Source of the DNA: Candidatus Rokuibacteriota bacterium
Lineage (GTDB): Bacteria; Methylomirabilota; Methylomirabilia; Rokubacteriales; CSP1-6
DNA length: 64,000 bases
Assembly: GCA_003220475.1 (NCBI GenBank)
Contig: QHSO01000015.1
Coordinates: forward strand, 12,479 to 76,478
Reading direction: 5' to 3'
Shown here: positions 1-64,000 of the stretch, piece after piece
How the letters are laid out: each line of letters starts with the position of its first letter
How positions within the stretch are numbered: position 1 is the first letter of the stretch
Program-made: the position numbers and the translations under genes
The notes under the pieces: model-generated
What the model was told of the DNA's origin: nothing
What the model saw: the letters and a program-made list of their open reading frames with translations, nothing else
The model's database searches: none

Positions 1-255
1 CTGCGCGTGGACAGCGACGTCGTGCGGGTCTGCGAGGAAACGCGTCGGCCGTTGCGGGGCCAGGCCGGAGTCTGGCGACAGGAGGCGCGCGTGGTGCGCG
101 CCACCGATGGCGGCGAGCGCCTGCGCGCGGAGGTCACGACGCCGGACGTGGAGGCGGAGTGCGACGGCCCGCAACCGACCGTGCAACGGCGAGGCATGCA
201 GGCGATGACGACGGCCGCGGTCGAGCGGCTCGTCGCAAAGATCTTCGCGCGCTGA
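1..255 (+). CDS. 3' end of an unidentified CDS that enters from upstream of the window
   Basis: Frame +1 is open from base 1 to the TGA at 253-255 and shows strong G/C third-position bias. No domain is recognisable. Confidence 0.35.
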   Translation: MRVDSDVVRVCEETRRPLRGQAGVWRQEARVVRATDGGERLRAEVTTPDVEAECDGPQPTVQRRGMQAMTTAAVERLVAKIFAR

Positions 256-261
256 CCGCGC

Positions 262-1167
262 TCAGCTGGGCAGCGCGACGTTGCCGTCGGGCTCGCGCAC
301 GTTGCCCTCGCGCGCCCGCGTGCGGATGGCGACCACCTGCCGGCCCTCGGGGTCCTTCACCTCGAACTCCTCGATGAGGCCCGCCGCGAGCAGCTGCTGT
401 ACCAGCGTCTCGCGCTCCTGCCCAGCCGGCGGCAGCGCGTGCGACTTCCAGCGCATGACGAAATAGCCGCGACTCACGTGCGGCAGCCGCGCTTCCGCGC
501 GCTGCAGCTCGGACAGCGCGCGGTCCAGCGTGTCTTCCGCCGGCGGCGACAGCGTCGCCGGACCGAAGGCCGGGCGCGGCCCGCGCAGCGGGACGCCGCG
601 CTCGCGGTCCAGGAGCCGCGGACGCTCGACGCGAAACGCGGCGATGCCGTCGCTCAGCCGGATCTGGCCGAAGCAGCGCACGCGCAGATCGGTCGAGAGC
701 TCTTCGGCGGACCACGTCGCCACCCACACCTGTTTGCCGAGCGCGTTGACGGCTTCTACCGCAGGCACGAAATCGTCGTCGCCCGAGATCAGGACGGCGG
801 CGTCGTACGCGCCGTTGGCCGCGTAATGGATTAAATCCGCCACGAGCCGGGTGTCGACGCGCTTCTCCGTCGTGTACTCGTACTCGCTGCCGCAGTTCGG
901 GCATCGGCCCGTCCGTCGCACGCGCGGATCGCGCTTGACGAAGTAGCCGGGCCGCAGCTCCAGGCCCTTGAGGAATGCTTCGACCTGCTGCGGCGCGCCG
1001 GACGACACGCCGACGTAGTAGTACGCGCCGCCGAACACGGCGCCATCGCCGCCGACCTTCTGCGTGATCCAGAGGGCGAGCCGGTCGTAGTCGACGCGGA
1101 GGGATTCGTCATACCGCAGCAGCGAGCGGTAGAAGTTCTGCCCGTCAAAGAAAATGCAGATCTTCAT
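262..1167 (-). CDS. NYN/LabA-like (PIN-fold) domain protein with an inserted zinc ribbon and an unassigned C-terminal domain
   Basis: 301-aa ORF. The N-terminus reads KICIFFDGQNFY ... LISGDDDFVPAV, typical of LabA/NYN. A CPNCGSEYEYTTEKRVD CxxC insert is present. About 120 aa at the C-terminus are unassigned. Confidence 0.8.
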   Translation of the reverse strand: MKICIFFDGQNFYRSLLRYDESLRVDYDRLALWITQKVGGDGAVFGGAYYYVGVSSGAPQQVEAFLKGLELRPGYFVKRDPRVRRTGRCPNCGSEYEYTTEKRVDTRLVADLIHYAANGAYDAAVLISGDDDFVPAVEAVNALGKQVWVATWSAEELSTDLRVRCFGQIRLSDGIAAFRVERPRLLDRERGVPLRGPRPAFGPATLSPPAEDTLDRALSELQRAEARLPHVSRGYFVMRWKSHALPPAGQERETLVQQLLAAGLIEEFEVKDPEGRQVVAIRTRAREGNVREPDGNVALPS

Positions 1168-1191
1168 AATGCCGCGATCCTACCACGGCCT

Positions 1192-1491
1192 TTGGCGCCG
1201 CGCCGAACTTGCCCCGCGCGCAAGAGCCCGACCGCCGGGCCGCTCGCCGAGCACGGAAAATGCGCCGGCCAGATCCCGAGAAGACGCGAAACGAAACGGC
1301 GGGTCATCGCCGGGGACTTGCCGCGTCTGGCCGGCTTCCGGATCTGGTCGTGGGTCAGCACGGGGCGGACGTGCGATGGCTGCGGCGAAGTCGTGGGCGC
1401 CGCGGAGATCCAGCACGACGTCGACGTCGGCGGTACGGTCGTGCTGCGGCTTCACCCCGAGTGCTTCCGCGCGTGGTCCGTCGAGGATTAA
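1192..1491 (+). CDS. small hypothetical protein (start uncertain; only the C-terminal ~55 codons look coding)
   Basis: The 3' part (RTCDGCGEVV...LHPECFRAWSVED) has good GC3 bias. There is no in-frame ATG. The candidate starts are TTG at 1192 or TTG at 1318. Its TAA overlaps the convergent receiver-gene stop within TTAA. Confidence 0.25.
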   Translation: MAPRRTCPARKSPTAGPLAEHGKCAGQIPRRRETKRRVIAGDLPRLAGFRIWSWVSTGRTCDGCGEVVGAAEIQHDVDVGGTVVLRLHPECFRAWSVED

Positions 1492-1916
1492 TCGGGCGGC
1501 GGGTCGTCCGGATGGCTGCGCAGCGCGAGCGCGGCCAGCACCGCGTCGACCACGCCTTCGGGACGCACGGGCTTGGCCACGTACGCGTCGAAGCCGGCGT
1601 CGAGAATTTCTTCACGGGCGACGACGGCGGTGACGGCAACGACCGGAATCATCTGTGTGCGTTGCGAGCCGCGCAGCTGCTCGAGCAGCCAGAAACCGTC
1701 GTGGCCCGGTAGCATGATGTCGGTGACGATGACGTGCGGTCGCACCGTGCGGAGAATCGCCAGCGCCTCTTCGGCGCTCGCGGTGCCGAGGACCATCGCG
1801 CCCTCGTAATCGAGCATCGCGCAGAACACGTCGCGCGCGTCCTTGTCGTCCTCGACGACCAGCACGTGGCGGCCGACGAGGCTTCCGACCGGGTTCAGCG
1901 CGTAGCGAACATCCAT
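1488..1916 (-). CDS. stand-alone response regulator receiver domain (CheY-like)
   Basis: The protein runs MDVRY...HVLVVEDDKDARDVF...PHVIVTDIMLPGHDG...VVAVTA...AYVAKP, which are the classic receiver motifs, and has no output domain. I chose the ATG at 1916; the track ORF extends to 2009. Confidence 0.85.
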   Translation of the reverse strand: MDVRYALNPVGSLVGRHVLVVEDDKDARDVFCAMLDYEGAMVLGTASAEEALAILRTVRPHVIVTDIMLPGHDGFWLLEQLRGSQRTQMIPVVAVTAVVAREEILDAGFDAYVAKPVRPEGVVDAVLAALALRSHPDDPPPD

Positions 1917-2025
1917 GAGGCTCTCTTCTACAAGCAAGCCTATCGCCACCCACCATCGGCGACTCGCACGTTCTGGATGTGGAAAACCTTTCGGCGCCGC
2001 CGGCAGCAATTACAAGGATGCTGGA

Positions 2026-2102
2026 TGGTGGCCGATGCTGGATTCGAACCAGCGACCTCGTGCATGTGAGGCACGCGCTCTAACCAACTGAGCTAATCGG
2101 CC
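2026..2102 (-). tRNA. tRNA-Val (anticodon CAC), CCA encoded
   Basis: The reverse complement reads GGCCGAT TA GCTC AGTTGGTTA GAGC G CGTGC CTCACAT GCACG AGGTC GCTGG TTCGAAT CCAGC ATCGGCC ACCA. All four cloverleaf stems pair, and the anticodon loop is CT-CAC-AT. Confidence 0.93.
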
Positions 2103-2192
2103 GTGCCCGTGAATCTACAGAGTTAGCCGCGCCTAGTCAATCGTCCGGCGCCGGAATAATCGCCATTCCCCGCGCGCCGGAAGTGGCAGGAT

Positions 2193-3326
2193 ATGGCGGT
2201 GCGTCGCGTCCTGATCCTCACCGCCTCTTATGGTTCGGGCCATAACGAGGCCGCGCGCTGCGTGGCGGCGGAGGTCGTCCGGCGCGGCGCCGAGCCGCTC
2301 GTCGTCGATCACTTCCGCGAGCTCGTGCACCCCGTCTTCGATCGCGCCACGCGCGCCCTGTATCTGACGCTCCTGCGTCGCCTGCCGGCGGTGTGGGGCC
2401 TCGCCTACGCCCTGGGCGACCGTCTTACGAGCGACTCGCCGCTCACGTTCGGCGCTTCACGGATGGGTGCGCGGCGTCTCGCCGCGGCTCTCGAGCGGTA
2501 CGCCCCCGACGCCGTTGTCACCGTGCACGCCACCCCCGCCGTCGCCATGGCGGCTCTCGCGCGCGCCGGCGGACGCGTGCCACCGCACACGACGGTGGTG
2601 ACCGACTTCGTCGCGCATGCGCAGTGGATCGCGCACGGCATCGACCGTTACTGCGTGGCTGCCGAGGAGGTCGGCCATGATCTCGTCGCGCGTGGCATTC
2701 CCCGCGACCGCGTGGTGGTGACCGGCGTGCCGGTGCGCGCGGCGTTCGCGACCGCATCGGACCCGCGCGAGGCGCGGCGCGAACTCGGTGTGCCGGACGA
2801 CGTGCCCATGGTGCTCGCGATGGCGGGCTCCCACGGTTCGGTCGGGCGCCTGCCCGACGTCGCGCGGGCGCTCGCGCGCGCGCCGCGTCCGCTCGCGGGC
2901 ATGCTGGTCGCCGGCCACGACCACACGCTGCGCGCGACGCTCGAGCGCCTCGCCGCCGGCACGTCGCTCCGCGTGCTCGGCTTCGTGCCCGACGTCCACC
3001 GACTCATGGCCGCCGCGGACATCGTCGTCACCAAGGCGGGCGGCATGACGCTGGCGGAGGCGATGGCCGTGCAGGTGCCGCTGCTGTTCTACGGCTCCCT
3101 GCCCGGTCAGGAGCGTCGCAACGAGCGGTTCGCGGCGGCGGCGGGCGTCGCGCTGGTCGCGCGCCGTCGCGCCGATCTGGACCGGCTGCTCGACCGAGCG
3201 CTGCGCGATCCCGAGCTGCTCGAGCATCTGCGCGAGGCGATGCGCGCGCGTGGACGTCCCGACGCCGCCCGCGCCGTCGTCGATCTCGTGCTCGCGGACT
3301 GCGCGCGCGCCGGAGTGTCGCGGTGA
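2193..3326 (+). CDS. GT28-family glycosyltransferase (MGDG synthase / UgtP-like diacylglycerol glycosyltransferase)
   Basis: 377 aa. The N-terminus VLILTASYGSGHNEAA and the C-terminus VVTKAGGMTLAEAMA...P are typical of the MGDG_synth plus Glyco_tran_28_C architecture. Confidence 0.8.
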   Translation: MAVRRVLILTASYGSGHNEAARCVAAEVVRRGAEPLVVDHFRELVHPVFDRATRALYLTLLRRLPAVWGLAYALGDRLTSDSPLTFGASRMGARRLAAALERYAPDAVVTVHATPAVAMAALARAGGRVPPHTTVVTDFVAHAQWIAHGIDRYCVAAEEVGHDLVARGIPRDRVVVTGVPVRAAFATASDPREARRELGVPDDVPMVLAMAGSHGSVGRLPDVARALARAPRPLAGMLVAGHDHTLRATLERLAAGTSLRVLGFVPDVHRLMAAADIVVTKAGGMTLAEAMAVQVPLLFYGSLPGQERRNERFAAAAGVALVARRRADLDRLLDRALRDPELLEHLREAMRARGRPDAARAVVDLVLADCARAGVSR

Positions 3327-4021
3327 TCGGTCAGGCGTTGGGCTGGGGCACCGGCGTAGGGGCCGCCGCGTGGGTCGGTTATGCGTGGCTGCCGCACCTG
3401 CTCACGCCGCTGTGCGCACGACGCGGCCCGCGCACCGGCCGTCGCGTGGCATTGAGCTTCGACGATGGCCCGGATCCCGACTGGACAGCACGCGTCCTGG
3501 AGATCCTCGCGAAGCACGACGTGAGCGCGACGTTCTTTCTCGTGGGCGAGCGCGCGGCACGCGCCCCCGCGAGCGTGCGCGCCATCGCCGGCGCCGGCCA
3601 CGAGATCGGCTCGCACAGCTGGTCGCACACGAGCCTGTGGCTGTGCGGCCCGCGCCGCACCGAGCGTGAGATCGCCCAGACGAAGCACCTGCTCGGCGAT
3701 CTCGCGGGCGCTCCCCCGGCGCTCTTCCGCCCACCATGGGGCATGGTCAACGCGGCGATGTTCGCGGCGCTCCGCCGCCACGCGCAGCGCTGCGTGTTCT
3801 GGTCGATCCAGCCGGAAGGTCTGCGGCCGGCGCCGGCCGAAGTCCAGGTCGCGCACGTGCTGCGGCGGGCGCACGCCGGCGCCATCGTCGACCTGCACGA
3901 TGCGGAGGGGACGCCAGGTGCGCCCGCGCGTCTCTGCGAGGCGTTGCCCGCGATGATCGACGGCCTGCGAGCGGCGGGTTACGGCTTCGCGACCGTGGGC
4001 GAGCTGCTCGCCGTCTCCTGA
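3323..4021 (+). CDS. polysaccharide deacetylase (NodB homology domain)
   Basis: The motifs LSFDDGPDP, ATFFLVG, GHEIGSHSWSH and FRPPWG are present. The GTG start overlaps the upstream TGA (GTGA). Confidence 0.85.
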   Translation: MIGQALGWGTGVGAAAWVGYAWLPHLLTPLCARRGPRTGRRVALSFDDGPDPDWTARVLEILAKHDVSATFFLVGERAARAPASVRAIAGAGHEIGSHSWSHTSLWLCGPRRTEREIAQTKHLLGDLAGAPPALFRPPWGMVNAAMFAALRRHAQRCVFWSIQPEGLRPAPAEVQVAHVLRRAHAGAIVDLHDAEGTPGAPARLCEALPAMIDGLRAAGYGFATVGELLAVS

Positions 4022-4076
4022 CGCCGCCGCGCCAGGAAGCGCACGAACTCCAGTCCCTCGCCGAGCCGGCGCTTCA

Positions 4077-5309
4077 TCACCGTGCGATCGCGCAGCATCT
4101 CGGCACCGAGCGCGACGAGCTGCCGCCCTCGAGCGCCTGCTCATAGAGCGCGGTGCCCGGGTACGGCGCGGCGAGCGAGACCTGCAGCGTGTGCGGATCG
4201 ATCTCCTGCGCGAAGCGAATGGTGGTCTCGATCGTCTCGCGCGTCTCGCCGGGCAGGCCGAGGATGAACGTCCCGTGGATATTGATGCCGAGCGCGCGCG
4301 CCGCCCGTGTGAACTCGCGCGCGCGATCCACGCGCGTGCCCTTGCGCACGTTGTTGAGAATGGTCTGGCTGCCCGACTCGTAGCCGACCAGGAGCAGCCG
4401 CAGCCCGTTGTCGCGAAAGACCTTGAGGCTCGCCGCCGGCACGTCGGCCTTGGCGTTGCACGACCAGGTGACGCCGAGCCGACCGAGCCCACGGGCGATC
4501 GCCTCCGCGCGCGGCAGGTCGTCGGTGAACGTGTCGTCGTCGAAAAAATATTCTTTCACCTGCGGGAAGAGTCGTCGCGCGTGGGCGATCTCGGCGACCA
4601 CGTTGTCGACGGACCGCGTGCGGTAGCGATGGCCACCCACCGTCTGCGGCCAGAGGCAGAACGTGCACTTCGAGCGGCAGCCGCGGCCCGTATAGAGCGA
4701 GAGGTACGGGTGCTGCAGATACCCGATGGCGTAGTGCTCGACGTCCAGATCGCGCGCGTACACGTCGACCACCCACGGCAGCGAGTCCATGTCCTCGAGG
4801 ACCGGACGCTCGGGCGTGCGGCGCAGCTCGCCGCCGATGTCGCGGTAGGAAAGCCCGGCGACCGACGCCGGCGGTCGTCCCTCGGCGATCTCGCGGATGG
4901 TGAAGTCGAACTCGTTGCCGCACACGAAGTCGAGCGCGGGCGACGCCGCCAGCGCGGCCTCTCGCTGCACGGCGACGTGCGCGCCGATCAGCCCGATCCG
5001 CAGCGCCGGGTTCTCGCCTTTCAGTGCCTCCGCGACCTTGACGTCGTGGGCGAACGACGGCGCGCTGGTGTGCAGGACGGCCAGCTCGTACTCGCGCGCG
5101 AGCGGCAGCACGTCGGCGAGCGTGAGGTCGGCGGGCGGCGCGTCGACGAGACGCGAGCCCGGCACGAGCGCCGCCGGCTGAGCGAGCCAGGTCGGATACC
5201 AGAACGACCGGATCTCGCGCCGCGCCTGGTAGCGCGAGCCGGCGCCGCCGTCGAAACCCTGAAACGATGGGGGATGAAGGAAGAGGGTCCGAAAAGTCAC
5301 GCGCCCCAT
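4077..5309 (-). CDS. hpnJ: HpnJ-family B12-binding radical SAM protein; the C-terminus appears disrupted (see findings)
   Basis: The N-terminus FLHPPSFQGFDGGAGSRYQARREIRSFWYPTWLAQPAAL and the radical SAM motif GRGCRSKCTFCLWPQT match my recollection of the HpnJ family (TIGR03471). The ORF ends abnormally after LYEQALEGG. A family-like C-terminal motif lies in another frame. Confidence 0.8.
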   Translation of the reverse strand: MGRVTFRTLFLHPPSFQGFDGGAGSRYQARREIRSFWYPTWLAQPAALVPGSRLVDAPPADLTLADVLPLAREYELAVLHTSAPSFAHDVKVAEALKGENPALRIGLIGAHVAVQREAALAASPALDFVCGNEFDFTIREIAEGRPPASVAGLSYRDIGGELRRTPERPVLEDMDSLPWVVDVYARDLDVEHYAIGYLQHPYLSLYTGRGCRSKCTFCLWPQTVGGHRYRTRSVDNVVAEIAHARRLFPQVKEYFFDDDTFTDDLPRAEAIARGLGRLGVTWSCNAKADVPAASLKVFRDNGLRLLLVGYESGSQTILNNVRKGTRVDRAREFTRAARALGINIHGTFILGLPGETRETIETTIRFAQEIDPHTLQVSLAAPYPGTALYEQALEGGSSSRSVPRCCAIAR

Positions 5310-5318
5310 CTTAGCCGA

Positions 5319-5675
5319 TCAGGTCCGCGACACCAGGAAGACGCCCAGCACGATGAAGCCGATGCCCGTCCACCGCAGCGGCGTGACCGCCTCGGCCAGC
5401 ATGAGCTGCGCGAGCAACGCGACGATGATGTAGTTGAGCGTCGTGAGCGGCAGCACCTTGCTCACGTCTTCGCGCGAGAGCAGCGCCATGTAGATGAAGA
5501 AGAAGGCGGCCTGCAGCGCCACGCCGAGCAGCACCCAGGGATTCGACAGCGTGCGGCCGAGCGGCGAGCCGACGGCCGCGGCGCCGACGACCTTCATCCC
5601 CTTGGCTAGAATGACGTGGCCGACGCCGCCGAGCAGGCTGGCGATAGCGACCCACAGCAGCGTGGTCGCCATCAC
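5319..5675 (-). CDS. small four-helix EamA/DMT-superfamily membrane protein (ArnE/ArnF-size)
   Basis: 118 aa and entirely hydrophobic, with four predicted helices and an EamA-like C-terminal GIGFIVLGVFLV. The start (GTG 5675 or ATG 5672) overlaps the upstream stop. Confidence 0.7.
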   Translation of the reverse strand: MMATTLLWVAIASLLGGVGHVILAKGMKVVGAAAVGSPLGRTLSNPWVLLGVALQAAFFFIYMALLSREDVSKVLPLTTLNYIIVALLAQLMLAEAVTPLRWTGIGFIVLGVFLVSRT

Positions 5676-6088
5676 AACGCCTTACCGATGGCCGACAGAA
5701 TCCCGCGCTCGACTTGTTTGTCGGACGCCGTGGCGATCGGCTCGTCCTTGTCCATCCAGAGGATGCGCTCGCGCTTGAAGACGTCGCGCTCGACGGTCAC
5801 GGTCGTCCGATTGTCGCTCGCCGCCTTCACGTAGAGCGTCAGCCGGTGCCGGCGGCCCTTCGCATACACGACGTAGTTGTCGCCGTCGACGCGCTGCGAT
5901 TCGGTGCCGATCATGCCGATGGTCCGGTCTTTCTTGTCGATGTCCCAGCCGAGCTGCTTGAGCACCGCCTCCGTGACCGTCCAGACACGCTCGACGGGCG
6001 CGTTGAACGTCTGCGCCACGGGCTCACCGGCCTGGGCCGCGCTGGCCAGGACGACCACGAGCGCCAGCGTGCAGATCAACGTTCGCAT
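5672..6088 (-). CDS. exported hypothetical protein (signal peptide)
   Basis: 138 aa. The signal peptide is MRTLICTLALVVVLASAAQA. A GAGGAGG RBS precedes the ATG. No family is recognised. Confidence 0.65.
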   Translation of the reverse strand: MRTLICTLALVVVLASAAQAGEPVAQTFNAPVERVWTVTEAVLKQLGWDIDKKDRTIGMIGTESQRVDGDNYVVYAKGRRHRLTLYVKAASDNRTTVTVERDVFKRERILWMDKDEPIATASDKQVERGILSAIGKAL

Positions 6089-6103
6089 TCGGGCCTCCTC
6101 ACA

Positions 6104-6787
6104 TCAATGCGGTCGTAAGCGTCCACCGGCCAGCGTGTAGACCGCGTGGGCGCCGTGGGCGGCGTCGGGCCGATGGCTCACCACGATCACCGCACCGCCC
6201 TCGCGTGCCCGCGCGCGCAACGATTCTAGAATCACCTCGCCGTTGGCGTCGTCGAGATTGCCGGTTGGCTCGTCCGCGAGCAAGAGGGGCGGGTCGTTGA
6301 GCACCGCGCGGCAGAACGCGACGCGCTGCTGCTCGCCGCCCGAGAGCTGGGCGGGATGGTGATCGCGACGCTCCCCCACGCCGAAACGCTCGAGCAGGGC
6401 CATCGCTCGGCGGCGCCGCTCGGCATCGACGCCGGTGGTGTAGCGCGCGCCGAGCAGCACGTTCTCGAGCGCCGTCAGCGCCGGCAGCAGCAGAAACGAC
6501 TGGAACACGAATCCGAGCCAGCGGCCGCGCTCGCGGCTCTTGGCTCCGCGCCCGAGCGTGCTCACGGGGCGGTCGGCGAAGCAGACCTCGCCCGCATCGG
6601 CGTCTTCGAGCAACCCGAGGACGTTGAGCAGCGTGCTCTTGCCCGAGCCCGAAGGCCCCTCGATCACCACGAGCTCGCCGCGGCGCACGACGAGATCCAC
6701 GCCGGCCAGCACCTCGATCGGCGCACCCGCCGGCGCCGCGAAGCGCTTCACCAGCCCGCGCGCGGTGAGGACCGTCTCAGGCGGCAC
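6104..6787 (-). CDS. ABC transporter ATP-binding protein (MacB/LolD/FtsE type)
   Basis: Walker A GPSGSGKST, signature LSGGEQQRV and Walker B LLLADEPTGNLD are present. 227 aa. The GTG start overlaps the permease end by 11 nt. Confidence 0.9.
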   Translation of the reverse strand: MPPETVLTARGLVKRFAAPAGAPIEVLAGVDLVVRRGELVVIEGPSGSGKSTLLNVLGLLEDADAGEVCFADRPVSTLGRGAKSRERGRWLGFVFQSFLLLPALTALENVLLGARYTTGVDAERRRRAMALLERFGVGERRDHHPAQLSGGEQQRVAFCRAVLNDPPLLLADEPTGNLDDANGEVILESLRARAREGGAVIVVSHRPDAAHGAHAVYTLAGGRLRPH

Positions 6788-7991
6788 TGCCCCTCCGAAT
6801 GGCCTCGGCGGGTGAGAGCCGCACGATGCGCAGCGCCGCGTACGCCGCGGCCGCCGCGCCGAGCAGCAGCGAGAACACGAGCGTGCCGCCGAGCAGCCGC
6901 GGCGAGAACAGGAACAGCTGCTGGCCGCTGCGGCGCGCCCAGCCGTCGATGCCGTGACCGAGCGCCAGCGCCAGCACGATCCCCACCGCGCCGCCCGAGA
7001 CCGTCACCGCGAGCGCCTCGGCGAGGATCTCGCCGCCGAGCTGCCAGTCGGTCGCGCCGAGCGCGCGCTTCACGCCGAAGTCGCGGACGCGCTCGAACAC
7101 CGCCGCCGCCACCGTGTTGGCGAGCGACAGCCCGCCGATGACGAACGCGAGCAGCCCGAGGCCGACGAGGAGTGCGGAGAAGAAGGCGGTCGACTGCCGC
7201 AGCAGCGACGACAGCTCGCTGGGGAGCTGGACGTTGACACCGGCGACACGATCCCGGATGCGCCGCGCGACGACGTCGGGATCTTCGCCCTCGCGCCAGC
7301 CGACGGCGGCGCCCGTATTGAGATCCTGCGCGCGCAGCGCGACGCCGCCGGAGGCCAGGACGGTGCGCAGCAGCCGATCCTTGGACACCCATTGATCGCG
7401 CGCATCCTCGATCGAGACGATGACGAAGCGATCGGGCGCGGTCAGCATCCGCTCGAGCACACCGACGACCTCGTACGGCTGGCCTTCCAGCTCGAGACGC
7501 GATCCGACCGCGAGACGCCGCGAGGCGGCGAACGAGGCGCCGATGACGGCCTTGCGACGATCGCCCTCGCGCAGGAACCGTCCCTCCTGCACGGGCAGCG
7601 TGCGGTAGTGGCGATTGGGTGACGGCACCGAGAGATCCATGCCGAGCACGAGTTCCTGCGTGAGCGTCATGAACTGCGAGGTGCTGGGATTGAGCGGCAG
7701 CATCACCTGTGGCTGCACCACCGCGACGCCGTCGACCGTGCGTATCGCCTCGACGGCCGCCGCCGGCAGCAGGCCACCGGCGGTGAAGCCGGCGCCCATG
7801 CCCATCCCCCGCCCCGCGACCGAGATCTGGCCGAGCACGAACCGATCGCCGCCCTCGATGAAGCGCACGATACGCTCGGCCATCGCGCCGAGCGCGACGA
7901 TGCCCGCGACGCCGATGGCAATGCCGGCGATGGTGAACAGGTAACCGCGAAGGACCCGACGCAACGCGTTGATCAGGCTCGCACGCCGCAT
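6777..7991 (-). CDS. ABC transporter permease, FtsX/MacB-like with a periplasmic domain
   Basis: 404 aa. An N-terminal transmembrane helix is followed by a ~200-aa periplasmic region and a C-terminal FtsX-type three-helix bundle (FGVKRALGAT...). Confidence 0.85.
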   Translation of the reverse strand: MRRASLINALRRVLRGYLFTIAGIAIGVAGIVALGAMAERIVRFIEGGDRFVLGQISVAGRGMGMGAGFTAGGLLPAAAVEAIRTVDGVAVVQPQVMLPLNPSTSQFMTLTQELVLGMDLSVPSPNRHYRTLPVQEGRFLREGDRRKAVIGASFAASRRLAVGSRLELEGQPYEVVGVLERMLTAPDRFVIVSIEDARDQWVSKDRLLRTVLASGGVALRAQDLNTGAAVGWREGEDPDVVARRIRDRVAGVNVQLPSELSSLLRQSTAFFSALLVGLGLLAFVIGGLSLANTVAAAVFERVRDFGVKRALGATDWQLGGEILAEALAVTVSGGAVGIVLALALGHGIDGWARRSGQQLFLFSPRLLGGTLVFSLLLGAAAAAYAALRIVRLSPAEAIRRGSAA

Positions 7992-8031
7992 CGCAGACTC
8001 GCCTCGGCCGTGGAACGGCCTGCGGCTCGCA

Positions 8032-9297
8032 CTACCACTCCAGCCTGGACTCGATGGGGAGGCCGGCGCGGCGGCGGAGCCAGCCGTTGAGGCGGGTCAG
8101 GCCGTAGAGGATCCGCAGCGCGAGGCGCAGGCGGAGCGGCGACGTCACCCAGTTGCCGCCGGACAGGACGTTGAGCACCGCCTCGTAGATGCCGAAGTGG
8201 TTGCGCGGGCGCATGAAGAGGTCGAAGAACGCCGGCTCGTAGTACTTGTGGATGAACTTGAACAGCGGCGCGAGACCGGCGCGCACGCGGCGTTCGTAGG
8301 CCGCGAAGCGCCGCGCCGAGAAATCGCCGGCCCGGAACGCTTCGGTAATCGCCGCCGCCGCCAGCTGACCCGTGCGCAGCGCGATGTAGACGCCGCCGGA
8401 GAAGATCGGATCCACGAACGCGATCGCGTCGCCGACGGCGACGTAGCGATCGCCGACCACCGGCGAGTTGTCGTAGGCGAAGCTGGCCTGCCGGTGCACC
8501 GGCGTCACGCGCACGGCGCCAGCAAGAGCCTCGGACACGCCGCGGCTGCGCGCAACCATCGCGTAGAAGAGCGCCTCGAGCTCACCCGTCCACGCTTTGA
8601 CCGTGCGCGCGTGGCAGACAGCGCCCACGCTGGTGAGACCGCCCGCGAGCGGGATCCACCAGAGCCAGCCTTCGCGCATGACATAGATGCGGATGTTGCC
8701 TTCGTCGCGGCCCGACTGGCGGGCGGCGCCCTTGAAATGCGCGAAGAGCGCGACCTTGCCGAGATTCGGAATGCGGCGGCGCCGGCCGTAGCGGCTGGCC
8801 ATGAGCGCGTCGCGGCCGGTGGCGTCCACGAGCATCGCGGCCCGGACGCGCGGGGCTCCGCTCTCGCTGCTCGCCGTGACGGTGACGCCGTCGGCATTGA
8901 ACTCCGTCGCCTCGACCGACGCCGGCTGATAGACCGTGACGCCGCGCTTCTTGGCGTGCTCCAGGAGGACGGTGTCGAACTCGGCGCGCGGCACCTGATA
9001 GGAGTAGTTCGGCCACGGCTGGCCGGGCAGGAAATAGAAGGTCTGCGCGCCGCCCGTCTCCTCGTCGTGAAAGCTGGCGCCATACTTCAGCTGGAACCCG
9101 CGCTCATCCATCGCGGCCCTGACGCCGAGCTGCTCCAGCAGGAGCATGCTGGCTGGCATCAACGACTCGCCGACGTGAAAGCGCGGGAAACGCTCGCGCT
9201 CGAACAGCGCCACGCGCAGCCCCGCGTCGGCGAGGAACGTGGCGGTGCTGGAGCCGCCGGGTCCGCCGCCGGCGACGATGACGTCGAAGGCGTCCAT
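8032..9297 (-). CDS. FAD-dependent halogenase-like oxidoreductase
   Basis: The protein has DVIVAGGGPGGS (GxGxxG), FPRFHVGESL, GFQLKYGASF (candidate catalytic Lys) and GWLWWIPL, which is the WxWxIP motif characteristic of flavin halogenases. The real start is the ATG at 9297; the track ORF carries a spurious N-terminal extension. Confidence 0.8.
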   Translation of the reverse strand: MDAFDVIVAGGGPGGSSTATFLADAGLRVALFERERFPRFHVGESLMPASMLLLEQLGVRAAMDERGFQLKYGASFHDEETGGAQTFYFLPGQPWPNYSYQVPRAEFDTVLLEHAKKRGVTVYQPASVEATEFNADGVTVTASSESGAPRVRAAMLVDATGRDALMASRYGRRRRIPNLGKVALFAHFKGAARQSGRDEGNIRIYVMREGWLWWIPLAGGLTSVGAVCHARTVKAWTGELEALFYAMVARSRGVSEALAGAVRVTPVHRQASFAYDNSPVVGDRYVAVGDAIAFVDPIFSGGVYIALRTGQLAAAAITEAFRAGDFSARRFAAYERRVRAGLAPLFKFIHKYYEPAFFDLFMRPRNHFGIYEAVLNVLSGGNWVTSPLRLRLALRILYGLTRLNGWLRRRAGLPIESRLEW

Positions 9298-10346
9298 CAG
9301 GACCCTGTCCACGCCGTGCCGACCGCCATCGCCGCCGGCGCGGGCTCCGCGTGCAGACGCTGCTGCGCGTAGAGGGCCACGATGAGCGCCGTCAGCGCCG
9401 GCACCCGCAACCCGGTCAACGCGGCCAGCACGAGCAACGGCAGCACCAGCGGCAGCCCCAGCACCGCGGTCGCCGCCGCCACCGCGCGACGCGGCCGTGG
9501 ATGGCGCCACCACCACGCGAGCCGACCGCCGGCGCGGCGCACGGCGAGCAGCGCGATCATCGATCCCCACGTCATCCCGCCCGCGTACGGCGCCGCCGTC
9601 TCGAGGAGCGCGGCGTGTCGCTCGCGGGCCAGGCGCCCGGCCACGACCGACGCGATCTCGCCGCCGGCCGCCGCCACCTCGCGCGCGCCGCGCGCGATCG
9701 AGCGGCCGGCGAGGTGCGCGCCGATCGCAATCCCGTCGACGACGGGACGGAACCGGCTGCGCGCCGCCACGCGCGGCAGCGCGCGCACCGGCACTTCGCG
9801 GATCGTCCAACCGTGCCCGGCCGCCGCCAGCAACACCTCCGTCTCGAACACGAAGCCGCCGTGGTGCGCGGACACCTCGTCGAAGATCTCGAGCGGATAG
9901 ACGCGAAAGCCAGACTGCGTGTCGATCAGCCGCAGTCCGCTCGCCCAGTTGACGAAGAAGCCGGCGACCACGATGGCCTCGGCGCGGCCCGGCGGCAGCG
10001 CCGCGTCGCCGTAGAGCCGCGCGCCCACGACCAGCGTGCGCGGTGCGGCGGCGGCGAGCAACGCCGGCACGTCATCCGAGTCGTGCTGGCCGTCGGCATC
10101 CAGCGTGACGACGTGCGTGGCGCCGCGCGCGCGCGCCGCCGCCACGCCCGTGCGCAGCGCCTCCGCCTTGCCGCACCGCCGCCGATGACGGCAAACGTCG
10201 GCGCCGGCGAGCGCCGCCGCCTGCGCGGTCCCGTCGGTCGAGCCGTCGTCCACCACGATGACCGGTGCGTGCCGGCGCGCGCGGCGCACGACGTCGCCGA
10301 CCGTGGTGGCCTCATCGTGCGCGGGGACGACGACGAACGTGTTCAC
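9297..10346 (-). CDS. family 2 glycosyltransferase (DPM1/ArnC/ApeJ-like) with a C-terminal membrane anchor
   Basis: The motifs are VVVPAHDEATTVGDVV, VIVVDDGSTDGT and VTLDADGQHD (DxD). C-terminal transmembrane helices are present. The GTG start at 10346 forms a GTGA overlap with the upstream stop. Confidence 0.8.
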   Translation of the reverse strand: MNTFVVVPAHDEATTVGDVVRRARRHAPVIVVDDGSTDGTAQAAALAGADVCRHRRRCGKAEALRTGVAAARARGATHVVTLDADGQHDSDDVPALLAAAAPRTLVVGARLYGDAALPPGRAEAIVVAGFFVNWASGLRLIDTQSGFRVYPLEIFDEVSAHHGGFVFETEVLLAAAGHGWTIREVPVRALPRVAARSRFRPVVDGIAIGAHLAGRSIARGAREVAAAGGEIASVVAGRLARERHAALLETAAPYAGGMTWGSMIALLAVRRAGGRLAWWWRHPRPRRAVAAATAVLGLPLVLPLLVLAALTGLRVPALTALIVALYAQQRLHAEPAPAAMAVGTAWTGS

Positions 10347-11413
10347 GCGGCGTCCACGAGCAACGCCACGTGGGCGCCGCCGCGCGCGAGCCCGTGCACG
10401 AGCCCGCGTCCCGGCCGGACACGCGCGACGTGCGCCGTGCCGTTCACGACGGGCAGCAGACCGGAGCGCGCCGTCCACGCGGCGGCCGCGACGCGCAGCA
10501 CGCCTAATCCCGCGTGACGGCCGAGCAGCCGGCCGAGGCTCGACACCGGTGGCCCGCCGGGAAGCGCGGCGCCGAGCACCGCTTCTTCCCAACGATCGCG
10601 CGGCTCGTCATCGCTGGCTGATGCGTACACCCAGCCGACGTCGCCGGGCTGCGCGCCCGCCGCGCGCAACACGGCCTCGATCGCCTGTGAGCGGCGGGCG
10701 CGTCCGACGCCCCATGGACGGGAACGCAGCGCGCGCCAGGCCGCTGCGCTCACCTCGCCCAGCACCGTGGCGCCGCGCGCGTGCGCCGTCGCGCGTGGCT
10801 CGAGCACGAGGAACGCCGCCCCCTCGCCGCGACGCTCACCGGCGAGCCCCAGCCGCCTCAGCTCGTGCTCGACGACGGAATCGAGCTCGTCGACGCCGCC
10901 CACGAGCACCGCCGGCACGCGCCCGCTCGCGACCGCCGCCGTCGCGCGGGCGACCGCAAGCTCGCCGGCCACGGTCGGCGCATTGAGCGTCAGCGCCATC
11001 TCCCGCGCGCCGACCGCGATGGCCGTCGTCGCGATCATCGTGTTCATCACCGTGTTCGGAAAGAGCAGGGCGGACAGTCCCGCCGGGCCGCGGGCGAGGA
11101 AGCCGTCGGCGAACGCGTGCGTCGAGCCGAGGTCGCCGAATTCCGTCCCCACGACGAGTCCGAGCGCGGCGTCACGCTCGAGCCCGGACTCGCGCAGCGC
11201 CAGCCGTGCCGCGGTCACGGTCAGCTGGCAGACGCGCGACAGTCGCCGCGCTTCGTCCGGATCGACGAGAGCGGCGAGCGCGCCGGCGCCGAACGCGGTG
11301 TCCGGCGGTGCCACGGGGGCCGCGAGGAACGCACCGAGCGCCGCGGAGTCGCCGGTGACGGCGGCGCTCACGACGCCGACGCCGGTGATCGCGACGCCGG
11401 ACCGCGTCGTCAT
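10343..11413 (-). CDS. beta-ketoacyl synthase-like protein lacking the active-site Cys (chain-length-factor-like)
   Basis: 356 aa with a thiolase-fold KS pattern (ITGVGVVSA...). The nucleophile position reads LNAPTVAGE instead of TACSS. ATGA overlap with the upstream KS. Confidence 0.75.
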   Translation of the reverse strand: MTTRSGVAITGVGVVSAAVTGDSAALGAFLAAPVAPPDTAFGAGALAALVDPDEARRLSRVCQLTVTAARLALRESGLERDAALGLVVGTEFGDLGSTHAFADGFLARGPAGLSALLFPNTVMNTMIATTAIAVGAREMALTLNAPTVAGELAVARATAAVASGRVPAVLVGGVDELDSVVEHELRRLGLAGERRGEGAAFLVLEPRATAHARGATVLGEVSAAAWRALRSRPWGVGRARRSQAIEAVLRAAGAQPGDVGWVYASASDDEPRDRWEEAVLGAALPGGPPVSSLGRLLGRHAGLGVLRVAAAAWTARSGLLPVVNGTAHVARVRPGRGLVHGLARGGAHVALLVDAA

Positions 11414-12594
11414 GCCACGCCGCGGCGGAAGAGCAACGTCACGTTCTGACCGCCGAATCCGAACGAATTGGAGATCGCGCACGTCAGCGGCGCGGCGCGC
11501 GAGACGCGCGGCACACAGTCGAACGGCACGTCCCCGTCCGGCGTGACGAGGTTCGCCGTCGGCGGCACGACGCCGTGCTCGAGCGCGAGCACGGTGGCGA
11601 TCGCCTCGAGGCTGCCGGCGGCGGCCATCGTGTGGCCGATCATCGACTTCGCGGAGGAGACGAGCAGTCCGCCCTCGCCGAAGACCCGTGCGAGCGCGCG
11701 GGCCTCGATGCGATCGTTTTGCGGCGTGCCGGTGCCGTGCGCGTTGGCGTACTGCACCTCCGCCGGCGCGGCGCCCGCCACTCTCAGCGCCGCCGTCATC
11801 GCGCGCACCATGCCGTCGCCCTCGGGTTCCGGCGCCGTCACGTGGAACGCATCGGTCGTCATGCCGTGCCCCGCGAGCGTCGCGTACACGCGCGCGCGTC
11901 GCGCGCGGGCACGCGCCTGGGACTCGAGCACCAGGAAGCCGGCGCCCTCGCCGATCGACATCCCGCGGCGCTCCTGATCGAACGGACGGCACGGCGCCGG
12001 ATCGAGAATCTTCAGCGCGTTGAAGCCCATGAAGCAGATGCGGGTGATCGCGTCGACACCGCCGGCGACCGCGACGTCGACCACACCGTCGGCGATCAGC
12101 TCGGCCGCCTCCGCGAGCGCGACCGCGCCCGAGCTGCACGCCGTGACGACCGTGTGCCGCGGACCGCCGAGGCCCAAGCGGCTCGACAGCGTTTCGGCGT
12201 GCGCGGAGGGCAGCATGGCGCGTACCGCGCGGACGGAGGCGGGCCGCGCGCCCTCGCGCGCGCCGCGCCAGTACCACGCCTCGGCCTCCAGCATGCCGCC
12301 GCCGACGGCGCCGACGACGAGCGCCGCCGCGCGGCAATCGCGCGCGCCGAGGCCCGCATCCGCGAGGGCCTCGGCGGCGGCGGCGATGGCCAGACGGTCG
12401 GCGCGCGTGCGGCGCGCCGAGCCCGCAGGCGTTCCGGGGACCTCCGCGCCGATCCGGCAGCGGAAGCCCTCGGTCTCGATCAGCGTGAGGTCGCGGATCG
12501 TGCAGACGCCGGCGGCGAGCCCCTTCCAGTACGCGACGAGCCCCGCGCCGTATGGACTGACGGCGCCGAGGCCGGTGATGACGACCGACTTCAT
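11410..12594 (-). CDS. beta-ketoacyl-ACP synthase (FabF-like KS)
   Basis: 394 aa. The active-site motifs TACSSG, HGTGTPQND and GHTMAAAG are present, and the C-terminus reads NSFGFGGQN. Confidence 0.9.
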   Translation of the reverse strand: MKSVVITGLGAVSPYGAGLVAYWKGLAAGVCTIRDLTLIETEGFRCRIGAEVPGTPAGSARRTRADRLAIAAAAEALADAGLGARDCRAAALVVGAVGGGMLEAEAWYWRGAREGARPASVRAVRAMLPSAHAETLSSRLGLGGPRHTVVTACSSGAVALAEAAELIADGVVDVAVAGGVDAITRICFMGFNALKILDPAPCRPFDQERRGMSIGEGAGFLVLESQARARARRARVYATLAGHGMTTDAFHVTAPEPEGDGMVRAMTAALRVAGAAPAEVQYANAHGTGTPQNDRIEARALARVFGEGGLLVSSAKSMIGHTMAAAGSLEAIATVLALEHGVVPPTANLVTPDGDVPFDCVPRVSRAAPLTCAISNSFGFGGQNVTLLFRRGVA

Positions 12595-12866
12595 GCGGAG
12601 GGCAGCTTCCCTGCGATGAACCGCGACAGCGTGTCGAAGGAGGCGAAATGCTCGGAGAGATCCTGGTTTTCGTCCAGGGCGATGCCGAAGCGCTCTTCGA
12701 TCGCGATCGACAGTTCGATGAAGTCGAGGGAGTCGAGGCCGATCGAGCCTTCGATGCCCTTGGGCAGCGGCGTCGACTCGGTGGTCTCCGCTGCGCGCCG
12801 CGGATCGAACTTCAGACGCGATACCAGGACCGTCTTCAGCTCGTCGAGGACTTCCTTGGCTTCCAT
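12591..12866 (-). CDS. acyl carrier protein
   Basis: 91 aa. GLDSLDFIEL is the phosphopantetheine attachment motif. A strong AGGAGGG RBS precedes the ATG at 12866. The stop forms an ATGA overlap with the KS start. Confidence 0.85.
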   Translation of the reverse strand: MEAKEVLDELKTVLVSRLKFDPRRAAETTESTPLPKGIEGSIGLDSLDFIELSIAIEERFGIALDENQDLSEHFASFDTLSRFIAGKLPSA

Positions 12867-12873
12867 GACCCTC

Positions 12874-13749
12874 CTATGTTGCGACCGCGATCTGCGCGCG
12901 CCGGCCGCGCCAGCGCCCGGTGACGCGCGCGATCGGCATTCCGGCGGCACGCGCGAGCGCCAGCTCCACGAGCGGCGCGCACGCGAGCGTCTCGCCCGCC
13001 CGGCGCGTGACCAGCGTCTCGAGCGTCGAGGCGGCGCCGGGACCGTATCCTATGTCCGCGTCGTCAGCGCCCGCGAGCACGGCGCACGCCGCGGCCTCCA
13101 CCAGCGGGCGCGGCGTCACCCAGCGGCCGCGCGTCCAGAGATCCGCACATTCCTCGAACGTCTCCACCGCGAGCACGAGCGCGAGATCGGCGTCGCCGGC
13201 CGCGAGCAGCGTACTCGCCTGCCACAGCGCGTCCACGCCGGCCGATGCCCCGCCCACAAGAATGACATACCCGCCCGTCAACCCATACTCGATCGCGACC
13301 TCGGCTGGCACCGAGCTCGGAGCCGTGTACGGAAAATAGATGGCGCCGCCCGTTTTCGCGCGGCCGGCACCCTCGGTCGCGCCCGGACTCTGGGCCTCGA
13401 TCGCGACAACGCCGTCCGGTCCGCCGTTCGCCCGGACCTGGCTCGCGGCCTCGGCCACGATGAAGCGCTTGTTGCTCGCGCCGTATGCCGCCGCCGTCAC
13501 GTACACCAGCGCCGTCCGCGACCCGGCCACGGCCGCCCGATCCAGAGCGCTGTCGCGCAGCGCCGCTCCCACCGCGGCCACCCCCAGCAGGCACTCGCGC
13601 GTCGCGCGCCGGAATCGCTCGCCGGCGATGGCCGGCGTCGCCATCGGCACCACGCGGCGCTCACCCGCGGCGCGGCGCGCGTCGTCGGGCAGCGCGGCGA
13701 CGCCCTCGCCCCACGCGGTCAGCAGGCCGACGCCGAGGACGCGCGTCAC
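12874..13749 (-). CDS. truncated KS-like protein without a catalytic Cys (second CLF-like partner)
   Basis: 291 aa with a KS N-terminal-like fold. The nucleophile position reads LVGGASAGVDAL. The GTG start forms a GTGA overlap with the upstream KS stop. Confidence 0.65.
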   Translation of the reverse strand: MTRVLGVGLLTAWGEGVAALPDDARRAAGERRVVPMATPAIAGERFRRATRECLLGVAAVGAALRDSALDRAAVAGSRTALVYVTAAAYGASNKRFIVAEAASQVRANGGPDGVVAIEAQSPGATEGAGRAKTGGAIYFPYTAPSSVPAEVAIEYGLTGGYVILVGGASAGVDALWQASTLLAAGDADLALVLAVETFEECADLWTRGRWVTPRPLVEAAACAVLAGADDADIGYGPGAASTLETLVTRRAGETLACAPLVELALARAAGMPIARVTGRWRGRRAQIAVAT

Positions 13750-14915
13750 GCCGTGCCCTCGAGCACCAGCGCGGCATTGCAGCCGCCGAAGCCGAGCGAA
13801 GTGCTGAGGCTCACGCGCGAGCGGGCGGCACGCGCGGTCGCGCGGACGTCGAGGTCGCATGCCGGGTCCGCTTCCTCATACCCCGCCGTCCCCGGCACGA
13901 CGCCGTCGCGCGAGGCGAGCAGGCACATGATCGCCTCGAGCGTCGCGGCCGCGCCCATCGTGTGACCGAGCGCGCCCTTGATCGAGTTGACGGGCACGGC
14001 ATCGGCGCGGGCGCCGAGCACGCGACGGAGCACGGCCGTCTCGATGCGATCGTTCAGCGGCGTGCCCGTGCCGTGAGCGCTGACGAAGTCCACGGCATCG
14101 CTGCCCACGCCGGCGGCGCCCAGCGCGCCGCGCACCGCATGGGCGAGCCCGCGGCCTTCGGGATCCGGCGCCGCGACGTGCGAGCCGTCGCTGCTGCTCG
14201 CATGGCCGAGCAGCCGCCCGAGCCGCGGCCGCGGCGCGTCGCCCTCACGCGCCATGAGGACGAGCGCGGCGGCCTCGCCCAGCAACAGTCCGCTGCGGCG
14301 GCGGTCGAAGGGACGCACGCGCTCACGCGTCAGCGAGCGCAGGGCGTCGAAGCCGCGCATGACGAACCGGCAGAGCACGTCGTAGCCGCCCGCGACGACG
14401 AGGTCGGCGGCGTTCGCGGCGAGCAGATCGGCGCCCACGCCCATCGCGGTGGCGCCCGAGGCGCACGCCGTGGAGACGGTCAGCACCGGGCCGCGCGCCG
14501 ACAGCCGGCGCGCCAACGCATGGGCGGGACCATCGTAGAGCGCCGCGGCGGCCACGCGCGCCCCGCGCCCGACCATCGCGCGCTCGCCTTCCTCGACGCC
14601 GCCCAGCGCGGTGCCGACGACGACCGCGAGTCGTGCGGGATCGGCGGGCAGCGTGGCGCGCGCGAGCAGATCGTCGGCGGCCAGTATCAGCAGCGCGGAG
14701 GCGCGGCAGCGCGGCAGCCGCCCCTTGCGCGGCGCGCGCAGCTTCTTGATCTCGCCGCCGCGCCCGACGCGCAGGTCGTCGACGCGGAAGCGCTCGATGG
14801 TCGAAATGCCATCGACCCCGGTGCACAACGCCGACCAGAACGTGTCGAGATCCAGTCCGAGCGGCGTCGCGACACCGGCCGCGACGACGACGGCGCTCGA
14901 TCCACCACGCCTCAC
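13746..14915 (-). CDS. beta-ketoacyl-ACP synthase (KS)
   Basis: 389 aa. The motifs TACASG, HGTGTPLND and GHTMGAA are present, and the C-terminus reads TSLGFGGCN. The GTG start forms a GTGA overlap with the acyltransferase stop. Confidence 0.85.
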   Translation of the reverse strand: MRRGGSSAVVVAAGVATPLGLDLDTFWSALCTGVDGISTIERFRVDDLRVGRGGEIKKLRAPRKGRLPRCRASALLILAADDLLARATLPADPARLAVVVGTALGGVEEGERAMVGRGARVAAAALYDGPAHALARRLSARGPVLTVSTACASGATAMGVGADLLAANAADLVVAGGYDVLCRFVMRGFDALRSLTRERVRPFDRRRSGLLLGEAAALVLMAREGDAPRPRLGRLLGHASSSDGSHVAAPDPEGRGLAHAVRGALGAAGVGSDAVDFVSAHGTGTPLNDRIETAVLRRVLGARADAVPVNSIKGALGHTMGAAATLEAIMCLLASRDGVVPGTAGYEEADPACDLDVRATARAARSRVSLSTSLGFGGCNAALVLEGTA

Positions 14916-15841
14916 GCGGGCGGACTCCAGACGTCGTAGAAGTTGAACCACTGCGCCGGATGCCGCTTCACCATCGCCTGCAGTGTCGCCACCCAGCGGC
15001 GCAGCGCGGCCTCCTCGCCGCCCGCCTCCACCGAGGACGGCGCGCCGACGACGATGCGATAGCGCCGGTCGGCGTCGAGGAGGCAGAACGCGGGAACGAC
15101 CGGCGCGCCGGCGGCGCGCGCCAGCACGAACGGCCCCAGCGGAAACGGCGCCGGCGCGCCGAAGAACGGCTGCAGCACGTCGCCCCGCGTGCCGAGCGCG
15201 CGATCGCCCTGCAGCGCGACGATCTCCCCGCGACGCAGCGCGGCCAGCAGCGCGAGCGACGCGGTCGGCGCCGCGCACGTCACGAAGCGAACCGGCGCGA
15301 CGCCGCCGCGCAGGAAGCGCTCGACGGCGGGATCGGCCTCGGCGGCGACGACGACGTGCGTAGGGCGCGCACCGTCGCGCGCCAGCATCCGGCCGGCGAG
15401 CTCCCAGTTGCCGAGGTGGGCGGTGAGCACGACGAGACCGCGGCCGTCGCGCGTGGCCTTCTGCAGCTCGGCCATCCCGTCGATCGCGGCGACGAGCGCG
15501 CCGACGCCCGCGCGGCGGTTGGCCGTGATGAGATCGGCGAAACAGACGGCGAAGTTGCGAAAGACCGCGCCGACGAGCTCGTCCAGCGCGCGGGGCGGTG
15601 TGCCCGGCAGGATGCGTGTGAGATTTCGGCGGACGACCGCGCGCTCGGCCGGCAGTCGCCGTGAGGCGACGTCGGCCAGCCGCATGGCCACCCGCAGACG
15701 CATCGGTCGCGGCATGGCCGACGCCGCCAGCGAGGCCACGCGATAGACGACCGCGCGATTGAAGCCGTGTGCGTACCAGCGCGGCGCGGGTGCGACGGCG
15801 CCGGCAACCGCCGTCGTCGTCGCGGGCGTCACAGCAGCCAT
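14912..15841 (-). CDS. LpxL/HtrB-family lysophospholipid (lipid A-type) acyltransferase
   Basis: 309 aa. The HLGNWELAG (Hx4E) catalytic motif and the C-terminal HPAQWFNFYDVW are typical of the Lip_A_acyltrans family. The ATG at 15841 overlaps the upstream gene by 13 nt. Confidence 0.8.
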   Translation of the reverse strand: MAAVTPATTTAVAGAVAPAPRWYAHGFNRAVVYRVASLAASAMPRPMRLRVAMRLADVASRRLPAERAVVRRNLTRILPGTPPRALDELVGAVFRNFAVCFADLITANRRAGVGALVAAIDGMAELQKATRDGRGLVVLTAHLGNWELAGRMLARDGARPTHVVVAAEADPAVERFLRGGVAPVRFVTCAAPTASLALLAALRRGEIVALQGDRALGTRGDVLQPFFGAPAPFPLGPFVLARAAGAPVVPAFCLLDADRRYRIVVGAPSSVEAGGEEAALRRWVATLQAMVKRHPAQWFNFYDVWSPPA

Positions 15842-16596
15842 GAGTAGTACATGCGGAAGACGCGAATGGGGCCCACGCGCGTGTCGTACACGCGGCTGGC
15901 GATGAAGCGCTCCTGATGGGCATCGAACACAACCGCGCCGGGCGCGGCCGGATCGTTCGGGTCCCACACGGTCAGCTCGACGCCGTCGCCGGCCGCGCGA
16001 TAGCCATAGGCAACCACCGTGTGGTTCAGCTCCGGCTTCGGCCAGTTGGTGACGAGCAGCTGCACGAGGCGACCGGCCGCCAGCTCGTCGAGCACTTCGT
16101 CGAGGATCTCCGCCTGGTGGCCATCGGGCACCGGCATGGTGGTGCGCCAGTTCGTCCAGTGCACGAGCGTCCAGAAGCGCGCGTTGAGTCCCGCCTTCAC
16201 CGCGGCTTCCTCCGCCGCCGAGAACGCGCGCAGGTTCGCGAAGCCGGGGATGACGACACGCTCGGCCGGCGGCAGCGGCGGTTGCCAGGGCGCGTGCGCG
16301 GCGACCGCGCGCACGCGACGCATGTACTCGTCCGCATCGACCCGCGGCGCCGACGCGTCGAAGCGCGCGAACTGGTGGAACTGCCGAAGTCCGCGACCGA
16401 GCACGAAGCAGTAGTTGGCGTAGAGGTGCTCCGCGTGCGGATCGTGGGCGCGGACCATGTTGGGAAACGCGAAGGTGTCGTCGGCGAAGCTGAAGCCGGG
16501 GACGCTCGCCGCCGCGGGCCGCGCCTGCCGCCGGACCGGCGCGTGAGCGCATGCCGCGGTGAGCAGGGCCAGCGCGACCACCGCGATCTGGCTCAT
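15829..16596 (-). CDS. lipoprotein with a putative papain/C39-like cysteine peptidase fold
   Basis: The signal peptide carries the lipobox LLTAAC. YANYCFVLGRG is the candidate Cys nucleophile. NHTVVAYGYRAAGDGVELTVWDPNDP is the candidate His, followed by a pattern seen in C39-like domains. The fold call rests on motifs only. Confidence 0.6.
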   Translation of the reverse strand: MSQIAVVALALLTAACAHAPVRRQARPAAASVPGFSFADDTFAFPNMVRAHDPHAEHLYANYCFVLGRGLRQFHQFARFDASAPRVDADEYMRRVRAVAAHAPWQPPLPPAERVVIPGFANLRAFSAAEEAAVKAGLNARFWTLVHWTNWRTTMPVPDGHQAEILDEVLDELAAGRLVQLLVTNWPKPELNHTVVAYGYRAAGDGVELTVWDPNDPAAPGAVVFDAHQERFIASRVYDTRVGPIRVFRMYYSWLL

Positions 16597-16675
16597 GGCT
16601 TCTCACCCTAATTGTCGCCCCCCCACCGCGTCAAGAACCCTGCGGGTCGTGTGCTATCCTCCCGTCCGGTCCCGC

Positions 16676-17662
16676 ATGACGCGCGCGCTGTCCTTGCTCT
16701 ACCGTCTGGTCTACGAAGGCGTCCTGAGCCGACTTCCGGAGCCGACGGCCGTGGCGCTGGGCCAGCAGGCGCTGCGCGTGCTGCCCCTGGACCGCCTGCC
16801 CGTCTTCCGTCGTGAGGATCCGCGCCTGGCCGTGAGCCTCGGCGGCGTGCGCCTGCCCAATCCGCTGATCCTCGCCGCGATGTACTACGACACGCGCATC
16901 CTCTCGCGCGCGATGGGCCTGGGGTTCGGCGCCGTCACCGCGAAGTCGATCACGACCGAGCCGCGGCCCGGCCAACCGCAGCCGAACCTCGTCCGCCGCA
17001 CGAGCCCCGCCGGCCCCGGCCTGGTCAACTGCAACGGCTTCGCGAATCCGGGCCTCGTTCGCTTCCGCGAGGCCGTCGCCGGGCTGCCGCACCGCGTGCC
17101 GCTGATCGTCAGCGTGGCCGGCGAATCGGCCGAGGACTACGTGACGCTGGTACGCGGTCTCGCGCCCCACGGCGATCTCGTCGAGTTCAACGTCTCCTCG
17201 CCCAACACCAAATTGGTCTACGGCTGGTCGACGCGGCCGCGCGAGCTGCGCGCGATGCTCGAGGCGGTGCGCGCGGCCACCGACAAGCCGCTGATCGTGA
17301 AGCTCTCGCCCGACTTCGCCGAGACCAACGAGCGCGACATCATTCCCGCGGCGCTGGAGGCCGGCATCCGCGTCGTGAATTACGGCAATGCGCGCCGCAT
17401 TGTCGAGCCGCGGCTGTCGCAGGGGGCGGGCGGGCTTTCGGGCCCCGAAATTTTTCCGGCGACGCTCGAGCACCTGCGCGCGACGCGCAAAATCTTCGGC
17501 GATTCGCTCGACATCATCGCCACCGGCGGCGTGGACACGCCGGACAAAGCGCTCGCGCTGCTCGATGCCGGCGCGACGGCCATCGGCTACTTCACCGGAT
17601 TCATCACGCGCGGGCCGATGCTGGCGCGCCGCACCCTCGACGCGCTCGTCGGGCGGCTCTGA
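16676..17662 (+). CDS. dihydroorotate dehydrogenase-like flavoprotein (PyrD family)
   Basis: 328 aa. The motifs are VNCNGFANPG, EFNVSSPNT (catalytic Ser region), LIVKLSPDF and IIATGGV. I chose the ATG at 16676. Confidence 0.8.
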   Translation: MTRALSLLYRLVYEGVLSRLPEPTAVALGQQALRVLPLDRLPVFRREDPRLAVSLGGVRLPNPLILAAMYYDTRILSRAMGLGFGAVTAKSITTEPRPGQPQPNLVRRTSPAGPGLVNCNGFANPGLVRFREAVAGLPHRVPLIVSVAGESAEDYVTLVRGLAPHGDLVEFNVSSPNTKLVYGWSTRPRELRAMLEAVRAATDKPLIVKLSPDFAETNERDIIPAALEAGIRVVNYGNARRIVEPRLSQGAGGLSGPEIFPATLEHLRATRKIFGDSLDIIATGGVDTPDKALALLDAGATAIGYFTGFITRGPMLARRTLDALVGRL

Positions 17663-17674
17663 ATTGCGCACAGC

Positions 17675-17701
17675 TTATCCACATGTCCACAGATATCCAC
17701 A
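17675..17701 (+). promoter_or_regulatory. three tandem same-orientation DnaA-box-like 9-mers
   Basis: The 9-mers are TTATCCACA (17675-17683, perfect consensus), ATGTCCACA (17683-17691) and ATATCCACA (17693-17701). They lie immediately after the pyrD-like stop, in the only AT-richer intergenic island of the window. Confidence 0.5.
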
Positions 17702-17865
17702 GGCGTCGAAATCGCACCAACTGATGCGGCCTCGCGCCGGCGTGGTCAAAAAACACCGCGTGATTCGTCCACGGATACGCACACGAGAAATATTTTGCCC
17801 ATGATCACGGGCGAGAATGCGTGCGCGTCGTGTGAAACGCGCCTCTGATGCGGTGAACTGGAGTC

Positions 17866-17895
17866 TTGACACTGAAATAACGCCGCTCGTATGGT
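17866..17895 (+). promoter_or_regulatory. sigma70-like promoter candidate
   Basis: TTGACA (17866-17871), an 18-nt spacer, then TATGGT (17890-17895), about 80 nt upstream of the ATG at 17978. Confidence 0.35.
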
Positions 17896-17977
17896 GAGCG
17901 CCGTGCTCAACCCCCCGCCCATCATCGTCGCACCACGGTCGAGTTCGACCGGCACCCGCTGAGAGGACGACGGAGCC

Positions 17978-18217
17978 ATGGAGGGTCGCAAGCCGCTGGC
18001 CAAGGTCGAAGGGCGCCGTCGCCTGCGAATGAGCGGCGTCACCGTCGCGTTTCGCGGCACTCCCAACCTCGACGATTGGGTGGCCTACATCGCCAATGGA
18101 ACGAAATCGCGCAAGACGATCCTCGCCGATCATGCCTCCGAGCGGAAAGTGAAGACTCTGATGACGCGGCTGCAGACGATGTCGAAGAAGGAGATCGAGA
18201 AGCTCGCGAAGGGCTGA
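17978..18217 (+). CDS. small hypothetical protein (79 aa)
   Basis: An ATG is preceded by GGAG. GC3 is mostly high even though the surrounding DNA is lower in GC. The C-terminus is lysine-rich (KKEIEKLAKG). No family is recognised. Confidence 0.45.
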   Translation: MEGRKPLAKVEGRRRLRMSGVTVAFRGTPNLDDWVAYIANGTKSRKTILADHASERKVKTLMTRLQTMSKKEIEKLAKG

Positions 18218-18221
18218 CTGT

Positions 18222-18674
18222 TCAGAGACTGAGCGGTCGCGAGTTGGCCACGGTTTCCGGCGTGTCGCGCCAGGTGGACGGATCGGCGTCCACGAACAGC
18301 TCCACCATATTGCCGTCCGGATCGTCGACGTAGATCGACTGGCTCACCACGTGGTCGCGCACCCGCAGCTTCGTGATTCCATGCGCCTCGAGGTGCGCGC
18401 GGGCGGCGCGCAGCTCATCCAGCGTCGTGCCGATGCGCAGCGCGACGTGATAGAGGCCCGTCGCCTCCGCCGGCGGCGCCGGCGCGTCGGCGCCCATTTC
18501 CATCACCGCGATGTCGTGGTGGTTGTCGCCGGTGGAGAAGAAGGCCATCGGCCGGCCGAACTCGCCGCGCGCGACCTCCTTGAGCCCGAGCACGTCACGA
18601 TAGAAGCGCGCCGAGCGCTCGATGTCGCGCACCTTGAGCACCACGTGGCCGACGTTCAGGACGCGGATCGGCAT
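18222..18674 (-). CDS. VOC (glyoxalase/bleomycin resistance/dioxygenase) family protein
   Basis: 150 aa. The motifs are VGHVVLKVRDIERSARFYRDVLGL, HHD, YHVAL and DPDGNMVELF. Confidence 0.85.
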   Translation of the reverse strand: MPIRVLNVGHVVLKVRDIERSARFYRDVLGLKEVARGEFGRPMAFFSTGDNHHDIAVMEMGADAPAPPAEATGLYHVALRIGTTLDELRAARAHLEAHGITKLRVRDHVVSQSIYVDDPDGNMVELFVDADPSTWRDTPETVANSRPLSL

Positions 18675-18678
18675 CGAG

Positions 18679-19398
18679 CTAGATGATACCGCGCTCGGCC
18701 AGGCTCGTGTAGCGCCCGCGGCCGACGATCACGTGGTCGTGCACGCGCAGGTCGAGCAGCTGCGCGCATTCCACGAGCTGCCGCGTGAGGCGGACGTCCT
18801 CGCGGCTCGGCGTGGGATCGCCGCTCGGATGGTTGTGGAGCAGGATGACCGAGGCGGCGGACTCGAGGATTGCCGGCTTGAAGACCTCGCGCGGGTGCAC
18901 GAGGCTGGCCGACAGCGTGCCCTCCGAGACGATCAGATCGCGCAGCAGCCCATTCTGTGCGTCCAGGAGCGCGACGCGGAACACCTCGCGGCTCAGGTCT
19001 TCCATCAATGGCCCGAAGGCCGCGTAGACGTCGCCGGGACTCGACAGCGCCATGCGCGCGCCGGGCGTGCGGGCACGCAGCCGACGCGTGAGCTCGAAGG
19101 CGGCCGCGAGCCGCGCGGCCTTGGCGCGGCCCACGCCCGGGCGCCGCGCGAGCTCGTTCACCTCGCGTCCCGCCAGACCGGCGAGCGAGCCGTAGGCCGC
19201 CAGCATCTCGCGCGCGACTTCGACGGCGTCCTTGCCGCGTGTGCCGGAGCCGAGCTGCAGCGCGAGCAGCTCCGCATCCGCCAGCGCCGTCGGACCATTG
19301 AAATAGAGACGCTCACGCGGTCGGTCGGTCTCGGGCCAGTCGTTGAGGGGCATGCCTTCGAGGTACGCCGGGCGGACCGTCGTCGTCAATGCCGACAA
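18679..19398 (-). CDS. radC: RadC-family JAB/MPN domain protein
   Basis: The protein has ETDRPRERL, the HhH region LAAAFEL, and the JAMM motif LLHNHPSGDPTPSREDV. The start may instead be the internal MPLNDW. Confidence 0.85.
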   Translation of the reverse strand: MSALTTTVRPAYLEGMPLNDWPETDRPRERLYFNGPTALADAELLALQLGSGTRGKDAVEVAREMLAAYGSLAGLAGREVNELARRPGVGRAKAARLAAAFELTRRLRARTPGARMALSSPGDVYAAFGPLMEDLSREVFRVALLDAQNGLLRDLIVSEGTLSASLVHPREVFKPAILESAASVILLHNHPSGDPTPSREDVRLTRQLVECAQLLDLRVHDHVIVGRGRYTSLAERGII

Positions 19399-19446
19399 TG
19401 CGTGGCGTCTCGGATCAGATAGCGAGCACGCACAGCCGCGCGCGGC

Positions 19447-19875
19447 TTACGCCGGCGTGGGCCGCTCGACGACGATCGTGCGTGGCTCGTCGCCGACGCC
19501 GGCGATCCGCACGCGCACCGCGCGGGCCGGCAGCAGCGGCTCGACCCGCTCCGCCCACTCGATGACCGTGATGCCGTCGCCGTCCATCATTTCCTCGATC
19601 CCGAGGTCCATCAGCTCGGCGAGGCTCGTCGTTCGATAGGCGTCGACGTGGTGCACGGGCACCCGACCGCGATACTCGTTGACCAGCACGAAGGTCGGGC
19701 TCGTGGCGGCGGTGCCGACGCCGAGGGCGCGCGCCAGCCCCTGCACGAAGACCGTCTTGCCGGCGCCGAGCTCACCGGTCAACGCGACGACGTCGCCGGA
19801 CTTCAGTGTGGCGCCCAGGCGCGCACCCGCGGCCTCCGTCTCCTCGGGCGAGGTCGTCGTGAGCTCAGCGCCCAT
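19447..19875 (-). CDS. tsaE: tRNA t6A biosynthesis ATPase TsaE
   Basis: 142 aa. The motifs are GELGAGKTVFVQGLARALG, TSPTFVLVNEY and HVDAYR. Confidence 0.9.
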   Translation of the reverse strand: MGAELTTTSPEETEAAGARLGATLKSGDVVALTGELGAGKTVFVQGLARALGVGTAATSPTFVLVNEYRGRVPVHHVDAYRTTSLAELMDLGIEEMMDGDGITVIEWAERVEPLLPARAVRVRIAGVGDEPRTIVVERPTPA

Positions 19876-21424
19876 CGGCGAGCCGGCGGAACGCCTCGCC
19901 CAGCGCGTCGATGATGTCGCCGGCGATGAGCGCCTCTTCGCCCACGCGCTCGGCGGCGATGTCCCCGGCGAGGCCGTGCAGATAGACGCCGGCCGGCGCC
20001 GCCTGCGCCACGTCGATGCCGCGCGCGAGCAGCGCGCCGAGGATCCCGGTCAGCACGTCGCCCGTTCCGCCGCTCGCCATGCCGGCGTTACCCGTCGGAT
20101 TGATCAGGACGCGACCGTCCGGGGCGGCGATCAGCGTTCGCGCGCCCTTGAGGACGAGATGCACGCCATGGGTCGTCGCGAATGCGCGGGCGGCGCCGAC
20201 GCGGTCCGCTTGAACGTCGGCGACGGCGCCGCCGAGCAGGCGCGCCATCTCGCCGGGATGCGGCGTGAGCACGCGCGCGGCGTGTGCGCCACGCAGCACG
20301 TCGAGGTGATCGGCCAGCGCGGTGAGCGCGTCGGCGTCGACCACCATCGGCCGCGGCAGCGTGGAGACGAGCACACGCGCGAGCGCGCGCGTCTCGTCGT
20401 CCAGGCCGAGGCCGGGACCGATCGCGAGGGCGGCACGCGCCTCGGCCAGCCCCACGATGGGCTCGCGCGCTTTCATCGCAAGGCTCCGCGCGGGCGTCTC
20501 CGGCAGCGGCTCGGTCATCGCCTCGAGCGACAGCGCGGCGACCGTCGGCTGGGCACTGGCGGCGGTGCCGACGGTCACGAGACCGACGCCGCTGCGCAGC
20601 GCGGCCCGCGCACAGAGCGCGGCCGCGCCCGTCTTGCCGACCGAGCCGGCGAGCACGAGCAGGTGCCCGTAGGTCCCCTTGTGGACGGCGCGCGGCCGCC
20701 GCGGGAAGAGCGGCGCCACGTCCGAGGCCTCGAGCAGAAACGTCTGCGCGTCGCGTGCGACCTCGGCCTCGGGCACACCGATCGGCACGACGACGACGCG
20801 GCCGGCGAGGTCGGCGCCGTCGCCGACGACGAGGCCAAGCTTCGGCGCGGCGAACGTCGGCGTGAGCCAGGCGCGCACGACGGGCCCTTCCGCCCGGCCG
20901 CCGTCGGCGGGCAGGCCCGACGGCACGTCGAGGGCGACCACGGGCCGTCCGCTGGCATTGATCGCGTCGATCAGCGCCGCGACCAGCGGTGTGGGTGCGC
21001 CGCGCACGCCGGTGCCGAGCAGCGCATCGACGATCACATCCGCGCGGCCGAGCGCCGCCGAGACCTTGGCGGCGTCGTCGACGACGCGCGCGGCAACACC
21101 GGTCCGACGCATTTCGGCGAACTTGACGGCGGCATCACCGTGCAGCCGGTCCGGCGGGACGACGAGCAGCACGTCGGGCCGCGCGCCCGCGCGCTTGAGA
21201 CGCCGCGCGACGACGAAGCCGTCGCCGCCGTTGCCGCCGCCGCCGCACGCGAGCGTCACTCTGAGATCGCGCGGCCGCAGGCCGCGCTCCGGCAGCGCGG
21301 CGAGCAGCGCGTCGGCCGCGCCACGGCCGGCGTTCTCCATGAGGGTGGGACCGGGGATGCCGAGCTCGGCGATCGCCCGCGCGTCCACGCGGCGCATCGC
21401 CTCCGCGGTGAGGACCGGTCGCAT
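19865..21424 (-). CDS. nnr: bifunctional NAD(P)H-hydrate epimerase/dehydratase
   Basis: 519 aa. The N-terminal YjeF_N domain reads LMENAG...GGGNGGDGFV. The C-terminal carbohydrate-kinase domain reads HKGTYGHLLVLAGS...GGTGDVLTG. Confidence 0.9.
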   Translation of the reverse strand: MRPVLTAEAMRRVDARAIAELGIPGPTLMENAGRGAADALLAALPERGLRPRDLRVTLACGGGGNGGDGFVVARRLKRAGARPDVLLVVPPDRLHGDAAVKFAEMRRTGVAARVVDDAAKVSAALGRADVIVDALLGTGVRGAPTPLVAALIDAINASGRPVVALDVPSGLPADGGRAEGPVVRAWLTPTFAAPKLGLVVGDGADLAGRVVVVPIGVPEAEVARDAQTFLLEASDVAPLFPRRPRAVHKGTYGHLLVLAGSVGKTGAAALCARAALRSGVGLVTVGTAASAQPTVAALSLEAMTEPLPETPARSLAMKAREPIVGLAEARAALAIGPGLGLDDETRALARVLVSTLPRPMVVDADALTALADHLDVLRGAHAARVLTPHPGEMARLLGGAVADVQADRVGAARAFATTHGVHLVLKGARTLIAAPDGRVLINPTGNAGMASGGTGDVLTGILGALLARGIDVAQAAPAGVYLHGLAGDIAAERVGEEALIAGDIIDALGEAFRRLADGR

Positions 21425-22200
21425 CAGCGGCCCCGCGGCAGCGTGATCGCCTGTGCGACGAAGTCGGCGACGATCGCCGTGTAGAGCTCGCGGAACTCCA
21501 CGCGTGCCGCCTTCGGCAGCTCGATGTGCACCGCGCGCTCGGGGAGCTTCAGGATGCCGTCGCGCTTGGCGCCGGATGCCGCGTAGAAGATCGCGTCGGC
21601 GGGCTCGACGAGGACGTCGAGTCGGGGCGCGCCGGCGTGGCCGGCCAGGTGGGCGTCGCGGATGAGCTCGCAGAGCGTGCGCAGTCGCTGCGCGTATTCG
21701 CGATCGATGCCGACGGTCGCGATCTCGATCCGGCCGGCGGACTCACGCCGGTTGTTGCCGTGGATCTCGGCGTAGAAGTGCAACGGCCCTTGCGCGGTCG
21801 CGCGCACGTGTCGCTCGAAGTTTTCGTACACGAGCCGCGCGCCCTCGCTGACGGCGTCGTCCGACGACGGCCGGCCTGGGACGCCTTCGAACGGACGATT
21901 GACCTGGTACCGGCGGCCGGGCGCCTCGCGCGTGTCCGCTTCGAGGTTGAAGCCCGTGGCGACGACGAGGCCGAAACCCGTGCGCCGCGCGACCTCGGCG
22001 GCAATCTCACCGGTCTGCGCGTCGGAGGTGCCGTGCGGTGCCGCCACGACGAGGCCGGGGCGCCCGGGCTTGGCGGCGATGTGGCCGCGGGGCGTCTGCG
22101 GCGGGAACTCGACGGTATGGGTCGCGCAGCCGAAGAGAACGAGCGCGCCCGCGGCCACGCTAGCGCGTCGCCGGAGCGCGGTGCGGATCATCATCGACAA
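21424..22200 (-). CDS. hypothetical lipoprotein
   Basis: The signal peptide carries the lipobox LVLFGC. The VVAAPHGTSDAQTGEIAAEVA segment faintly resembles the DUF867/PghP-type metal site. This is unverified. Confidence 0.6.
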   Translation of the reverse strand: MSMMIRTALRRRASVAAGALVLFGCATHTVEFPPQTPRGHIAAKPGRPGLVVAAPHGTSDAQTGEIAAEVARRTGFGLVVATGFNLEADTREAPGRRYQVNRPFEGVPGRPSSDDAVSEGARLVYENFERHVRATAQGPLHFYAEIHGNNRRESAGRIEIATVGIDREYAQRLRTLCELIRDAHLAGHAGAPRLDVLVEPADAIFYAASGAKRDGILKLPERAVHIELPKAARVEFRELYTAIVADFVAQAITLPRGR

Positions 22201-22570
22201 GCATCGCCTGCGCGAGCGCGTAATCGCCGTCGTGGGTCAGGGCCAGCAGCATGTGCCGGCCGCCACGCGCGAGCCCCAGCTCACGCGCGCGACCGTGCAT
22301 CACGAGCCGCGGCGCCTGACCGCGCTCGCGGCAGACCTCCAGGTCACGCCAGCGCACACCGAGGCTCAGTCCGGTGCCGAGCGCCTTCGTGGCCGCTTCC
22401 TTGGCGGCGAACCGAGCGGCGAAATGCGGCACGGGATCGCGCCGGGCGCGGCAGTAGGCGATCTCGCCCTCGGTGAAGACGCGGCGCAGGAAGCGCTCGT
22501 CCCAGCGCGCGATCACGTCGCGCATGCGGGGGATCTGCACGAGATCGATGCCGATGGCCCGGACGTTCAC
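22160..22570 (-). CDS. acpS: holo-ACP synthase
   Basis: 136 aa. The motifs are IGIDLV, FAARFAAKEAATKALG and LTHDGDYALA. Confidence 0.9.
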   Translation of the reverse strand: MNVRAIGIDLVQIPRMRDVIARWDERFLRRVFTEGEIAYCRARRDPVPHFAARFAAKEAATKALGTGLSLGVRWRDLEVCRERGQAPRLVMHGRARELGLARGGRHMLLALTHDGDYALAQAMLVDDDPHRAPATR

Positions 22571-23922
22571 GCGCCGATCTGACTGCGGATCACGCCGGCG
22601 AGCTCGTCGGCCATGGCCTGGATGCGCGCGGCGTCGGCCCCCTCGATCATGACGCGCGCCAGCGCCTCGGTGCCCGAGTAGCGGATGAGCACACGGCCGA
22701 TGCCGTTCATCTCCGACTCGAACACGCCGACGCGCGCGCCGAGGCCGTCGATGGACTCGATCGGCGGCTTGGAGCGCACGGGGACGTTGACGAGCACCTG
22801 GGGAAACTTCCGCATGCAGGTGGCGAGCGATGCCAGCGGCTCGCCGGCCTCACGCACTACGGACAGCAGCGCGAGGGCCGAGAGGATGCCGTCGCCGGTG
22901 GGCATGTAATCCGGGAACAGCAGGTGTCCCGACTGCTCGCCACCGAGGTTGGCGCCGCTCTTCAGCATCTCCTCGTGGACGTAGCGGTCACCCACCTGCG
23001 TTTTCACCACGCGAATGCCCGCCGCTTTGAGCGATTCGTCGAGGCCGAGGTTGGCCATCACCGTGGTGACCACGAGATTGCCCTTGAGCCGGCGCTGCTG
23101 CGCCATGTGACGCCCGGCGATGGCGAGTGCGTAGTCGCCGTCTCGGATCTCGCCGATGTGATCCACCGAGATGAGGCGATCACCGTCGCCGTCGAAGGCG
23201 AACCCGACGTCGGCGCGGACGGCGCGCAGGCGCTTCTGCAAGCCCTCCGGGTGCAACGCCCCGCAGCCGGCATTGATGTTGGTCCCGTCGGGCTGGACCG
23301 AGATCGCGACGACGCGCGCGCCGAGCCGGCGGAAGACGCTCGGCGCCACGCGGAACGTCGCGCCGTGGGCGCAGTCGATCGCCACCGTGAGGCCCGCGAG
23401 ATCGAGCGGAAAGCACCGCGTGAGGAAGTCGACGTAGTACTTCTCGGCGCGGTCATAGTGGATGAGCCGACCGATGTCGGCGCTCCGCGCGCGCGGCGCC
23501 GTGTCGGCGGCGGCCACGCGCGCCTCGATCTGCGCCTCCCACGCGTCGGGGAACTTCGTGCCCTCGGAGGAGAAGAGCTTGATGCCGTTGTCCTCGAACG
23601 GATTGTGGGAGGCCGAGAGCACGATGCCGCCTTGTGCGTCCAGGGCGCGCGTCATCAGCGCGATGCCCGGAGTCGGCAGCACGCCGACCGTGTAGCAGTC
23701 GGCCCCTGCCGACAGCAATCCGGCCACCATGGCCGCTTCGAGCAGCGGCCCCGAGCGCCGCGTGTCGCGGCCGATGACGAGCCGGATCCGCCCGTCGTGA
23801 TTCTGCTGGCCCAGCAGCGTGGCGACGAGCTCGCGACCGACGCGATACGCGAGATCCGGCGTGAGCGGCGGCTCGTTGGCGACGCCGCGGATGCCGTCGG
23901 TGCCGAACAGACGCTGGCTCAA
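22567..23922 (-). CDS. glmM: phosphoglucosamine mutase
   Basis: 451 aa. The motifs are LFGTDGIRG, SASHNPFEDNGIK (phosphoserine loop), DGDGDR and GGEQSGH. The TTG start forms a TTGA overlap with the cdaR stop. Confidence 0.95.
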   Translation of the reverse strand: MSQRLFGTDGIRGVANEPPLTPDLAYRVGRELVATLLGQQNHDGRIRLVIGRDTRRSGPLLEAAMVAGLLSAGADCYTVGVLPTPGIALMTRALDAQGGIVLSASHNPFEDNGIKLFSSEGTKFPDAWEAQIEARVAAADTAPRARSADIGRLIHYDRAEKYYVDFLTRCFPLDLAGLTVAIDCAHGATFRVAPSVFRRLGARVVAISVQPDGTNINAGCGALHPEGLQKRLRAVRADVGFAFDGDGDRLISVDHIGEIRDGDYALAIAGRHMAQQRRLKGNLVVTTVMANLGLDESLKAAGIRVVKTQVGDRYVHEEMLKSGANLGGEQSGHLLFPDYMPTGDGILSALALLSVVREAGEPLASLATCMRKFPQVLVNVPVRSKPPIESIDGLGARVGVFESEMNGIGRVLIRYSGTEALARVMIEGADAARIQAMADELAGVIRSQIGA

Positions 23923-24563
23923 CGGTCGCGTCGAATCTCGACGGTCACCTGCACCGTCCTCTGGGTTGTGGGATACACGGAGTCGGGCAGCAGCAACCCG
24001 ACCGTGCGCGTGACGCTCTGGCGGAGGTCCGTGACGTCCACGGGAACCGTCTCCACCGTTGCCCGCTCCTCGATTGTAGTGCGTGGACCCTTGACCTGAA
24101 TAGTTTCCGGTTCGACGACGATGCGACCGAGCCGGACGTCGGGCGGCGGGGAGCCGCGCAGCCGCGGCACGACCCGCAGGGCGCGCGTGGCGGCGGCGGC
24201 CACGCTGACGTGCACCCAGTTCGGCGCCACGCGGAGAACGTTCACGCCGACGGGCGTCTGCACGTCGTCGACCGAGAGCTGCAGCGTGTTGTCGCCCTCG
24301 CGCGCACGCGAGAGGTCAACCCGTACGCGGACTTCTCCGGGCGTGAGTCGGGCGGCCGCCCAGCGCGCGGCCTCGACCTGCAGATCGACCGTCTCGCGAG
24401 GCTGGCCCAGCAAAACCATCCCAGGCTCGAGACCGACGTACTCCACAGGGGCGGCGAAGCCGAACCGACTGCGATTGGCGTTCACCACGAAAAACCAGAC
24501 GACCACCGCCAGCACGACAGCGAGGAGCTTCAGCTGCCAGTTGCGCGTGAGAACCGCCAGCAT
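23919..24563 (-). CDS. cdaR: YbbR-domain protein (CdaR-like regulator of CdaA)
   Basis: 214 aa. An N-terminal transmembrane helix (KLLAVVLAVVVWFFV) is followed by YbbR-like beta-rich repeats. It sits between cdaA and glmM. Confidence 0.75.
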   Translation of the reverse strand: MLAVLTRNWQLKLLAVVLAVVVWFFVVNANRSRFGFAAPVEYVGLEPGMVLLGQPRETVDLQVEAARWAAARLTPGEVRVRVDLSRAREGDNTLQLSVDDVQTPVGVNVLRVAPNWVHVSVAAAATRALRVVPRLRGSPPPDVRLGRIVVEPETIQVKGPRTTIEERATVETVPVDVTDLRQSVTRTVGLLLPDSVYPTTQRTVQVTVEIRRDR

Positions 24564-25411
24564 CACCGCCCGGGCGACGTGGGCGGCTCGGCCTGCCGCG
24601 CGCGCAGACGCATGCCACGCAGCCATCCGGGCCAGAATGCGGGGACGCCCTCCGTGCGAGCGCCGAGCAGCGCCAGCAGCCGCCGCCGCAATGCGTCCGG
24701 TCCGGAGAGCGCCTCGATTCCGCCGTCGACGGCCAGCGAGAGGCGCCCCGTTTCCTCGGAGACGACGACGGCCACGGCGTCCGTCTCCTCGGTGACGCCG
24801 AGCGCCGCGCGATGGCGCGTGCCGAGCTGACGGGCGAGCTGGCTGTTGCGCGACAACGGCAGGAAGCACCCGGCGGCCACCACGCGATCGTCACGGATGA
24901 ACGCGGCGCCGTCGTGCAGCGGCGAGTACGGCAGGAACAGGCTCGTGAGCAGGTCGGCCGATACGAGCGCGTCCAGCGCGACGCCGAGCTCCGCATACTG
25001 CCGCAGTCCCGTCCCGCGCTCGATCACGATGAGCGCGCCGATGCGCCGCTCGGCGAGCGAGCCGGCCACCGAGGCGATCTCGTCGACCACGCGCAGCGTT
25101 TCCGCCCCGGCGCCACCGAACAGCGCATGCAGCGCGCCCGCGTGGCCGAGCGTGGTGAGGGCGCGCCGCAGCTCGGGCTGGAAGAGCACGACGAGCACGA
25201 CGACCCAGAACGACCACAGCGTGTCGAGGAGCCAGCCGAGGCTGTGCAGCTCGAGCTGGCGCGCGGCCACCGATGCCGCGACGAGGACGCCGACGCCGAC
25301 GAGCATCTGCATCGCGCGCGTCCCGCGAAACAGCGTGAAGATGCGATAGATCACGAGCGTGACGAGCAGGATGTCGACCGCGTCGCGCCAGCCGAACGCG
25401 CCCGCCGTCAT
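24563..25411 (-). CDS. cdaA: diadenylate cyclase CdaA (three transmembrane helices plus a DAC domain)
   Basis: 282 aa. The motifs are DILLVTLVIYRIF, GALIVIE, PLHDGAAFI and LGTRHRAALG (the DGA and RHR motifs). Confidence 0.9.
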   Translation of the reverse strand: MTAGAFGWRDAVDILLVTLVIYRIFTLFRGTRAMQMLVGVGVLVAASVAARQLELHSLGWLLDTLWSFWVVVLVVLFQPELRRALTTLGHAGALHALFGGAGAETLRVVDEIASVAGSLAERRIGALIVIERGTGLRQYAELGVALDALVSADLLTSLFLPYSPLHDGAAFIRDDRVVAAGCFLPLSRNSQLARQLGTRHRAALGVTEETDAVAVVVSEETGRLSLAVDGGIEALSGPDALRRRLLALLGARTEGVPAFWPGWLRGMRLRARQAEPPTSPGR

Positions 25412-26259
25412 CGCGCGGCGCTCCGCACGCGCTCGGCGACACGCACGGCGTCCACCGTCTCGGGGACGTCGTGGGTCCGGATGAGCGCGGCGCCGCCGAG
25501 CACGGCCGCCGTCGTCGCCGCGAGCGAGCCGGGCAGACGCGCGGCGGAGTCGTCCCGTCCGGTGATGGCGCCGACGAATGACTTGCGCGAGACGCCGACG
25601 CAGAGCGGACGGCCGAGGGCCGCGAGCGCCGGCAACCCTGCGAGCACGGCAACGTCCCACGCGTGCCAGGCGATGCCGGTTTCGCGAAAGAAGCCGATGC
25701 CCGGATCCAGGACGATCCGGTGCGTAGGGATACCGGCCGCGTGCGCGGTCGCCAGCGCGGTCGCGAGCAGTCGCGTGACCGTCGCCACCGGCTCGTCGAT
25801 GACACGGCCGGGCCCGGGCGCGGCCATCACGATGAGGCCGGCGTCGTGCGCGGCCGCCACGTGCGCGAGCGCGGGCTCGGCGAGCGTCGAGACGTCGTTC
25901 ACGACACGCGCGCCCGCCTCGAGCGCGGCGCGCGCGACCGCCGGACGGCACGTATCGACCGAGATCGGCGCAGGGAGCTTCGCGGCGAGCGCGCTCACCG
26001 CGCGCACGAGCCGCTCGGTCTCCTCGGCTTCGCTGATCGCGGTCTCGAGATAGGGCGCGCTCGACCGGGCGCCGACATCGATGAGCGCGGCGCCCTCCTC
26101 CACCATCCCGAGCGCGGCCGTCACCACGGCGTCGATGCCGCGATAGACGGAGCCGGCGTGAAAGGATTCGGGACTGACGTTGATGACGCCCATGACCGCG
26201 ATCGGCGATCCGTCACCGAGCGCGACACCGGCGAGATCGGCCCGGGACCCGCGCGACAT
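25408..26259 (-). CDS. folP: dihydropteroate synthase
   Basis: 283 aa. The motifs are VMGVINVSPESF, GAALIDVGA, ISVDT, VNDVS, LDPGIGF and GVSRKSF. Confidence 0.92.
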   Translation of the reverse strand: MSRGSRADLAGVALGDGSPIAVMGVINVSPESFHAGSVYRGIDAVVTAALGMVEEGAALIDVGARSSAPYLETAISEAEETERLVRAVSALAAKLPAPISVDTCRPAVARAALEAGARVVNDVSTLAEPALAHVAAAHDAGLIVMAAPGPGRVIDEPVATVTRLLATALATAHAAGIPTHRIVLDPGIGFFRETGIAWHAWDVAVLAGLPALAALGRPLCVGVSRKSFVGAITGRDDSAARLPGSLAATTAAVLGGAALIRTHDVPETVDAVRVAERVRSAAR

Positions 26260-26264
26260 GTCTC

Positions 26265-26459
26265 ACGATACCACTTGAACATGGGGGCCCCGACATGGCC
26301 CCCATACCCCCAGCGCTCGTCACGCCCCGGCGACGCCGGGGCGCTCCTCGATACCACGTGAACATGGGAGCCCCGACATGGCCCCCATACCCCCAGCGCT
26401 CGTCACGCCCCGGCGACGCCGGGGCGCTCCTCGATACCACGTGAACATGGGAGCCCCGA
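26265..26459. repeat. 83-bp tandem direct repeat, about 2.35 copies, each unit carrying two GC-rich hairpins
   Basis: Units start at 26265, 26348 and 26431. Copies 1 and 2 differ at 2 of 83 positions. The 29-nt partial copy 3 is identical to copy 2. The hairpins are GCCCCGG-cgacg-CCGGGGC and GGGGGCC-ccgacat-GGCCCCC. Confidence 0.9.
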
Positions 26460-28205
26460 CTCGCGCTCGAGCAGGGCGCGCGCGAGCGCGTGCAGCTTCT
26501 CGATGTTTTCCTCGAGGATCTGCCGCGCGCGCGTCGCGCATTCGAGCACGATGCGCTTGATCTCGCTGTCGATGGCGAGGGCGGTGTCCTCGCTGTAATC
26601 CTTCGCGCGCGCGACCTCGCGACCGAGGAAGATGTGCTCCTCGTTCTTGCCGAAGGTGAGCGGGCCCAGCTTCTCGGACATGCCCCACTCGCACACCATC
26701 TTGCGCGCCATCTCGGTGGCCTTCTCGAGGTCGTCGCCGGCACCCGTCGTCTGCTGCTGCAGCACGATCTCCTCGGCGCTGCGGCCACCCATGAGGATGA
26801 TGATGCGGTTGATGAGGTACTCGCGCGAATAGTTGTACTTGTCGTCCATCGGGAGCTGCATCGTGAGACCGAGCGCGCGGCCGCGCGGAATAATCGTCAC
26901 CTTGTGCAGCGGATCGGCGCCCGGCAGGAAGTCGGCCACCAGCGCGTGTCCCGCCTCGTGGTACGCGATCGTGCGCTTTTCGGCGTCGGAGATGATCATC
27001 GAGCGTCGCTCGACGCCCATCAGCACCTTGTCCTTGGCGTTCTCGAAGTCCAGCATCTCCACGAGCTTCTTGTTCTGCCGCGCGGCGAGCAGCGCCGCCT
27101 CGTTCACGAGGTTGGCGAGATCGGCGCCGGAGAAGCCGGGCGTGCCGCGCGCGAGCACCTTGAGCTCCACGTTCGGCGCCAGCGGGATACGCCGCGCGTG
27201 CACGCGCAGGATCTCCTCGCGTCCCTTCACGTCCGGCCGCGGCACGACGACCTGGCGATCGAAGCGCCCGGGGCGCAGCAGCGCCGGGTCGAGCACGTCG
27301 GGCCGGTTGGTGGCCGCGATGAGGATGACGCCTTCGTTGGTCTCGAAGCCGTCCATCTCGACGAGCAGCTGGTTCAGCGTCTGCTCGCGCTCGTCGTGAC
27401 CGCCGCCCAGTCCGGCGCCGCGGTGGCGACCGACGGCATCGATCTCGTCCATGAAAATGATGCAGGGCGCGTGCTTCTTGCCTTGCTCGAACAGGTCGCG
27501 CACGCGCGAGGCGCCCACGCCGACGAACATCTCGACGAAATCCGACCCCGAAATCGAGAAGAACGGCACGTTCGCTTCGCCGGCGATGGCCTTGGCGAGC
27601 AGGGTTTTGCCGGTGCCGGGCGGGCCGACGAGCAGCACGCCCTTCGGGATCTTGCCGCCGAGCTTCTGGAACTTCTGCGGATCCTTGAGGAAGTCGATGA
27701 TCTCGCGGAGCTCTTCCTTGGCCTCGTCCACGCCCGCGACGTCCTGAAATGTCACCTTGTTCTGCTTCTCGGAGATAAGCCGTGCTCTCGCTTTTCCGAA
27801 ACTGAGCGCCTTGGCGCCGCCGCCCTGCATCTGGCGCATGAAGAAGATCCAGACGCCGATGAAGAGGAGCATCGGCACCCACTGTAAAAAGATCGCGTAC
27901 CAGGGGTTGCTGTCGGGCGGCTTGACGGCGATCCGGACGCCCTTGTCGCGGAGCATCTTGACGAGGTCCGGGTAGTCGACGATGTAGGTGCGCTGGGTCG
28001 GCGAGCCGTCACGCAGGTTGTACGTCACCAGGTTGCCGCGGATGACGACCGATTCCACGCGCCCTTGCTCGACCGCCTTCAGGAATTCCGAGAAGTTGGG
28101 CGACTCCTGCCCACCGGGTTGGGTGTTGGAGAACACGGTGAAGAGCAGGATGACGATGAGACCGATGACCATCCAGAGAGCGAGGTTTTTGTAAACCTGG
28201 TTCAT
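26403..28205 (-). CDS. ftsH: ATP-dependent zinc metalloprotease FtsH
   Basis: The N-terminus is [14 protein letters not shown]. Walker A is GPPGTGKT, Walker B is IIFMDEIDA, the SRH region is present, and the zinc site is HEAGHAL. I chose the ATG at 28205. The last 17 codons and the stop are encoded by the tandem repeat. Confidence 0.93.
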
Positions 28206-28247
28206 CGTCGCCAGTGTAGCACAGCGACGAAGGGCTGACACGGCGCG

Positions 28248-28787
28248 TCAGGCCGGCACGACCTCATCGAGCGCGGCGACATAGGGCAGGTTGCGATAAA
28301 GACCGCCGAAGTCGAACCCGTAACCGACGACGAACACGTTCGGGATCGTGAAGCCGACGTACTCGATGCGCACGTCGACTTGCCGCCGCTCGATCTTGTC
28401 CACGAGCGCGCAGACACGGATGCTGCGCGGATGGCGCGCCTCGAGGTTGCGTCGCAAGTACGAGATGGTGAGACCCGTGTCGACGATGTCCTCGACGACG
28501 ACGACGTGTCGGTTCTCGACCGGCATCGCGAGGTCCGACACGATCCGCACCTGCCCCGAGGAGCGATTGCCGGCGCCGTACGAGGCGAGCCCGATGAAGT
28601 CGGTCGTGATGTCGCCGGGGATGGCGCGCACGAGGTCGGCCATGAACAGGAACGCGCCCTGAAGCACGCCGACCAGCACCGGTGTTTCGCCCGCGTAGTC
28701 GTGACCGATCTGTCGGCCCAGCTCGGCGATGCGCGTTCGCAGCTCGGGCTCGCTGATGAGCACGCGGCCGGGACGCGCGGTCGTCAC
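28248..28787 (-). CDS. hpt: hypoxanthine phosphoribosyltransferase
   Basis: The motifs are VLVGVLQGAFLFMADL and VVVVEDIVDTGLT (PRPP loop). I chose the GTG at 28787, one nt after the upstream TGA, which gives 179 aa. Confidence 0.88.
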   Translation of the reverse strand: MTTARPGRVLISEPELRTRIAELGRQIGHDYAGETPVLVGVLQGAFLFMADLVRAIPGDITTDFIGLASYGAGNRSSGQVRIVSDLAMPVENRHVVVVEDIVDTGLTISYLRRNLEARHPRSIRVCALVDKIERRQVDVRIEYVGFTIPNVFVVGYGFDFGGLYRNLPYVAALDEVVPA

Positions 28788-28788
28788 G

Positions 28789-29415
28789 TCAGCGCGTGGT
28801 GACGATGGGCGCACCCGTGGAGCGCTCGCCGGTCAGACGCGCCGCCAGCGCACGCGCCGCCTCCCGCGTGGGAAACTCGCCGACCTGCACGCGGTAGACC
28901 GGGCCGTGCGCCTCGGCCTCGACGACGCGCGCGTCGTGGCCGGCGGAGGCGAGCGAGTCGCGCAGCGCCTCGGCCTGCAGCCGCATGCGATACGAGGCAA
29001 CCTGGACGGTGAAGCGCGGGGCCGTCGTCGCGGCCGTGCGCGGGGTCGTCGTGGCTCCGAGCAGATCGGCCTGCTCGCCCGCCCGCTGCGGCACCGCGGC
29101 CGACACCGGCGGCGTCGTCGTCACCAGCGGAGGCGCGGGCTTCGCCGGCTTGGGTGGTGGCGGCGGCGCGGTCAGCGGCGCCGTGAGCTCACGGTAGAAC
29201 GTCAGCTGCGGCGCCGGCGCCGCCGCGGCCCTGGCCGGGCGTCCGGCAGGACGCCGCGCGGTCTCGGGCTCGGTAACGCGCGCGACGGTCACCACCGATC
29301 GCGCCATCCAGATGCGCCCCGCGTAGACGCCGGCGCCGAAGGTCACGGCGATGATCGTCAGGAATCCGATCAGCACCAGCAGGCCGCCGCGACGTCGCCG
29401 CGCGCGCGCGGCCAT
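28789..29415 (-). CDS. SPOR-domain membrane protein
   Basis: 208 aa. A basic N-terminus and a transmembrane helix are followed by a Pro/Ala-rich linker. The C-terminus FTVQVASYRMRLQAEALRDSL...YRVQVGEFPTREAARALAARL is SPOR-like. Confidence 0.75.
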   Translation of the reverse strand: MAARARRRRGGLLVLIGFLTIIAVTFGAGVYAGRIWMARSVVTVARVTEPETARRPAGRPARAAAAPAPQLTFYRELTAPLTAPPPPPKPAKPAPPLVTTTPPVSAAVPQRAGEQADLLGATTTPRTAATTAPRFTVQVASYRMRLQAEALRDSLASAGHDARVVEAEAHGPVYRVQVGEFPTREAARALAARLTGERSTGAPIVTTR

Positions 29416-31076
29416 CACATCGTCTCGGGCGCGCTCACGCCGAGCAGCGCGAGACCGTTGGTGATGACCTGTCCCACCGCGCTGCAGAGCGCCAGCCGCG
29501 CGAACATCAGCCGTCGGTCGTCCTGGAGCACACGATGATTCTTGTAATACGGATGGAACGCGCCCGCCAGCTCGGTGAGCCAGTACGCGATGCGATGCGG
29601 CTCGAGCGCGCGCGCGGCGCCGGCGACGAGGTTCGGGTACTCGAGCAGTCGCTTGATCAGCGCCTGCTCTTCGGGGGCGCCGAGCAGGGTGAGGTCGACG
29701 TCGCGCCACGCGGGGATGGCGATGCCCTGCTCCGCCGCCTGGCGGTAGATCGAGCGGATGCGCGCGTGGGCGTACTGCACGTAGTAGACGGGATTGTCGC
29801 TCGACTGGCGCGTGGCCACCGCGAGATCGAACTCGAGCGGGCTGTCGTGGCGCCGCGTGAGAAACGTGAAGCGCGCGGCGTCGCGCCCCACTTCCTCCAG
29901 CAGCTCCTCCATCAAGACGAACTCGCCGCGGCGCTTGGACATGCGCACCGGCTGGCCGTCACGCAGCAGCGTCACGAGCTGGATGATCAGCGCCTGGAAC
30001 GCATCGAGCGGGTGGCCGAGCGCGGCCATCGCCGCGCGCATGCGCGGCACGTGGCCGTGGTGGTCGGGGCCGAGCAGATCGATCACATGATCGACGCCCG
30101 CGAATTTCACGAAGTGATGATAGGCGATGTCGACGGCAAAGTAGGTGAGCTCGCCCGTGCGCCGGCGCAGCACACGGTCCTTGTCATCGCCGGTGCCGGG
30201 CACGGCCGTCGTGCGAAACCACAGCGCGCCGTCGTGCTCGTACGTCAGCCCACGCGCGGCGAGCTCCTGCACCGCCTTCTCCACCAGGCCGCGGTCACGC
30301 ACGTCGCGCTGCTCGGACGACCACACGTCGAACTCCACGCCGTAGGCCGCGAGCGTGCGGCGCTGCTGCGCGACCATGCGCTCGACCGCCCAGCGGCCGA
30401 AATGCTCGAGGCGCGCGCTCGCGTTGCCGGGCACGTCGAGCCGTCCGCCCTCCGCGCGATACTCCGCGGCGAGGTCGATCAGGTACTCGCCCGGATACCC
30501 TTTTTCGGGCAGCGCGGCCTCGTGGCCGAAGGCCTGACGCACGCGCGCCTCGAACGAGCGCGCGAGCGCCTCGAACTGCGTGCCGGCATCGTTGACGTAG
30601 AACTCCGTCGTGACGCGCGCGCCCTGCGAGCGCAGGAGGCGCGCGAGCGCGTCGCCGACGGCGGCGGCGCGCGCGTTGACGATCACCAGCGGTCCGGTCG
30701 GATTCGCGGAGACGAACTCGAGCCGCCAGCGCTGCCCGGCATGGCCGGAGCCGCGCCCGTAATCGGCGCCGGCCTGGAGGATGTCGTGCAGCGCGCCGGC
30801 CGTCCATGCCGGCGCGAGGAAGACGTTGAGGAAGCCGGGGCCCGCGACTTCCACGCGGGCGACCTCGGGCATGGCGGGAAAGTGCTTCGCGAGCGCATCG
30901 GCGATCTGGCGGGGCGGCCGCTTGGCGGCACGCGCCAGGGTCATCGCGACGTTCGTCGCGTAGTCGCCGTGCTCGGGCTGGCGTGGCACCTCCCACGCAC
31001 AATCCTCGGCCGTGGGCAGCCCCGCCGCCGCCAGCGCCGCGCGCACCCCGTCCGTCAGCCGCTCGGTAACCGTCAT
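29415..31076 (-). CDS. argS: arginine--tRNA ligase
   Basis: 553 aa. FVSANPTGPL (a HIGH-like motif), the MSKRRGEF (KMSK) motif and the DALR anticodon-binding C-terminus are present. I chose the ATG at 31076. Confidence 0.95.
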   Translation of the reverse strand: MTVTERLTDGVRAALAAAGLPTAEDCAWEVPRQPEHGDYATNVAMTLARAAKRPPRQIADALAKHFPAMPEVARVEVAGPGFLNVFLAPAWTAGALHDILQAGADYGRGSGHAGQRWRLEFVSANPTGPLVIVNARAAAVGDALARLLRSQGARVTTEFYVNDAGTQFEALARSFEARVRQAFGHEAALPEKGYPGEYLIDLAAEYRAEGGRLDVPGNASARLEHFGRWAVERMVAQQRRTLAAYGVEFDVWSSEQRDVRDRGLVEKAVQELAARGLTYEHDGALWFRTTAVPGTGDDKDRVLRRRTGELTYFAVDIAYHHFVKFAGVDHVIDLLGPDHHGHVPRMRAAMAALGHPLDAFQALIIQLVTLLRDGQPVRMSKRRGEFVLMEELLEEVGRDAARFTFLTRRHDSPLEFDLAVATRQSSDNPVYYVQYAHARIRSIYRQAAEQGIAIPAWRDVDLTLLGAPEEQALIKRLLEYPNLVAGAARALEPHRIAYWLTELAGAFHPYYKNHRVLQDDRRLMFARLALCSAVGQVITNGLALLGVSAPETM

Positions 31077-31113
31077 GGAACAGAACCCGCCGCGCTCCCG
31101 CGGCGGCGACTCA

Positions 31114-32103
31114 TTAGATGATACCCAGCGGCGCAGGGCCGCCACGAAGAAAAAACGCAAGGGAATCGAGGACAAGCAGCGCGCCGAGGGTCAGCGCCGC
31201 CGCCCACGCGAAGACCCGGACCGCGCGCGAGACGTCAGCCTCCGTGGCCGCGCGGCCATCGCCGAGGCGATACGCGCCGCGCTTGGCCAGCGTGAGGCCG
31301 AGCGCGCCCGCCATGGCGGCCATCGTCAGTCCTGCGTTGGGGCTCGCCGTGCGCGCGCCGTCGCGCCACAGCACCCGCACGGCCGCGCGCGCGTTCTCAC
31401 CAGCGATGGCGGCGCCGACGACGAGCGCCGCCGCGGCGAGCCGCGCGGGGACGAAGTTCAGCGCATCGTCGAGACGCGCGGCGACCTTGCCGAACCACTC
31501 GAGCGCGCCGTCGCGATAACCGATCATCGCGTCGGCGGTGTTCACCGCGCGATACGCGGCCGCTCCCGCGAGCCCGAAAGCGAGATAGAAGCAGAGCGGC
31601 GCCACGAACGCGTCGGTGAGATTCTCGGCGACCGACTCCACGACGGCGGATGCGACCTCGTCGCGCGCGAGGGTCGCAGTGGGGCGGCTGACGAGATGCT
31701 GCGCCAACGCCACGCGCGCGGCGTCGAGGTCTCCACCGGCGAGCGCCGCGGCCACGCCACGCGCGGCGGCGACGAGTCCGCGGAGCGAGAGCAGCAGTGA
31801 GAGGACGGCTCCCTCGATGAGCGGAGCGGCCATCCCCAGACGCGCGGCGAGCGCCGTAATCACCTCGCCGCCCAGCGCGGCCGCGCCTGCCACCGCCAGC
31901 GTCAGCACCGCGCCGCCGACGAGCAGCCGAACGCGCCCGCCGCGGCAGAGCCCGCGGCGGCCCACGCCGAGCGCGCCGCCCATCCACGCCACCGGATGCA
32001 GCCGGTTCGGCGGATCCCCGAACAGCAGATCGAGCGCAACCGCGACGGCGAGCGCCGCCGCGGCGTCAGCGACCGAACCGAACGCTGAAGCCGGCACGCA
32101 CAC
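31114..32103 (-). CDS. cbiB: adenosylcobinamide-phosphate synthase CbiB/CobD
   Basis: The motifs are LDLLFGDPPNRLHPV, VESVAENLTD, NTADAMIGY and ASPNAG. The start is uncertain (GTG 32103 or GTG 32097) and overlaps the upstream gene end. Confidence 0.85.
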   Translation of the reverse strand: MCVPASAFGSVADAAAALAVAVALDLLFGDPPNRLHPVAWMGGALGVGRRGLCRGGRVRLLVGGAVLTLAVAGAAALGGEVITALAARLGMAAPLIEGAVLSLLLSLRGLVAAARGVAAALAGGDLDAARVALAQHLVSRPTATLARDEVASAVVESVAENLTDAFVAPLCFYLAFGLAGAAAYRAVNTADAMIGYRDGALEWFGKVAARLDDALNFVPARLAAAALVVGAAIAGENARAAVRVLWRDGARTASPNAGLTMAAMAGALGLTLAKRGAYRLGDGRAATEADVSRAVRVFAWAAALTLGALLVLDSLAFFLRGGPAPLGII

Positions 32104-32773
32104 CGAAATCCGGAGCCGCCCCGGCCAGGCTCGTCGACACGGCGGTGTCGAGCGCGAAGTCCCGCGTGAGCCGCCAGATGACGCCCGTCTGCACGCTGAG
32201 CCCGTCGCGCCCCTCGCGCGTGTCGCGCGAGGCGAAGGCCAGCTCGACGAAGCCGCTGAGCCCACCGAGCAGACGCCGGGACAGCGAGGCGGACGCCCGC
32301 GCCTGGACGAGGTGACCACTCGACCGGCTCTGACCGACGAGCACGGCGCCGGCGTTGACGTCGAGCGCGAAGTCCGACGGCAGACCGAAGGAGGCGAGGA
32401 GCAAGAGGCCGGCGTCGGTCTCGCCCGAGCCGATCGGCTCCTGCGCGGTAGGCAGTTTGACGAACGGATTCAGCGCGAGCGCCGGCCACCATGCGCCCTC
32501 GGGCGTCGCGAGGAAGCGATACTTCAGCCCGAGGGTGAAGTCGCCCACGTCGGTCTCTTCGCGGCTGTTGTCGATGCGGACGACCGGCTCGGCATCGACG
32601 CGAAGCTCGATGCCGTCGGCGATGCCAATGCGCAGCGTCTCCGGACGATCGGGATCGATGACGTCGTCGTTGGCTCCGCATGCGGGCGCGGCGGCGAGCG
32701 CGACGAGGGCGACGGCGGCGAGCGCGCGCCTCAGGACATCGTCCCCGTGTAGCGGGCCTTCAGCGCCTCCCAC
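32066..32773 (-). CDS. putative outer-membrane beta-barrel protein (MetA/phenol-degradation-type transporter-like)
   Basis: A signal-like segment LRRALAAVALVALAAAPACGA is followed by alternating beta-strand patterns and a C-terminal aromatic residue (SVRFGR). DPDRPE resembles the family's N-terminal motif. The start is unclear (GTG 32773, or CTG 32734 overlapping the upstream TGA). Confidence 0.5.
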   Translation of the reverse strand: MGGAEGPLHGDDVLRRALAAVALVALAAAPACGANDDVIDPDRPETLRIGIADGIELRVDAEPVVRIDNSREETDVGDFTLGLKYRFLATPEGAWWPALALNPFVKLPTAQEPIGSGETDAGLLLLASFGLPSDFALDVNAGAVLVGQSRSSGHLVQARASASLSRRLLGGLSGFVELAFASRDTREGRDGLSVQTGVIWRLTRDFALDTAVSTSLAGAAPDFGVRAGFSVRFGR

Positions 32774-33252
32774 AGCGCGGTCTTTTCCCAGCGTGGCGCG
32801 CGCACGTGCCGCTGGTCGTCGTCGAGCCACGGGTTCGGGAAGAACACCGTGATCATCTGCTCGCCGCGTCCGTTCCAGAGCCTGAGGCCCCACGAGCCCG
32901 GTACGCACGAACCGCCGTCGGTGCGGAAGAACGCGGCGCGCGCCACGCGCCGCAGCACCGCCTGCTCGGCCGTGGACGCGCCGCGGTGGTCGCCGACACA
33001 GAGATGGAAGTGCCAAGCGCCGACGTCGACCGTGAGGTAGCCGTCGAGCATCGAGACGGCCGGCTTGGCGGTGAAGCGGATCTCGTATGCGGCGCCCTCG
33101 ATCACCGGGCCGGCATAGATCTCGGCCCAGTGCTCGGTGAAGACCTCCGTCAGCAGGCGCTCGACGACGTCGCCCCCAACCGAGATCTCGTCGTATTCGG
33201 TGACACTGTCGCCGGGCCCGTGCTCCACCGTGCGCGCCGTCATCGCGCGCAT
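32731..33252 (-). CDS. hypothetical cytoplasmic protein embedded in the B12 operon
   Basis: 173 aa with good GC3 bias. There is no signal peptide and no confident family assignment. The second half has a weak pattern resemblance to ChuX/HutX-type tetrapyrrole-binding proteins. This is unverified. Confidence 0.6.
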   Translation of the reverse strand: MRAMTARTVEHGPGDSVTEYDEISVGGDVVERLLTEVFTEHWAEIYAGPVIEGAAYEIRFTAKPAVSMLDGYLTVDVGAWHFHLCVGDHRGASTAEQAVLRRVARAAFFRTDGGSCVPGSWGLRLWNGRGEQMITVFFPNPWLDDDQRHVRAPRWEKTALWEALKARYTGTMS

Positions 33253-33275
33253 GGTAGCGCGGTTTAGCTTCGCGG

Positions 33276-34352
33276 TCAGCGCAACTCGAAGACCACCGGC
33301 ATCAGCACGCGCAGTGCGCGCGGCCGGATGTCGGGCGGGAACGGCACGCGTCCGAGGCCGCGCGCCGCCTCCAGCGCGGCCGCGTCGAGCACCGCATGCG
33401 ACGACGAGCGGACCAGCCGTACGTCGTTCACACGACCGGTCGCCTCGAGGGCGATTTCGAGTTCGACCGTGCCAGTGAGCCCGCGCCGGCGCGCCGCCGC
33501 CGGATACTCGAGCGCCTCGTGCAATCGCCGCCGCAGGGCGGCAAGATACGGGCCGTAGCCACCGAGCCCGGCGTCGCCGGGAATCGCGAGCGCAAGCGGA
33601 CCGTCGCCCGGCGCGCCGCCACCGGGCGTGGAGGCGCCGGCCGCCGTCGCGCCGTTGTCTCCGCGTGAGCCATTGCTGCTCGCGCTGCGTCCGCCGTGCA
33701 AGGCGCCGGTATCGCCGAGCGACGACGTCGGGTCCGGCGGCGCCGCTCGCGCGTGTGCACCCGGCGCGGGTGTCGGTCCGGCGTCCGGGTGGACCGACGC
33801 TGACGTGTTCGTGGGCGTCACCGAGGTCGCCGGCGGTGGCGCGGGCGCGACGGCTGGTGGCGGCGTCGATCGCTCGGCGTCGTCACGAGCGACGGCGGTC
33901 GGTGGCGCGGCGGCGACGAGCGGCGCTGGCGATGCGGATGGCGGTGACGCGGTCGCGGTTTGCGGCCCGGCGCTTGCCGGCGGTGCCGCGAGAGCCCATG
34001 GCGCCGCAGCGCTCGTCGGCGGCGCCGACGTCACCGGCGGCGTGGCGGTCACCGGCGGCGACGCGAGCTCGCGAACCGCCGCGGCGCCGGCCCCGCGCGA
34101 TGCCGCGCGAGTATCGCGGGCGAGGCCGGAAGCCGGCGCCGATCGTCCCGGCGAGCGATGTGGCTGCGGCGCTGCCGGCCGCGCGCGGTTACCGGCCCGC
34201 AGAGACTCCGAGCGCTCTGGCGCGTCGGATTCGATCAGCCGCATGTCGATGAAGAGCGCCGGCTCTGCGAAATCGCGCGCGAGCCACACGGCGGCGCCGA
34301 ACGCCGCGTGAATCGCGAGCGAGACCGGCAGCCAGCGCGCCGCCGTGATCAC
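33276..34352 (-). CDS. tonB: TonB-family energy transducer
   Basis: An N-terminal transmembrane helix is followed by a long Pro/Ala-rich linker. The C-terminal TonB domain reads YPAAARRRGLTGTVELEIALEATGRVNDVRLVRSSSHAVLDAAALEA. The GTG start forms a GTGA overlap. Confidence 0.8.
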   Translation of the reverse strand: MITAARWLPVSLAIHAAFGAAVWLARDFAEPALFIDMRLIESDAPERSESLRAGNRARPAAPQPHRSPGRSAPASGLARDTRAASRGAGAAAVRELASPPVTATPPVTSAPPTSAAAPWALAAPPASAGPQTATASPPSASPAPLVAAAPPTAVARDDAERSTPPPAVAPAPPPATSVTPTNTSASVHPDAGPTPAPGAHARAAPPDPTSSLGDTGALHGGRSASSNGSRGDNGATAAGASTPGGGAPGDGPLALAIPGDAGLGGYGPYLAALRRRLHEALEYPAAARRRGLTGTVELEIALEATGRVNDVRLVRSSSHAVLDAAALEAARGLGRVPFPPDIRPRALRVLMPVVFELR

Positions 34353-35029
34353 GCCGACGCACCTCCCTGCACCGCATGGTGATCGGCGATCCAGCGCCGC
34401 ACGCCGGTCTCCAGCGCGACGCGCGTTGCAGACGCCGCCGCCCAGCCGAGCGCGGTGAGCGGTCCTCCGTACCGACAGCGCGGGCCGCGCGCTGTCGCGG
34501 CCACGACGATGGCGTCCGACGAGGTGCCGGTGGCGGGACGGCCGTCGTCACAGCGCACGCCCGCCGTGCGAAGGACGTCGGTTTTCACCTCGGTCAGCGT
34601 CATGACCAGATTGACGAGCGCCGCGGGCTCGGGGTCGGCGTCCAGCACGGCGATCGTATTGATCGTCGCGGGCAGCGGCTCGGCGCGCGGGCTCAGACCG
34701 GCCGCGCTCGGATTGCTGAGACCGACGGTGGCGACGACGAGCGCACGCACGTCGTCGGCCTCCGCGGTCGCCATCTCCGCTCGCTCCGTCCACGCGCCGG
34801 TCAGGAGACCAACCCACGGCGCCGGAACGCCGAGGCGGCGGGCGGCGTCGGCCACCGCCCCCGCCGCGTCGGCGCAAAGGAAGTTCTTCGGCACGTGCAC
34901 GTTGAGGACGCTGCGCGCGCGGGCGAACCCGCCGCCGACGACGGCCGACGAGAGCACGATGAGCTCGCGCTCGGCGGTCACGACGACGGCCTCCGGCCCC
35001 ACCCGCGTTGCGACGCCCTCGAGACTCAC
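34349..35029 (-). CDS. cbiZ: adenosylcobinamide amidohydrolase CbiZ
   Basis: 226 aa. The motifs LSSAVVGGG, LLTGA, TVGLSN, INTIAVLD and LTEVKT are consistent with the CbiZ family as I recall it. The GTG start forms a GTGA overlap with the btuB stop. Confidence 0.8.
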   Translation of the reverse strand: MSLEGVATRVGPEAVVVTAERELIVLSSAVVGGGFARARSVLNVHVPKNFLCADAAGAVADAARRLGVPAPWVGLLTGAWTERAEMATAEADDVRALVVATVGLSNPSAAGLSPRAEPLPATINTIAVLDADPEPAALVNLVMTLTEVKTDVLRTAGVRCDDGRPATGTSSDAIVVAATARGPRCRYGGPLTALGWAAASATRVALETGVRRWIADHHAVQGGASA

Positions 35030-36924
35030 TCGAACGCCACCCGCACGCCGCCGATCCCGGTGATCCCGAGCGCCGGGAACCCGCGCACCTCCTGATACGA
35101 CTCGTTGGCGACGTTCTGAATCCGCGCCGTGAGGTCGACGTATTTCACGTGGCCCCACCGCTCGAGCATCCGATAACTACCGCCGAGATCCAGCCGTGTG
35201 TAGCCGCTGGCGTAGATGTTGCCGAGGCTCTCCCACTGGCGAGTGACGATGTGCAGCTCGGTCCACAGCGAGAGCGGCTTTATAGGCTGCCACGCGACCC
35301 GGGCATTCCAGCGATGCCGCGGCTCCCGCGGCAGCCACGTGTGGGCGTCCATGTCCTTGGTCTCCGTGTACGTGTAGTTCACGCCGACCCGGAGGTTGTC
35401 CAGCAAATCGGCCTCGCTCGTGAACTCGAGACCTTCGCTGCGAGCCCGACCGATGTTCGCCGTCGCGACGAATGGCGGAACCGCCAGGGGCACGCAGCAC
35501 CTGATCAGGTTGGTGAAGGAGTTCTTGAAGACGGTGGCGTCGAGGCGGATGCGATTGCCCCAGAGCTTCTGCTCGATGCCGGCGTCCCACGAGAAGCTCT
35601 TTTCAGGCTCCAGCGCCGGATTCGAGAAGCCCGGGAAGAACAAATCGTTGAACGTCGGCGCGCGGAAGCCGGAGCCGGCGCCGCCGTGAATCCGCGTGCC
35701 CGTCTCCTTGATCAGGAACGACAGCGAGCCGCGCTCGGTCACGGACCTGCCGAAGACGTCGTTGTCCTCGACGCGCACGCCGGCGGCCATGAACAGGCGA
35801 TCGAAGAATCGGAACTGCTGCTGAAAGAGACCGGAGACCGTCTCCGTTTTCGGGCCGAAGCCGTTCGTGCCCTGCACGTCGGCGGACTCCCACCGGTACT
35901 CGACGCCGAACGTGCTCGTCGACCACGAGCCGACGTGGAAATGATTGAGCCACTCCACCTCGCGCCGCTCGACCTTGAAGAGCCCGGAAAAGTCGCAGGG
36001 CGGCCCAAAGGTGATCGGCGGGCACGGGAACGGGTCCGGCGGATCGATGAACTTCTGCCGGTTCCAGTACCGCCCGACGCGCATGTCGCTCTCCCACCAC
36101 GAGACGGGCCGGGTGTGCGCGGCGAGATTGATGATCAGTGTCTCCGTCTCCTGCCGCGTGTTCGGGTCGATCGTTGGCACGATCGGCTGCGGATTCGCGA
36201 CGAATTCGATCGGCACGCCCGTGTCCGTCTTGTTCCAGCGGAGCGCCATCCAGACGTCGGTGTTGCCCGGCAACGCCAGGCCCACGCGCGTGTTGAACGA
36301 GTCCTGATTTACGCCGTCGTTGATCGTCTGGCCGTTCGACTCGAAGTGACCGAAGGCGAACGCGTAATCGAAGATGCCCTGGGAGCCCGAAAAACCTGTC
36401 CCCGACCGCAGCGTGTCGTAGTTGCCGACCTCCTGCGTGCCCCACAGGCTGAACGGGCCCTTGCCTCGGCGCGTGATGACGTTGACCACGCCGCCGATCG
36501 CGTCCGCGCCGTAGAGCGTCGATTGCGGACCGCGAATGACCTCGATGCGCTCGATCAGCTCGGGCGAGAGGTCGGAGAGATCGACCTGACCGAGCGTGGG
36601 ACTCTTCACGCGCATGCCATCGACGAGCACCTGCACCTGATTGGGGTTGGCGCCGCGGATCGAGATCGCGGTCGTCTTGCCGAAGCTCCCGGAGCGTCGG
36701 ATCTCGACACCCGGCACACCACGGAGCGCCTCGTCCACCGTCGGATAACGCCGGGTGTCGATGTCGTCACCGGGAATCACCGTCACCGACGCGCCGAGCT
36801 GCTCGGCCGGCGTCTCGAGCCGCGTCGCCGTCACCACCACGGGCTCGGCCTGCTTGACCTCTTGCGCTGCGACGATGTTCGTCACGAGCGCGAGCACCAG
36901 GACCATCATTGCTGTCCGGACCAT
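35026..36924 (-). CDS. btuB: TonB-dependent outer-membrane receptor, BtuB-like
   Basis: The signal peptide is followed by the TonB box EPVVVTATR. The plug domain motifs are IRGANPNQVQVLVDG and IEVIRGPQSTLYG, and the protein ends in a C-terminal aromatic residue. AAGGAG is the RBS. A cobalamin riboswitch lies directly upstream. Confidence 0.88.
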   Translation of the reverse strand: MVRTAMMVLVLALVTNIVAAQEVKQAEPVVVTATRLETPAEQLGASVTVIPGDDIDTRRYPTVDEALRGVPGVEIRRSGSFGKTTAISIRGANPNQVQVLVDGMRVKSPTLGQVDLSDLSPELIERIEVIRGPQSTLYGADAIGGVVNVITRRGKGPFSLWGTQEVGNYDTLRSGTGFSGSQGIFDYAFAFGHFESNGQTINDGVNQDSFNTRVGLALPGNTDVWMALRWNKTDTGVPIEFVANPQPIVPTIDPNTRQETETLIINLAAHTRPVSWWESDMRVGRYWNRQKFIDPPDPFPCPPITFGPPCDFSGLFKVERREVEWLNHFHVGSWSTSTFGVEYRWESADVQGTNGFGPKTETVSGLFQQQFRFFDRLFMAAGVRVEDNDVFGRSVTERGSLSFLIKETGTRIHGGAGSGFRAPTFNDLFFPGFSNPALEPEKSFSWDAGIEQKLWGNRIRLDATVFKNSFTNLIRCCVPLAVPPFVATANIGRARSEGLEFTSEADLLDNLRVGVNYTYTETKDMDAHTWLPREPRHRWNARVAWQPIKPLSLWTELHIVTRQWESLGNIYASGYTRLDLGGSYRMLERWGHVKYVDLTARIQNVANESYQEVRGFPALGITGIGGVRVAFE

Positions 36925-36960
36925 GCGCCACTCCTTTTCTGCGAAAGGGTTGGACGACCC

Positions 36961-37131
36961 GCTCCGGGCAGGTTTCCTGACTCGTGGATCGACGCGACCG
37001 CCCATGCCTTCCCATCGCGTGTTGCAGCTCGCGACAGTGGCTCCCGCGTAACTTTTGGACCTGGACGGCGCTCCCCACTCACAGTGGCGCGACCGTGCCG
37101 GCATCTCACCGGCTTCCCTCGCACCCGGAGC
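36961..37131 (-). promoter_or_regulatory. cobalamin riboswitch upstream of btuB
   Basis: The minus strand reads GCTCCGGG...GGGAAGCCGGTGAGATGCCGGCACGGTCGCGCCACTGTGA...GGGAGCCACTG...GGGAAGGC...GAGTCAGGAAACCTGCCCGGAGC. This includes the B12 box and a closing P1 helix GCTCCGGG/CCCGGAGC. Confidence 0.85.
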
Positions 37132-37155
37132 GCGTGAGCACGAACGACTTGCCTC

Positions 37156-37962
37156 TCACCCCCTGTCGTACGCGAGCTGCACGACCGGGCGGCCGCTCGC
37201 GCTCTTGTCGACGATGACCCGACAACCGAACACGTCCTCGAGCAGCCCCTGCTCCAGCACGTCGATGGGCGCGCCCGCTCGCGCGATCTCGCCGGCGCGT
37301 AGCAGCAGCAGACGATCGCAGAGCTCGGCCGCCAGGTTGAGATCGTGCGAGACGAGCAGGATCGTCATGCCGCTCTCGCGATTCAACCGCCTCAGCAGCG
37401 CTGCCGTCTCGGCCTGATAGCGCAGATCGAGGTGCGCGGTGGGCTCGTCGAGAACGAGCAGGCGTGGCTCCTGCGCCAGCGCGCGCGCCAGCAGCGCACG
37501 CTGACGCTCGCCACCGGAGAGCTGATCGAGCGGCAAGGCGCCCAGTGCGAGCGTCTCGGTGGCGAGCATGGCCGCGCGCGCCGCCGCCACGTCGGCGGCG
37601 TCCTCGAAGAAGCGGCGCGGGGCGTGGGGATAGCGTCCCATCAGCACCAGCTGCGCGACCGTGAACGGAAACGGCCGTGGAGCGTCCTGCGGCACCACCG
37701 CGATCGCGCGCGCCAGCTCCCACGGCGGCAGCGCCTCGAGCGGCCGGCCGTCGAGGCGGATCTCGCCGCGCTGCGACCGCACCACGCGCGTGAGCAGGCG
37801 CAGGAGCGACGTCTTGCCGGCGCTGTTGGGACCGATGACGCCGAAGATCTCGCCCCGCTCGATCGCGAACGAGAGCCCGGGGAACGCGAACGCGCGCGCG
37901 CGACGTTCGGCCGGACGCGCATAGGCGAAGACCACGTCGCGGAACTCGATCAGCCCGCTCAT
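37156..37962 (-). CDS. btuD: ABC ATP-binding protein of a FecCD/BtuCD-type importer
   Basis: Walker A GPNSAGKTS, signature LSGGERQR and Walker B LLVLDEPTAHLD are present. The ATG at 37962 forms an ATGA overlap. Confidence 0.85.
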   Translation of the reverse strand: MSGLIEFRDVVFAYARPAERRARAFAFPGLSFAIERGEIFGVIGPNSAGKTSLLRLLTRVVRSQRGEIRLDGRPLEALPPWELARAIAVVPQDAPRPFPFTVAQLVLMGRYPHAPRRFFEDAADVAAARAAMLATETLALGALPLDQLSGGERQRALLARALAQEPRLLVLDEPTAHLDLRYQAETAALLRRLNRESGMTILLVSHDLNLAAELCDRLLLLRAGEIARAGAPIDVLEQGLLEDVFGCRVIVDKSASGRPVVQLAYDRG

Positions 37963-38972
37963 GCCGGGCGACTCCGCGTGCGCAGCACCCACACGAAGAA
38001 CGGCGCGCCGCAGAACGCGGTGATGACGCCGACGGAAAGCTCCGCGGGCGCTACGACATTGCGGGCCAGCGTGTCGGCGGCGAGCAGGAACGCGCCGCCG
38101 GCGAGCGCCGACGTCGGCACGAGCAGCCGGTTGTCGTGGCCCACCAGACCTCGCAGCACGTGCGGCACGATCAGCCCGACGAAGCCGATCGGTCCCGTGA
38201 ACGCGACGACGGTGCCCGTGAGCAGCGCGGCCGCTATGAACACCTGCCGCTTGAGCCGCTCGGCGTCCACGCCCAGCTGGCTCGCCGCCTCCTCACCCAG
38301 CGCCAGGAGATTCAGCTCGCGCGCGCGGGTCAGAATGAGCCACATGCCACCAGCCGCGAGCGCCGCGAACAGCGCCAGCGACGCGGCGGGGATCGGCGCC
38401 AGGTTACCGAGCAGCCAGTGGATCACGCCGCTGAGGCGGTTGAAGTCCACGAGCGAGATGATCACGGTGATCGCGGCCGAGAAGAAGATGCCGACGATGA
38501 CGCCGGCCAGGAGCAGCGTCTGCACCGCGAGCCCGCCCGGCGCGGTGGCGACGAGGTACACGACCGACGCCGCGAGCAGCGCGCCGGCGAACGCGAACAC
38601 CGCGACGCCGAGCGCGGCCACGACGCCGGCCTGCAGGCCGAGGATCTGCGCGAGCACCACGCCGAAGGCGGCGCCGCTCGACACGCCGAGCACCGAGGGC
38701 TCGGCGAGCGGGTTGCGCGTCAACGCCTGGAAGCCGACGCCGGCCACGGCGAGCGCGCCGCCGGCGAGCACCGCCACGGCGACGCGCGGTAGTCGAAGGC
38801 TCAGCGTCACGATCGCCTCCACCGACGACGCCTCGGCGCGACCGGCGAGCGCGCGCGCGACCGCCGCCGGCGAGAGCCCGGCGCTGCCGACGAACAGCGC
38901 GGCCACGCCGAGCGCGAGCAGCACGACGGCGAGCGCGGCCAGCACGCTGACGAGACGCCGGGCGTCGTTCAC
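37959..38972 (-). CDS. btuC: FecCD-family permease (BtuC-like)
   Basis: 337 aa with about 10 transmembrane helices. The motif is GPIGFVGLIVPH. The GTG start forms a GTGA overlap. Confidence 0.85.
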   Translation of the reverse strand: MNDARRLVSVLAALAVVLLALGVAALFVGSAGLSPAAVARALAGRAEASSVEAIVTLSLRLPRVAVAVLAGGALAVAGVGFQALTRNPLAEPSVLGVSSGAAFGVVLAQILGLQAGVVAALGVAVFAFAGALLAASVVYLVATAPGGLAVQTLLLAGVIVGIFFSAAITVIISLVDFNRLSGVIHWLLGNLAPIPAASLALFAALAAGGMWLILTRARELNLLALGEEAASQLGVDAERLKRQVFIAAALLTGTVVAFTGPIGFVGLIVPHVLRGLVGHDNRLLVPTSALAGGAFLLAADTLARNVVAPAELSVGVITAFCGAPFFVWVLRTRSRPA

Positions 38973-39850
38973 TTGAAGGCCTCGGGATGGATCATGCGCG
39001 CCAGGATCTCCAGCCCCTCGGGCACGCGCGGCCCATAGCGGTGCAGGATCGACAGATCGACGGAGTAGAGGCGCCCCGCCCGGATCGCGGGCACGCTCGT
39101 CAGCGTCTGCCACTTCTCGGGCGCGGCGCGGCCTGCGGTCGACGCGCCGCTGGAATGATCGGCCAGCACGATCACCTCGGGCGCGCGCGCGACCGCCGCC
39201 TCGATGCTGAAGCGCACGTAGCTCACCGGCTCGGCCGCGGTGATCGAATGGCCTCCCGCCAGCTCGATCATCTCCGTCAGATGGGAGTCACGACCCGGCA
39301 CGAGCAGCGGATCCGGCCAGAGCACGTAGAGCACGCGCGGCGCCGGCAGCCCGCTCACGCGCTCGCGGACGGCCTCGATGCGTCGCCGGATGCCGCCGAC
39401 GAGCGGCGCGACCGCGTCGGTCCGCCCGGTGAGCTCGCCGACACGCGTGATGAGCTCGTACATCTCGGCGACACGACGCGCGTGGACGACGTAGACGGGA
39501 ATACCGAGCCGCCTCAGCTGCAGGAACGTCTCTTCGCGATTGCCCTCGTCGGTGCCCACAACGAGGTCGGGCTTGAGCGCGACAATGGCCTCGAGACTCG
39601 GATTGATCATGCCACCCACGCGCGGCTTGGCGCGCGCGGCGGGCGGCCAGTCGCAGAAGTCGCTCACCCCGACTAGGCGCGCCTCGCCGCCGAGCGCGAA
39701 GGCGGTCTCGGTCACGCTCGGCACGAGGGAGACGATGCGCGCCGGCGGCGCCGCCAGACTCACGTCGCGGCCGAGCATGTCGCGCACCACGAGCGCGTGC
39801 GCCGGCGACGCCAGCAGGAACATGGCGAGCACGGCGGCGGCGCGGATCAC
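38969..39850 (-). CDS. btuF: periplasmic cobalamin/siderophore-type binding protein (BtuF-like)
   Basis: The signal peptide is followed by RIVSLVPSVTETAFALG, LKPDLVV and other class III substrate-binding-protein patterns. The GTG start forms a GTGA overlap with the cobQ stop. Confidence 0.8.
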   Translation of the reverse strand: MIRAAAVLAMFLLASPAHALVVRDMLGRDVSLAAPPARIVSLVPSVTETAFALGGEARLVGVSDFCDWPPAARAKPRVGGMINPSLEAIVALKPDLVVGTDEGNREETFLQLRRLGIPVYVVHARRVAEMYELITRVGELTGRTDAVAPLVGGIRRRIEAVRERVSGLPAPRVLYVLWPDPLLVPGRDSHLTEMIELAGGHSITAAEPVSYVRFSIEAAVARAPEVIVLADHSSGASTAGRAAPEKWQTLTSVPAIRAGRLYSVDLSILHRYGPRVPEGLEILARMIHPEAFK

Positions 39851-41370
39851 GCGGTCACCACGCTGAGCGGACGGCGCGCGAGGCGGCCGAGCGCGTCGAG
39901 GTCGAGCGCGGCCGCCACGCGATCGGCCAGCCGATCGTAGCGATCGCCGAGCGCGTCGGTGCCCCAGCGCGGATCGGGGGCGACGCCGCGACGCGCGGCC
40001 GCCGCGGTCAGCAGCGCGCGCCGAAGCGGGCCGCTCGAAAAGCAGCCGTGCAGATAGGTGCCGAGCACGCCGCCGGTGCGTCTGCCGTCGACGGCGGCCG
40101 GCGCGTCGCCCACGCGCTCGCCGAGCGCAAACACCGGCGCGCCGCCGCGAACGACCGTCTCTCCGCAATGGATCTCGTAGGCGTCGACGTCGGCGCCGGC
40201 CGCGGCATCGAGCGGGCCGCCGGGGAGGACACGGCCGCGCACGCGCCTCGTGGTCTTCGTCCGAGCGAACGTCGTGACGACGGGCAACAGTCCGAGCCCG
40301 CGCGCGCTGGCGACGTCCGACTCCACATGATCGGGGTCGTCGAGATGCTCGCCGAGCATCTGGTAGCCGCCGCAGATGCCGATGACGACGCGGCCGTCGC
40401 GGGCGGCGCTTGCGGTCGCGCCGTCGAGACGACGGTCGCGAAGCCACGCGAGGTCCGCGACGGTTGTCTTGCTCCCCGGCAAGACGACGACGTCGGCGTC
40501 GGCGAGCGTCTCCGGGCGACTGGCAAAGCGCACGGCGACGCCCGGCTCGGCTGCCAGCGGCTCGAGGTCGTCGAAGTTAGCGATGCGCGGCAGCCGCGGC
40601 ACCGCCACCACGACGCGCGGCTCGCCGATGTCACGCGCGATGCCGTCGAGACCGAGCGAATCCTCTTCGGGGAGTGGCGCCTCACCGAGGTGAGGCACCA
40701 CGCCGAGTATCGGCACGCCGGTTCGCGCGCTGAGCAGATCGAGGCCCGGATCCAGCACGCTCGGGTCACCGCGAAAGCGATTGATGATGAGCCCGGCGAC
40801 GCGCGCGCGGTCCTCGGCAGCCAGCAACGCGAGCGTGCCGATGAGCGCCGCGAACACGCCGCCACGGTCGATGTCGCCGACCAGCAGCACGGGCGCCTCT
40901 GCCAGCGCCGCCACACGCATATTGGCGAGGTCGACGACGAGATTGATCTCGGCCGGGCTGCCGGCGCCCTCGATGACGACGAGGTCGTGCGCCGCGCGCA
41001 GCCGTCCGAGGCTGTCGGCGATCACGCTCCACAGCACCGGCGCGAGCGCGCTGTACTCGCGCCACCGTAGGCTGCCCACCGCGCGACCTCGCACGACGAT
41101 CTGTGAGCGGTCGTCGGCCTCCGGCTTTACCAGGATTGGGTTCATGTCCAGCGTCGGCTCCACGCCCGCGGCGGCCGCCTGGACGGCCTGCGCGCGGCCG
41201 ATCTCGCCGCCGTCGGCCGTGACGGCGGCGTTGAGCGACATGTTCTGCGCCTTGAACGGCGCCACGCGGTAGCCCGCCCGCGCGAAGATCCGACACAGGG
41301 CGGCGACGAGGAGACTCTTGCCGACACCGGAGGCGGTGCCCTGCACCATCAGGCACGGCGCCGCCGTCAT
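39847..41370 (-). CDS. cobQ: cobyric acid synthase
   Basis: 507 aa. The motifs are [24 protein letters not shown] and the GATase region GICGGYQMLG. Confidence 0.93.
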   Translation of the reverse strand: MTAAPCLMVQGTASGVGKSLLVAALCRIFARAGYRVAPFKAQNMSLNAAVTADGGEIGRAQAVQAAAAGVEPTLDMNPILVKPEADDRSQIVVRGRAVGSLRWREYSALAPVLWSVIADSLGRLRAAHDLVVIEGAGSPAEINLVVDLANMRVAALAEAPVLLVGDIDRGGVFAALIGTLALLAAEDRARVAGLIINRFRGDPSVLDPGLDLLSARTGVPILGVVPHLGEAPLPEEDSLGLDGIARDIGEPRVVVAVPRLPRIANFDDLEPLAAEPGVAVRFASRPETLADADVVVLPGSKTTVADLAWLRDRRLDGATASAARDGRVVIGICGGYQMLGEHLDDPDHVESDVASARGLGLLPVVTTFARTKTTRRVRGRVLPGGPLDAAAGADVDAYEIHCGETVVRGGAPVFALGERVGDAPAAVDGRRTGGVLGTYLHGCFSSGPLRRALLTAAAARRGVAPDPRWGTDALGDRYDRLADRVAAALDLDALGRLARRPLSVVTA

Positions 41371-42728
41371 CGCCGCGCCTTCGCGCAGGCGTCGACGAAG
41401 CTCTCCGCGAGAGCGGGATTCGACGCGAAATGCAGGTGCATGTAGCTCAGCAGGGCGCGACCGACGACGTAGCCCTCGGCCCGCGAGGCGCCACCGTGCG
41501 CGGCCACCGTGTATGCGCGGGGTACCGTCGTCGGCACCGCGGTCAGCGTCGAGAAGTGGAACTCATGGCCGCGCGCGCGCGTGCCTGTGGGTCCCAGCAG
41601 CGTCGGCAACGTCAGTGTCACGTCCACGTAGCCGAGTGACATCCGCAGCGGCCGCATCGTCACGTGGCCCGGCAGCACGCCGACCATTTCGTGCGTACGT
41701 CCGTGGGCGTCTTCGAGCGACTCCGCCAGGTACATGAGGCCGCCGCACTCCGCGTAGACGGGACGACCCTCGTCGAGCACGAGGCGCCGCACGCTCTTTC
41801 GGCAGCCCGCGTTGTCCGCGAGTCGCTCGGCGTGGAGCTCGGGATAGCCGCCGCCGAAATAGAGGCCGTCGACGTCCGGCGGCTCGGCGTCGGACAGGGG
41901 GCTCCACTCGACCAGCGCCGCGCCCATCGCGCGCAGCAGGTCGAGGTTCTCGGCGTAGTAAAACTGGAACGCCGGATCACGCGCGATCCCGATCGTCACC
42001 CGGGGGCGGACCACGACGCGCGGCGGCACGTCGAATGCGCGCGACGGGGCGAGCGCCAGCAGATGATCGAGCTCCAAACCCCGCTCGACGGCATTGGCCA
42101 TCCGCTCGAGGCGGGCGCGATCGAGCAGGCCTTCGGCGGCGGTCGCGAGGCCGAGATAGCGCTCCGGCATCGCCCAGCACGTGTCCTCGCGAGCGATGCC
42201 GCCGAGGGGGACGGCGCGGCACGTCGCGCGGATCGCCTCCATCACCGAGCGTGCGTGTGCCTCGCCACCAACGCGGTTGAGGATGGTGGCGGCGACATTC
42301 AGGGCAGGATCGAAGCGTTCGAAGCCCAGCACCGTCGCCGCGGCGCTGCGCGCCTGGGCGGAGGCGTCGACGACGAGGACGACCGGCGCGCCGAGCCACT
42401 TGGCGATCTCCGCGGTCGATCCGGTGTCGTTGCTCGTGTCGGCGCCATCGAAGCAGCCCATGACTCCCTCGACGATCGCGACGTCGGCGTCCGCCGCGTG
42501 ACGCGCGACGGTGGCCATGACGGTCTCGCGACCGCACATCCAACCATCGAGGTTGTACGAGGGCCGGCCGCTGGCCACCGCGTGCAGACCCGCGTCGATG
42601 AAGTCGGGCCCGACCTTGAACGGCTGCACGACGAGCCCGCGGCGCCTGAGCGCAGCCAGCAGCCCAAGCGTGATCGACGTCTTGCCGACGCCGCTCGCGG
42701 TACCGGCGACGACGAGGACGCGCGTCAC
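41367..42728 (-). CDS. cbiA: cobyrinate a,c-diamide synthase
   Basis: 453 aa. The motifs are [35 protein letters not shown] and HEFH. The GTG at 42728 forms a GTGA overlap with the stop of the cobT C-terminal frame. Confidence 0.88.
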
Positions 42729-43658
42729 GCCGGACCATCCACGCCGGCGGATTTGAACGTGGCCATCTCCGTGTAGAGCCGCGCGGCCGCGCGCGCGAGG
42801 TGCACGAACAGCGCGGCGCCCGTTCCCTCGCCGAGCCGCAGACCGAGGTCGAGATAGGGCACGAGCGCGAGATGCGCGAGCGCGCGGGCGTGGCCGGGCT
42901 CCGCCGAGCGATGCGAGGCGAACATCGCATGAACCGAGGCAGGGGCGATCGTGGCCGCCACCGGGGTCGGGCCGATTCAGCGCGAGGGCGCGCTGCACGG
43001 CGTCGACCTTGCGCCGCCAGCCGTCGTCATCCACGCCGGTGCCGCGTCCGGTAACACCCTCGGGGTCCGCGCCCGTGATCGCCGCGGTGATCGCGCTCGC
43101 CGCCGTCGTGTTGCCGATGCCCATCTCACCGGTCGCGACCAGATCGGCGCCCGCATCGATCGCGCTCGAGACCAGCCGCGCACCGCGCTCGATCGCGGCC
43201 TCCGCCTGCGCGTGCGTCATGGCGGGACCGCGCGTCATGTTCGCGGTGCCGGCGGCGAGCGGACAGCGGACCAGCGCCTGATCGCGCTCCGGCGAGCCGC
43301 CGATCGGGTTGGCCACACCAAAGTCCGCGACGATCACGCGCGCCGAGCAGTCGCGCGCAAGGACATTGACCGCGGCGCCGCCGCGGACGAAGTTCTCGAC
43401 CATCTGCGCGGTCACCGACTGCGGATAGGCGCTCACGCCCTCCGCGACGACGCCGTGATCCGCGGCGAAGGTAAAGATCACCGGCTGCGCCACGCGCGGC
43501 GGCGCCCCCCGCAGCGCGAACATCCGCACAGCCAGCTCCTCGAGCCGACCCAGGCTGCCGGGAGGCTTCGTCAGCGCGTCGAGATGGCGCTGGGCCTCGG
43601 CGGCAGCGGCCGCGGGCGGCGCGACGATCGCCTCGACCAGCGCGCGCAGGCCGCTCAC
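42725..43658 (-). pseudogene. cobT: nicotinate-nucleotide--dimethylbenzimidazole phosphoribosyltransferase CobT, interrupted by an internal deletion and frameshift
   Basis: The N-terminal ~228 codons (KPPGSLGRLEELA...GEMGIGNTT...[10 protein letters not shown]) are in one frame. The C-terminal 78 codons ([23 protein letters not shown]...[10 protein letters not shown]) are in another. About 40 residues expected between them are absent. Confidence 0.8.
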
Positions 43659-44182
43659 AGGCGAACGTCTTTCACGGTCAGCGGCTGACCGGCGACCATC
43701 AGCACGACGCGGTCGGCGGCGGCGGCGACACGCTGATTGACCGTGCCGAGGAGATCGCGGAAGTGGCGGCCATCCTCGGTAGCGGGATGCACACCGAGAC
43801 CGACCTCGTTGGACACGAGCGTCACGTCCGCGGAGCGAAGCGCGAGCAACGCCGCGAGCTCGTCCGCCTGCTTGAGTACATGCGCGTCGGCGTCACCGCG
43901 CAGCATGAGGTTGGCGACCCAGACGGTCAGACAGTCGACGATCACCGCATCGGCGTCTGCGCATGCCTCGCGCAGGCACGCGACGAGCTCGCACGGCTCC
44001 TCGACGGTGCGCCAGTGACGCGGCCGCTCGGCGCGGTGCCGCTCGATTCGCTCGGCCATCTCGGCGTCGCCCGCGAGCGCGGTCGCGATGAAGGACACGC
44101 GTGTGCGCGAAGGCTGCAGCTCGAGGGCGAAGCGGCTCTTGCCGCTGCGTGCACCGCCGAGAACGAAAGTCGTCGAAACCAC
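43655..44182 (-). CDS. cobU: bifunctional adenosylcobinamide kinase / cobinamide-phosphate guanylyltransferase
   Basis: The motifs are VLGGARSGKS (P-loop) and HRAERP (His region). The GTG at 44182 is preceded by GGGAGGA. This gives 175 aa. Confidence 0.88.
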   Translation of the reverse strand: MVSTTFVLGGARSGKSRFALELQPSRTRVSFIATALAGDAEMAERIERHRAERPRHWRTVEEPCELVACLREACADADAVIVDCLTVWVANLMLRGDADAHVLKQADELAALLALRSADVTLVSNEVGLGVHPATEDGRHFRDLLGTVNQRVAAAADRVVLMVAGQPLTVKDVRL

Positions 44183-44216
44183 GCCCAGGTCCTCCCGCGA
44201 AGACCGGAATCGCAAG

Positions 44217-44362
44217 GTGCGCGCGCGGGCAGGTCTCCTGGCTCTCGGATCGTCCTACTCCCCGCACCTTCCCGGCCTCGCAGCCAGTGGCTCTCGCGGG
44301 TTTCGTCCCCGATTACAGTGACGGGGTCGCGGCGGATTCGCACCGCCTTCCCTGGGGCCCAT
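44217..44362 (-). promoter_or_regulatory. cobalamin riboswitch upstream of cobU
   Basis: The minus strand reads CAGGGAAGGCGGTGCGAATCCGCCGCGACCCCGTCACTGTAATCGGGGACGAAACCCGCGAGAGCCACTGGC...GGGAAGGTG...GAGAGCCAGGAGACCTGCCCGC. The core and the B12 box AGCCAGGAGACCTGCC are close to consensus. Confidence 0.9.
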
Positions 44363-44446
44363 CCGGGCGCCCGGGCGCGAACAACGCCGGAACGGTATCA
44401 GATGACCGGCCGGCATCGCAACCGCCCGGGCCGCCGGGGTTCGGGC

Positions 44447-44854
44447 CTACGCGGCGCGGCGGGCAGGAGTCTTGCGGCGACGAGCGGCCGTCCGCGCCTG
44501 GCGGGAGAGCGCGGTCCGCGACGCCGAGCGCCGCGGCTCGCGCGTGAGCGCGCGGTGCACCGCCCGTGCACGTCGCCGCGAGGTCTTGCGCTTTCCGCGC
44601 TGCCCGGCGCGATACGCGGAGGCGGCGCTCCGTCGGGTCGACTTCTTGCCCTTACGCGGCGGGGGGAGATCGACGCCGGCGCGGCGCGCCTTGGACAGGC
44701 CGATGGCGATCGCTTGTTTCGCGGACCGCGCACCGTGCTTGCCCTCGCGCACGTGGTGGATCTCCTCGCGCACGAACTCGCCGGCCTGCGTGGTGGGGGC
44801 CTTGCCCTCGCGTTTGTCGCGACGGGCCCGCTCGAGCGTCTCCTTCTCTGGCAT
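44447..44854 (-). CDS. small, highly basic hypothetical protein
   Basis: 135 aa. GGAGGTG is the RBS. The conserved-looking N-terminus is REGKAPTTQAGEFVREEIHHVREGKHGARSAKQAIAIGLSKARRAG. An Arg/Lys-rich tail follows. I recall it as a DUF6496-type family. This is unverified. Confidence 0.6.
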   Translation of the reverse strand: MPEKETLERARRDKREGKAPTTQAGEFVREEIHHVREGKHGARSAKQAIAIGLSKARRAGVDLPPPRKGKKSTRRSAASAYRAGQRGKRKTSRRRARAVHRALTREPRRSASRTALSRQARTAARRRKTPARRAA

Positions 44855-44898
44855 GCTGCACCTCCGCGCACCGATAGAAGCGAGCGGTATGCCAGCGA

Positions 44899-45554
44899 CT
44901 ACGCTTTCTTGTCGGCGTACGAGACGGCGAGGCCGGCGCCGGCATCGGCCTGGATGCCGTACGGCGGGATCGGATAGCGCAGCCCGTTCTTGTCGAGCGC
45001 GGCGAGCCCCTCGATCACCTTCGGCAGAAACCGCGGGGGGATCGCCATCAGGAGCTCGTCGTCGGCCACCCCGCCGTAGCGCCGCTCGGCGTAGCACGGA
45101 ATCGTGAGCGCCGGCTCGCCGGTTTTGAGCGCCTTGCCCCAGGAATCCGCGCACGCAGACTCGCCGACCGACGTGAACGACAGCTTCCGATAGCCGCTCC
45201 ACTGCAGGCCGTTGATGAAGAAAATCATCTGGCCGGGAGTGCCATAGATGAGGCAGATGTCGGGCGGATTCAGCCGACCCGATGTCAGCGGTGCGACCGC
45301 CATCGCGCGATAGCGTCCGTGCGGCACGCAATCCATCGCGTGCTGGTGTGCGCTGGCATCCTCGATGGTCTTGAACCAGACGCCGGCCATACGCTTGCCC
45401 GAGAGCCACTCGGAATCTTGAGGGTCGTTTTCGGGATCGCCTCCATCGCCTCGACGGTCTCGAACAGCTTCATGCCGATCGGGATCGAGCGAAGCCTGAG
45501 GTAACGGTTGAGCCCCTCGACGATCGCCTGCCAGTCGTAGGTGTCGGTATTCAT
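44899..45554 (-). pseudogene. DUF169-family protein interrupted by a frameshift and probable internal deletion
   Basis: The N-terminal 48 codons (MNTDTYDWQAIVEGLNRYLRLRSIPIGMKLFETVEAMEAIPKTTLK) are in one frame. The body (..DSEWLSGKRMAGVWFKTIEDA...GESACADSWG...LRYPIPPYG) is in another. The junction is near 45400-45420. Confidence 0.7.
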
Positions 45555-45590
45555 CCAGCGCCTCCGGAGCGCCATGATACCGTCGTGTGG

Positions 45591-46448
45591 ATGGCGACGG
45601 AGACCTTCCGTTATCCTCGTCGCTTCAAGACGATGACCGCGGTCTCCGGCGTCGTCTTCGCCGCGCTGGCCATCATGCTGCTGATGTGGCTGGACATCGG
45701 GCCGGTGCGTCACACCGAGCTCTTCGTGGCGATCATGCTGACCGTCGGCACCTCGCTCGCCTGGTGCGTCACCATGTTCCGGCGCGCCGACGACGAGGTC
45801 GTGCTGGACGAGTCGAGCATCGCGTACCGCGTGCCCGGACGGCCGACGCTGATCCTGTCGTGGCCCGAGATCACCCGCGTGCGTGCCCGGGACGTGTTGC
45901 AGCGACTCGATCTGTCCGACGTCACAGGCACGCGCCGCATCGTGCTCGCCTATCAGATGGAGAACTTTGCGCGGCTGCGCCAGATCATCCGCGAGCGTAC
46001 GACTCCGGCCACGACGACGGGATCGCCCCAGCGCGTGTTCGCCAAGAGCCTCGGCGCGATTCTGCTGCCCCTGCACTGGCCGGTGGTTTTCGTGATCGTT
46101 GCGGCATGGTTCTGGCGGCACGGGTCTTCGCCGCTCGCGCTCCTCTTCGGCATCGCGTGGGGCGTGTGGGTCGTGCTCAGCCCGCCATGGCGCGTGCGCC
46201 TGCTCGACGACGCCGTCGCCGTGGATTGGCTCGCCTGGAGCCGCACGATTTCCTACGGCGACGTCGTCGCGGTGCGCATCAAGGAGCTGAAGGACATTCC
46301 GGACAAGGAGACGACGGGCGGCGTGGCGACCGTGATGATCGAGACGACGCGAGGCGACGTGATCAAGCTCGCCGGCTTCAAAGACGGATCGTTCGCGCTC
46401 TACCGCGCGCTCGACGAAGCGTCGAAGCTCGGTCGCTCGCGGGTGTGA
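45591..46448 (+). CDS. hypothetical membrane protein
   Basis: There are two pairs of transmembrane helices, each followed by a soluble ~70-aa segment (a bPH-like arrangement). The start is ATG 45591 or GTG 45585. Confidence 0.6.
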   Translation: MATETFRYPRRFKTMTAVSGVVFAALAIMLLMWLDIGPVRHTELFVAIMLTVGTSLAWCVTMFRRADDEVVLDESSIAYRVPGRPTLILSWPEITRVRARDVLQRLDLSDVTGTRRIVLAYQMENFARLRQIIRERTTPATTTGSPQRVFAKSLGAILLPLHWPVVFVIVAAWFWRHGSSPLALLFGIAWGVWVVLSPPWRVRLLDDAVAVDWLAWSRTISYGDVVAVRIKELKDIPDKETTGGVATVMIETTRGDVIKLAGFKDGSFALYRALDEASKLGRSRV

Positions 46449-46460
46449 GCGGGGCCTCGC

Positions 46461-46826
46461 CTACGCTCCGCGCAGTCGATCCAGGGCGCGGCGCTCGCGC
46501 TTGGTCGGCCGCCCCGCCCCCGGGGGCCGAACGGGCGGCGCGGCCCAGCGGGCGCGCGGCGGCTCCGGCGGGGTGAGATCCTCGTAGAGGAGGCGCGCGT
46601 GCGCGGCCCCACCTCGACGCTCGTCGAGGCCGGCCACCTTGAGCACGCGTCGGCGTCCCTGCGGAAGCGTGACCTTTATATAGTCGCCGGGGCGGACGGC
46701 CTTGGCCGGCTTGGCGGCCTGGTCGTTGATGTCGACCTTTCCTCCGTCACACGCGTCGGCCGCCAGGCTGCGCGTCTTGAAGACACGTGCGGCCCACAAC
46801 CACTTGTCGATCCTCAGCGAATCCAC
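46461..46826 (-). CDS. hslR: ribosome-associated heat-shock protein Hsp15 (S4 RNA-binding domain)
   Basis: 121 aa. The N-terminus reads LRIDKWLWAARVFKTRSLAADACDGGKVDINDQAAKPAKAVRPGD. Confidence 0.85.
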   Translation of the reverse strand: MDSLRIDKWLWAARVFKTRSLAADACDGGKVDINDQAAKPAKAVRPGDYIKVTLPQGRRRVLKVAGLDERRGGAAHARLLYEDLTPPEPPRARWAAPPVRPPGAGRPTKRERRALDRLRGA

Positions 46827-46849
46827 GCGCCGACGGTATCATACGGTCC

Positions 46850-47524
46850 GTGCGTGTCAGCTCCGTCATCGTCCCGCTCGCCGTGTTCGTGGTCGCCGCC
46901 GTCGCTGCCCCCGACGAAATCGTCATCGAGGACTGGAAAGCATACAAGGTCGGCGCGATAGGCCTGCCCGGCCAGTGGACAGCGCAGAATTGGGGCACAC
47001 CGAACTATCAGAACATCAAGATCGTCGACGATGACGGGCGTCGCGCGCTCCACATGAAGAGCGTCAACGACAGCATCACGCTCAACCGCGACATCAAGGG
47101 TAAGGTGCGTCTCAAGGACACGCCGATCCTCGAGTGGGAATGGAAATCGATCGCGCTGCCCAAGGACGGTAACGCGTGCAAGAAGTCAACGGATGACGAG
47201 GCGGCGCAGATCTACGTCGTCTGGCCGCGCTTTCCCGAGCACATGCGCTCGCGCATCATCGGCTACGTCTGGGACACGACGCAGCCGGCCGGCACCATCT
47301 GCCGGAGCGAAAAGATGCGTACGGTGACCTACATCGTGGTGCGCTCTGGTTCCACCGACCTCAACAAATGGATCACGGAGAAGCGCAACGTGGTCGAGGA
47401 CTTCGAGAAGGTCTACGGCGATGCGCCCGACGTCCCTGCCGTGCTCTCGCTATCCACCGACTCCAACGACACGAACTCGACGTCGGAGGCGATGGTCGGC
47501 ACAATCCGCTTCAAGAGCGAGTGA
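46850..47524 (+). CDS. secreted DUF3047-like protein, copy 1
   Basis: 224 aa. The start is GTG. A signal peptide is followed by TPILEWEWKS...DDEAAQIYVVWPRF...IGYVWDT. The family name is from memory. The paralog lies immediately downstream. Confidence 0.75.
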   Translation: MRVSSVIVPLAVFVVAAVAAPDEIVIEDWKAYKVGAIGLPGQWTAQNWGTPNYQNIKIVDDDGRRALHMKSVNDSITLNRDIKGKVRLKDTPILEWEWKSIALPKDGNACKKSTDDEAAQIYVVWPRFPEHMRSRIIGYVWDTTQPAGTICRSEKMRTVTYIVVRSGSTDLNKWITEKRNVVEDFEKVYGDAPDVPAVLSLSTDSNDTNSTSEAMVGTIRFKSE

Positions 47525-47553
47525 CCCGCGTCTGCGCCGGTATCATAGGATCC

Positions 47554-48131
47554 ATGCGCCCTCGTTCCGTGATCGTCGCGCTCGCCGTGCTCGCGCTCGC
47601 CACCGTCGCCACCGCCGCCGCCTCAAGATCGTTGACGATGACGGCCGCCGCGCGCTCCACATGAAGAGCGCCAACGACAGCTCGACCATCAACCGCGACG
47701 TCAAGGGCAAGGTGCATCTCAAGGACACGCCCATCCTCGAGTGGGAATGGAAGTCGATCGTACTGCCCAAGGGCGGCAACTCCTGCAAGAAGGCGACGGA
47801 CGACCAGGCAGGACAGATCTTCGTCGTCTGGCCGCGCTTCCCCGAGCAGGTGCGTTCGCGCGTCATCGGCTACGTCTGGGACACGACGCAGCCCGTGGGC
47901 ACGATCTGCAAGAGCGAGAAGACGGGCACCGTGACCTACGTCGTGGTCCGCTCCGGCTCCGGGGATCTCAACAAATGGGTCGCGGAGACGCGCAACGTGG
48001 TCGAGGACTTCAAGAAGATTTACGGCGAGGCGCCCGAGGACCCGGCGATCCTCTCGCTCTCCATCGACTCCAACGACACCGGCACGACGTCGGAGGCGAT
48101 GATCGGCGCTGTTCGGTTCAAGAGCCAGTAA
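47554..48131 (+). pseudogene. DUF3047-like protein, copy 2; the signal peptide is out of frame with the body
   Basis: The signal peptide from ATG 47554 (MRPRSVIVALAVLALATVATAAA) runs into a stop at 47664. The body (LKIVDDDGRRALHMKS...RFKSQ) is in a different frame. About 33 residues present in copy 1 (IVIEDWKAYKVGAIGLPGQWTAQNWGTPNYQN) are missing. Confidence 0.7.
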
Positions 48132-48265
48132 CGAGCCTGATCGCGCCTTCCGCTTGATTTCACGCGAGGTTCGACGCGTCAGGACGATTTTGCTCACACC
48201 CGGCCTCCCGAAAACGCCACTATGGTTCCGAGGGAATTTCTCCCTCACTCGGGGGGAACAGAACA

Positions 48266-49732
48266 ATGGCTCCACGCGCGGCGCGCCGCGGGGCGGGGGT
48301 TCTGGTCGTCCTGCTCGTCGGCGGCGTCCTGATCGTCACGCTCCTCATCGTGGCCGCTGCTCGCGCGCCTCAGGTGCGTGCCGGCGCCTGCCGCGCGTTT
48401 CGCCCCCTCGTCGCCGTCGACCGCTTCGTACCGGTGTGCGGCGGCCAGAGTCAGGCCAAGCTGGAACTCGGGGCCGCGCGCGAGGCGACGCGGCGCCTGG
48501 CCTACCGTGAGGCGCTCGGCCACTCTCGCGCGGCCGCCGCCGCGGCGCCCGACCTTCCCGCGGCGCACGTCGCTCGCGGTGAGCTCGCGGAAATGCTCGG
48601 CGAGTACGACGAAGCGCTCGCGGCCTTTCAGCGGGCCGCAGCCATCGCCCCCTCCGTCGACGCGAGCCGGCGCATCGGCGCCATCGCAGACCGCCTCGGT
48701 CAGGTCGACCTCGCCGTACAGACGCTCGATGCCGCACAGGGCCCATGGGGCGAGCACGCGGCCGCCGGCGCGCGTTCGGCGGCGGGGGCGTTTGTCGGCT
48801 GCGCGCCGTTGTACTGGGCGAATCCGTTCCGGCTCTGGCAGACGTGCGTGAACCGGTCACGCAACGCCTACGACTTCTCCTTCGATGCCTCACGCGAGGT
48901 CGTGCCGCGCTGGGTCTTTCGGATTTTCGTCGAAGCGGGGCGGTACGATCCCGCCCTCGCGCTCGCGCGCGCTCGAGGGTGGGTCCGAGCGGACGTCGAC
49001 TACTGCGGCCGGCACGCGCTGCCGATCGATGAAGAGACCTCGGCGCTGCTCGCGATGCTCACCCAGCCCGAGCGCGCCGACTGCGCGGTCGGCACCGCGG
49101 TCAGCGTCGCCGACGACGGCGGCGCGCGGCTCGCACGCATGATGCTGCTCGACCGCATCGCGCACTCGCCCGAAGCGGAGACACGGGAGCGCGCGCAGTA
49201 CTATCTCCGCTACCGCCTGCCCGATCACGAGGTGCCGCGCCTGGCGGAGGCGCTCAACGCCACGGGCTGGCGCCTGCAGCACATCCACGACGCGCCCGAG
49301 GAAGCGCTCGTCGTCTTTCAAAAGGCGATCGAGGTCGATCCCCGCTTCTCGTGGCCGCACCACAACATCGGACGGCTCTACATGGCCAAGGCCGACTACG
49401 AGCAGGCGCGCATCTGGCTCGAGCGCGCGCTCGCGGTGAACCCGGATCACTGGCGCGCGCTCTACAACTACGGTGTGACGAGCGCCAACCTCAAGCGCTG
49501 GCCCGACGCGCTGACTGCGTACCGCAAGGCGCTCGCCATCAGCCCGAACGACGCCCGCCTGCACGCCAACGTCGGCTGGACGCTCATCGAGCTCGGCCAG
49601 CACCTCGAAGCCGATAGGGAGCTGCAGATCGCCGTGCGGCTCGATCCGAGCCTGCAGGCCGAGCGCGCGTACCTGAACTCTCGCTATGGCCCCGACGCGC
49701 GCAGCGGGCCGACGCCGTTTTCCACCCGATGA
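48266..49732 (+). CDS. membrane-anchored TPR-repeat protein
   Basis: 488 aa. An N-terminal transmembrane helix and TPR repeats at both ends (e.g. NIGRLYMAKADYEQARIWLERALAVNPDH) flank a Cys-containing middle region. Confidence 0.75.
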   Translation: MAPRAARRGAGVLVVLLVGGVLIVTLLIVAAARAPQVRAGACRAFRPLVAVDRFVPVCGGQSQAKLELGAAREATRRLAYREALGHSRAAAAAAPDLPAAHVARGELAEMLGEYDEALAAFQRAAAIAPSVDASRRIGAIADRLGQVDLAVQTLDAAQGPWGEHAAAGARSAAGAFVGCAPLYWANPFRLWQTCVNRSRNAYDFSFDASREVVPRWVFRIFVEAGRYDPALALARARGWVRADVDYCGRHALPIDEETSALLAMLTQPERADCAVGTAVSVADDGGARLARMMLLDRIAHSPEAETRERAQYYLRYRLPDHEVPRLAEALNATGWRLQHIHDAPEEALVVFQKAIEVDPRFSWPHHNIGRLYMAKADYEQARIWLERALAVNPDHWRALYNYGVTSANLKRWPDALTAYRKALAISPNDARLHANVGWTLIELGQHLEADRELQIAVRLDPSLQAERAYLNSRYGPDARSGPTPFSTR

Positions 49733-51120
49733 GGATCCCGATGAAGCGACGCGTGATCGTGACGGCTGCGGTCGTCGTCCTCTCGCTCGGCGGGGCGAGC
49801 GCACGTGCGCAGCAGCCGGCGCCCAGCCTCGGCGATTCGCCGGCGGCGCTCGTCGAGCGTGCACGAGCCGCGTATACACAGGGCCGCTACCACGACGCGC
49901 TGGCCACGGCGCGGCGCGCGGCGGAGGCAGCGCCGCGCTCGGTGTTGGCGCAGCTGGCCCGCGGCGGCATGGCGGAGTTCATGGGCGAGTTCGACGAGGC
50001 CGCGCAGGCCTACGCGCAGGCGCAGGCGCTGGCCCCGAGCGACAACACCACGCGCTATCGGATGGCGTCGTTCGCCACGCGCGTGGGCGATTACGATCGC
50101 GCGCTCCGCGAGCTCGATGCCATCCTCGCCACGCAGCCGAAGGCCGCTCAGCTCTTCTTCCGCTGGGCGCCGCCGTTCGTGCAGAAGCCGCTCCTCAAGC
50201 GCAGCCCGGCCCTCGAGCAATTCGTCGAGCTGCAGATCGACATCCTGATGGAGAAGGGCGACCTGGCCGGGGCGCGTCGGCTCGCCCACCGTCACGCGAT
50301 CGTGGAGCCGGGCCGCGATTACTGCGCGGAGGCAAACGTCAAGAAGAGCGCCCGCGGCTCTCCGGACGAGGTGTTCAAGGCCTTCCGGCTCGCCGCGCTC
50401 GGTCAGCCGGATTCCGCCGACTGCATCTGGTGGTACGGCCAGTGGCTCACCGACGAGGGCTATATGCGGCTCGGTCGGCTCATGGTGGAAGAAGGGACCC
50501 GCGTGACGAGCGCGGCCTCCAACAAGGAATCGGGCCAGCGCTTCGTGCGCATTCGACTGGGCGGCGCGCGGCCGGTCAGCAAGCGCGCGGAGTCGCTCTT
50601 CATGATCGCCACGCAGCGCTACCTCCGCGACGGCGACGTCGAGGGCGCGGCGCGATTGTTCGACGAAAGCGTGCGCCTGTCCCCCACGTTCGCGCGGCCG
50701 TACTCGTACAAGGCGCGCCTCGCCCTCGACGACGGCGACCGTGAGGCGGCAGTGCAGTGGCTGCGGCGGGGCGTCGAAGCCGATCCGGAGTCGTGGCGTA
50801 CCTGGCACAACCTCGGGCGCCTGCTGCTCGCCGCCGAGCGCTGGGACGAGGCCGGCCGTGCGCTCGCGCGCGCCGTGGAGCTGTTTCCCGACGACGTCGG
50901 CGGCAGGCTCGCGCTGGCGCGCGCCCTCTACGCGGTCGGCGATTGGGACGGCTATCGCACGCACACGGAGTACGCGCTCGGGTTCGCGCGGAACCTCAGC
51001 GGCAAGGACGGCGTCAAGGAGCCGGCGGACTTCCTCGCGAAGTTCCAGCGCTGGGGTCCCGGCGCGACGCTGCCGCCGACGCCCGACCCGCGCGTCATCC
51101 TCGGCTGGAACCGGGACTGA
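49729..51120 (+). CDS. secreted TPR-repeat protein, paralogous in architecture to the preceding gene
   Basis: 463 aa. A signal peptide and TPR repeats are present. The middle region shares DYC...ADC spacing with the upstream protein. ATGA overlap. Confidence 0.75.
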   Translation: MRIPMKRRVIVTAAVVVLSLGGASARAQQPAPSLGDSPAALVERARAAYTQGRYHDALATARRAAEAAPRSVLAQLARGGMAEFMGEFDEAAQAYAQAQALAPSDNTTRYRMASFATRVGDYDRALRELDAILATQPKAAQLFFRWAPPFVQKPLLKRSPALEQFVELQIDILMEKGDLAGARRLAHRHAIVEPGRDYCAEANVKKSARGSPDEVFKAFRLAALGQPDSADCIWWYGQWLTDEGYMRLGRLMVEEGTRVTSAASNKESGQRFVRIRLGGARPVSKRAESLFMIATQRYLRDGDVEGAARLFDESVRLSPTFARPYSYKARLALDDGDREAAVQWLRRGVEADPESWRTWHNLGRLLLAAERWDEAGRALARAVELFPDDVGGRLALARALYAVGDWDGYRTHTEYALGFARNLSGKDGVKEPADFLAKFQRWGPGATLPPTPDPRVILGWNRD

Positions 51121-51131
51121 GAGGGAGGCCC

Positions 51132-52181
51132 ATGAAGCTCGCGTCGACACTCGTGGTGATCGTCGCGCTGGCGGTGCCCGCGCACGCGGGCGACGTCTAT
51201 CGCTGGGTCGATGGAGACGCCATCGTCTACAGCGATCAGCCGCCGCCGGACGGCGTCGTCGTCACGGAGATGCCCGGCCGCAAGGCGTTCGCCGTCGTCA
51301 CCGCGGCCGACGTGCCGGACGCCGCGCCGGCACTCGAGGCCGCGCCGCCCGCGTCATCCGCGGAGCCCGACCTCGCCCCTGTCTCGATGGCGCCTGCGAC
51401 CGTCGACGAGATTCTCGAGCTCTCCGGGATGCGCCCGCAGCTGCCGGCGTTCGCCACCGCGCTCGGCGCCGAGTATCTCCCCCGGCCCGGCCAGCTCGGC
51501 GGGCGCGACGGTGCACGCGTCGCGCAGATCGTCGCTCGCCAGTTCGTGCCCGAGCGGATGTACGCGGCGATTCGCGAGGACATGCGGCGACATGTCGATG
51601 CCAAGCAGCTCGCTGGGATGGCGGCGTGGTTTCGCTCCCGCCTCGGCCGCAAGGTGACCGCGCTCGAGATCGCCGCGTCGAAACCCGAGGCGGGGCCGAA
51701 GCTCGCCGCGTTCGCCGCTGCGCTCAAGACATCGCCTGCGCGGCCGGCGCGCGTCGAGCTGGTCCAGCGGCTCGAGTGGGTGACCGGCGCAAGCCAGGAG
51801 ACGACGGACCTCGCGCTCGCGGTCGCCGGAAGCATCGCCCGGGCAGCGGCCGCCGCGGCGCCGGCCGAGCGGCGCGCGCGAGTCGGGATGATCGAGCGCG
51901 GCGTCGACGAGATGCGCGGCCAGATGGCTCCGACGATCGCCGAGGGCGTCCTCGCCCAGATGCTCTACGTGTACGAACCGCTCACCGATGCTGAGCTGAA
52001 GGCCTACGTGGATTTCCTGGCCTCACCGCCGGGCCGGGCATACGGCCGCGTCGCCCACGCCGCGCTGCTGCGCGTGGTGCGCGAGGTCGCCGATCGTACG
52101 GCGGTCGAGATCGTGCGCGCGGTGCCGCCACAGCGGTGGGCGACTGCGCAAAAGACTGCGGGGTCGACGCCGCCGCGCTGA
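51132..52181 (+). CDS. secreted DUF4124-domain protein with a helical C-terminal domain
   Basis: GAGGGAGG is the RBS. The signal peptide is followed by the VYRWVDGDAIVYSDQPPP (DUF4124) motif and a long alanine-rich helical C-terminus. Confidence 0.7.
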   Translation: MKLASTLVVIVALAVPAHAGDVYRWVDGDAIVYSDQPPPDGVVVTEMPGRKAFAVVTAADVPDAAPALEAAPPASSAEPDLAPVSMAPATVDEILELSGMRPQLPAFATALGAEYLPRPGQLGGRDGARVAQIVARQFVPERMYAAIREDMRRHVDAKQLAGMAAWFRSRLGRKVTALEIAASKPEAGPKLAAFAAALKTSPARPARVELVQRLEWVTGASQETTDLALAVAGSIARAAAAAAPAERRARVGMIERGVDEMRGQMAPTIAEGVLAQMLYVYEPLTDAELKAYVDFLASPPGRAYGRVAHAALLRVVREVADRTAVEIVRAVPPQRWATAQKTAGSTPPR

Positions 52182-52235
52182 GGGCGCCGTCGTGGCAAAC
52201 CTCTTGCACCCACGCAAGTCGGAGGAGTTGCAGCA

Positions 52236-52490
52236 ATGAACCGACTGACGGTCGATGAGCGACGCCGCGCGAACGAGCTCAGACGGCTGAGCACGACGCT
52301 GGGCGCACCGCGAGCCCTCGCGGTCGAGGAGCTGGGCGAGAGAACGGGCGCGGGCTGGGGACGCAATGCGCGCCTCGCGACGCTCATCACGGTGATCCTG
52401 GGCGGAGTGCTGGCGCTCCTCCAGTTGGCGCAAACGCTCTCGCTGCACGGCCCCGGCTCGCTCCTCGACTGGCTGCTGCCTCGGTTATAG
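52236..52490 (+). CDS. small hypothetical protein with one C-terminal transmembrane helix
   Basis: 84 aa. GGAGGAG is the RBS. The transmembrane segment is LATLITVILGGVLALLQLA. Confidence 0.45.
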   Translation: MNRLTVDERRRANELRRLSTTLGAPRALAVEELGERTGAGWGRNARLATLITVILGGVLALLQLAQTLSLHGPGSLLDWLLPRL

Positions 52491-52534
52491 AGACGCGCCA
52501 CGGGTTTCCCGGGGCGCGGCGAACGTTGGGGGGT

Positions 52535-52561
52535 TTGGGGGGCTATTTCGGGGCCCCCCAA
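52535..52561. terminator. GC-rich hairpin between convergent genes (possible bidirectional terminator)
   Basis: TTGGGGGGC (52535-52543) pairs with GCCCCCCAA (52553-52561) across a 9-nt loop. Only a short TTT follows on the plus strand. Confidence 0.4.
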
Positions 52562-52563
52562 TT

Positions 52564-54180
52564 TCATATAGCCAGCGCGTAGCCGTCGCGGCGCGGGTCG
52601 GCGCCTGCCATGAGGGCGCCTGACGCCGGGTCGCGCATCACTCCCTGCCCTCCGCCGACGATCCACGACCAGTCCGCGATCGCATTCACCTCGTGGCCCC
52701 GCTGCGCCAGGCCGTCACGGATTTCTGCCCCGATGCGTGCCTCGGCGTCAATGAGCCGATCGCGGTAGGCTCGCACGCGCGGCGCCTCGATCGCCTCCTG
52801 GACGTTCATCCCGAACTCGAGCACGTTGAGAAGCATCTGCGCGGTCGTTTGCAGAATCCCGTACGAGCCGGGCGTGCCGATCGAGAGGAAAAAGTTCCCA
52901 TCGTCGAAGACCTGGGTCGGCGACATCATCGTGCCGGCCTTGCGTCCGGCGCGCACGACGTTCGGCGACGCAGGATCGCGATCCATCCACTTGAGGATGT
53001 TGTTGAGCACGAGCCCCGTGCCGGGAATGGCGAAGCCCGAGCCGAACGGAACGCCGAGCGTTTGCGTCACCGACACGACCATGCCGCTGGCGTCGGCGCA
53101 CGCGAAGTGCGTCGTGTGCTCGTCGGCGAACTTCGCGGGATGCCCCTCGGCGATCTGGTTCGGTAAGCGCTCGGTATTGTGACGCTCGCCCTCGCTGACG
53201 CCGGCGCGCTTGGGATCGATCCGCGCGCGCTGGCTCTCCGCGTACTTCTTCGAGAGCAGCCCGGTGATCGGCGCCTCGCCGGCGTACGCGTAGGCGAGGC
53301 GATCGGCCGACGCGAGCTTCACCGCCTCGATCAGGTGATGGAGGTAGTCGACGGAGTTGTGGCCCCACGCCTGCAGCTCGTAGCCCTCGAGGATGTTGAG
53401 CGTCTCGAGCATCTGGAAGGCGGAGAACGGCGGCGGCATCGAGTAGATCCGTCGACCGCGATACGTGATGGTCACCGGTTCTCGCCACTCGGGCTCGAAG
53501 GCGGCGAGATCGTCTTCGCCGAGCCACCCGCCGGCCTCGCGTACGGCGCGAGCGATCGTTTTTGCGATCGGCCCTCGATAGAACACCTCGGCGCCGCCCT
53601 CGGCGATCTGGCGCAACGTCGCTGCGAGGTCCTTGTAGGTCACGATGGACCCCGGGCGCAGGGCGCCGTTGCCGAGATAGAGCCGCCCGGCCTCGCGCGA
53701 GCGTGCGAGCGTGGCGCGCGCGGCCTCGAAGAACTCGACGTTCTTGAAGGTCAGCGGGACGCCGCGCTCGGCGTGCTCGATGGCCGGCGCCAGCACGCGC
53801 AGGCGGTCCATCGTGCCGAAGCGGTTGAGCGCCGCCAGCCAGCCGCCGAGGTTGCCCGGCGTCGCGCACGACTTCGGCCCGCCCGCCAGCTCGTCCTCCG
53901 TGCAGCGCGTCGCGTCCGCGGCGCGCGGCGCACGCCCGATGAAGTCCAGGACGTGGCGCTCGCCGCCCCGTGAGATCAGCATCAGCCCGATGCCCGCCGC
54001 ACCGGACATGAACGGCTCGACGACGTTGAGTGTGGCACCGACGGCGACGGCGGCATCGACGGCGTTACCGCCCGCCAGCAGGATCTCGATGCCGGCCATC
54101 GAGGCCAGCGGGTGAGCGGACGTCACGACGCCGCGGCGGCCCATGACGGTCGGACGATACGCGAGACGATGAGGCGGCAT
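52564..54180 (-). CDS. ggt: gamma-glutamyltransferase family protein, no signal peptide
   Basis: 538 aa. The autoprocessing region is TTHFACAD, and GGGQG is present. I chose the ATG at 54180, preceded by AGGAGG. A perfect TATAAT (minus strand, 54220-54225) lies upstream. Confidence 0.9.
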   Translation of the reverse strand: MPPHRLAYRPTVMGRRGVVTSAHPLASMAGIEILLAGGNAVDAAVAVGATLNVVEPFMSGAAGIGLMLISRGGERHVLDFIGRAPRAADATRCTEDELAGGPKSCATPGNLGGWLAALNRFGTMDRLRVLAPAIEHAERGVPLTFKNVEFFEAARATLARSREAGRLYLGNGALRPGSIVTYKDLAATLRQIAEGGAEVFYRGPIAKTIARAVREAGGWLGEDDLAAFEPEWREPVTITYRGRRIYSMPPPFSAFQMLETLNILEGYELQAWGHNSVDYLHHLIEAVKLASADRLAYAYAGEAPITGLLSKKYAESQRARIDPKRAGVSEGERHNTERLPNQIAEGHPAKFADEHTTHFACADASGMVVSVTQTLGVPFGSGFAIPGTGLVLNNILKWMDRDPASPNVVRAGRKAGTMMSPTQVFDDGNFFLSIGTPGSYGILQTTAQMLLNVLEFGMNVQEAIEAPRVRAYRDRLIDAEARIGAEIRDGLAQRGHEVNAIADWSWIVGGGQGVMRDPASGALMAGADPRRDGYALAI

Positions 54181-54291
54181 GGCGAGCCTCCTGAGACGAA
54201 ATCGTGACGGCCTGCGTGGATTATAGGCCAGCGTGACGAACGGATCGGAGCGATCGTCGTTCAATCGGCTCGCAATCGGATCGCGGTTGAC

Positions 54292-55179
54292 TCAGGAACG
54301 CTCGCGCACCAGGCCGCGCAGCCGGGGATCCAGCAGGTCGCGCAGCCCGTCGCCGAGCAGGTTGAGGCCGAAGATCGTCATCATGATCGCGGCGCCGGGA
54401 TAGAGCACGAGCCACGGCGCCTGCTGCAGGTAGAGGCGGCCCTCGGCGAGGATGTTGCCCCAGGACGGCACGTACGGCGGCACGCCGACGCCGAGGAACG
54501 ACAGCGCCGCCTCGGTGAGCACGGCGGCCGCGAACACGAACGAGGCCTGCACGATGACCGGCGACAGGCAGTTCGGCAGCACATGGCGCGCGACGATCAC
54601 CAGGTCGGAGACACCGAGCGCGCGCGCGGCCTCCACGTACGTCGTCTCACGGATGACCAGGACCGAGCCGCGCACGATGCGCGCCACGCGCGGCGCGTAC
54701 ACCACGCCGATGGCCACGATGACGTTGAGGACGCTCGGTCCGAGCGACGCCATCAGCGCGATGGCGAGAATGATGGCCGGAAAGGCCATGAGCCCGTCCA
54801 TGACGCGCATCACCGGGTTGTCGAGTCGCCGCCAGTAGCCCGCGGCGAGCCCGCACACCAGGCCGATGGCGAAAGCGAGCAGCACGACCGCCGCGCCGAC
54901 GAGCAGCGAGAGCCGCGCACCATACACGACACGGCTCCAGACGTCGCGCCCCACGTCGTCGGTGCCGAACCAGTGCGTCGCGCCGGGCGCCGTCAGCCGC
55001 GCCGAGACCTCCATGCGCAACGGGTCGTCCGCGATCAGCGGCGCGAGCACGCCCACCACGGTCGTGATGGCGAGCAACGCGAGGCCCACGACGGTGGCGC
55101 GGCGACGCACCAGGCGCACCAGCCAGAGGGCGCGCCGACGAACCGGCTCCGCGGGCCTGGGCAGCGCCAGGACGCTCAT
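54292..55179 (-). CDS. ABC peptide/nickel-type permease (DppC/OppC/GsiD-like)
   Basis: 295 aa. The N-terminal OppC motif is WFGTDDVGRDVWSR. The EAA loop is TYVEAARALG. Confidence 0.88.
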   Translation of the reverse strand: MSVLALPRPAEPVRRRALWLVRLVRRRATVVGLALLAITTVVGVLAPLIADDPLRMEVSARLTAPGATHWFGTDDVGRDVWSRVVYGARLSLLVGAAVVLLAFAIGLVCGLAAGYWRRLDNPVMRVMDGLMAFPAIILAIALMASLGPSVLNVIVAIGVVYAPRVARIVRGSVLVIRETTYVEAARALGVSDLVIVARHVLPNCLSPVIVQASFVFAAAVLTEAALSFLGVGVPPYVPSWGNILAEGRLYLQQAPWLVLYPGAAIMMTIFGLNLLGDGLRDLLDPRLRGLVRERS

Positions 55180-55231
55180 GGCAGGGCGAGATGAGCCACG
55201 CCGCGGCGCGAACCGAGCGGTGAAATGGTTC

Positions 55232-56176
55232 TCATTGATATCTGACCCGGGGATCGAAGACGACGTACGAGAGATCCACCGCGAGATTGACGAGCATGTA
55301 AATGCCGGCGATGCAGATGACGACGCCCTGGATGACGGGATAGTCGCGCCGCAGCACCGCCGAGATGATCAGGCGCCCCAGGCCGGGAATGTTGAAGACC
55401 TGCTCGACGATCACCGAGCCGGAAATCAGGATCGCGAGCGAGATGCCGATGACGGTCACGGTCGGGATCATCGCGTTCTTGAGCGCGTGCTTGTAGACGA
55501 CGGCACGCTCGCCCAGCCCCTTGGCCCGGCCGGCGACGATGAACTGCTCGCGCAGCACGTCGAGCATCGCCGAGCGTGCGATGCGCGCGATCAGGGCCGA
55601 CTGCACGACGCCCAGCGCGAACGCGGGCAGCGTGAGCGAGCGCAGCGTGCCGAACCAGCCGTACTCCAGCGGCGAGTAGCCGGCGACGGGAAACCACCCG
55701 AGACGGACGGAGAAGAACAGGATCAGCAGCAGGCCCAGCAAGAAGTTGGGAATCGAGATACCGACCAGCGCGCCGGCCATGAGGGCCTGATCCGTCGTGC
55801 CGTCGTGGTGGCGGGCGGCGATCACGCCGGCCGGCACGCCGAGCACCACGGCGATGACCAATGCATAGAGCGTGAGTAAGATCGTCGGCTCGGCGCGGTC
55901 CAGGATCGCCTCGAGCACAGGCCGGCGCAGGAAGATCGACTGGCCCAGGTCGCCGCGCGCCAGGCGGCCGTACCAGCGGAACAGCTGCACGTGGAAGGGC
56001 GCGTCGAGGCCGAGCTGGCGATGCAGACGCGCGATGTCGTCGGGGCTCGCGTCGGGACCGGCGATGATCGACGCCGGATCGCCGGGCGCCACATGGATGA
56101 GCACGAACGCGACAGTCGCGACCACCAGGGCGACCGGGATGAGGGCCAGCAGCCGCCGCGCGATGTACGTCTTCAC
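55232..56176 (-). CDS. ABC peptide/nickel-type permease (DppB/OppB/GsiC-like)
   Basis: 314 aa. The N-terminus is MKTYIARRLLALIP. The EAA-like loop is VAGRAKGLGE. The C-terminus is DPRVRY. Confidence 0.88.
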   Translation of the reverse strand: MKTYIARRLLALIPVALVVATVAFVLIHVAPGDPASIIAGPDASPDDIARLHRQLGLDAPFHVQLFRWYGRLARGDLGQSIFLRRPVLEAILDRAEPTILLTLYALVIAVVLGVPAGVIAARHHDGTTDQALMAGALVGISIPNFLLGLLLILFFSVRLGWFPVAGYSPLEYGWFGTLRSLTLPAFALGVVQSALIARIARSAMLDVLREQFIVAGRAKGLGERAVVYKHALKNAMIPTVTVIGISLAILISGSVIVEQVFNIPGLGRLIISAVLRRDYPVIQGVVICIAGIYMLVNLAVDLSYVVFDPRVRYQ

Positions 56177-56200
56177 CGGCTCAGCGTCGTGGCGTCGGGC

Positions 56201-57745
56201 TCACTTCGACAGCCACACGTTCCAGAGATTCTTCTCGTTCGTCTGACGGTAGCCGTGCACCTCCTTACGGACGGCGTCGAGACCGAAGTAGTCGCCGTAC
56301 TTCACGCGCCCGACGTCCTCGTAGAAGATCTGCTGCACCTTCTCCCACATCGCGCGCCGCTTTCGGGGATCGTTCTCCCGTGCGAGCGCGTCCATCCACT
56401 GCTCCTTGTCCTCGTGACACCACCAGCCCGGCCAGTTGCAGCTCGCGGCGGTGCTGAAGGCCGGCTCGGGATTGAACGTGATGCCGGTCGAGAAGACATC
56501 CCACGCCTCGGGCTTGTTGCGCCGCTGCACGAGCGTGGCCCAGTCCACCACCTGCAGATCGATCTTGAACCCCGCCGCCTCCAGCTGCTGCTTCGCCACG
56601 AGCGCGTTCTTGTACATCCACTGATATTCCTTCGTCGTGATCCAGCGCACGGGCTGGCCCGCGTAGCCCGCCTCCTGCAGCAGCTTCTTCGCCTTCGCGG
56701 GATTCTTCTGGTTGTAGAGGTCGGCCGCCGCGCGCGAGTGCCACTGCGGCTGCTCGGGGAACGACAGACCGGGATCGAGCCGATAAAAGGCCTTGTTGCC
56801 GAAGCCCGCGGCCATGATCGGCTCCATGTCGAGCGTCGCCTGAAACGCCTGGCGGATGCGCTTGTCGCTCATCAGCCCCTGCTTGTGATTCAGGACCGCG
56901 GTGGTCCATCCCTCGGGTTTGATGATCGCCGCAACGACACCCGGCATCGTCTTCATCCGCTCATACTGGTCCTGCTGGATCTGCCATGCGAGGTGATACT
57001 CGCCGGTCTCGACGCCGGCCAGCCGCACGGCGACGTCGGGCACGGGGATGAAGAGGATCTCGTCGACATACGCGGTGCGCCGGCCGCCGAAGCCGTCGGG
57101 CGCGTCGGCGCGCGCGGCGTAGTCTTTGAACCGCGCGAGGCGCACGTGCCGGTCGGGCTTGTGCTCCACGAAGCGATAGGGACCGGTGCCGATGTACTCC
57201 TTGATCGGATTGTCGCCGGCGGCGTCCACGATCTCCTTGGGGTAGATGACGGCGCCGTTGTTCGGGCGCGCCAGGCCCATGAGCAGCGCGCCGGAGGCAT
57301 CCTTCACGTACATCGCCACCGTGCTCGCGTCCTTCGCCTCGACGCCCTCGACGTTCTTCCAGAGCTGCTTACCGGGCGTGGCCAGTCGCCCCCAGCGCTT
57401 GAGCGAGGCGACGACGTCGGCCGCCGTGAGCTCCTTGCCGTTGTGGAACTTCACGCCGCGACGCAGGCGAAAGACATAGGTGCGTCCGTTGTCGGTGACC
57501 GTGTGGCTCTCGACGAGCAACGGGACCGCGTTGTACTGGCGATCATAGGTGTACAGCGTCTCGTAGACATGCCAGGTGATCTGCTGGACGATCACGGCCG
57601 TCGTCGTGTGGACGTCGAGCGTGGGCGGCTCGCCGATCATCGCCACGCGGAACACGCCGCCGGTGCGTGGCTGCTCGGGCTGCTGCGCGGGCGCAGGCAC
57701 GACGAGGGCGAACAGCAGCGCGAGCGTGAGGAGGACGATGGTCAT
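56201..57745 (-). CDS. ABC substrate-binding protein, family 5 (peptide/glutathione/nickel)
   Basis: 514 aa. The signal peptide is followed by GGVFRVAMIGEPPTLD and other SBP_bac_5 patterns. GGAAGGAG is the RBS. Confidence 0.88.
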   Translation of the reverse strand: MTIVLLTLALLFALVVPAPAQQPEQPRTGGVFRVAMIGEPPTLDVHTTTAVIVQQITWHVYETLYTYDRQYNAVPLLVESHTVTDNGRTYVFRLRRGVKFHNGKELTAADVVASLKRWGRLATPGKQLWKNVEGVEAKDASTVAMYVKDASGALLMGLARPNNGAVIYPKEIVDAAGDNPIKEYIGTGPYRFVEHKPDRHVRLARFKDYAARADAPDGFGGRRTAYVDEILFIPVPDVAVRLAGVETGEYHLAWQIQQDQYERMKTMPGVVAAIIKPEGWTTAVLNHKQGLMSDKRIRQAFQATLDMEPIMAAGFGNKAFYRLDPGLSFPEQPQWHSRAAADLYNQKNPAKAKKLLQEAGYAGQPVRWITTKEYQWMYKNALVAKQQLEAAGFKIDLQVVDWATLVQRRNKPEAWDVFSTGITFNPEPAFSTAASCNWPGWWCHEDKEQWMDALARENDPRKRRAMWEKVQQIFYEDVGRVKYGDYFGLDAVRKEVHGYRQTNEKNLWNVWLSK

Positions 57746-57865
57746 TCAACGACTCCTTCCGCGGCCGGCAGGCCGCCCGACGCGCCGAATAGTACCGCAC
57801 CTGTGCGATAGACCTTGTGCTCGACCCCTGGGGACGACGAGCCCGTGCGGCGGCGCGGCCGAGCG

Positions 57866-58834
57866 CTACTTGAGCACGTGCCGGACGGCGGCGATCACAT
57901 CGTCGGCGGCGGGCATCACGAACGACTCCAGCGGCGGACTGAACGGGATCGGCACGTTCGGGGCCGCGACGCGCGCGATCGGCGCGTCGAGCTCGTCGAA
58001 CGAGTCCTCCATGACCACCCAGGCCAGCCACGCGCCGGCGGAGCCGCGCATGACCCCTTCCTCGGCGACGACCACGCGGTGCGTGCGTCGCACGGAAGCG
58101 GCCAGCGTCTCGCGGTCGAGGGGCACGAGGCTGCGCGGGTCGACGACCTCGACCTCGACGCCTTCCTCGGCGAGCCGCCGCGCGGCCTCGAGGCTCTCGT
58201 GCACCATGCGTGCGGTGGCGATGACCGTCACGTCGCGGCCGGGACGCTTGACGTCGGCGGCGCCGAGCGGCACGAGCACCTCGGCCTCGGGCACGTCACC
58301 CACCACGCGGTAGAGCGCGCGATGCTCGAAGACGAGCACGGGATCGGGATCGCGGATCGCGGTCTTGAGCAGGCCGCGCGCGTCCGCCGGCGTGGAAGGG
58401 ATGGCGACCTTGAGGCCGGGAAGGTTCACGAACCACGCCTCGACGGAGTTCGAGTGGTGGCCGCCGCCCGACTTGCCGATGCCATACGGCATGCGTAGCG
58501 TCAGCGGACAGTCGAGCTGGCCGCCGAACATATAGCGCGACTTCGCGATCTGGTTGGCGACCTCGTCCATCGCACAGGTGACGAAGTCGGCGAAATGCAT
58601 GTCCACGACGGGGACGAGGCCGGTCACCGCCGCGCCGAAGGCCGAGCCGACGATGGCGGCCTCCGAGATCGGCGCGTTCAGCACGCGGTCGGGACCGAAC
58701 TCGTCGATCAGGCCCTTCGTGACGCCGAACGGCAGGCCGAGGACAATGTCCTCACCGATGCAGTACACACGCGGATCGCGGCGCATCTCCTCGCGCAGCG
58801 CCAGGTTCAGCGCGTCGCCGAAATCCAGCTTCAT
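57866..58834 (-). CDS. 2-oxoacid dehydrogenase E1 component beta subunit
   Basis: 322 aa. The motifs are LREEMRRDPRVYCIGEDI and APISEAAIVG. A transketolase-like C-terminal domain is present. Confidence 0.9.
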   Translation of the reverse strand: MKLDFGDALNLALREEMRRDPRVYCIGEDIVLGLPFGVTKGLIDEFGPDRVLNAPISEAAIVGSAFGAAVTGLVPVVDMHFADFVTCAMDEVANQIAKSRYMFGGQLDCPLTLRMPYGIGKSGGGHHSNSVEAWFVNLPGLKVAIPSTPADARGLLKTAIRDPDPVLVFEHRALYRVVGDVPEAEVLVPLGAADVKRPGRDVTVIATARMVHESLEAARRLAEEGVEVEVVDPRSLVPLDRETLAASVRRTHRVVVAEEGVMRGSAGAWLAWVVMEDSFDELDAPIARVAAPNVPIPFSPPLESFVMPAADDVIAAVRHVLK

Positions 58835-58835
58835 C

Positions 58836-59816
58836 CTAATCGGCCCACGGATAGTAGGCGAAGAGGTCGTTGAGCGCGTCTTCGCCGCGCGGCAGCGGGC
58901 TGGCCTCGGCGTGCGCGACGGCGTCCTCGATTTCCGCGACGACCGACTCGCGGATGCGCGCCGCGTGCGCGGCGTCCAGCCGCCCGTGCTCGGTCAGCAC
59001 GCGCTCCAGCCGCGCGATCGGATCGCGCCGGCGGCCCTCGTCGACCTCGTCCTTGCCGCGATAGGCCTGCGGATCGCCTTCGAAGTGACCGACCCAGCGG
59101 ATCGTGTGCGCCTCGATGAGCGAGGGACCGTCGCCGCGGCGCGCGCGCTCGACGGCGCGCATGACCGCGTCCCACACGGCGACGACGTCGTTGCCGTCGA
59201 CGCTCTCGCCGGGAATACCGTAGCCGGCGGCGCGCGCGGCGATGCTGCCGCCCGCCGTCGAGCGCGTGTGCGCGGTGGACGACGCCCACCGATTGTTCTC
59301 GCAGACGAACACGACCGGCAGCGTCCAGAGCGCGGAGAGATTCACGCCCTCGTGAAACGGGCCACGGTTCGCGGCGCCGTCGCCGAAGAACGTGACGACG
59401 ACCTGACCGGATCGGCGCTGCTTGATCGACAGCCCGACGCCGGGCGCGACGACGCAGCCCGATGCGAGCACGCCGTTGGCGCCGAGATAGCCGACGGAGA
59501 CGTCGGCGATGTGCATCGTGCCGCCCTTGCCGTGACAGATCCCGTTGGCCTTGCCGTATAGCTCGGCCATGAGGCCGCGCAGCGAGCCCCCTTTGGCGAC
59601 GAGATGGCCGTGACCACGATGGGTCGAGAGCACGTAGTCGTCCGTACGCAGCGCGGCCGCGACGCCGACGGCGACGGCCTCCTGGCCGACGGAAGTATGC
59701 AGGAATCCCGGAATGCGGCCGCGCTGAAACAGCTCGCGGGCGCGCTCCTCGAACAGCCGGACGCGGAGCATCGCCGCGTACATCTCCACCATGAGCTCCG
59801 GGCCGGGCGCGCTCAT
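58836..59816 (-). CDS. 2-oxoacid dehydrogenase E1 component alpha subunit (TPP-dependent)
   Basis: 326 aa. GDGAANRGPFHEGVNLSALWTLPVVFVCENN is the TPP-binding GDG...NN motif. YRGH-like motifs are also present. Confidence 0.9.
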   Translation of the reverse strand: MSAPGPELMVEMYAAMLRVRLFEERARELFQRGRIPGFLHTSVGQEAVAVGVAAALRTDDYVLSTHRGHGHLVAKGGSLRGLMAELYGKANGICHGKGGTMHIADVSVGYLGANGVLASGCVVAPGVGLSIKQRRSGQVVVTFFGDGAANRGPFHEGVNLSALWTLPVVFVCENNRWASSTAHTRSTAGGSIAARAAGYGIPGESVDGNDVVAVWDAVMRAVERARRGDGPSLIEAHTIRWVGHFEGDPQAYRGKDEVDEGRRRDPIARLERVLTEHGRLDAAHAARIRESVVAEIEDAVAHAEASPLPRGEDALNDLFAYYPWAD

Positions 59817-59826
59817 CGCGCGGCGA

Positions 59827-60441
59827 TCATAGCACCGGGCACTCGTTGAGCCGGCGCAGCGCCCACCCGGCGTGATGGCGCTCGAGCACGCTCAACGCGC
59901 CATAGTCCTGGCCCAGCGCGAGCAGTCGTGCGAGCGGCAGGCCGAGGAGCCGGCAGAGCAGTGCCCGATTGGTGCCGCCGTGCGCGACGATCGCGATGGC
60001 CGGCCCGGGCGCCGTCGCGACGATCGCGTCGAACGCCGGGCCCGCGCGCGCCACCAGATCCGGCACGCTCTCGCCCTCGGGAAACGGGAACTCGCCGATG
60101 CGCGTCATCCAGTCCGCGAACGCGTCGGGCTCGCGTGCGCGGATCTCGTCGGCCGTCAATCCCTCCCAGCGTCCCATCGCCATCTCGCGCAGGTCGGGCA
60201 CTTGCGTGGGCGTGAGCCCGTGCGGGGCGCCGATGATCTCGCCGCTGCGACGCGCGCGCACGAGATCACTGGTATAGAGCGCCGCGATCGACGCGCCGGT
60301 GAGTCGCCGCGCCTGCGCGCGGCACTGCGCCTCGCCGCGCGCGGAGAGCGGCACGTCCAGATGGCCGATGAAGCGCCGTGGGTCGGCCTGCGCGACTTCG
60401 CCGTGGCGCAGCAAATAGATCAGAGTCGGGCGTGCGTCCAC
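59827..60441 (-). CDS. cobC: histidine phosphatase family protein, probable alpha-ribazole phosphatase
   Basis: 204 aa. LLRHGE is the RHG catalytic motif, and a VAHGG motif is present. It overlaps cobS by 22 nt. The start is GTG. Confidence 0.75.
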   Translation of the reverse strand: MDARPTLIYLLRHGEVAQADPRRFIGHLDVPLSARGEAQCRAQARRLTGASIAALYTSDLVRARRSGEIIGAPHGLTPTQVPDLREMAMGRWEGLTADEIRAREPDAFADWMTRIGEFPFPEGESVPDLVARAGPAFDAIVATAPGPAIAIVAHGGTNRALLCRLLGLPLARLLALGQDYGALSVLERHHAGWALRRLNECPVL

Positions 60442-61163
60442 GCGGACACCGTCAGCAATACCGCGAGCTCGGCCAGCTCGACGCCGGCGCCGAGAACGTC
60501 ACCCGTTACGCCTCCGAGCCGGCGCGTGAGAAACCCGGCTACCGCGACCGCGCTGCCGACGCCGACGGCGAGTGCCACGACCCCGGCCCACCCGAGGACC
60601 ACGACGGCCACGATGAGGGCGATGCCCAGCGCGGCGGGCGCGGCCGTCCTCGCGAGTCCCGCGGCAAACAGCGCGCCCTGCCCGCCCGCGCGCGCCGGCC
60701 GGAACAGCCGACCGAGCAGGGCCGGCGTCGCGCGCGCGATGACCGCCGCCGCCAGGAGCGCGCGCCAGCGCTGCGCGTGCGGCAGCTCGCTCACCGCGGC
60801 GAGCTCAAGCATCAGGAAGAAGATGAGGCCGATGGCGCCGAAGGCGCCGATGCGGCTGTCGGCCATGATGGCGCGGCGCTCGGCAGGATCGCGGCCGGCG
60901 AGCCCGTCCAGACAGTCCGCGAGGCCGTCGAGATGGAGGCCTCCGGTGAGCAGCTTCCAGACGGTGACCGTCAGGAGCGCGGCCAGCAGCGGCGGAAACA
61001 CACGCGTGGTCACGCCGTCGACCACGGCGAGGACGAGGCCCAGGGCGGCGCCGACCACGGGAAACCACGGCGCGGCCGCGCCGAGGTCCTCGAGGCCGGC
61101 ATGACCGCGACGCGAGACCGGGACGATGGTGAGATAGCGCACGGCCAGCAGGGCGCGCGACAC
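60420..61163 (-). CDS. cobS: adenosylcobinamide-GDP ribazoletransferase (cobalamin synthase)
   Basis: The motifs are YLTIVP, TGGLHLDGLADCLDG and GVTGDVLG. The start is uncertain (GTG 61163 chosen; the ATG at 61229 has a poorly placed SD). Confidence 0.85.
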   Translation of the reverse strand: MSRALLAVRYLTIVPVSRRGHAGLEDLGAAAPWFPVVGAALGLVLAVVDGVTTRVFPPLLAALLTVTVWKLLTGGLHLDGLADCLDGLAGRDPAERRAIMADSRIGAFGAIGLIFFLMLELAAVSELPHAQRWRALLAAAVIARATPALLGRLFRPARAGGQGALFAAGLARTAAPAALGIALIVAVVVLGWAGVVALAVGVGSAVAVAGFLTRRLGGVTGDVLGAGVELAELAVLLTVSAWTHARL

Positions 61164-61214
61164 GGCGCGGATGCTAGCACGCTGCAAGAAATTTACTCGC
61201 CCGCAAGAAGTTGT

Positions 61215-61243
61215 TTGACACGGCCCCATCCTCCACGGACAAT
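61215..61243 (+). promoter_or_regulatory. sigma70-like promoter candidate for pckG
   Basis: TTGACA (61215-61220), a 17-nt spacer, then GACAAT (61238-61243), about 45 nt upstream of the AGGAG RBS and the ATG at 61289. Confidence 0.35.
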
Positions 61244-61288
61244 CGAGGCATCGGGGGGGCGAATCTTCATCGAGCCAGGAGTTCGTCC

Positions 61289-63028
61289 ATGAGCGCGACC
61301 AGCGTGGCTGAGAAGTGGGTCGAAAGCACTGCCGGCATGACCCGACCCTCCGATGTCGTATGGTGCGACGGCTCCAAGCAGGAATACGACCGCTTGATCG
61401 AAGCGATGCTGCGCGACGGCACGCTGCTGGCGCTCAACGCGCGCACCTATCCGAGCTGTTACCTGCATCGCAGCCACCCCTCCGATGTCGCGCGGACGGA
61501 GCAGCTCACCTTCATCTGCACGCGCGAGCGCGAGGACGCCGGCCCGACCAACAACTGGATGGCTCCCGCCGAAGCCAAGGCGAAGGCCGGCGAGTACTTC
61601 AAAGGCGCCATGCGCGGGCGCACGATGTACGTCATCCCGTACCTGATGGGTCCCGCCGGCTCCGCCATGAGCCGCACCGGCATCATGGTGACCGACAGCG
61701 CCTATGTCGTGGCCAGCATGCACATCATGGCCCGCGTGGGCGAGCCCGCGATCAAGGCGATGCGACGCGACGACGACTTCATCGCCGGCGTGCACTCGCT
61801 CGGCGATCTGTCGCCGGAGCGGCGACTGATCCTGCACTTCCCCGAGGAAAAGCTCATCTGGAGCGTGGGCTCCGGCTACGGCGGCAACGCGCTGCTCGGC
61901 AAGAAGTGTCACGCGCTGCGGCTCGGATCGTGGCAGGCGCGCCAGGAAGGCTGGCTCGCGGAGCACATGCTGATCATCGGCGTCGAGGACCCGCAGGGCG
62001 AGATCACGTATATCGCGGCGGCCATGCCGAGCGCGTCGGGCAAGACCAATCTCGCCATGGCCGTGTCGTCGCTGCCGGGCTGGCGCGTGTGGACGGTGGG
62101 CGACGACATCGCGTGGATTCACGTCGACGCGTCCGGGCAGCTGCGCGCGATCAATCCCGAGCGCGGCTTCTTCGGTGTCGCGCCGCACACGAGTCCCAAG
62201 ACGAATTCCAATGCGACCGCGATGGTGAAGAGCAACACGATCTTCACCAACGTCGCCCTCACGCCGTCGGGCGAGCCGTGGTGGGAAGGCCTCACGCCCG
62301 AGCCACCGGCGGGCCTGCTCGACTGGCAGGGTCGGCCGTGGACACCGGGCACGCCCGCCGCGCATCCGAACTCGCGTTTCACCGTGCTGGCGGAGCAGTG
62401 TCCGTCGATCGCGCCGAACTGGGAAGAGCCGCAGGGCGTGCCGATCTCGGCCTTCATCTTCGGGTCGCGCCGGAGCAACGTTATTCCGCTCGTGTTCGAG
62501 GCCTTCGACTGGGCCCACGGCGTCTTCCTCGGCTCCGCGATGAGCACCGAGACCACCGCGGCGATCACCGGTCAGGTCGGCGTCGTGCGTCGTGATCCCA
62601 TGGCCATGCTGCCGTTCTGCGGCTACAACATGGCCGACTACTTCGCTCACTGGCTCGCGACGGGTCCGCGCGCCGCGAAGCCGCCGCGCATCTTCCGCGT
62701 GAACTGGTTCCGGCGTGGCGACGACGGCAAGTTCCTGTGGCCCGGCTACGGCGACAACCTCCGCGTGCTCAAGTGGATCATCGAGCGCGTCCGCGGCGGT
62801 GGGCGTGCGCAAGAAACGCCGATCGGCTGGATCCCGACGCCGGATGCGCTGGACACCGCGGGCCTCGCGGTCTCGCGCGCGCAGCTGAACGAGGCCCTGC
62901 GCGTGGATCACGGCGAATGGCTCCAGGCGCTCGCCGACCTCGGCGACTTCTACGGACAGTTCGGCCCACGGTTGCCGAGCTCGATCGCCGCCACCCTCAG
63001 AGAGACGCGCCGCCGCCTCGGCGCCTGA
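61289..63028 (+). CDS. pckG: phosphoenolpyruvate carboxykinase (GTP)
   Basis: 579 aa. It is collinear along its whole length with my recollection of mycobacterial PckG. Matching motifs include GPTNNWM, YGGNALLGKKC, PSASGKTNLAM (kinase-1a), GDDIAW and NWFRRGDDGKFLWPGYGDN. Confidence 0.95.
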   Translation: MSATSVAEKWVESTAGMTRPSDVVWCDGSKQEYDRLIEAMLRDGTLLALNARTYPSCYLHRSHPSDVARTEQLTFICTREREDAGPTNNWMAPAEAKAKAGEYFKGAMRGRTMYVIPYLMGPAGSAMSRTGIMVTDSAYVVASMHIMARVGEPAIKAMRRDDDFIAGVHSLGDLSPERRLILHFPEEKLIWSVGSGYGGNALLGKKCHALRLGSWQARQEGWLAEHMLIIGVEDPQGEITYIAAAMPSASGKTNLAMAVSSLPGWRVWTVGDDIAWIHVDASGQLRAINPERGFFGVAPHTSPKTNSNATAMVKSNTIFTNVALTPSGEPWWEGLTPEPPAGLLDWQGRPWTPGTPAAHPNSRFTVLAEQCPSIAPNWEEPQGVPISAFIFGSRRSNVIPLVFEAFDWAHGVFLGSAMSTETTAAITGQVGVVRRDPMAMLPFCGYNMADYFAHWLATGPRAAKPPRIFRVNWFRRGDDGKFLWPGYGDNLRVLKWIIERVRGGGRAQETPIGWIPTPDALDTAGLAVSRAQLNEALRVDHGEWLQALADLGDFYGQFGPRLPSSIAATLRETRRRLGA

Positions 63029-63212
63029 GCCACCCGCCTCTCGGCGGAAAGTTGCCCGCGTCCCGGGGCACACCCTCGGGCGCAATTCCACGCCGCCGCG
63101 CCTAAAGTCCCGCCGTTTCGGATGCCCGACATGGCATCGCCGATGCTTTTCCGCTCCGCGGCACTTGGCGAACACCAACGAGCGATGGGTGGGCTGTCAC
63201 CCGGGAGGCCCC

Positions 63213-64000
63213 ATGGATCAGCAGAAGGTCGAGGCGCTGGTAACGCGGATCGTCGGTGACATGGCGGCGTCATTCAGCATGGCGCTCGGTCACATCGGTG
63301 ACCGGCTCGGCCTGTTCCGCGCGATGAAGGGTGCGGGACCGGTGGCCAGCGCGCAGCTCGCCGCGAAGACCGCTCTCAACGAACGCTACGTGCGCGAGTG
63401 GCTGAAGGCGATGGCCGCTTCGGAATATCTCGACTACGATCCGACCTCCAACACTTACGTGATGACCGCCGAACAGGCGTACGTGCTCGCCGACGACGCG
63501 AGTCCGATGTCGGCGGGCGGACCGCTGCAGTTCACCGCGCCGACGGTGGCGAATACCGAAAAGCTCCTGCGGATCTTTCGCGACGGCGGCGGGATTTCGT
63601 ACTCCGAGATCGGTCCGGAGGTGCCTGAGGGCATCGCGCGCTTTTTCGGGCCGGGCTATCTGAACTTCCTCGTGCAGGAATGGCTGCCCGCGGTCGACGG
63701 GCTCCCGGAGCGACTCAAAGCGGGCATCGAAGTGGCTGACGTCGGCTGCGGCTACGGCCTGTCGACGATGACGATGGCGGCGGCCTTTCCCGCGTCCCGC
63801 TTCCTCGGTATCGACTACGACGCCGGCTCGATCTTTCGCGCGCGGCGCGTGTCGGCCGAGCGCGGACTGCACAACGTCGAGTGGCGCGCCGAACCCGCGC
63901 ACCTGCTGCCGCGCGACCGCTGGTTCGGACTCATCTGCGCCTTCGACTGCATTCACGACATGGTCGATCCGAAGAACACGCTGCGCGCCATCCGCGCCGG
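63213..64000 (+). CDS. class I SAM-dependent methyltransferase with an N-terminal helical/winged-helix domain; 3' end lies outside the window
   Basis: This ORF is not in the track because it has no stop inside the window. My own translation from ATG 63213 (GGGAGG RBS) gives MDQQKVEALV...VADVGCGYGLST (motif I)...FDCIHDM. The frame is open to 64000. Confidence 0.8.
   Translation, partial: MDQQKVEALVTRIVGDMAASFSMALGHIGDRLGLFRAMKGAGPVASAQLAAKTALNERYVREWLKAMAASEYLDYDPTSNTYVMTAEQAYVLADDASPMSAGGPLQFTAPTVANTEKLLRIFRDGGGISYSEIGPEVPEGIARFFGPGYLNFLVQEWLPAVDGLPERLKAGIEVADVGCGYGLSTMTMAAAFPASRFLGIDYDAGSIFRARRVSAERGLHNVEWRAEPAHLLPRDRWFGLICAFDCIHDMVDPKNTLRAIRA

Follow-up and report, generated by a model that had tools for sequence, protein, structure and literature searches.

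Genes for HpnJ, the B12-binding radical SAM enzyme of hopanoid side-chain tailoring, are usually found inside hpn clusters. In the genome of a soil Rokubacteria (Methylomirabilota), a 64,000-nucleotide stretch of DNA (the window) carries an hpnJ gene that has no hopanoid neighbours. The question raised by this locus is which lipid its enzymes modify. The initial annotation recognised an Hpn-like trio (glycosyltransferase, deacetylase, and HpnJ) together with an Arn-like set (polyprenyl-phosphate GT2 and small flippase), and, as the window has no hopanoid genes, suggested that the substrate may be a non-hopanoid lipid. Both gene sets are indeed present, and every named open reading frame was recovered at its coordinates with its family assignment upheld. 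However, the hpnJ gene is not intact and the gene list was incomplete. The genes at the centre of the question are the following.

2193–3326, forward strand: GT28 (MGDG-synthase/UgtP-like) glycosyltransferase, a putative HpnI stand-in (Pfam, NCBIfam, synteny)
3323–4021, forward strand: NodB-fold (CE4) deacetylase with an N-terminal transmembrane segment, a putative HpnK stand-in (Pfam, motifs, synteny)
3979–5309, reverse strand: hpnJ (B12-binding radical SAM), disrupted (TIGR03471; tblastn)
4116–4122, no strand: site within hpnJ at which 133 bp are deleted (comparison with four same-species contigs)

The GT28 protein matches Pfam MGDG_synth (86.5 bits) and Glyco_tran_28_C, and reaches 254 bits on the NCBIfam diglucosyl-DAG synthase model, under its cutoff of 500. 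Its nearest PDB entries are the processive DAG glucosyltransferase 9wde (146 bits) and MGD1 (4wyi), and 42 blocks of the contig collection encode an identical protein. The deacetylase scores 111.9 bits on Polysacc_deac_1 and preserves the FDDGP, HSWSH, and RPPWG motifs. The two genes share a GTGA start/stop overlap at 3323–3326, so that NodB is translationally coupled to GT28, as had been proposed. The same gene arrangement was found in 13 loci via hpnJ and in about 60 via GT28, a recurrence beyond chance. Of 61 related loci with enough room, 58 have GT28 and NodB side by side next to the operon, and among the 47 loci where the room exceeds 1.5 kb, the pair converges on hpnJ in 35. The initial annotation would have given up its reading had this pair not been conserved next to hpnJ in relatives; the pair is kept. 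Moreover, HpnI and HpnK are absent from every operon-linked (type A) locus neighbourhood. In Actinomycetes, an independent operon with 4-bp overlaps places a GT28-like homologue (30–35% identical) directly upstream of hpnJ. Given the conserved pair and this actinomycete arrangement, a glycosylate, deacetylate, and ring-contract sequence is well supported by the gene comparisons, and the unusual glycosyltransferase/deacetylase pair probably replaces HpnI and HpnK, the usual partners of HpnJ.

The HpnJ itself is an orthologue of the canonical enzyme and not a diverged paralogue, as judged from its sequence. It is 66–76% identical to the HpnJ of classical hpnI-hpnJ-hpnK/shc/hpnH clusters and retains 163 of 173 near-invariant canonical columns, and the recurrent departures are mostly common to HpnI-linked Rokubacterial HpnJ. 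Operon-linked and HpnI-linked Rokubacterial sequences have the same identity to canonical HpnJ (0.68), which leaves no excess divergence. Methylomirabilota-type HpnJ forms a single clade in 100 of 100 bootstraps, the operon-linked sequences are monophyletic in merely one of 100, and the A1 group of operon-linked loci joins the HpnI-linked Rokubacterial HpnJ in 72. A placement apart from bona fide HpnJ is thus not what the tree gives; the sequences are interleaved.

The predicted absence of hopanoid genes was borne out, since tblastn across the 64 kb detected no SHC, HpnH, HpnG, HpnI, HpnK, HpnA, HpnN, HpnL, or HpnM. The same genes are absent from the 7.8 kb past the left end, as read on a same-species contig, and the ±6–10 kb around each of the roughly 70 loci with this architecture contain no hopanoid gene. 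The suggestion drawn from that absence is not well supported, because HpnJ is an undiverged orthologue and relatives with the same locus have squalene cyclase. The enzyme is listed for nearly all Rokubacteria metagenome-assembled genomes (MAGs; PMC10697835 Table S1; PMC7306690), including two that carry this locus, AR27 and NC_groundwater_303 (PMC10697835 Table S1). A survey of 62,143 genomes reported the HpnJ domain solely from genomes with both SHC and HpnH (bioRxiv 10.1101/2025.07.29.667474). Among the best 80 genome hits, no MAG with this locus type has a second hpnJ, and each assembly has one locus. The situation that the initial annotation named as contradicting it, with shc elsewhere and this hpnJ as the single copy, is therefore found in relatives with the same locus. 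Squalene cyclase elsewhere in the hosts points to a variant of the hopanoid pathway rather than to hopanoid-free chemistry. Departures from the full HpnI-HpnJ-HpnK set have been described: hpnK is missing in some organisms with hpnI and hpnJ (PMC5462960), and synthesis stops at BHT-glucosamine when hpnJ is lost (PMC12583986), with which loci of this type lacking hpnJ are compatible. HpnJ has yet to be reconstituted in vitro (PMC13459092).

In the window, hpnJ is the last gene of a conserved operon of 13–14 genes, reads in the same direction, and begins 9 nt past the EamA gene. Even where the neighbourhood is locally rearranged, it stays by this operon across MAGs of Rokubacteria, Acidoferrum, and Deferrimicrobiaceae. 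The operon is larger than initially listed, with an acyltransferase, two KS/CLF pairs, an acyl carrier protein, and a flavin halogenase in addition. Its genes, in order of transcription, are as follows.

15829–16596, reverse strand: predicted lipoprotein, 255 aa, first operon gene (GC3 0.90; LLTAAC lipobox)
14912–15841, reverse strand: LPLAT-family (LpxL/PatA-like) acyltransferase (NCBIfam, GC3, AHLGNWE motif)
12874–14951, reverse strand: first KS/CLF pair, KS1 at 13746–14951 and CLF1 at 12874–13749 (NCBIfam/Pfam)
12591–12866, reverse strand: dedicated acyl carrier protein, 91 aa (NCBIfam AmcB and PRK09184 ACP)
10343–12594, reverse strand: second KS/CLF pair, KS2 at 11410–12594 and CLF2 at 10343–11413 (FabF-type models)
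9297–10346, reverse strand: GT2 polyprenyl-phosphate glycosyltransferase, ArnC/PpgS/DPM1/GtrB-like (Pfam, NCBIfam)
8032–9297, reverse strand: flavin-dependent halogenase-like enzyme (Pfam, NCBIfam, motifs)
6777–7991, reverse strand: MacB_PCD and FtsX permease of an exporter (Pfam MacB_PCD 69.2 bits, FtsX 59.1 bits)
6104–6787, reverse strand: ABC ATPase of MacB/LolD/DevA type (Pfam ABC_tran 106.7 bits)
5672–6088, reverse strand: secreted protein, 138 aa, signal peptide and soluble domain (translation; position in relatives)
5319–5675, reverse strand: half-size EamA/DMT membrane protein, 118 aa (Pfam EamA 39 bits)

The acyltransferase frame has a GC3 of 0.89–0.93, and its NCBIfam matches, to PIM acyltransferase (110.8 bits) and to LpxL/LpxP (60.8 bits), stay under cutoff; this enzyme, which was not in the initial list, is a candidate for shifting an ACP-bound chain to a sugar or lipid acceptor. 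KS1 reaches 274 bits on PRK09185 and has the active-site motif TACASG, while CLF1 has a weak Pfam ketoacyl-synt match and no NCBIfam match. KS2 reaches 357 bits on FabF-type models, and CLF2 gives weak, partial KS matches. In relatives, PP-binding genes are called at the position of the carrier protein. The GT2, annotated as ArnC/DPM1-like from the start, fits that description with 64.3 bits on Glycos_transf_2, 112 on PpgS and 82.8 on AglJ (the latter two under cutoff), and hydrophobic membrane helices at its C-terminus. The halogenase-like FAD enzyme contains the motifs GGGPGG and WLWWIP and scores 102 bits on Trp_halogenase and 190.7 bits on CmlS, under the cutoff of the latter. The ATPase also matches NCBIfam DarD, YbbA, MacB, LolD, and DevA-like models. 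Neither the 255-aa lipoprotein nor the 138-aa secreted protein has a Pfam or NCBIfam match; the latter is conserved in position in relatives and is probably the periplasmic partner of the ABC exporter. The EamA protein is conserved in type A1 loci. The proposal that it is ArnE/F-sized agrees with its half-size length, but it bears a weak likeness to ArnE, with 27.5 bits where the cutoff is 92 (ArnF 19.8 bits, also below cutoff), and it is a candidate flippase subunit for a polyprenyl-phosphate sugar. In most relatives, a GT-C gene of 555–624 aa lies between EamA and hpnJ and scores 48–77 bits on the model for lipid IV(A) Ara4N transferase. This ArnT-like gene strengthens the Arn analogy; it is absent from the present species and from two other loci, L005 and L090.

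The surviving hpnJ frame (4077–5309, 410 aa) contains the cluster motif CRSKCTFC at residue 211 and scores 651.4 bits on TIGR03471 (cutoff 577.6), which upholds its family, although it covers only model positions 2–391 of 472 and is not a whole gene. Its HpnJ is 92% identical to proteins of 485–488 aa, and tblastn returns two segments in different frames. The frame holds to 4122, and residues 436–485 of the homologues, the C-terminal 50 codons, lie out of frame at 4131–3982 before a stop at 3979–3981. The undeleted gene would run from 5309 to 3979, with a 43-bp overlap with the 3' end of NodB. Four same-species metagenome contigs (L085–L088), 99.3–99.8% identical to the window over 1–13193, all encode an intact 487-aa HpnJ. 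The sole structural difference between the window and L086–L088 is the segment at L085 positions 11930–12062, which is missing from the window; L085 has an additional short segment near window position 8031. The 133-bp frameshifting deletion falls at 4121/4122 between CGAGC microhomologies and truncates the frame. The hpnJ gene here is thus either inactivated by the deletion or mis-assembled.

The reading that we put forward, with about an even chance of being correct, is that GT28 and NodB replace HpnI and HpnK in making BHT-glucosamine and its cyclitol ether, in connection with an aryl-polyene-like acylation and export operon. GT28, NodB, and hpnJ would form a non-canonical extended hopanoid side-chain module. 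The MGDG-synthase-like GT28 would act in place of HpnI, a GT2 enzyme, and add GlcNAc to bacteriohopanetetrol (BHT), the membrane-anchored NodB would act in place of the YdjC-type HpnK and expose the amine to give BHT-glucosamine, and HpnJ would turn the glucosamine into the cyclitol ether by ring contraction. Shc, hpnH, and the other hopanoid core genes would lie elsewhere in the genome as in relatives. The module is tied to the operon physically and probably functionally. The operon may make a dedicated acyl or polyene chain, possibly halogenated, and would link it to a sugar head group. It would attach one more sugar in the periplasm and send the product out to the outer membrane. Three observations weigh against a hopanoid acceptor. 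Loci of this type have no hopanoid genes around them, whereas classical hpnJ usually lies within hpn clusters. The closest relatives of GT28 that have been characterised or structurally solved take diacylglycerol as acceptor. Finally, GT28-NodB remains by the operon also in loci without hpnJ, which assigns the pair to the operon chemistry.

These observations suit the main rival, a refinement of the original idea: a non-hopanoid glycolipid pathway to which the hopanoids of the cell are unrelated. GT28 would add GlcNAc to diacylglycerol or to the operon's own lipid, NodB would deacetylate it, and a co-opted HpnJ would contract the aminosugar to a cyclitol. The LpxL/PatA-like enzyme would esterify the head group with a halogenated chain made by KS/CLF, in the manner of aryl-polyene lipids, a periplasmic sugar would come from the GT2, EamA, and ArnT-like enzymes, and the ABC system would export the product. 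The similarity in chemistry to aryl-polyene lipid clusters agrees with this; these share KS/CLF, ACP, LPLAT, GT2, and halogenase genes with the operon, and their product is acyl-GalNAc-phosphate-diacylglycerol, a glycerolipid that already bears a HexNAc head group (bioRxiv 10.1101/2020.12.19.423268). There is also an archaeal precedent: the calditol synthase Cds contracts a ring by radical-SAM chemistry on a lipid that is not a hopanoid (mentioned in PMC13459092). Against this pathway, HpnJ shows neither divergence nor a clade split from the hopanoid-linked orthologues of the same phylum, and the tree would require HpnJ to have been recruited twice or to have gone back to being linked with hpnI. 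The confinement of the HpnJ domain to SHC and HpnH genomes, the squalene cyclase of the hosts, and their single hpnJ copy speak in the same direction, and this pathway seems rather unlikely.

An envelope aminosugar modification of Arn/Lgm/Flm type, in which GT28 and hpnJ are neighbours without a common substrate, is improbable. NodB, GT2, EamA, and the ArnT-like enzyme would convert polyprenyl-phosphate-HexNAc to polyprenyl-phosphate-HexN and flip it, and the sugar would then pass to an envelope acceptor such as lipid A, while the LpxL-like enzyme would give lipid A a special acyl chain, as with rhizobial LpxXL/AcpXL. The PpgS/ArnC-like GT2, the weakly ArnE/F-like EamA (replaced by a DedA/VTT protein in some relatives), the relatives' fit to the Ara4N transferase model, the ArnD/NaxD-type fold of NodB, and the LpxL-family matches are all in line with it. 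However, NodB is coupled to GT28 and not to the GT2, EamA, or ArnT-like genes. It is kept where the ArnT-like gene is lost (the window, L005, and L090) and missing within ±10 kb in L020, L027, and L042, which retain that gene. ArnA/ArnB-type sugar-nucleotide genes are absent among the annotated ORFs, and the model leaves unexplained why hpnJ is repeatedly linked with the operon and with GT28-like genes. A decaying remnant, with a dead hpnJ step, no ArnT-like step, and no cyclitol product whatever the acceptor, is a tentative but more substantial possibility. The deletion removes or garbles the final ~90 HpnJ residues, and the ArnT-like gene is lacking in this species; moreover, the exact 410-aa product has no record in the contig collection. 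Against decay, hpnJ is intact in the four same-species contigs and the remaining locus genes are intact and at least 99% identical to theirs, so the deletion could reflect strain variation or an error of local assembly or curation. The ArnT-like loss is common to the more distant L005, whose neighbouring genes are intact, which argues for a stable variant.

In the hopanoid reading, hpnJ and the ArnT-like gene would be accessory tailoring steps that vary by lineage. Taken at face value, the deletion means that the pathway here would end at the glucosamine stage.

The locus is best read as a proposed alternative module for head-group synthesis, built around a genuine hpnJ. As judged from protein comparison, its HpnJ is a true orthologue of the HpnJ that classical hpn clusters encode. 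Against the HpnJ model TIGR03471 (cutoff 577.6), the ORF at 4077-5309 has a score of 651.4 bits, but reaches only positions 2-391 of the 472 of the model and is thus not full length. It has the radical SAM motif CRSKCTFC at residue 211 (Pfam Radical_SAM, 71.3 bits), and its B12-binding domain match of 18.6 bits lies below the cutoff of 32.1, as it does in the named homologues. The nearest proteins are 92% identical, are named HpnJ and contain 485-488 aa, and the best genome-contig match is 84% identical. Classical hpnI-hpnJ(-hpnK) loci with SHC, HpnH, HpnG, HpnA, HpnL, HpnM or HpnN nearby make up the majority of the 80 best genome hits, and among these 80 each assembly has one hpnJ locus at most. 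Methylomirabilota-type HpnJ all fall in a single clade (100/100 NJ bootstraps). The operon-linked HpnJ, i.e., those beside the KS/CLF-ACP-acyltransferase-ABC lipid operon as in the window, are monophyletic in only 1/100, and their main group is joined in 72/100 to HpnI-linked or unlinked Rokubacterial HpnJ (loci L013, L028, L011, and L016). The operon-linked and the HpnI-linked Rokubacterial proteins have the same mean identity, 0.68, to 54 canonical HpnJ. Canonical HpnJ has 173 columns with at least 97% conservation; 163 of them are kept, and the most consistent column differences are common to the HpnI-linked Rokubacterial HpnJ. Tree, identity, conserved columns, and single copy therefore give no sign of a diverged paralogue, and an HpnJ-like paralogue with a new function was rejected on the first three.

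The initial annotation placed an HpnJ-family enzyme at 4077-5309; the family holds, but the gene is not intact, as it carries a 133-bp deletion and a frameshift. In tblastn, the nearest HpnJ proteins match with residues 3-394 at 5297-4122 and with residues 436-485 at 4131-3982 in another frame. Among the contigs compared, four metagenome contigs of the same species (L085-L088) share 99.3-99.8% identity with positions 1-13193 of the window and contain an intact 487-aa HpnJ immediately after the EamA gene. The 133 bp (L085 11930-12062) are missing from the window at 4121/4122, between CGAGC microhomologies (site 4116-4122), and this is the sole structural difference from three of the four contigs; near position 8031 of the window, L085 also has a short additional segment. 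The original hpnJ extends from 5309 to 3979 and overlaps the 3' end of the NodB gene by 43 bp. An exact look-up of the 410-aa ORF found no match because of the deletion. Compared at the nucleotide level, the deletion may be a strain-level pseudogene, or else a local assembly error. As a practical caution, the hpnJ ORF of the assembly is a truncated form of an otherwise intact population gene.

Genes were chosen by third-position G+C and verified by comparison with the gene calls on near-identical public contigs; the G+C of the window is about 71%, and because of this it contains many spurious ORFs. The ORFs named initially all exist, each in the family claimed. The operon beside hpnJ is conserved in relatives, is modular, and is larger than the initial list, which missed the acyltransferase gene, concealed within a longer spurious ORF.

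Genes of the lipid operon beside hpnJ (window positions; strand where noted)
15829-16596, lipoprotein
14912-15841, (-), LpxL/PatA-like (LPLAT) acyltransferase, 309 aa, AHLGNWE motif
12874-14951, KS1/CLF1
12591-12866, ACP
10343-12594, KS2/CLF2
9297-10346, GT2, PpgS/ArnC/DPM1-like
8032-9297, (-), flavin halogenase, GGGPGG and WLWWIP motifs
6104-7991, MacB-type permease and ATPase
5672-6088, secreted 138-aa protein
5319-5675, half-size EamA protein with weak ArnE/F similarity
3979-5309, hpnJ, disrupted

Both flavin-dependent halogenase signatures are present in the FAD enzyme, so the operon product may be halogenated. The GT2 scores 112 bits on the PpgS model (cutoff 370) and 20.7 bits on the ArnC model (cutoff 529), a similarity at the family level, and the EamA protein scores 27.5 bits on ArnE (cutoff 92) and 19.8 bits on ArnF (cutoff 99). 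Most relatives have an ArnT-like GT-C protein (PMT_2, 555-624 aa; 48-77 bits on the Ara4N-transferase model) between EamA and hpnJ. In the window, tblastn with the protein of the related locus L004 finds no such gene, and a clean gap at 5309-5321 relative to L004 8289-9988 corresponds to its absence. L090 and the more distant L005 likewise show a clean absence of the gene. An assembly artefact was rejected, as the same order occurs in the four same-species contigs, L090, and L005, and the shared absence thus represents a natural variant.

The GT28 enzyme at 2193-3326 matches the Pfam MGDG_synth N-terminal domain (86.5 bits) and the GT28 C-terminal domain (31.7 bits), both above cutoff. Against the NCBIfam diglucosyl-diacylglycerol synthase model NF010135 it scores 254 bits with a cutoff of 500, and the equivalog level is not reached. 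Its top PDB matches are 9wde (146 bits) and MGD1 (4wyi, 111 bits), and the identical protein is present in 42 blocks of the public contig collection. In the NodB deacetylase at 3323-4021, the motifs FDDGP, HSWSH, and RPPWG are intact and a membrane segment lies at the N terminus; the GTGA overlap reported between the two genes is confirmed. A tRNA-Val (CAC) gene at 2026-2102 (-) lies about 90 bp upstream of the GT28 start and is divergent from it.

A metagenome scan seeded with a GT28 alignment returned 80 Rokubacteria-type loci. GT28 adjoins NodB in 58 of the 61 that have room, and hpnJ follows NodB convergently in 35 of the 47 in which the room exceeds 1.5 kb. From at least eight metagenome loci (L133, L139, L150, L152, L158, L160, L161, and L163) hpnJ is missing, and in these NodB abuts, convergently, an ArnT-like gene; locus L167 has neither hpnJ nor an ArnT-like gene. 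In a second operon-linked group, comprising L020 (Acidoferrum), L025, L027 (Deferrimicrobiaceae), and L042, both hpnJ and the ArnT-like gene remain with the operon. NodB is absent within ±10 kb in all four, and only L025 retains GT28, divergently upstream of hpnJ. L020 (9133-9720) and L027 (9234-9821) encode a DedA/VTT-domain protein between the ArnT-like gene and hpnJ, and no EamA homologue was detected in their operons; the DedA/VTT protein may be an alternative flippase. A CopD and LiaF-TM membrane protein of about 530 aa recurs beside hpnJ in L011, L025, and L042 and in the classical loci L028, L030, and L040, i.e., in classical and operon-linked contexts alike.

Actinomycete MAG loci: A GT28-like gene of 30-35% identity lies directly upstream of hpnJ in four of seven loci (L014, L046, L049, and L061) and overlaps it by 4 bp in L049 and L061; the pair is found at about 8.7-11.4 kb in each of the four. 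In L048, a fifth locus, tblastn matches GT28 at a place where no gene is called. HpnI is absent from all five, and no hopanoid gene occurs within ±10 kb in the first four. There is no conserved deacetylase near the actinomycete GT28-hpnJ operon; one locus has an α/β hydrolase and others have sigma factors. According to a published survey, Actinomycetota lack side-chain tailoring enzymes downstream of HpnH. Taken over all these loci, each of the three modules (operon, hpnJ, and GT28, the last with NodB or alone) is found together with each of the others, which argues for a shared pathway in which hpnJ and the ArnT-like gene are optional tailoring steps. No literature describing the GT28/NodB/hpnJ-operon arrangement was found.

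Hopanoid genes were searched by tblastn with SHC, HpnH, HpnG, HpnI, HpnK, HpnA, HpnN, HpnL, and HpnM from classical loci, all NCBIfam-verified except HpnN. None has a match in the 64-kb window, in agreement with the initial reading, or in the 7.8 kb past its left end on a same-species contig. Verified representatives of HpnI (TIGR03472) and HpnK (TIGR03473) find no match in the window or in any locus with the same hpnJ-operon linkage, and the ±6-10 kb around about 70 operon-type loci contain no hopanoid gene. Squalene cyclase proteins are tabulated for almost all Rokubacteria MAGs, including AR27 and NC_groundwater_303_Ag_B-0.1um_71_19 (PMC10697835 Table S1), and both of these MAGs have an operon-linked locus (L009 and L008, respectively). 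The ancestor of the phylum is inferred to have had SHC, and among 62,143 genomes surveyed the HpnJ domain occurs only where SHC and HpnH occur (bioRxiv 10.1101/2025.07.29.667474). A cyclase gene elsewhere in the genome together with a single hpnJ among the 80 hits, which the initial annotation had counted against its own proposal, is therefore what AR27 and NC_groundwater_303 present. The step from missing core genes in the window to a non-hopanoid substrate is accordingly weak, since HpnJ orthology and the SHC of relatives speak otherwise.

The functional analogy with hopanoid tailoring drawn at the outset was good. The most likely mechanism, with about even chances, is that GT28 and NodB are non-orthologous replacements of HpnI and HpnK, giving a glucosamine derivative of bacteriohopanetetrol (BHT) from which HpnJ then makes the cyclitol ether. 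GT28 would take the role of HpnI and convert BHT to BHT-N-acetylglucosamine, NodB would act as HpnK to give BHT-glucosamine, and HpnJ would convert this to the cyclitol ether; in loci without hpnJ, the pathway would end at BHT-glucosamine. The LpxL/PatA-like enzyme would acylate the head group with a chain built on the dedicated ACP, and GT2, EamA, and the ArnT-like enzyme would glycosylate the product, followed by export. These further acylation, glycosylation, and export steps are suggested by the tight and evolutionarily persistent operon linkage. The canonical scheme has the same order of steps (PMC12583986; PMC13459092), and by analogy the logic would be that of HpnI-HpnK-HpnJ in Burkholderia cenocepacia, Zymomonas, and Alphaproteobacteria, namely GlcNAc transfer, de-N-acetylation, and radical-SAM ring contraction. 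The window HpnJ, at about 68% identity and with the conserved columns retained, is the orthologous element. Natural hpnJ-less variants occur in both systems, and a known alphaproteobacterium of this kind stops at BHT-glucosamine (PMC12583986). Acidobacteria with hpnI and hpnJ but without hpnK are also known (PMC5462960). In contrast, the canonical glycosyltransferase is a GT2 and that of the window a GT28 (GT-B, MGDG-synthase-like), and the canonical deacetylase is of the YdjC type and that of the window NodB/CE4. The canonical order is hpnI-hpnJ-hpnK, whereas the genes of the window are convergent, lack shc/hpnH/hpnG neighbours, and are set in a KS/CLF-ACP-LPLAT-GT2-halogenase-ABC operon. No relevant literature was found on a role of NodB or GT28 in hopanoid synthesis or on cyclitol ether in Methylomirabilis.

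The main alternative, a less probable one, is that the whole system makes a non-hopanoid glycolipid for which HpnJ was co-opted. The best characterized or structurally solved relatives of the GT28 enzyme use diacylglycerol, the flanks of the operon-type loci are free of hopanoid genes, and the GT28-NodB pair remains with the operon where hpnJ is missing. Aryl-polyene (APE) lipids, the products of the known cluster type nearest to the operon, have an acyl chain on GalNAc-phosphate-diacylglycerol, i.e., on a HexNAc head group (bioRxiv 10.1101/2020.12.19.423268). The APE clusters and the rhizobial AcpXL/FabF1XL/FabF2XL/LpxXL very-long-chain acyl system resemble the operon in their KS/CLF heterodimer-type synthases, dedicated ACP, LPLAT/LpxL-family acyltransferase, GT2, halogenase (cf. 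xanthomonadin-type clusters), and dedicated export system. However, the APE core set consists of KS, CLF, ACP, KR, two DH, and an MMPL transporter (bioRxiv 10.1101/2020.12.19.423268), and with no KR, DH, or MMPL found among its genes the operon does not have this set. It also lacks aryl-starter, thioesterase, and methyltransferase genes, its exporter is a MacB-type ABC system in place of MMPL/LolA-like proteins, and EamA, ArnT-like, HpnJ, GT28, and NodB are additional in this locus. Precedent for such chemistry on a non-hopanoid lipid comes from the radical SAM calditol synthase Cds of Sulfolobus acidocaldarius, with its proposed contraction of a lipid-bound hexose to a cyclopentyl polyol head group; Cds is archaeal, acts on GDGT lipids, and bears on this reading only. 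The orthology of HpnJ and its association with SHC weigh against a non-hopanoid product.

Far less probable is an envelope modification of the Arn/Lgm type in which NodB serves the GT2, EamA, and ArnT-like genes. Arn (ArnC/D/E/F/T), Bordetella Lgm, Francisella Flm/NaxD, and Gtr-type three-component periplasmic glycosylation resemble the locus at the family level, in a GT2 predicted to use polyprenyl phosphate, a small membrane protein of DMT/EamA type, a deacetylase of NodB fold, and, in the relatives of the window, an ArnT-like GT-C. The window itself lacks the ArnT-like gene, every match falls below its equivalog cutoff, and no ArnA/ArnB-type genes were seen. This reading is weakened because NodB co-varies with GT28 instead of the ArnT-like gene, and NodB as an ArnD/LgmC-type partner was ranked low on that co-variation and on its coupling to GT28, not GT2.

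The nearest relatives of the window are Candidatus Rokubacteria/Methylomirabilota MAGs and soil metagenome contigs, and it includes functions of Gram-negative type such as TonB, a TonB-dependent receptor, FtsH, and cobalamin salvage genes. Two cobalamin riboswitches occur at 36950-37143 (-) and 44211-44389 (-), with 88 and 94.8 bits. Downstream are a TonB-dependent receptor/CbiZ/TonB block and a CobT-CobQ-type block, in a 13-kb cobalamin salvage region. HpnJ depends on B12, but this region is 30 kb distant from hpnJ. The receptor ORF is annotated to start at 37104, within the riboswitch, and its true start probably lies further downstream. The ORF at 41367-43658 (-) combines DBI_PRT (CobT-like) phosphoribosyltransferase and CobQ/CobB-type amidotransferase domains, and may be a true fusion or two genes joined by the ORF call.

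A new class of envelope lipid could lie behind the conserved and undescribed integration of this module in an operon for a polyketide-like lipid. One possible product is a hopanoid-free bacterial aminocyclitol glycerolipid or polyketide lipid, a bacterial counterpart of the archaeal calditol lipids. The other possible product is a new composite hopanoid, in which BHT-glucosamine or its cyclitol ether is acylated with a dedicated halogenated polyketide chain, possibly with further periplasmic glycosylation and export by the ABC system. It is tentatively proposed that HpnJ ring contraction takes place within an aryl-polyene-like lipid assembly line of abundant soil Rokubacteria, and that in Actinomycetes HpnJ is paired only with a GT28-like gene. 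If either product is real, the presence of hpnJ or a cyclitol ether signal would not be interpretable via the canonical hpnI/hpnK model. Producers are predicted from hpnI, hpnJ, and hpnK, and if in Rokubacteria and Actinomycetes the steps of HpnI and HpnK fall to GT28 and NodB, such gene-based predictions would overlook a major soil phylum. The replacement, if true, would also help to account for hpnJ-positive genomes without hpnK. That hpnJ is conserved within an operon of KS/CLF, acyltransferase, halogenase, and ABC genes suggests a complex envelope lipid not yet described, be it a decorated hopanoid or a glycolipid with a cyclitol.

Follow-up and report, generated by a model that had tools for sequence, protein, structure and literature searches.

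The internal losses that break hpnJ, cobT, DUF169 and the second copy of DUF3047 in the 64,000-nt stretch of Candidatus Rokuibacteriota DNA analysed here (the window) are, with a probability of roughly 90%, scaffold joins and not biological deletions. Three lines of evidence favor this reading: gaps that the assembly itself marks with N carry the same offset of ~100-130 nt, the lesion class is found genome-wide and is private to this assembly, and the conserved cores of housekeeping genes are struck. The preliminary description of the window had listed an assembly or consensus artefact as the first of three possible causes, and this evidence now strongly favors it. In the organism itself, the four genes are most probably intact.

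All four genes are interrupted at the places indicated by the preliminary description (Table 1). The clean loss of about 33-46 codons with a change of frame that it reported is measured here, in the order given above, as 133, 131, 124 and 100 nt; none of these lengths is divisible by 3, and all four losses are flush and frame-breaking. The main hpnJ frame matches TIGR03471 (HpnJ) at positions 2-391 of 472 (E 9e-196), and its N-terminal part shows 88-94% identity to relatives; their open frames run to 481-565 aa unless cut by a contig end. Four relatives of the same genus (G003, G007, G004 and G011) all give exactly 133 nt in the DNA alignment, and the stop codon of the C-terminal piece lies at 3979-3981. 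A search of public sequences with the HpnJ protein, aimed at another assembly from this population, gave no hit above 92% identity. cobT, encoding the DMB phosphoribosyltransferase, lacks 131 nt when aligned with four relatives, and 131 nt likewise in HSP chains against three. Its N-terminal part enters cobB in frame, yielding a 763-aa ORF (41367-43658) that also matches positions 3-420 of the CobB profile; the resulting CobT-CobB "fusion" is spurious. The loss of 124 nt in DUF169 is obtained by alignment with G003 and G011 as well as from the HSP chains of G003 and G004, and the main ORF of this gene keeps only the late portion of PF02596 listed in Table 1. In DUF3047 copy 2 the first translated piece, MRPRSVIVALAVLALATVATAA, resembles the signal peptide of copy 1. 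Here the loss amounts to 100 nt relative to copy 1, G004, G007 and G005, while G003 gives 97 and G010 gives 94.

Each of the four lesions was compared with 2-5 relatives, and every comparable relative is intact. The four losses of 100-133 nt are in keeping with the similar sizes noted earlier. The earlier impression, gained by eye, that the junctions have no obvious direct repeats also stands: with the missing segments taken from relatives, no direct repeat of at least 4 nt is present in the flanks and missing-segment ends at the four breakpoints. In GC content the missing pieces are unremarkable and equal to the flanks, and GC-driven dropout of coverage was rejected on this ground. Inversion instead of deletion was rejected as well, given that the two flanks adjoin directly and no frame contains the profile positions that are missing. 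Nothing contradicts the earlier list of other genes that read through intact.

The earlier census was correct in its four frame-breaking lesions and missed an additional, in-frame case, which sits in a signal-peptide/lipoprotein-like gene on the minus strand (ORF 32066-33016). At this fifth join the HSP chain against G003 shows a query gap of 0 and a subject gap of 117, and the alignment agrees; with its polarity taken from this one comparator, the sequence comparison suggests that the loss belongs to the present genome. A scan of the whole window with HSP chains against three relatives, in which sizes are read from HSP coordinates with an uncertainty of about 2 nt, reveals no private flush intragenic loss beyond these five. 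Seven other breaks in the chains (6100-6128, 7983-8014, 13338-13454, 26274-26456, 46847-46859, 53140 and 54183-54291) are not lesions of this class; they are ordinary intergenic or gene-content differences, in which some relatives are alike.

Table 1. Gene parts and flush joins in the window (positions are those of the whole stretch)
Feature	Position	Strand	Basis or remark
hpnJ C-terminal piece, shifted frame	3979..4121	-	translation LVALGAEMLRDRTVMKRRLGEGLEFVRFLARRRQE... aligns with 3' end of relatives' hpnJ
Flush join in hpnJ, 133 nt missing	4121..4122		alignment A1
hpnJ N-terminal part	4122..5318	-	open frame continues to stop at 4077 (ORF 4077-5318)
Fifth flush join, 117 nt missing, in frame	32639..32640		HSP chain and alignment A5
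cobT C-terminal piece, shifted frame	42725..42952	-	NF000996 positions 273-347 of 350 (ORF 42725-42976)
Flush join in cobT, 131 nt missing	42952..42953		alignment A2
cobT N-terminal part	42953..43658	-	NF000996 positions 4-230 of 350
DUF169 C-terminal part	44899..45426	-	PF02596 positions 85-208 of 209
Flush join in DUF169, 124 nt missing	45426..45427		alignment A3; position good to a few nt
DUF169 N-terminal piece, start MNTDTYDW...	45427..45554	-	alignment A3; translation in three frames
DUF3047 copy 2 start codon and signal peptide	47554..47620	+	frame ends at 47664
Flush join in DUF3047 copy 2, 100 nt missing	47620..47621		alignment A4
DUF3047 copy 2 domain part, shifted frame	47621..48131	+	PF11249 positions 13-197 of 198

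The window belongs to a metagenome-assembled genome (MAG) built from short reads, the "contigs" of which are really scaffolds. The source assembly is a high-GC MAG of 329 scaffolds with an N50 of 23.8 kb and a completeness of 92%, and its scaffolds contain 24 N-runs, which vary from 1 to 208 N. These N-runs allow the joins to be calibrated, by comparing the number of Ns with the true gap in relatives. Twenty N-runs are measurable. We find that 16 of the 20 are too short: judged against 1-4 relatives per site, the true gap is larger than the number of Ns by 65-138 nt, with a median of 112, and at the 13 of these sites with at least two relatives the values are concordant to a base or two. Three others (C70, C172 and C229) have about the right length or are too long, and C182 is ambiguous, as the relatives differ on its gap (196 vs about 298 nt). 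The run in C173 consists of 5 N between flanks that are 100% identical to G007:C159 and G004:C720, both of which have 106 nt in the gap; this one N-run can thus be checked directly in identical sequence, and the search with the HpnJ protein found no identical counterpart for the window's own joins. Regression over the N-runs gives true gap = 1.08 x N + 106 (r = 0.95). For N = 0 a loss of ~106 nt is therefore expected, which is near the 100-133 nt measured in the window. The five window lesions show no difference from the N-run excess by the Mann-Whitney test (p = 0.34). Flush losses overall exceed it by ~18 nt on average (128 vs 110 nt, p = 0.012), so that a simple model of one and the same offset is only approximate.

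How might such losses arise? In the scaffolding step, read pairs would link neighboring contigs, and the gap between them would be written as an N-run of a length estimated by the assembler. In the present assembly this estimate falls short by roughly 100-130 nt. A positive estimate would produce an N-run that is too short, and a zero or negative one would cause the contigs to be butted without any N, a join that would look like a deletion with clean edges, some 70-160 nt long. Because such joins would fall at chance contig ends, they could be expected in any gene and in any phase, without repeats at the junctions and in this assembly only. The algorithmic cause may be bias in estimating gaps from paired ends, the trimming of ends, or error correction at a later step. 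Gap-spanning read pairs exceed the library mean in length, which biases scaffolders (Sahlin et al., bioRxiv 10.1101/023929, and an earlier scaffolding paper cited there); that the bias makes the gap too small is our own derivation from the longer spanning pairs. We suggest that bias of this kind acted here, and trimming of contig ends could yield an equal offset. Judging by the lineage and by the varying length of the N-runs, our guess is that the MAG was assembled with IDBA-UD. Soil Rokubacteria MAGs have been built with this program (PMC6784897), and local assembly errors without read support are described as prominent in its scaffolds (Chen et al. 2020, Genome Res, PMC7111523).

Editing after assembly, through an error-correction or re-assembly script, the stripping or shortening of N-runs, or the removal of unsupported sequence at joins, is the strongest competitor of the scaffolder, and we regard it as unlikely. 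Pipelines for MAGs of this type do run scripts that excise unsupported regions and insert Ns (PMC7111523, PMC6784897), and the three N-runs that are about right or too long suggest more than one origin of Ns. The clean linear dependence of the true gap on N length, with its slope of 1.08, points however to an estimator with a constant bias and not to ad hoc edits. Editing, too, would be a technical artefact, differing from the scaffolder explanation only in the program responsible.

The preliminary description had also proposed scanning the rest of the genome for the same class of lesion, and the class is indeed found genome-wide. A frame tracker based on a codon model, which recovers all four window lesions, detects 293 same-strand frame switches at which the upstream stop is over 30 nt distant; for 191 strong candidates among them the distance exceeds 60 nt. 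Candidates at 30-60 nt include normal gene overlaps, such as 31168 (cbiB/argS), scpB/rluB and pilN/pilO; counts are taken from the >60-nt class and were validated by sampling. ispDF/cysS and glnE/polA are normal gene boundaries. At many of 80 sampled sites, one and the same Pfam family continues across the break but lacks 31-50 profile positions; small profile gaps of 4-10 aa, resembling small frameshifts, occur at only two (adh_short and Response_reg). When 22 sampled sites were measured against 1-4 relatives, the loss was 71-162 nt with a median of 130, and at nearly all of them two to four relatives are concordant to within a few nt. Altogether, all 27 measured sites fall within 71-162 nt and all are private to this assembly. 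The lower bound lies near 70 nt, no deletions of about 30-65 nt having been seen. The families struck are diverse, and gene function and reading phase are immaterial (one case in the window is in frame). We estimate one silent join per 13-25 kb of the MAG, breaking or shortening some 200 or more genes. Relatives have private flush losses of their own, of ~175 nt in G003 (at window positions 9508-9681) and of ~86 and ~116 nt in G004 (11337-11417 and 34949-35045).

Conserved cores of housekeeping genes are affected, including polA, murB, folK (HPPK), nadE, mfd and the prfA/prmC boundary, while the rest of these genes is 80-93% identical to relatives. In polA the missing segment lies between "...AERMAMNA" and the last 37 residues, which we take to be the expected place of motif C of family-A polymerases; in mfd the first part of the helicase domain is affected, the expected site of the Walker A motif. 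A motif search finds rpoB, ftsZ, dnaK, gyrB and others as single unbroken frames, and did not find the rpoC motif in this MAG.

Since MAGs are composites of populations, rare deletion variants might have existed beside intact genomes, the assembler taking the deleted path at many loci; one related genome, G004, has 8% contamination and divergent duplicate copies of some loci. We consider this very improbable. Hundreds of variants of ~130 nt would have had to arise independently within one population, each beating the majority path, whereas De Bruijn assemblers normally retain the path of higher coverage. Moreover, the size class is equally narrow in housekeeping genes and in others, and the equal shortfall of the N-run gaps is left unexplained. 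Slightly less probable still are genuine, fixed deletions of ~70-160 nt that pseudogenize many genes through a lineage-specific process, such as end-joining repair after double-strand breaks. The deletions are present in the deposited sequence, their junctions lack long repeats, as expected from end joining, and a putative LigD-like protein, identified by eye, is encoded at C173. Yet the N-marked gaps show the same loss of 65-138 nt, which is beyond any biological process. Likewise, the size range is narrow with a floor near 70 nt, every lesion is private and none is common to sister species, polA, murB, folK and nadE are broken while the remainder of each gene is conserved, and some 200 or more broken genes are at odds with a marker completeness of 92%. 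That the flush losses are real products of a soil-lineage process acting across related populations (for example imprecise end joining, with ~130 nt lost per repair), the match with the N-runs being coincidental, deserves just as little credence.

Under the scaffold-join reading, hpnJ, cobT, DUF169 and DUF3047 are to be counted as present, and presumably as functional, and the biology of the window is ordinary. The consequences reach further than this region, as the MAG stands as species representative in a genome collection with one genome per species. Errors of this kind pass into pseudogene counts, calls of "gene loss", discoveries of fusion proteins and protein-family alignments derived from it, and sister MAGs with the same lesions call for the same caution in counts and alignments. 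Calibration of N-runs against relatives provides a read-free means to recognise the artefact in other assemblies.

How do these lesions compare with known systems? As in the genome decay of recently host-restricted bacteria, many unrelated genes are interrupted, often with a shift of frame. Decaying genomes display a broad spectrum of lesions (nonsense mutations, indels of 1-2 nt, IS insertions and large deletions) of varied ages, some of them common to relatives. Here, in contrast, the lesions form essentially a single size class, every one of them is private, and conserved housekeeping genes are among those struck; neither a wide range of types and ages nor a sparing of indispensable genes is found among the 27 measured sites and the housekeeping genes. 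Deletions mediated by slipped strands or direct repeats likewise remove tens to hundreds of bases cleanly from within a gene. They require flanking direct repeats, whereas in the relatives' sequences no repeat of at least 4 nt flanks the four junctions. A close likeness is to the IDBA-UD scaffold errors (PMC7111523), in which the consensus at a join misrepresents the genome inside otherwise good scaffolds, beside N-gaps of estimated length, and through which protein-coding genes enter public databases in truncated or incorrect form. The two differ in that unsupported sequence and Ns were there inserted despite an overlap, while here a near-constant loss of ~106-130 nt, including at joins without N, is quantified by comparison with relatives. 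The lesions also resemble the gap-size bias of paired-end scaffolding (bioRxiv 10.1101/023929), in which a naive estimator errs systematically and would produce a fixed offset comparable to the intercept of 106 nt.

The losses inside hpnJ, cobT, DUF169 and the second copy of DUF3047, which a preliminary description had placed at about 100 to 140 nt, are real. Measured against related genomes, and for DUF3047 against copy 1 as well, bases are missing while the flanks abut without Ns, and none of the four sizes is a multiple of three, so that every one of them breaks the frame. The HpnJ C-terminus is still present in a different frame that ends at 3979-3981, and in relatives whose gene lies wholly within a contig the open frame is 481-565 amino acids long. 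The start codon and signal peptide of DUF3047 copy 2 (from 47554) lie in a frame that differs from that of the domain. Because the cobT lesion puts the N-terminal part of that gene in frame with cobB, a 763-aa ORF resembling a CobT-CobB fusion (window 41367-43658, minus strand) is a by-product of the join and no real fusion. The two DUF3047 genes stand in tandem (46787-48131) with 77% protein identity; relatives carry one copy, and the next 640 nt or so are unrelated sequence.

With the missing segments taken from relatives, no direct repeats of 4 nt or more occur between segment ends and flanks at the four junctions, as had been judged earlier by eye, and the segments have the GC content of their flanks. 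Comparison of the whole window by DNA with three relatives adds one flush case, bringing the number of lesions to five in 64 kb; elsewhere, breaks in the chains of alignments fall between genes or reflect gene-content differences common to at least one relative.

Lesions in the window and scaffold gaps elsewhere in the genome (junctions are given as the two abutting bases; C-numbers are scaffolds)
Feature	Position	Loss or true gap (nt)	Ns	Remarks
hpnJ ORF	4077-5318			minus strand; HpnJ equivalog model positions 2-391 of 472
hpnJ flush loss	4121/4122	exactly 133		DNA alignment, four relatives
cobT N-part				profile positions 4-230 of 350; in-frame read-through into cobB
cobT C-part				profile positions 273-347; different frame
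cobT loss	42952/42953	131
DUF169 main ORF				only profile positions 85-208 of 209 left
DUF169 loss	about 45426/45427	124
DUF3047 copy 2 domain				positions 13-197 of 198 matched; intact at first sight
DUF3047 copy 2 loss	47620/47621	100		against copy 1 and three orthologues
Fifth flush loss	32639/32640	117		in frame; lipoprotein-like gene; against related genome G003 only
Gap	C5	137	2
Gap	C15	89	3
Gap	C51	316	178
Gap	C62	148	24
Gap	C65	214	100
Gap	C81	185	64
Gap	C91	134	43
Gap	C141	138	28
Gap	C146 (first)	about 243	150
Gap	C146 (second)	212	95
Gap	C159	73	8
Gap	C173	106	5
Gap	C234	172	35
Gap	C245	194	87
Gap	C271	122	1
Gap	C276	112	9

The same class of lesion, for which the preliminary description proposed a wider scan, recurs across the genome. 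Frames were followed with a seven-state Viterbi tracker whose codon model was trained on long ORFs of this genome; all four frame-breaking joins in the window have a switch called at most about 25 nt away. Genome-wide the tracker yields 293 same-strand switches in which the upstream frame stays open for more than 30 nt past the switch; in 191 of them, the strong candidates, it does so for more than 60 nt, and the weaker class (30-60 nt) takes in normal overlapping gene boundaries. Eighty strong candidates were chosen at random and 120 residues on each side scanned against Pfam. In many, the two flanks match one family, and 31-50 positions of its profile are absent between them; examples are BPD_transp_2 (40 missing), LigXa_C (49), DctM (45), PALP (32), DUF885 (31), VWA_CoxE (47), AMP-binding (48), WbqC (34), Amidase (33) and TctA (35). 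Only two of the 80 look like small frameshifts, with gaps of 4-10 amino acids; apart from these no losses of about 30-65 nt were seen, and there is therefore no continuum from small deletions. A composite DNA query built from 27 same-family sites and searched in four relatives gave a loss for 22 (71-162 nt, median 130), with two to four relatives agreeing within a few nucleotides at nearly all; sizes read from HSP coordinates are accurate to about 2 nt. In polA, which lacks about 129 nt, the frame stops after '...AERMAMNA', and the final 37 residues stand in a different frame; the roughly 43 residues gone presumably include the place where motif C of family-A polymerases should fall. Also affected are murB, folK, nadE and mfd, as well as the prfA/prmC and rph/rdgB boundaries, and the surviving parts of broken genes keep 80-93% identity to their orthologues. 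We estimate the total at about 200 or more frame-breaking joins, with roughly half as many again in frame.

What, then, produces these joins? The genome is a short-read metagenome-assembled genome (MAG) of 4.8 Mb in 329 pieces (completeness 92%, N50 23.8 kb, GC content 66-76%), and 20 relatives are fragmented likewise. It holds 24 runs of Ns, 1 to 208 in length, which are scaffold gaps with lengths estimated by the assembler. We queried 250 nt on each side of every run in four relatives. At 16 of the 20 measurable runs the relatives' sequence between the flanks far exceeds the N count, at least two relatives being concordant to one or two bases in 13 of these 16. At these runs the excess amounts to 65-138 nt (median 112), and by the intercept of the regression, true gap = 1.08 x N + 106 (r = 0.95), a join with zero Ns should fall short by about 106 nt. 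The flush losses in the window, 100-133 nt, are statistically indistinguishable from this excess (p = 0.34); those in the larger genome sample average about 18 nt above it (p = 0.012), which makes the offset model approximate. Three runs have roughly the right length or exceed it, and that on C182 is ambiguous, the relatives disagreeing about gap size.

The 5-N run on C173 lies between flanks that match contigs of two other genomes at 100% identity, and these contigs have 106 nt in the gap. Within C173:1-1830 (locus L035), the first 1570 nt and at least 250 nt past the run are 100% identical to contigs C159 of genome G007 and C720 of G004, the remainder of the scaffold being about 85% identical; the identical stretch, judged by eye, appears to encode a LigD-like protein, and chimerism of the scaffold, contamination common to these genomes or recent transfer could each account for it. 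Outside the window, a palindromic GGGGGGCCCCGAAATGGCCCCCC element flanks the N-runs of C38 (about 3840-4087) and C65 (about 3700-4010), and tandem repeats of about 68 nt (CCCAACGCGCGTCGCGCCCCGAGAGAATCGTGGCGCTCCTCGATCTCGCC...) occur there as well; this repeat family evidently interrupts the assembly.

Three causes had been put forward, an assembly or consensus artefact, population heterogeneity collapsed in the MAG, and a genuine deletion-prone mechanism, and it is the first that the short scaffold gaps support. A biological deletion process could not leave N-gaps too short by the very amount that is missing at the flush losses; a scaffolding offset accounts for both. We therefore take the lesions, confirmed as observations, to be an assembly artefact and no biological feature, with a probability of about 0.9. 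All are private to this assembly. The genomes of two relatives have private flush losses of their own, at places intact in this genome and in the remaining relatives, of about 175 nt in G003 (window 9508-9681) and of about 86 nt (11337-11417) and 116 nt (34949-35045) in G004; the artefact thus extends beyond one MAG. A protein search with HpnJ turned up no further assembly of this very population that covers the window, the closest public HpnJ being only 92% identical; the nearest that carry names are metagenomic, one labelled Candidatus Rokuibacteriota.

Three further differences were seen in the window. At 5319-5322 about 1.7 kb is absent that all three of G003, G004 and G007 have between hpnJ and the minus-strand gene that follows it; the break is flush and falls at a gene boundary, and either a difference in gene content or a larger loss during assembly may lie behind it. 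At 54183-54291 this genome has about 100 nt of unique intergenic sequence, single copy within it, that all three relatives lack. At 53140-53143 a 72-nt in-frame insertion occurs in G007 only, this genome, G003 and G004 being without it; it resembles ordinary natural variation and stands in contrast to the artefact lesions.

As to how the flush losses arose, we infer a scaffolding mechanism. Read pairs would have linked contigs of about 10-25 kb with gap estimates biased low by roughly 100-130 nt, and contigs with estimates of zero or less would have been abutted directly; contig-end trimming or k-mer bookkeeping could give the same offset. A low-side bias is expected where a global mean insert size is used, since gap-spanning pairs exceed the average in length (bioRxiv 10.1101/023929). 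In IDBA-UD scaffolds, local assembly errors without any read support have been described as prominent and as one origin of wrong protein sequences in databases (PMC7111523), and Rokubacteria MAGs from soil were assembled with IDBA-UD and later subjected to 'scaffolding-error correction' (PMC6784897).

Follow-up and report, generated by a model that had tools for sequence, protein, structure and literature searches.

The window, the whole 64,000-nt stretch that we analysed, contains 14 co-directional minus-strand genes at 4077-16596 (Table 1). With Pfam and NCBIfam support for the calls, every gene of the array described in an earlier note was recovered with its domains, and all are closely spaced. 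Eight overlapping junctions had been counted in the biosynthetic half; seven of the eight do overlap (by 13, 4, 4, 4, 4, 4 and 1 nt), but the CLF1/ACP junction, the sole non-overlap there, is a 7-nt gap. At the remaining junctions, gaps (40, 15 and 9 nt) alternate with overlaps (11 and 4 nt), in transcription order and starting with the 40-nt gap. A scan of the array for terminators and promoters gave no signal above chance level, which is compatible with a single transcription unit without proving one. The surrounding genes are housekeeping genes (pyrD-like, radC, tsaE, glmM and ftsH), and genes for TonB and a TonB-dependent receptor inside the window indicate a diderm host.

Table 1. Genes of the array, in transcription order, and two convergent neighbours, with the number of informative related loci in which each is present or, for the neighbours, adjoins the array.
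Gene	Position	Strand	Assignment	Basis	Loci
DUF	15829-16596	-	Lipobox/signal-peptide protein, DUF8321/DUF8322	Precomputed Pfam PF26995/PF26997	52/57
LPLAT	14912-15841	-	LpxL/PatA-type acyltransferase	PF03279, 99 bits; HLGNWE motif	41/61
KS1	13746-14915	-	Ketosynthase	PF00109 + PF02801; Cys149/His/His	61/63
CLF1	12874-13749	-	Cys-less KS-like partner, 291 aa	PF00109, weak match only	63/65
ACP	12591-12866	-	Dedicated ACP	PF00550; DSL motif	66/69
KS2	11410-12594	-	Ketosynthase	PF00109 + PF02801; Cys151/His/His	70/70
CLF2	10343-11413	-	Cys-less KS-like partner, 356 aa	PF00109, weak; no Cys, His	
GT2	9297-10346	-	Membrane-anchored GT2, PpgS/DPM1/ArnC kind	PF00535; DAD motif	64/65
HAL	8032-9297	-	Flavin-dependent halogenase-like enzyme	PF04820; GxGxxG, WxWxIP, Lys region	
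FtsX	6777-7991	-	MacB-type permease, 4 TM	MacB_PCD + FtsX	51/52
ABC	6104-6787	-	ABC ATPase, MacB/LolD/DevA kind	PF00005	51/52
EXP	5672-6088	-	Small exported protein, 138 aa	Signal peptide	32/49
EamA	5319-5675	-	Half-size EamA protein, 4 TM, ArnE/ArnF-like	PF00892, 39 bits	28/49
hpnJ	3979-5309 (open frame 4077-5309)	-	B12-binding radical SAM enzyme, disrupted	TIGR03471	32/41
NodB	3323-4021	+	NodB-type polysaccharide deacetylase, convergent	PF01522, 112 bits	25/39
GT28	2193-3326	+	MGDG-synthase/UgtP-like glycolipid glycosyltransferase	PF06925	17/39

The product of the first gene has a signal peptide and an LLTAAC lipobox. It had been called C39-like; a fold search with its AF2 model (pLDDT 77.6) yields only weak papain-like matches and gives the C39 assignment no specific support, but Cys63, His192 and Asp212 are invariant, even among homologs at 25-40% identity. 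We consider it a putative papain-like Cys-His-Asp hydrolase or transferase of the lipoprotein type. In other phyla, the DUF8321/DUF8322 family adjoins aryl-polyene (APE)-type gene sets (MMPL-LPLAT-LolA-FabA-AMP ligase). KS1 has the ApeO-type model NF006618 as its best NCBIfam match (275 bits, under the cutoff of 407), and KS2 is FabF-like (357 bits), with FabF enzymes as its nearest PDB relatives. CLF1 has neither the active-site Cys nor His and no PF13723 match; CLF2 has 910 homologs, and those with names come from Rokubacteria/Binatia MAGs. The cluster in the window includes no KR, DH, TE or starter-loading enzyme.

The call of a flavin-halogenase-like enzyme proved to be a strong one: together with the PF04820 match, the protein has the motifs GGGPGG, WLWWIP (kept in 54 of 54 loci) and FQLKYGASF (the Lys region), and its best PDB relatives are ChlB4, PltA, Mpy16, CndH and CmlS. 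Judged from its sequence, it most resembles carrier-protein-dependent FDHs. The ABC ATPase matches the DarD, YbbA, MacB and LolD models, all under their cutoffs. The small exported protein, which matches no Pfam or NCBIfam family, is a possible periplasmic partner of the exporter, and the EamA protein has ArnE as its best, weak, NCBIfam match.

Recurrence of the array in Methylomirabilota

The array is found again in about 70 species-level MAGs of Methylomirabilota/Rokubacteria, a group of uncultured soil bacteria, with a deep clade among them. The order DUF-LPLAT-KS1-CLF1-ACP-KS2-CLF2-GT2-HAL-FtsX-ABC-(EXP)-(EamA)-(GT-C)-(DedA)-HpnJ is kept in the loci of about 70 species representatives, and more than 95% of informative loci have the core, which spans KS1 to the ABC ATPase; presence was counted over the related loci informative for each gene, such that denominators vary. 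In the deep clade, CLF2 identity is only 41-44%, the flanking genes differ (RNase D upstream, serA downstream), and HpnJ closes the array in 11 of 12 loci. Because the recurrence includes a clade with other flanking genes, we conclude that the KS block moves as a unit with the exporter and HpnJ. The single-system reading of the earlier note thus withstands the main test that could have refuted it, loss of this synteny. Some genes are missing in part: about one third of related loci have no LPLAT, and about 20% each have no HpnJ or no GT-C. The steps that these genes encode are hence not obligatory.

Related loci also contain genes that the earlier note had overlooked: a GT-C whose best NCBIfam relative is ArnT (35 of 44 loci) and, in the deep clade, DedA or SDR genes, the DedA protein resembling UptA.

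The array might be a conventional BGC for a secreted halogenated polyketide, an antibiotic or signal, with the MacB-type ABC pump serving as exporter and for self-resistance. Its KS/CLF/ACP set and bona fide halogenase-type enzyme would suit such a product, as would the relationship of the ABC ATPase to its nearest matches, the darobactin exporter DarD and MacB, and the KS-rich BGC content noted for Rokubacteria. However, the array lacks a cyclase, aromatase, thioesterase and tailoring set, whereas a lipid-type acyltransferase, a lipid-phosphate-type GT2, and flippase-like, GT-C and DedA genes occur. Moreover, it is near-universal and syntenic in the phylum and lies amid housekeeping genes, as genes for a core envelope function more typically do than accessory BGCs. 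We therefore regard a secreted polyketide as highly improbable.

Kinship with aryl-polyene clusters

The earlier note had likened the core to APE clusters, and direct alignment to the Ape proteins of E. coli CFT073 bears this out in part. KS1 and KS2 resemble ApeO (34-36% and 34-39% identity, respectively), and the ACP resembles ApeE (34%). ApeJ is bifunctional, and its two halves match separate proteins here: residues 9-224, in the N-terminal half, align with the GT2 (31% identity, E 1e-20), and residues 352-552, in the C-terminal half, with the LPLAT (31%, E 7e-18). The best NCBIfam match of the GT2, which has a C-terminal hydrophobic segment (residues 287-327), is PpgS (113 bits, under the cutoff), and PpgS is also the best NCBIfam match of ApeJ itself. 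By contrast, equivalents of ApeC/D/H/I/K/L/M/N/P/Q are absent; the cluster has no ApeC-type CLF, ApeD, ApeH, KR, DH, TE or LolA/MMPL, and in place of the MMPL/LolA genes of APE export there is a MacB-type ABC exporter. Since so many Ape components are missing, and since the KS and ACP scores fall under the APE-family cutoffs, straight membership of the APE family is ruled out. Its kinship with aryl-polyene lipid (APEL) clusters, real but partial, instead suggests a distant relative that has been rebuilt.

An ApeJ-type GT2 had been expected to weaken the argument for head-group remodelling. The GT2 is indeed of the ApeJ/PpgS kind, but this supplies a mechanism: ApeJ is proposed to place GalNAc onto a glycerol-phosphate lipid and then to transfer the chain carried by ApeE to this sugar (bioRxiv 10.1101/2020.12.19.423268; PMC8253772). 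Alternatively, the GT2 could be an ArnC-like polyprenyl-phosphate sugar synthase supplying the GT-C.

The acyltransferase also bears on a reading as lipid A/LPS remodelling, modelled on the rhizobial AcpXL/LpxXL system. Here, the KS/ACP set would make an unusual (very long or halogenated) chain that an LpxL-family late acyltransferase loads onto lipid A, and the Arn/Lgm-like GT2, NodB deacetylase, EamA flippase, ArnT-like GT-C and DedA would add an amino sugar. The acyltransferase has the HxxxxE motif of PF03279, ArnE and ArnT are the nearest NCBIfam models for the EamA protein and GT-C, DedA resembles UptA, the host is diderm, and the NodB deacetylase shares its Pfam family with ArnD. Lipid A was also weighed as a possible APE anchor by Johnston et al. 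(PMC8253772). Nonetheless, every Arn/Lpx model score lies far under its curated cutoff, the rhizobial-type models PRK06519 and PRK07081 score poorly, and the acyltransferase, which aligns with the C-terminal half of ApeJ, has a PIM acyltransferase rather than LpxL as its best NCBIfam match. In addition, the window itself has no ArnT-like GT-C at all, and HpnJ and the halogenase would be left without a role. Lipid A remodelling is thus improbable in our estimation.

HpnJ and its neighbours

A suspected disruption of hpnJ at 3979-4160 is real in the window sequence. There is a clean, frameshifting 133-nt deletion between 4122 and 4121, with no microhomology at its edges; the frame ends at 4077, and the out-of-frame last 47 codons reach 3979. 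The gene is intact (487 aa) in eight of eight sister contigs. Even the truncated protein (651 bits, versus 742 intact) exceeds the TIGR03471 cutoff of 577.6 bits, and the protein carries a CX3CX2C motif; by sequence, it is a true member of the HpnJ family. Independently chosen HpnJ homologs at about 81% identity occur inside the same cluster.

Beside hpnJ, on the strand opposite to the array and sharing one orientation, lie the NodB deacetylase and GT28 genes (GT28 matches NF010135 at 254 bits, under the cutoff), a conserved convergent pair that the earlier note had passed over. The deacetylase adjoins the array in the near clade only, also where HpnJ is missing, and is a candidate accessory with an ArnD/HpnK-like role; GT28 is a candidate accessory or a mere neighbour. 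Neither occurs in the deep clade.

Another reading is that separate envelope-lipid modules adjoin one another, the KS/CLF/ACP/GT2/LPLAT/halogenase/MacB genes making one lipid and HpnJ being merely parked at the array end, with the deacetylase and GT28 of the near clade filling in for HpnK and HpnI without being their orthologs. Glycosyltransferase, deacetylase and HpnJ would then parallel the canonical HpnI/HpnK/HpnJ path, which leads from BHT-GlcNAc through BHT-GlcN to BHT cyclitol ether. HpnJ may act on hopanoids rather than on the cluster lipid, since it shares 61-65% identity with annotated, canonical HpnJ of Burkholderiaceae/Methylobacterium (about 62% with that of Burkholderiaceae), since HpnJ domains were confined, in one survey, to genomes that also have SHC and HpnH, and since Rokubacteria, which carry SHC, HpnCDE and HpnP, are inferred to produce hopanoids. 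Nine of the 41 informative loci lack HpnJ though the rest of the array stays. On the other hand, two deep clades whose flanks are unrelated both keep HpnJ at the 3' end of the array and in the same orientation as the other array genes; in the deep clade neither a deacetylase nor a GT28 gene is nearby, and in the window hpnJ lies only 9 nt from the preceding gene. Homologs of HpnI, HpnK and HpnL occur neither in the window nor within 10 kb in any of 78 loci, and the deacetylase/GT28 pair is kept in three loci without HpnJ (L048, L050 and L052). We consider separate modules unlikely, though they are the rival that we take most seriously.

A proposed envelope-glycolipid pathway

We give an even chance to the reading that the array is one conserved Methylomirabilota (Rokubacteria) system, a rebuilt relative of the APEL pathway, by which a glycolipid of the cell envelope is assembled, decorated and exported. 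This reading draws on the domain and motif calls, the kept gene order and the position of HpnJ at the array end in the deep clade; on the homology to ApeJ, ApeE and ApeO and the published role of ApeJ; on the DUF8321/8322 genes beside APE-type sets in other phyla and the carrier-type halogenase; and on the tight junctions, the chance-level terminator scan and the diderm host. The product would be a sugar-bearing, probably halogenated membrane lipid.

From the observed gene content, motifs, homologies and synteny we infer the chemical steps, acceptor lipid, halogenation and HpnJ substrate of a pathway that would run as follows. The two KS/Cys-less-KS pairs and the dedicated ACP would make an ACP-bound acyl or polyketide chain, using reductive enzymes borrowed from fatty-acid synthesis or, in the deep clade, the cluster SDR, and the carrier-protein-type flavin halogenase would act on the bound chain. 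The membrane-anchored GT2 would put a HexNAc on a membrane-lipid phosphate, and the LpxL-type acyltransferase would shift the chain from the ACP to that sugar, as proposed for the N- and C-terminal halves of ApeJ, respectively. In loci that have them, the NodB deacetylase and HpnJ would remodel this amino sugar to give a carbocyclic aminocyclitol, paralleling the conversion of BHT-GlcNAc; this step would be defective in the window strain or assembly because of the hpnJ deletion. The EamA protein, ArnT-like GT-C and DedA would carry out a periplasmic glycosyl modification in most relatives, a step that would be incomplete in the window strain or assembly because the GT-C is absent. Finally, the MacB-type ABC pump, small exported protein and papain-like lipoprotein would extract or process the lipid on its route to the outer membrane.

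The earlier note knew of no APE cluster with a MacB-type exporter, an EamA protein and HpnJ, and our literature search likewise found no publication describing a cluster of such content. We propose that the cluster is new, restricted to the phylum and akin to APE-type envelope-lipid clusters, its novel element being the recruitment of HpnJ, which may reshape the sugar head group of the lipid.

Organization of the gene array

The window has a G+C content of ~71%, so coding frames were picked by GC3 and motifs. Pfam and NCBIfam searches confirmed the 14 minus-strand genes between 4077 and 16596, with the domain calls that an earlier note had read from the sequence (see table). That note also described eight overlapping junctions in the biosynthetic half of the array; seven of the eight do overlap, by 1-13 nt, while the junction between CLF1 and the ACP gene is a 7-nt gap. 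Further along, the halogenase and FtsX genes are 40 nt apart, FtsX and ABC overlap by 11 nt, ABC and EXP are 15 nt apart, EXP and EamA overlap by 4 nt, and 9 nt separate EamA from hpnJ. Internal promoters and terminators were found at chance level only, and the promoter-like and terminator-like sites all lie inside genes. In the intergenic region between the halogenase and FtsX genes, the window has one copy of a segment that is tandemly duplicated in some sister assemblies; the 49-nt duplication takes in the FtsX start codon, and other sister assemblies have scaffold Ns at the same place. None of the 14 genes encodes a KR, DH, TE, cyclase or AMP-ligase.

Beyond 16596 lie housekeeping genes: a divergent pyrD-like gene, whose position all of the near clade of relatives shares and the deep clade does not, and then glyoxalase, radC, tsaE, nnr, acpS, glmM, ybbR, cdaA, folP and ftsH genes. 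On the other flank, genes for a NodB-type deacetylase and a glycosyltransferase (GT28) converge on hpnJ; the NYN-domain gene near the window edge is kept downstream of this pair in several related loci. The rest of the window contains TonB and TonB-dependent receptor genes, cobalamin genes, TPR proteins, a GGT, a peptide ABC system and PEPCK. The presence of TonB and a TonB-dependent receptor shows that the organism is a diderm. Within the cobalamin group, one gene encodes a fusion of phosphoribosyltransferase and amidotransferase-type domains.

Coordinates, assignments and conservation of the array genes and associated features. Positions refer to the window unless a locus number (L, a locus from another assembly) is given; the last column is the number of loci with the gene over the number of informative loci.
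Feature	Position	Strand	Assignment or motif	Present/informative
Gene 1, DUF gene	from 16596 down	-	Exported lipobox protein; DUF8321/DUF8322 in precomputed Pfam	52/57
Gene 2, LPLAT		-	PF03279 LpxL/PatA-type acyltransferase; HLGNWE motif	41/61
Gene 3, KS1		-	Ketosynthase; Cys/His/His	61/63
Gene 4, CLF1		-	291-aa Cys-less KS-like partner; without Cys/His/His	63/65
Gene 5, ACP		-	DSL motif	66/69
Gene 6, KS2		-	Ketosynthase; Cys/His/His	70/70
Gene 7, CLF2		-	356-aa Cys-less KS-like partner; without Cys/His/His	
Gene 8, GT2		-	DAD motif; C-terminal membrane segments	64/65
Gene 9, halogenase		-	PF04820 halogenase-like flavoprotein; GGGPGG, WLWWIP, Lys region	54/56
Gene 10, FtsX		-	MacB_PCD+FtsX permease	51/52
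Gene 11, ABC		-	ABC ATPase	51/52
Gene 12, EXP		-	138-aa exported protein without family	
Gene 13, EamA		-	118-aa EamA protein	
Gene 14, HpnJ		-	CX3CX2C motif	32/41
GT28	2193-3326	+	MGDG-synthase/UgtP-like glycosyltransferase	
Deacetylase	3323-4021	+	NodB type	
NYN-domain protein	262-1167	-	Weak zinc-ribbon match	
pyrD-like gene	16559-17662	+	DHODH family	
Halogenase-FtsX intergenic region	7992-8031		Duplication or Ns: L001 18560-18665, L008 8001-8105, L004/L009/L013	
Cobalamin fusion	41367-43658	-	763 aa; CobT-like DBI_PRT phosphoribosyltransferase + CbiA/GATase_3 (CobB/CobQ-like)	
cbiB-like	31114-32319			
TonB-dependent receptor	35026-37104			
FecCD	37959-39113			
cobQ-like	39847-41370			
GT-C	L017 16260-17906; L093 8278-9975; L052 16225-18075; L064 15326-17152		ArnT-like PMT_2	
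Polytopic protein + FabG-like SDR	L062 2834-4723; also L061-L067, L071-L075, L084-L088			
ApeJ	L176 41212-42888		E. coli CFT073; C-terminal LpxL-like domain, residues 352-552	
DUF8321/8322 homologue with divergent AMP-ligase	L143 2410-10738; L120, L127, L158, L165, L168		Pair often abuts MMPL-LPLAT-LolA-FabA(-GT2), which ends at nusA/infB	

The first gene had been called C39-like, and here the earlier reading did not hold: neither sequence nor fold gave a C39 match. The protein matched nothing in the Pfam release searched or in NCBIfam, and Foldseek matches to its AF2 model (pLDDT 77.6) were weak (best E 2e-3, TM 0.31-0.40) and to other papain-like folds, namely IdeS, Lpg2622 and cathepsins. 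A generic papain-like Cys-His-Asp triad is plausible. For the EXP protein, a single-sequence structure reached a pLDDT of 47. An exact-sequence look-up matched the DUF and EXP proteins and returned no match for KS2 or EamA.

Conservation across relatives

Homologues of CLF2 occur in Candidatus Rokubacteria/Methylomirabilota MAGs, with a few labelled Binatia. Scanning species-representative genomes with a CLF2 alignment yielded 78 loci, almost all from Methylomirabilota/Rokuibacteriota, against which we searched every window protein by tblastn. Gene order is the same throughout the related loci. The deep clade, in which CLF2 is merely 41-44% identical, has RNase D upstream and serA downstream of the array. 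The pyrD-like, deacetylase and GT28 genes are missing beside it, yet HpnJ is still the last gene of the array in 11 of 12 loci. HpnJ homologues at ~81% identity, chosen independently, sit in the same cluster. The earlier note had staked its single-system reading on the exporter and hpnJ genes being conserved beside the KS block, and they are, the deep clade included; the three parts go together as one unit.

Most relatives carry additional genes. Between EamA and HpnJ, 35 of 44 loci, the closest relatives included, encode a PMT_2 GT-C glycosyltransferase whose best family relative is ArnT; none was found across the 64 kb of the window or in the sister contigs. The deep clade adds a DedA/UptA-like protein. 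Its DUF gene is immediately preceded, on the same strand, by genes for a FabG-like SDR and for a polytopic protein of 329 aa, which contains an internal duplication and belongs to no Pfam or NCBIfam family. On this evidence the ancestral or typical cluster has more genes than the 14 in the window.

The typical cluster includes what looks like a three-component periplasmic glycosylation system. Like the ArnC/ArnD/ArnE-F/ArnT, PpgS-Rv3779, Gtr and Lgm systems, it combines a PpgS-like GT2, a half-size EamA protein closest to ArnE and a NodB deacetylase, and in most relatives also the ArnT-closest GT-C and the DedA/UptA-like protein. It differs from them in that its scores are far below the family cutoffs (GT2, 113 bits against 370 for PpgS; EamA, 27.5 against 92 for ArnE), in that the GT-C and DedA genes are missing from the window, and in that KS/ACP, halogenase and ABC genes lie between its members. 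That the cluster serves to remodel lipid A is, in our assessment, a less likely reading than the envelope-glycolipid system proposed below.

Relationship to aryl-polyene clusters

We compared the proteins of the Escherichia coli CFT073 apeA-R cluster directly with the window proteins, and also searched them against the whole window by tblastn. KS1 and KS2 are 34-39% identical to ApeO, and the ACP is 34% identical to ApeE. Residues 5-209 of GT2 align with residues 9-224 of ApeJ (E 1e-20, 31% identity), and residues 124-308 of LPLAT with residues 352-552 of ApeJ (E 7e-18, 31% identity); two separate window genes thus correspond to the two halves of the bifunctional ApeJ. Both ApeJ and the window GT2 have PpgS as their best NCBIfam match. 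The LpxL-like domain of ApeJ was missed by Pfam and found by BLAST to the window LPLAT.

The resemblance to aryl-polyene (APE) clusters proposed in the earlier note therefore stands for this shared ApeJ/ApeE/ApeO core, but the array does not pass several of the tests that define APE clusters. KS1 and the ACP come closest to the models of the ApeO family (NF006618, cutoff 407) and the ApeE family (NF006617, cutoff 70), respectively; KS1 and KS2 scored 274.6 and 294.9 bits on the former and the ACP 37.6 bits on the latter, all below cutoff, against 556 for ApeO and 89.5 for ApeE itself. ApeC scores 225 bits on PF13723, the ApeC-type CLF family; CLF1 and CLF2 match PF00109 alone, weakly, and have no BLAST match to ApeC. 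The window contains no homologues of ApeA, B, C, D, F, G, H, I, K, L, M, N, P or Q: the ApeD (PF01553) and ApeL/M/N/G (LolA, MMPL, DUF3261, COG4648) families are missing from all 64 kb, tblastn with ApeH, I, P and Q against the window returned nothing, and the 14 genes include no AMP-binding, adh_short or FabA/MaoC domain; among the relatives, an SDR is confined to the deep clade. The array thus does without the ApeH starter ligase, ApeQ KR and ApeI/P dehydratases, which a polyene requires, and without the ApeK thioesterase and ApeB methyltransferase. It also differs from APE clusters in having two KS/partner pairs with a single ACP and ApeJ split over two genes, and in adding a halogenase, a MacB-type ABC pump, EamA, HpnJ and, in relatives, the GT-C and DedA proteins.

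Other features are shared with APE clusters such as those of E. coli CFT073 and Xenorhabdus doucetiae. The first gene encodes a lipoprotein, and the array has its own exporter, which fits a product bound for the outer membrane. APE-type gene sets of other phyla also have DUF8321/8322 genes next to them. The family has 451 representatives in a 1.84-billion-protein library; in its distant members (25-40% identity) the Cys, His and Asp are invariant, and a 6-sequence alignment served for a metagenome scan. In these other, lower-GC organisms the DUF gene is paired with a divergent AMP-ligase gene in 20 of 26 long loci, and in 7 of the 26 the pair abuts the MMPL-LPLAT-LolA-FabA(-GT2) set that is typical of APE clusters. 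Such a set ends at nusA/infB, and examples of loci with the pair are listed in the table.

The halogenase-like protein has GGGPGG at residue 10, FQLKYGASF at residue 68 and WLWWIP at residue 211, and WxWxIP is kept in 54 of 54 related loci. Its best PDB relatives are ChlB4 (233 bits), PltA (215), Mpy16 (214), CndH (189) and CmlS (165), and it is below every NCBIfam equivalog cutoff (for CmlS, 192 against 900). With the FAD motif, WxWxIP and catalytic Lys present and halogenases as its top PDB matches, the earlier call of a halogenase is upheld at the level of sequence. The nearest solved relatives are carrier-protein-dependent halogenases, which fits action on an ACP-bound intermediate, although the putative substrate would differ from theirs in being lipid-type.

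The KSs are FabF-like (282 bits to FabF against 190 to the actinorhodin KS); KS2 is closest to FabF, with Iga11 and the actinorhodin KSs more distant. For CLF1 and CLF2 there are hardly any relatives of solved structure, and CLF2 scores 27 bits against the actinorhodin CLF. A recently deposited two-chain "3-oxoacyl-ACP synthase" complex (PDB 9S5H, chains B and C) matches KS2 at 280 bits and CLF2 at 45 bits. An aromatic type II PKS was rejected on the FabF-like KSs and the absence of a cyclase/aromatase gene, and we consider a secreted polyketide a less likely product than an envelope lipid. Rhizobial VLCFA (AcpXL/LpxXL), cispentacin (AmcB/F) and ladderane readings were rejected on sub-threshold family scores.

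HpnJ and the proposed lipid

The disruption of hpnJ that the earlier note flagged is real in the window sequence, where a clean 133-nt frameshifting deletion lies between 4122 and 4121. The window is 100% identical to one sister contig on both sides of the deletion, and 8 of 8 sister contigs (the same locus in many soil metagenomes) encode an intact 487-aa protein, so the disruption is specific to the strain or the assembly. The junction has no microhomology or repeat; we therefore rejected assembly collapse as the cause, which leaves a true strain deletion, giving a strain-level pseudogene, or a consensus/assembly error. On TIGR03471, whose curated equivalog cutoff is 577.6, the window allele scores 651 bits and matches only to profile position 391 of 472, with the final residues present out of frame; the intact population protein scores 742.3 bits over positions 2-471 of 472. 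The cluster motif is present as CRSKCTFC. A ladderane-type B12 radical SAM enzyme (TIGR04072) was rejected at 75 bits against a cutoff of 360.

The main rival to a role within the cluster is that HpnJ is a hopanoid enzyme parked beside it. It shares 61-65% identity with annotated HpnJ from Burkholderiaceae and Methylobacterium, every genome in which a recent survey found HpnJ domains also had SHC and HpnH, and Rokubacteria, which generally carry SHC, are inferred hopanoid producers in the literature; the substrate may therefore be a hopanoid. Within the 64-kb window there are no hopanoid genes, including SHC and HpnH, and homologues of HpnI, HpnK and HpnL are missing from the window and from all 78 related loci. 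In Burkholderiaceae and Methylobacterium, hpnI, hpnK and an LPG-synthase-domain gene lie alongside hpnJ; the canonical arrangement was seen in Paraburkholderia. The array shares with the hpnI-hpnK-hpnJ module of Burkholderia cenocepacia a full-length TIGR03471 HpnJ and a glycosyltransferase and deacetylase near hpnJ, matching the logic of GlcNAc to GlcN to cyclitol. It differs in that the neighbouring glycosyltransferase is GT2 (PpgS-like) or GT28, in that the deacetylase is of the NodB rather than the YdjC type, and in that hpnJ ends a KS/ACP/exporter array. The function of HpnJ is known from genetics alone: deletion of B. cenocepacia hpnJ causes loss of the BHT cyclitol ether, the step is thought to be ring contraction of BHT-glucosamine, comparable to that of calditol synthase, and the mechanism awaits in vitro reconstitution (PMC13459092).

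The best-supported reading of the cluster as a whole is a single envelope-glycolipid system that descends from, or shares ancestry with, clusters for aryl-polyene lipids (APELs). In APELs the aryl polyene is an ester on a GalNAc-1-phosphate-glycerol lipid; ApeJ is proposed to transfer GalNAc onto a glycerol-phosphate lipid and then to acylate the sugar with the ApeE-bound chain, and export proceeds via ApeL/M/N/G (bioRxiv 10.1101/2020.12.19.423268; PMC8253772). By analogy, GT2 may act on a phospholipid phosphate, as ApeJ does, rather than on polyprenyl phosphate. We infer all chemical steps of the pathway. The KS/partner pairs and ACP would build an ACP-bound chain, to be modified by the halogenase; the split ApeJ pair would add a HexNAc to a lipid phosphate and then acylate it; and the deacetylase and HpnJ, where present, would remodel the amino sugar. 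EamA, GT-C and DedA would provide a periplasmic glycosyl step in most species, and the MacB-type pump, with periplasmic helpers, would take the place of the ApeL/M/N export route.

A further possibility, which we offer tentatively and regard as less likely than not, is that Rokubacteria recruited HpnJ to a non-hopanoid pathway. There it would turn the amino sugar at the head of a halogenated, APEL-like acyl-glycophospholipid into an aminocyclitol, and the products, made by a cluster found across the phylum and exported by a MacB-type pump, would form a new class of bacterial envelope lipids with carbocyclic head groups. HpnJ in hopanoids and the calditol synthase Cds of Sulfolobus turn a hexose or hexosamine into a carbocycle on a membrane lipid (PMC13459092), and the chemistry would be the same if HpnJ used the sugar head group of the cluster, although the lipid itself would fall outside both hopanoids and archaeal tetraethers. 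Radical-SAM contraction of sugar rings on membrane lipids would then have a third example, and cyclitol-type head groups and metagenomic HpnJ genes would no longer be purely hopanoid markers, which would matter for biomarker interpretation. If HpnJ is simply a hopanoid enzyme, its conserved adjacency still suggests co-regulated envelope remodelling.

A literature search (Rokubacteria with hopanoid, APE and ladderane; HpnJ; the DUF names) found no description of the cluster, which we regard as restricted to Methylomirabilota; what sets it apart is that it has recruited HpnJ and has a MacB exporter and an Arn-like set. Its split-ApeJ relationship links it to APE, the most widespread bacterial BGC family, and is a measure of how much rebuilding that family allows: the exporter is a different one, the enzymes for an aryl starter are missing and a halogenase has been added. 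For the Rokubacteria, which are abundant in soil and uncultured, a near-universal, syntenic lipid cluster gives a concrete handle on the envelope chemistry.
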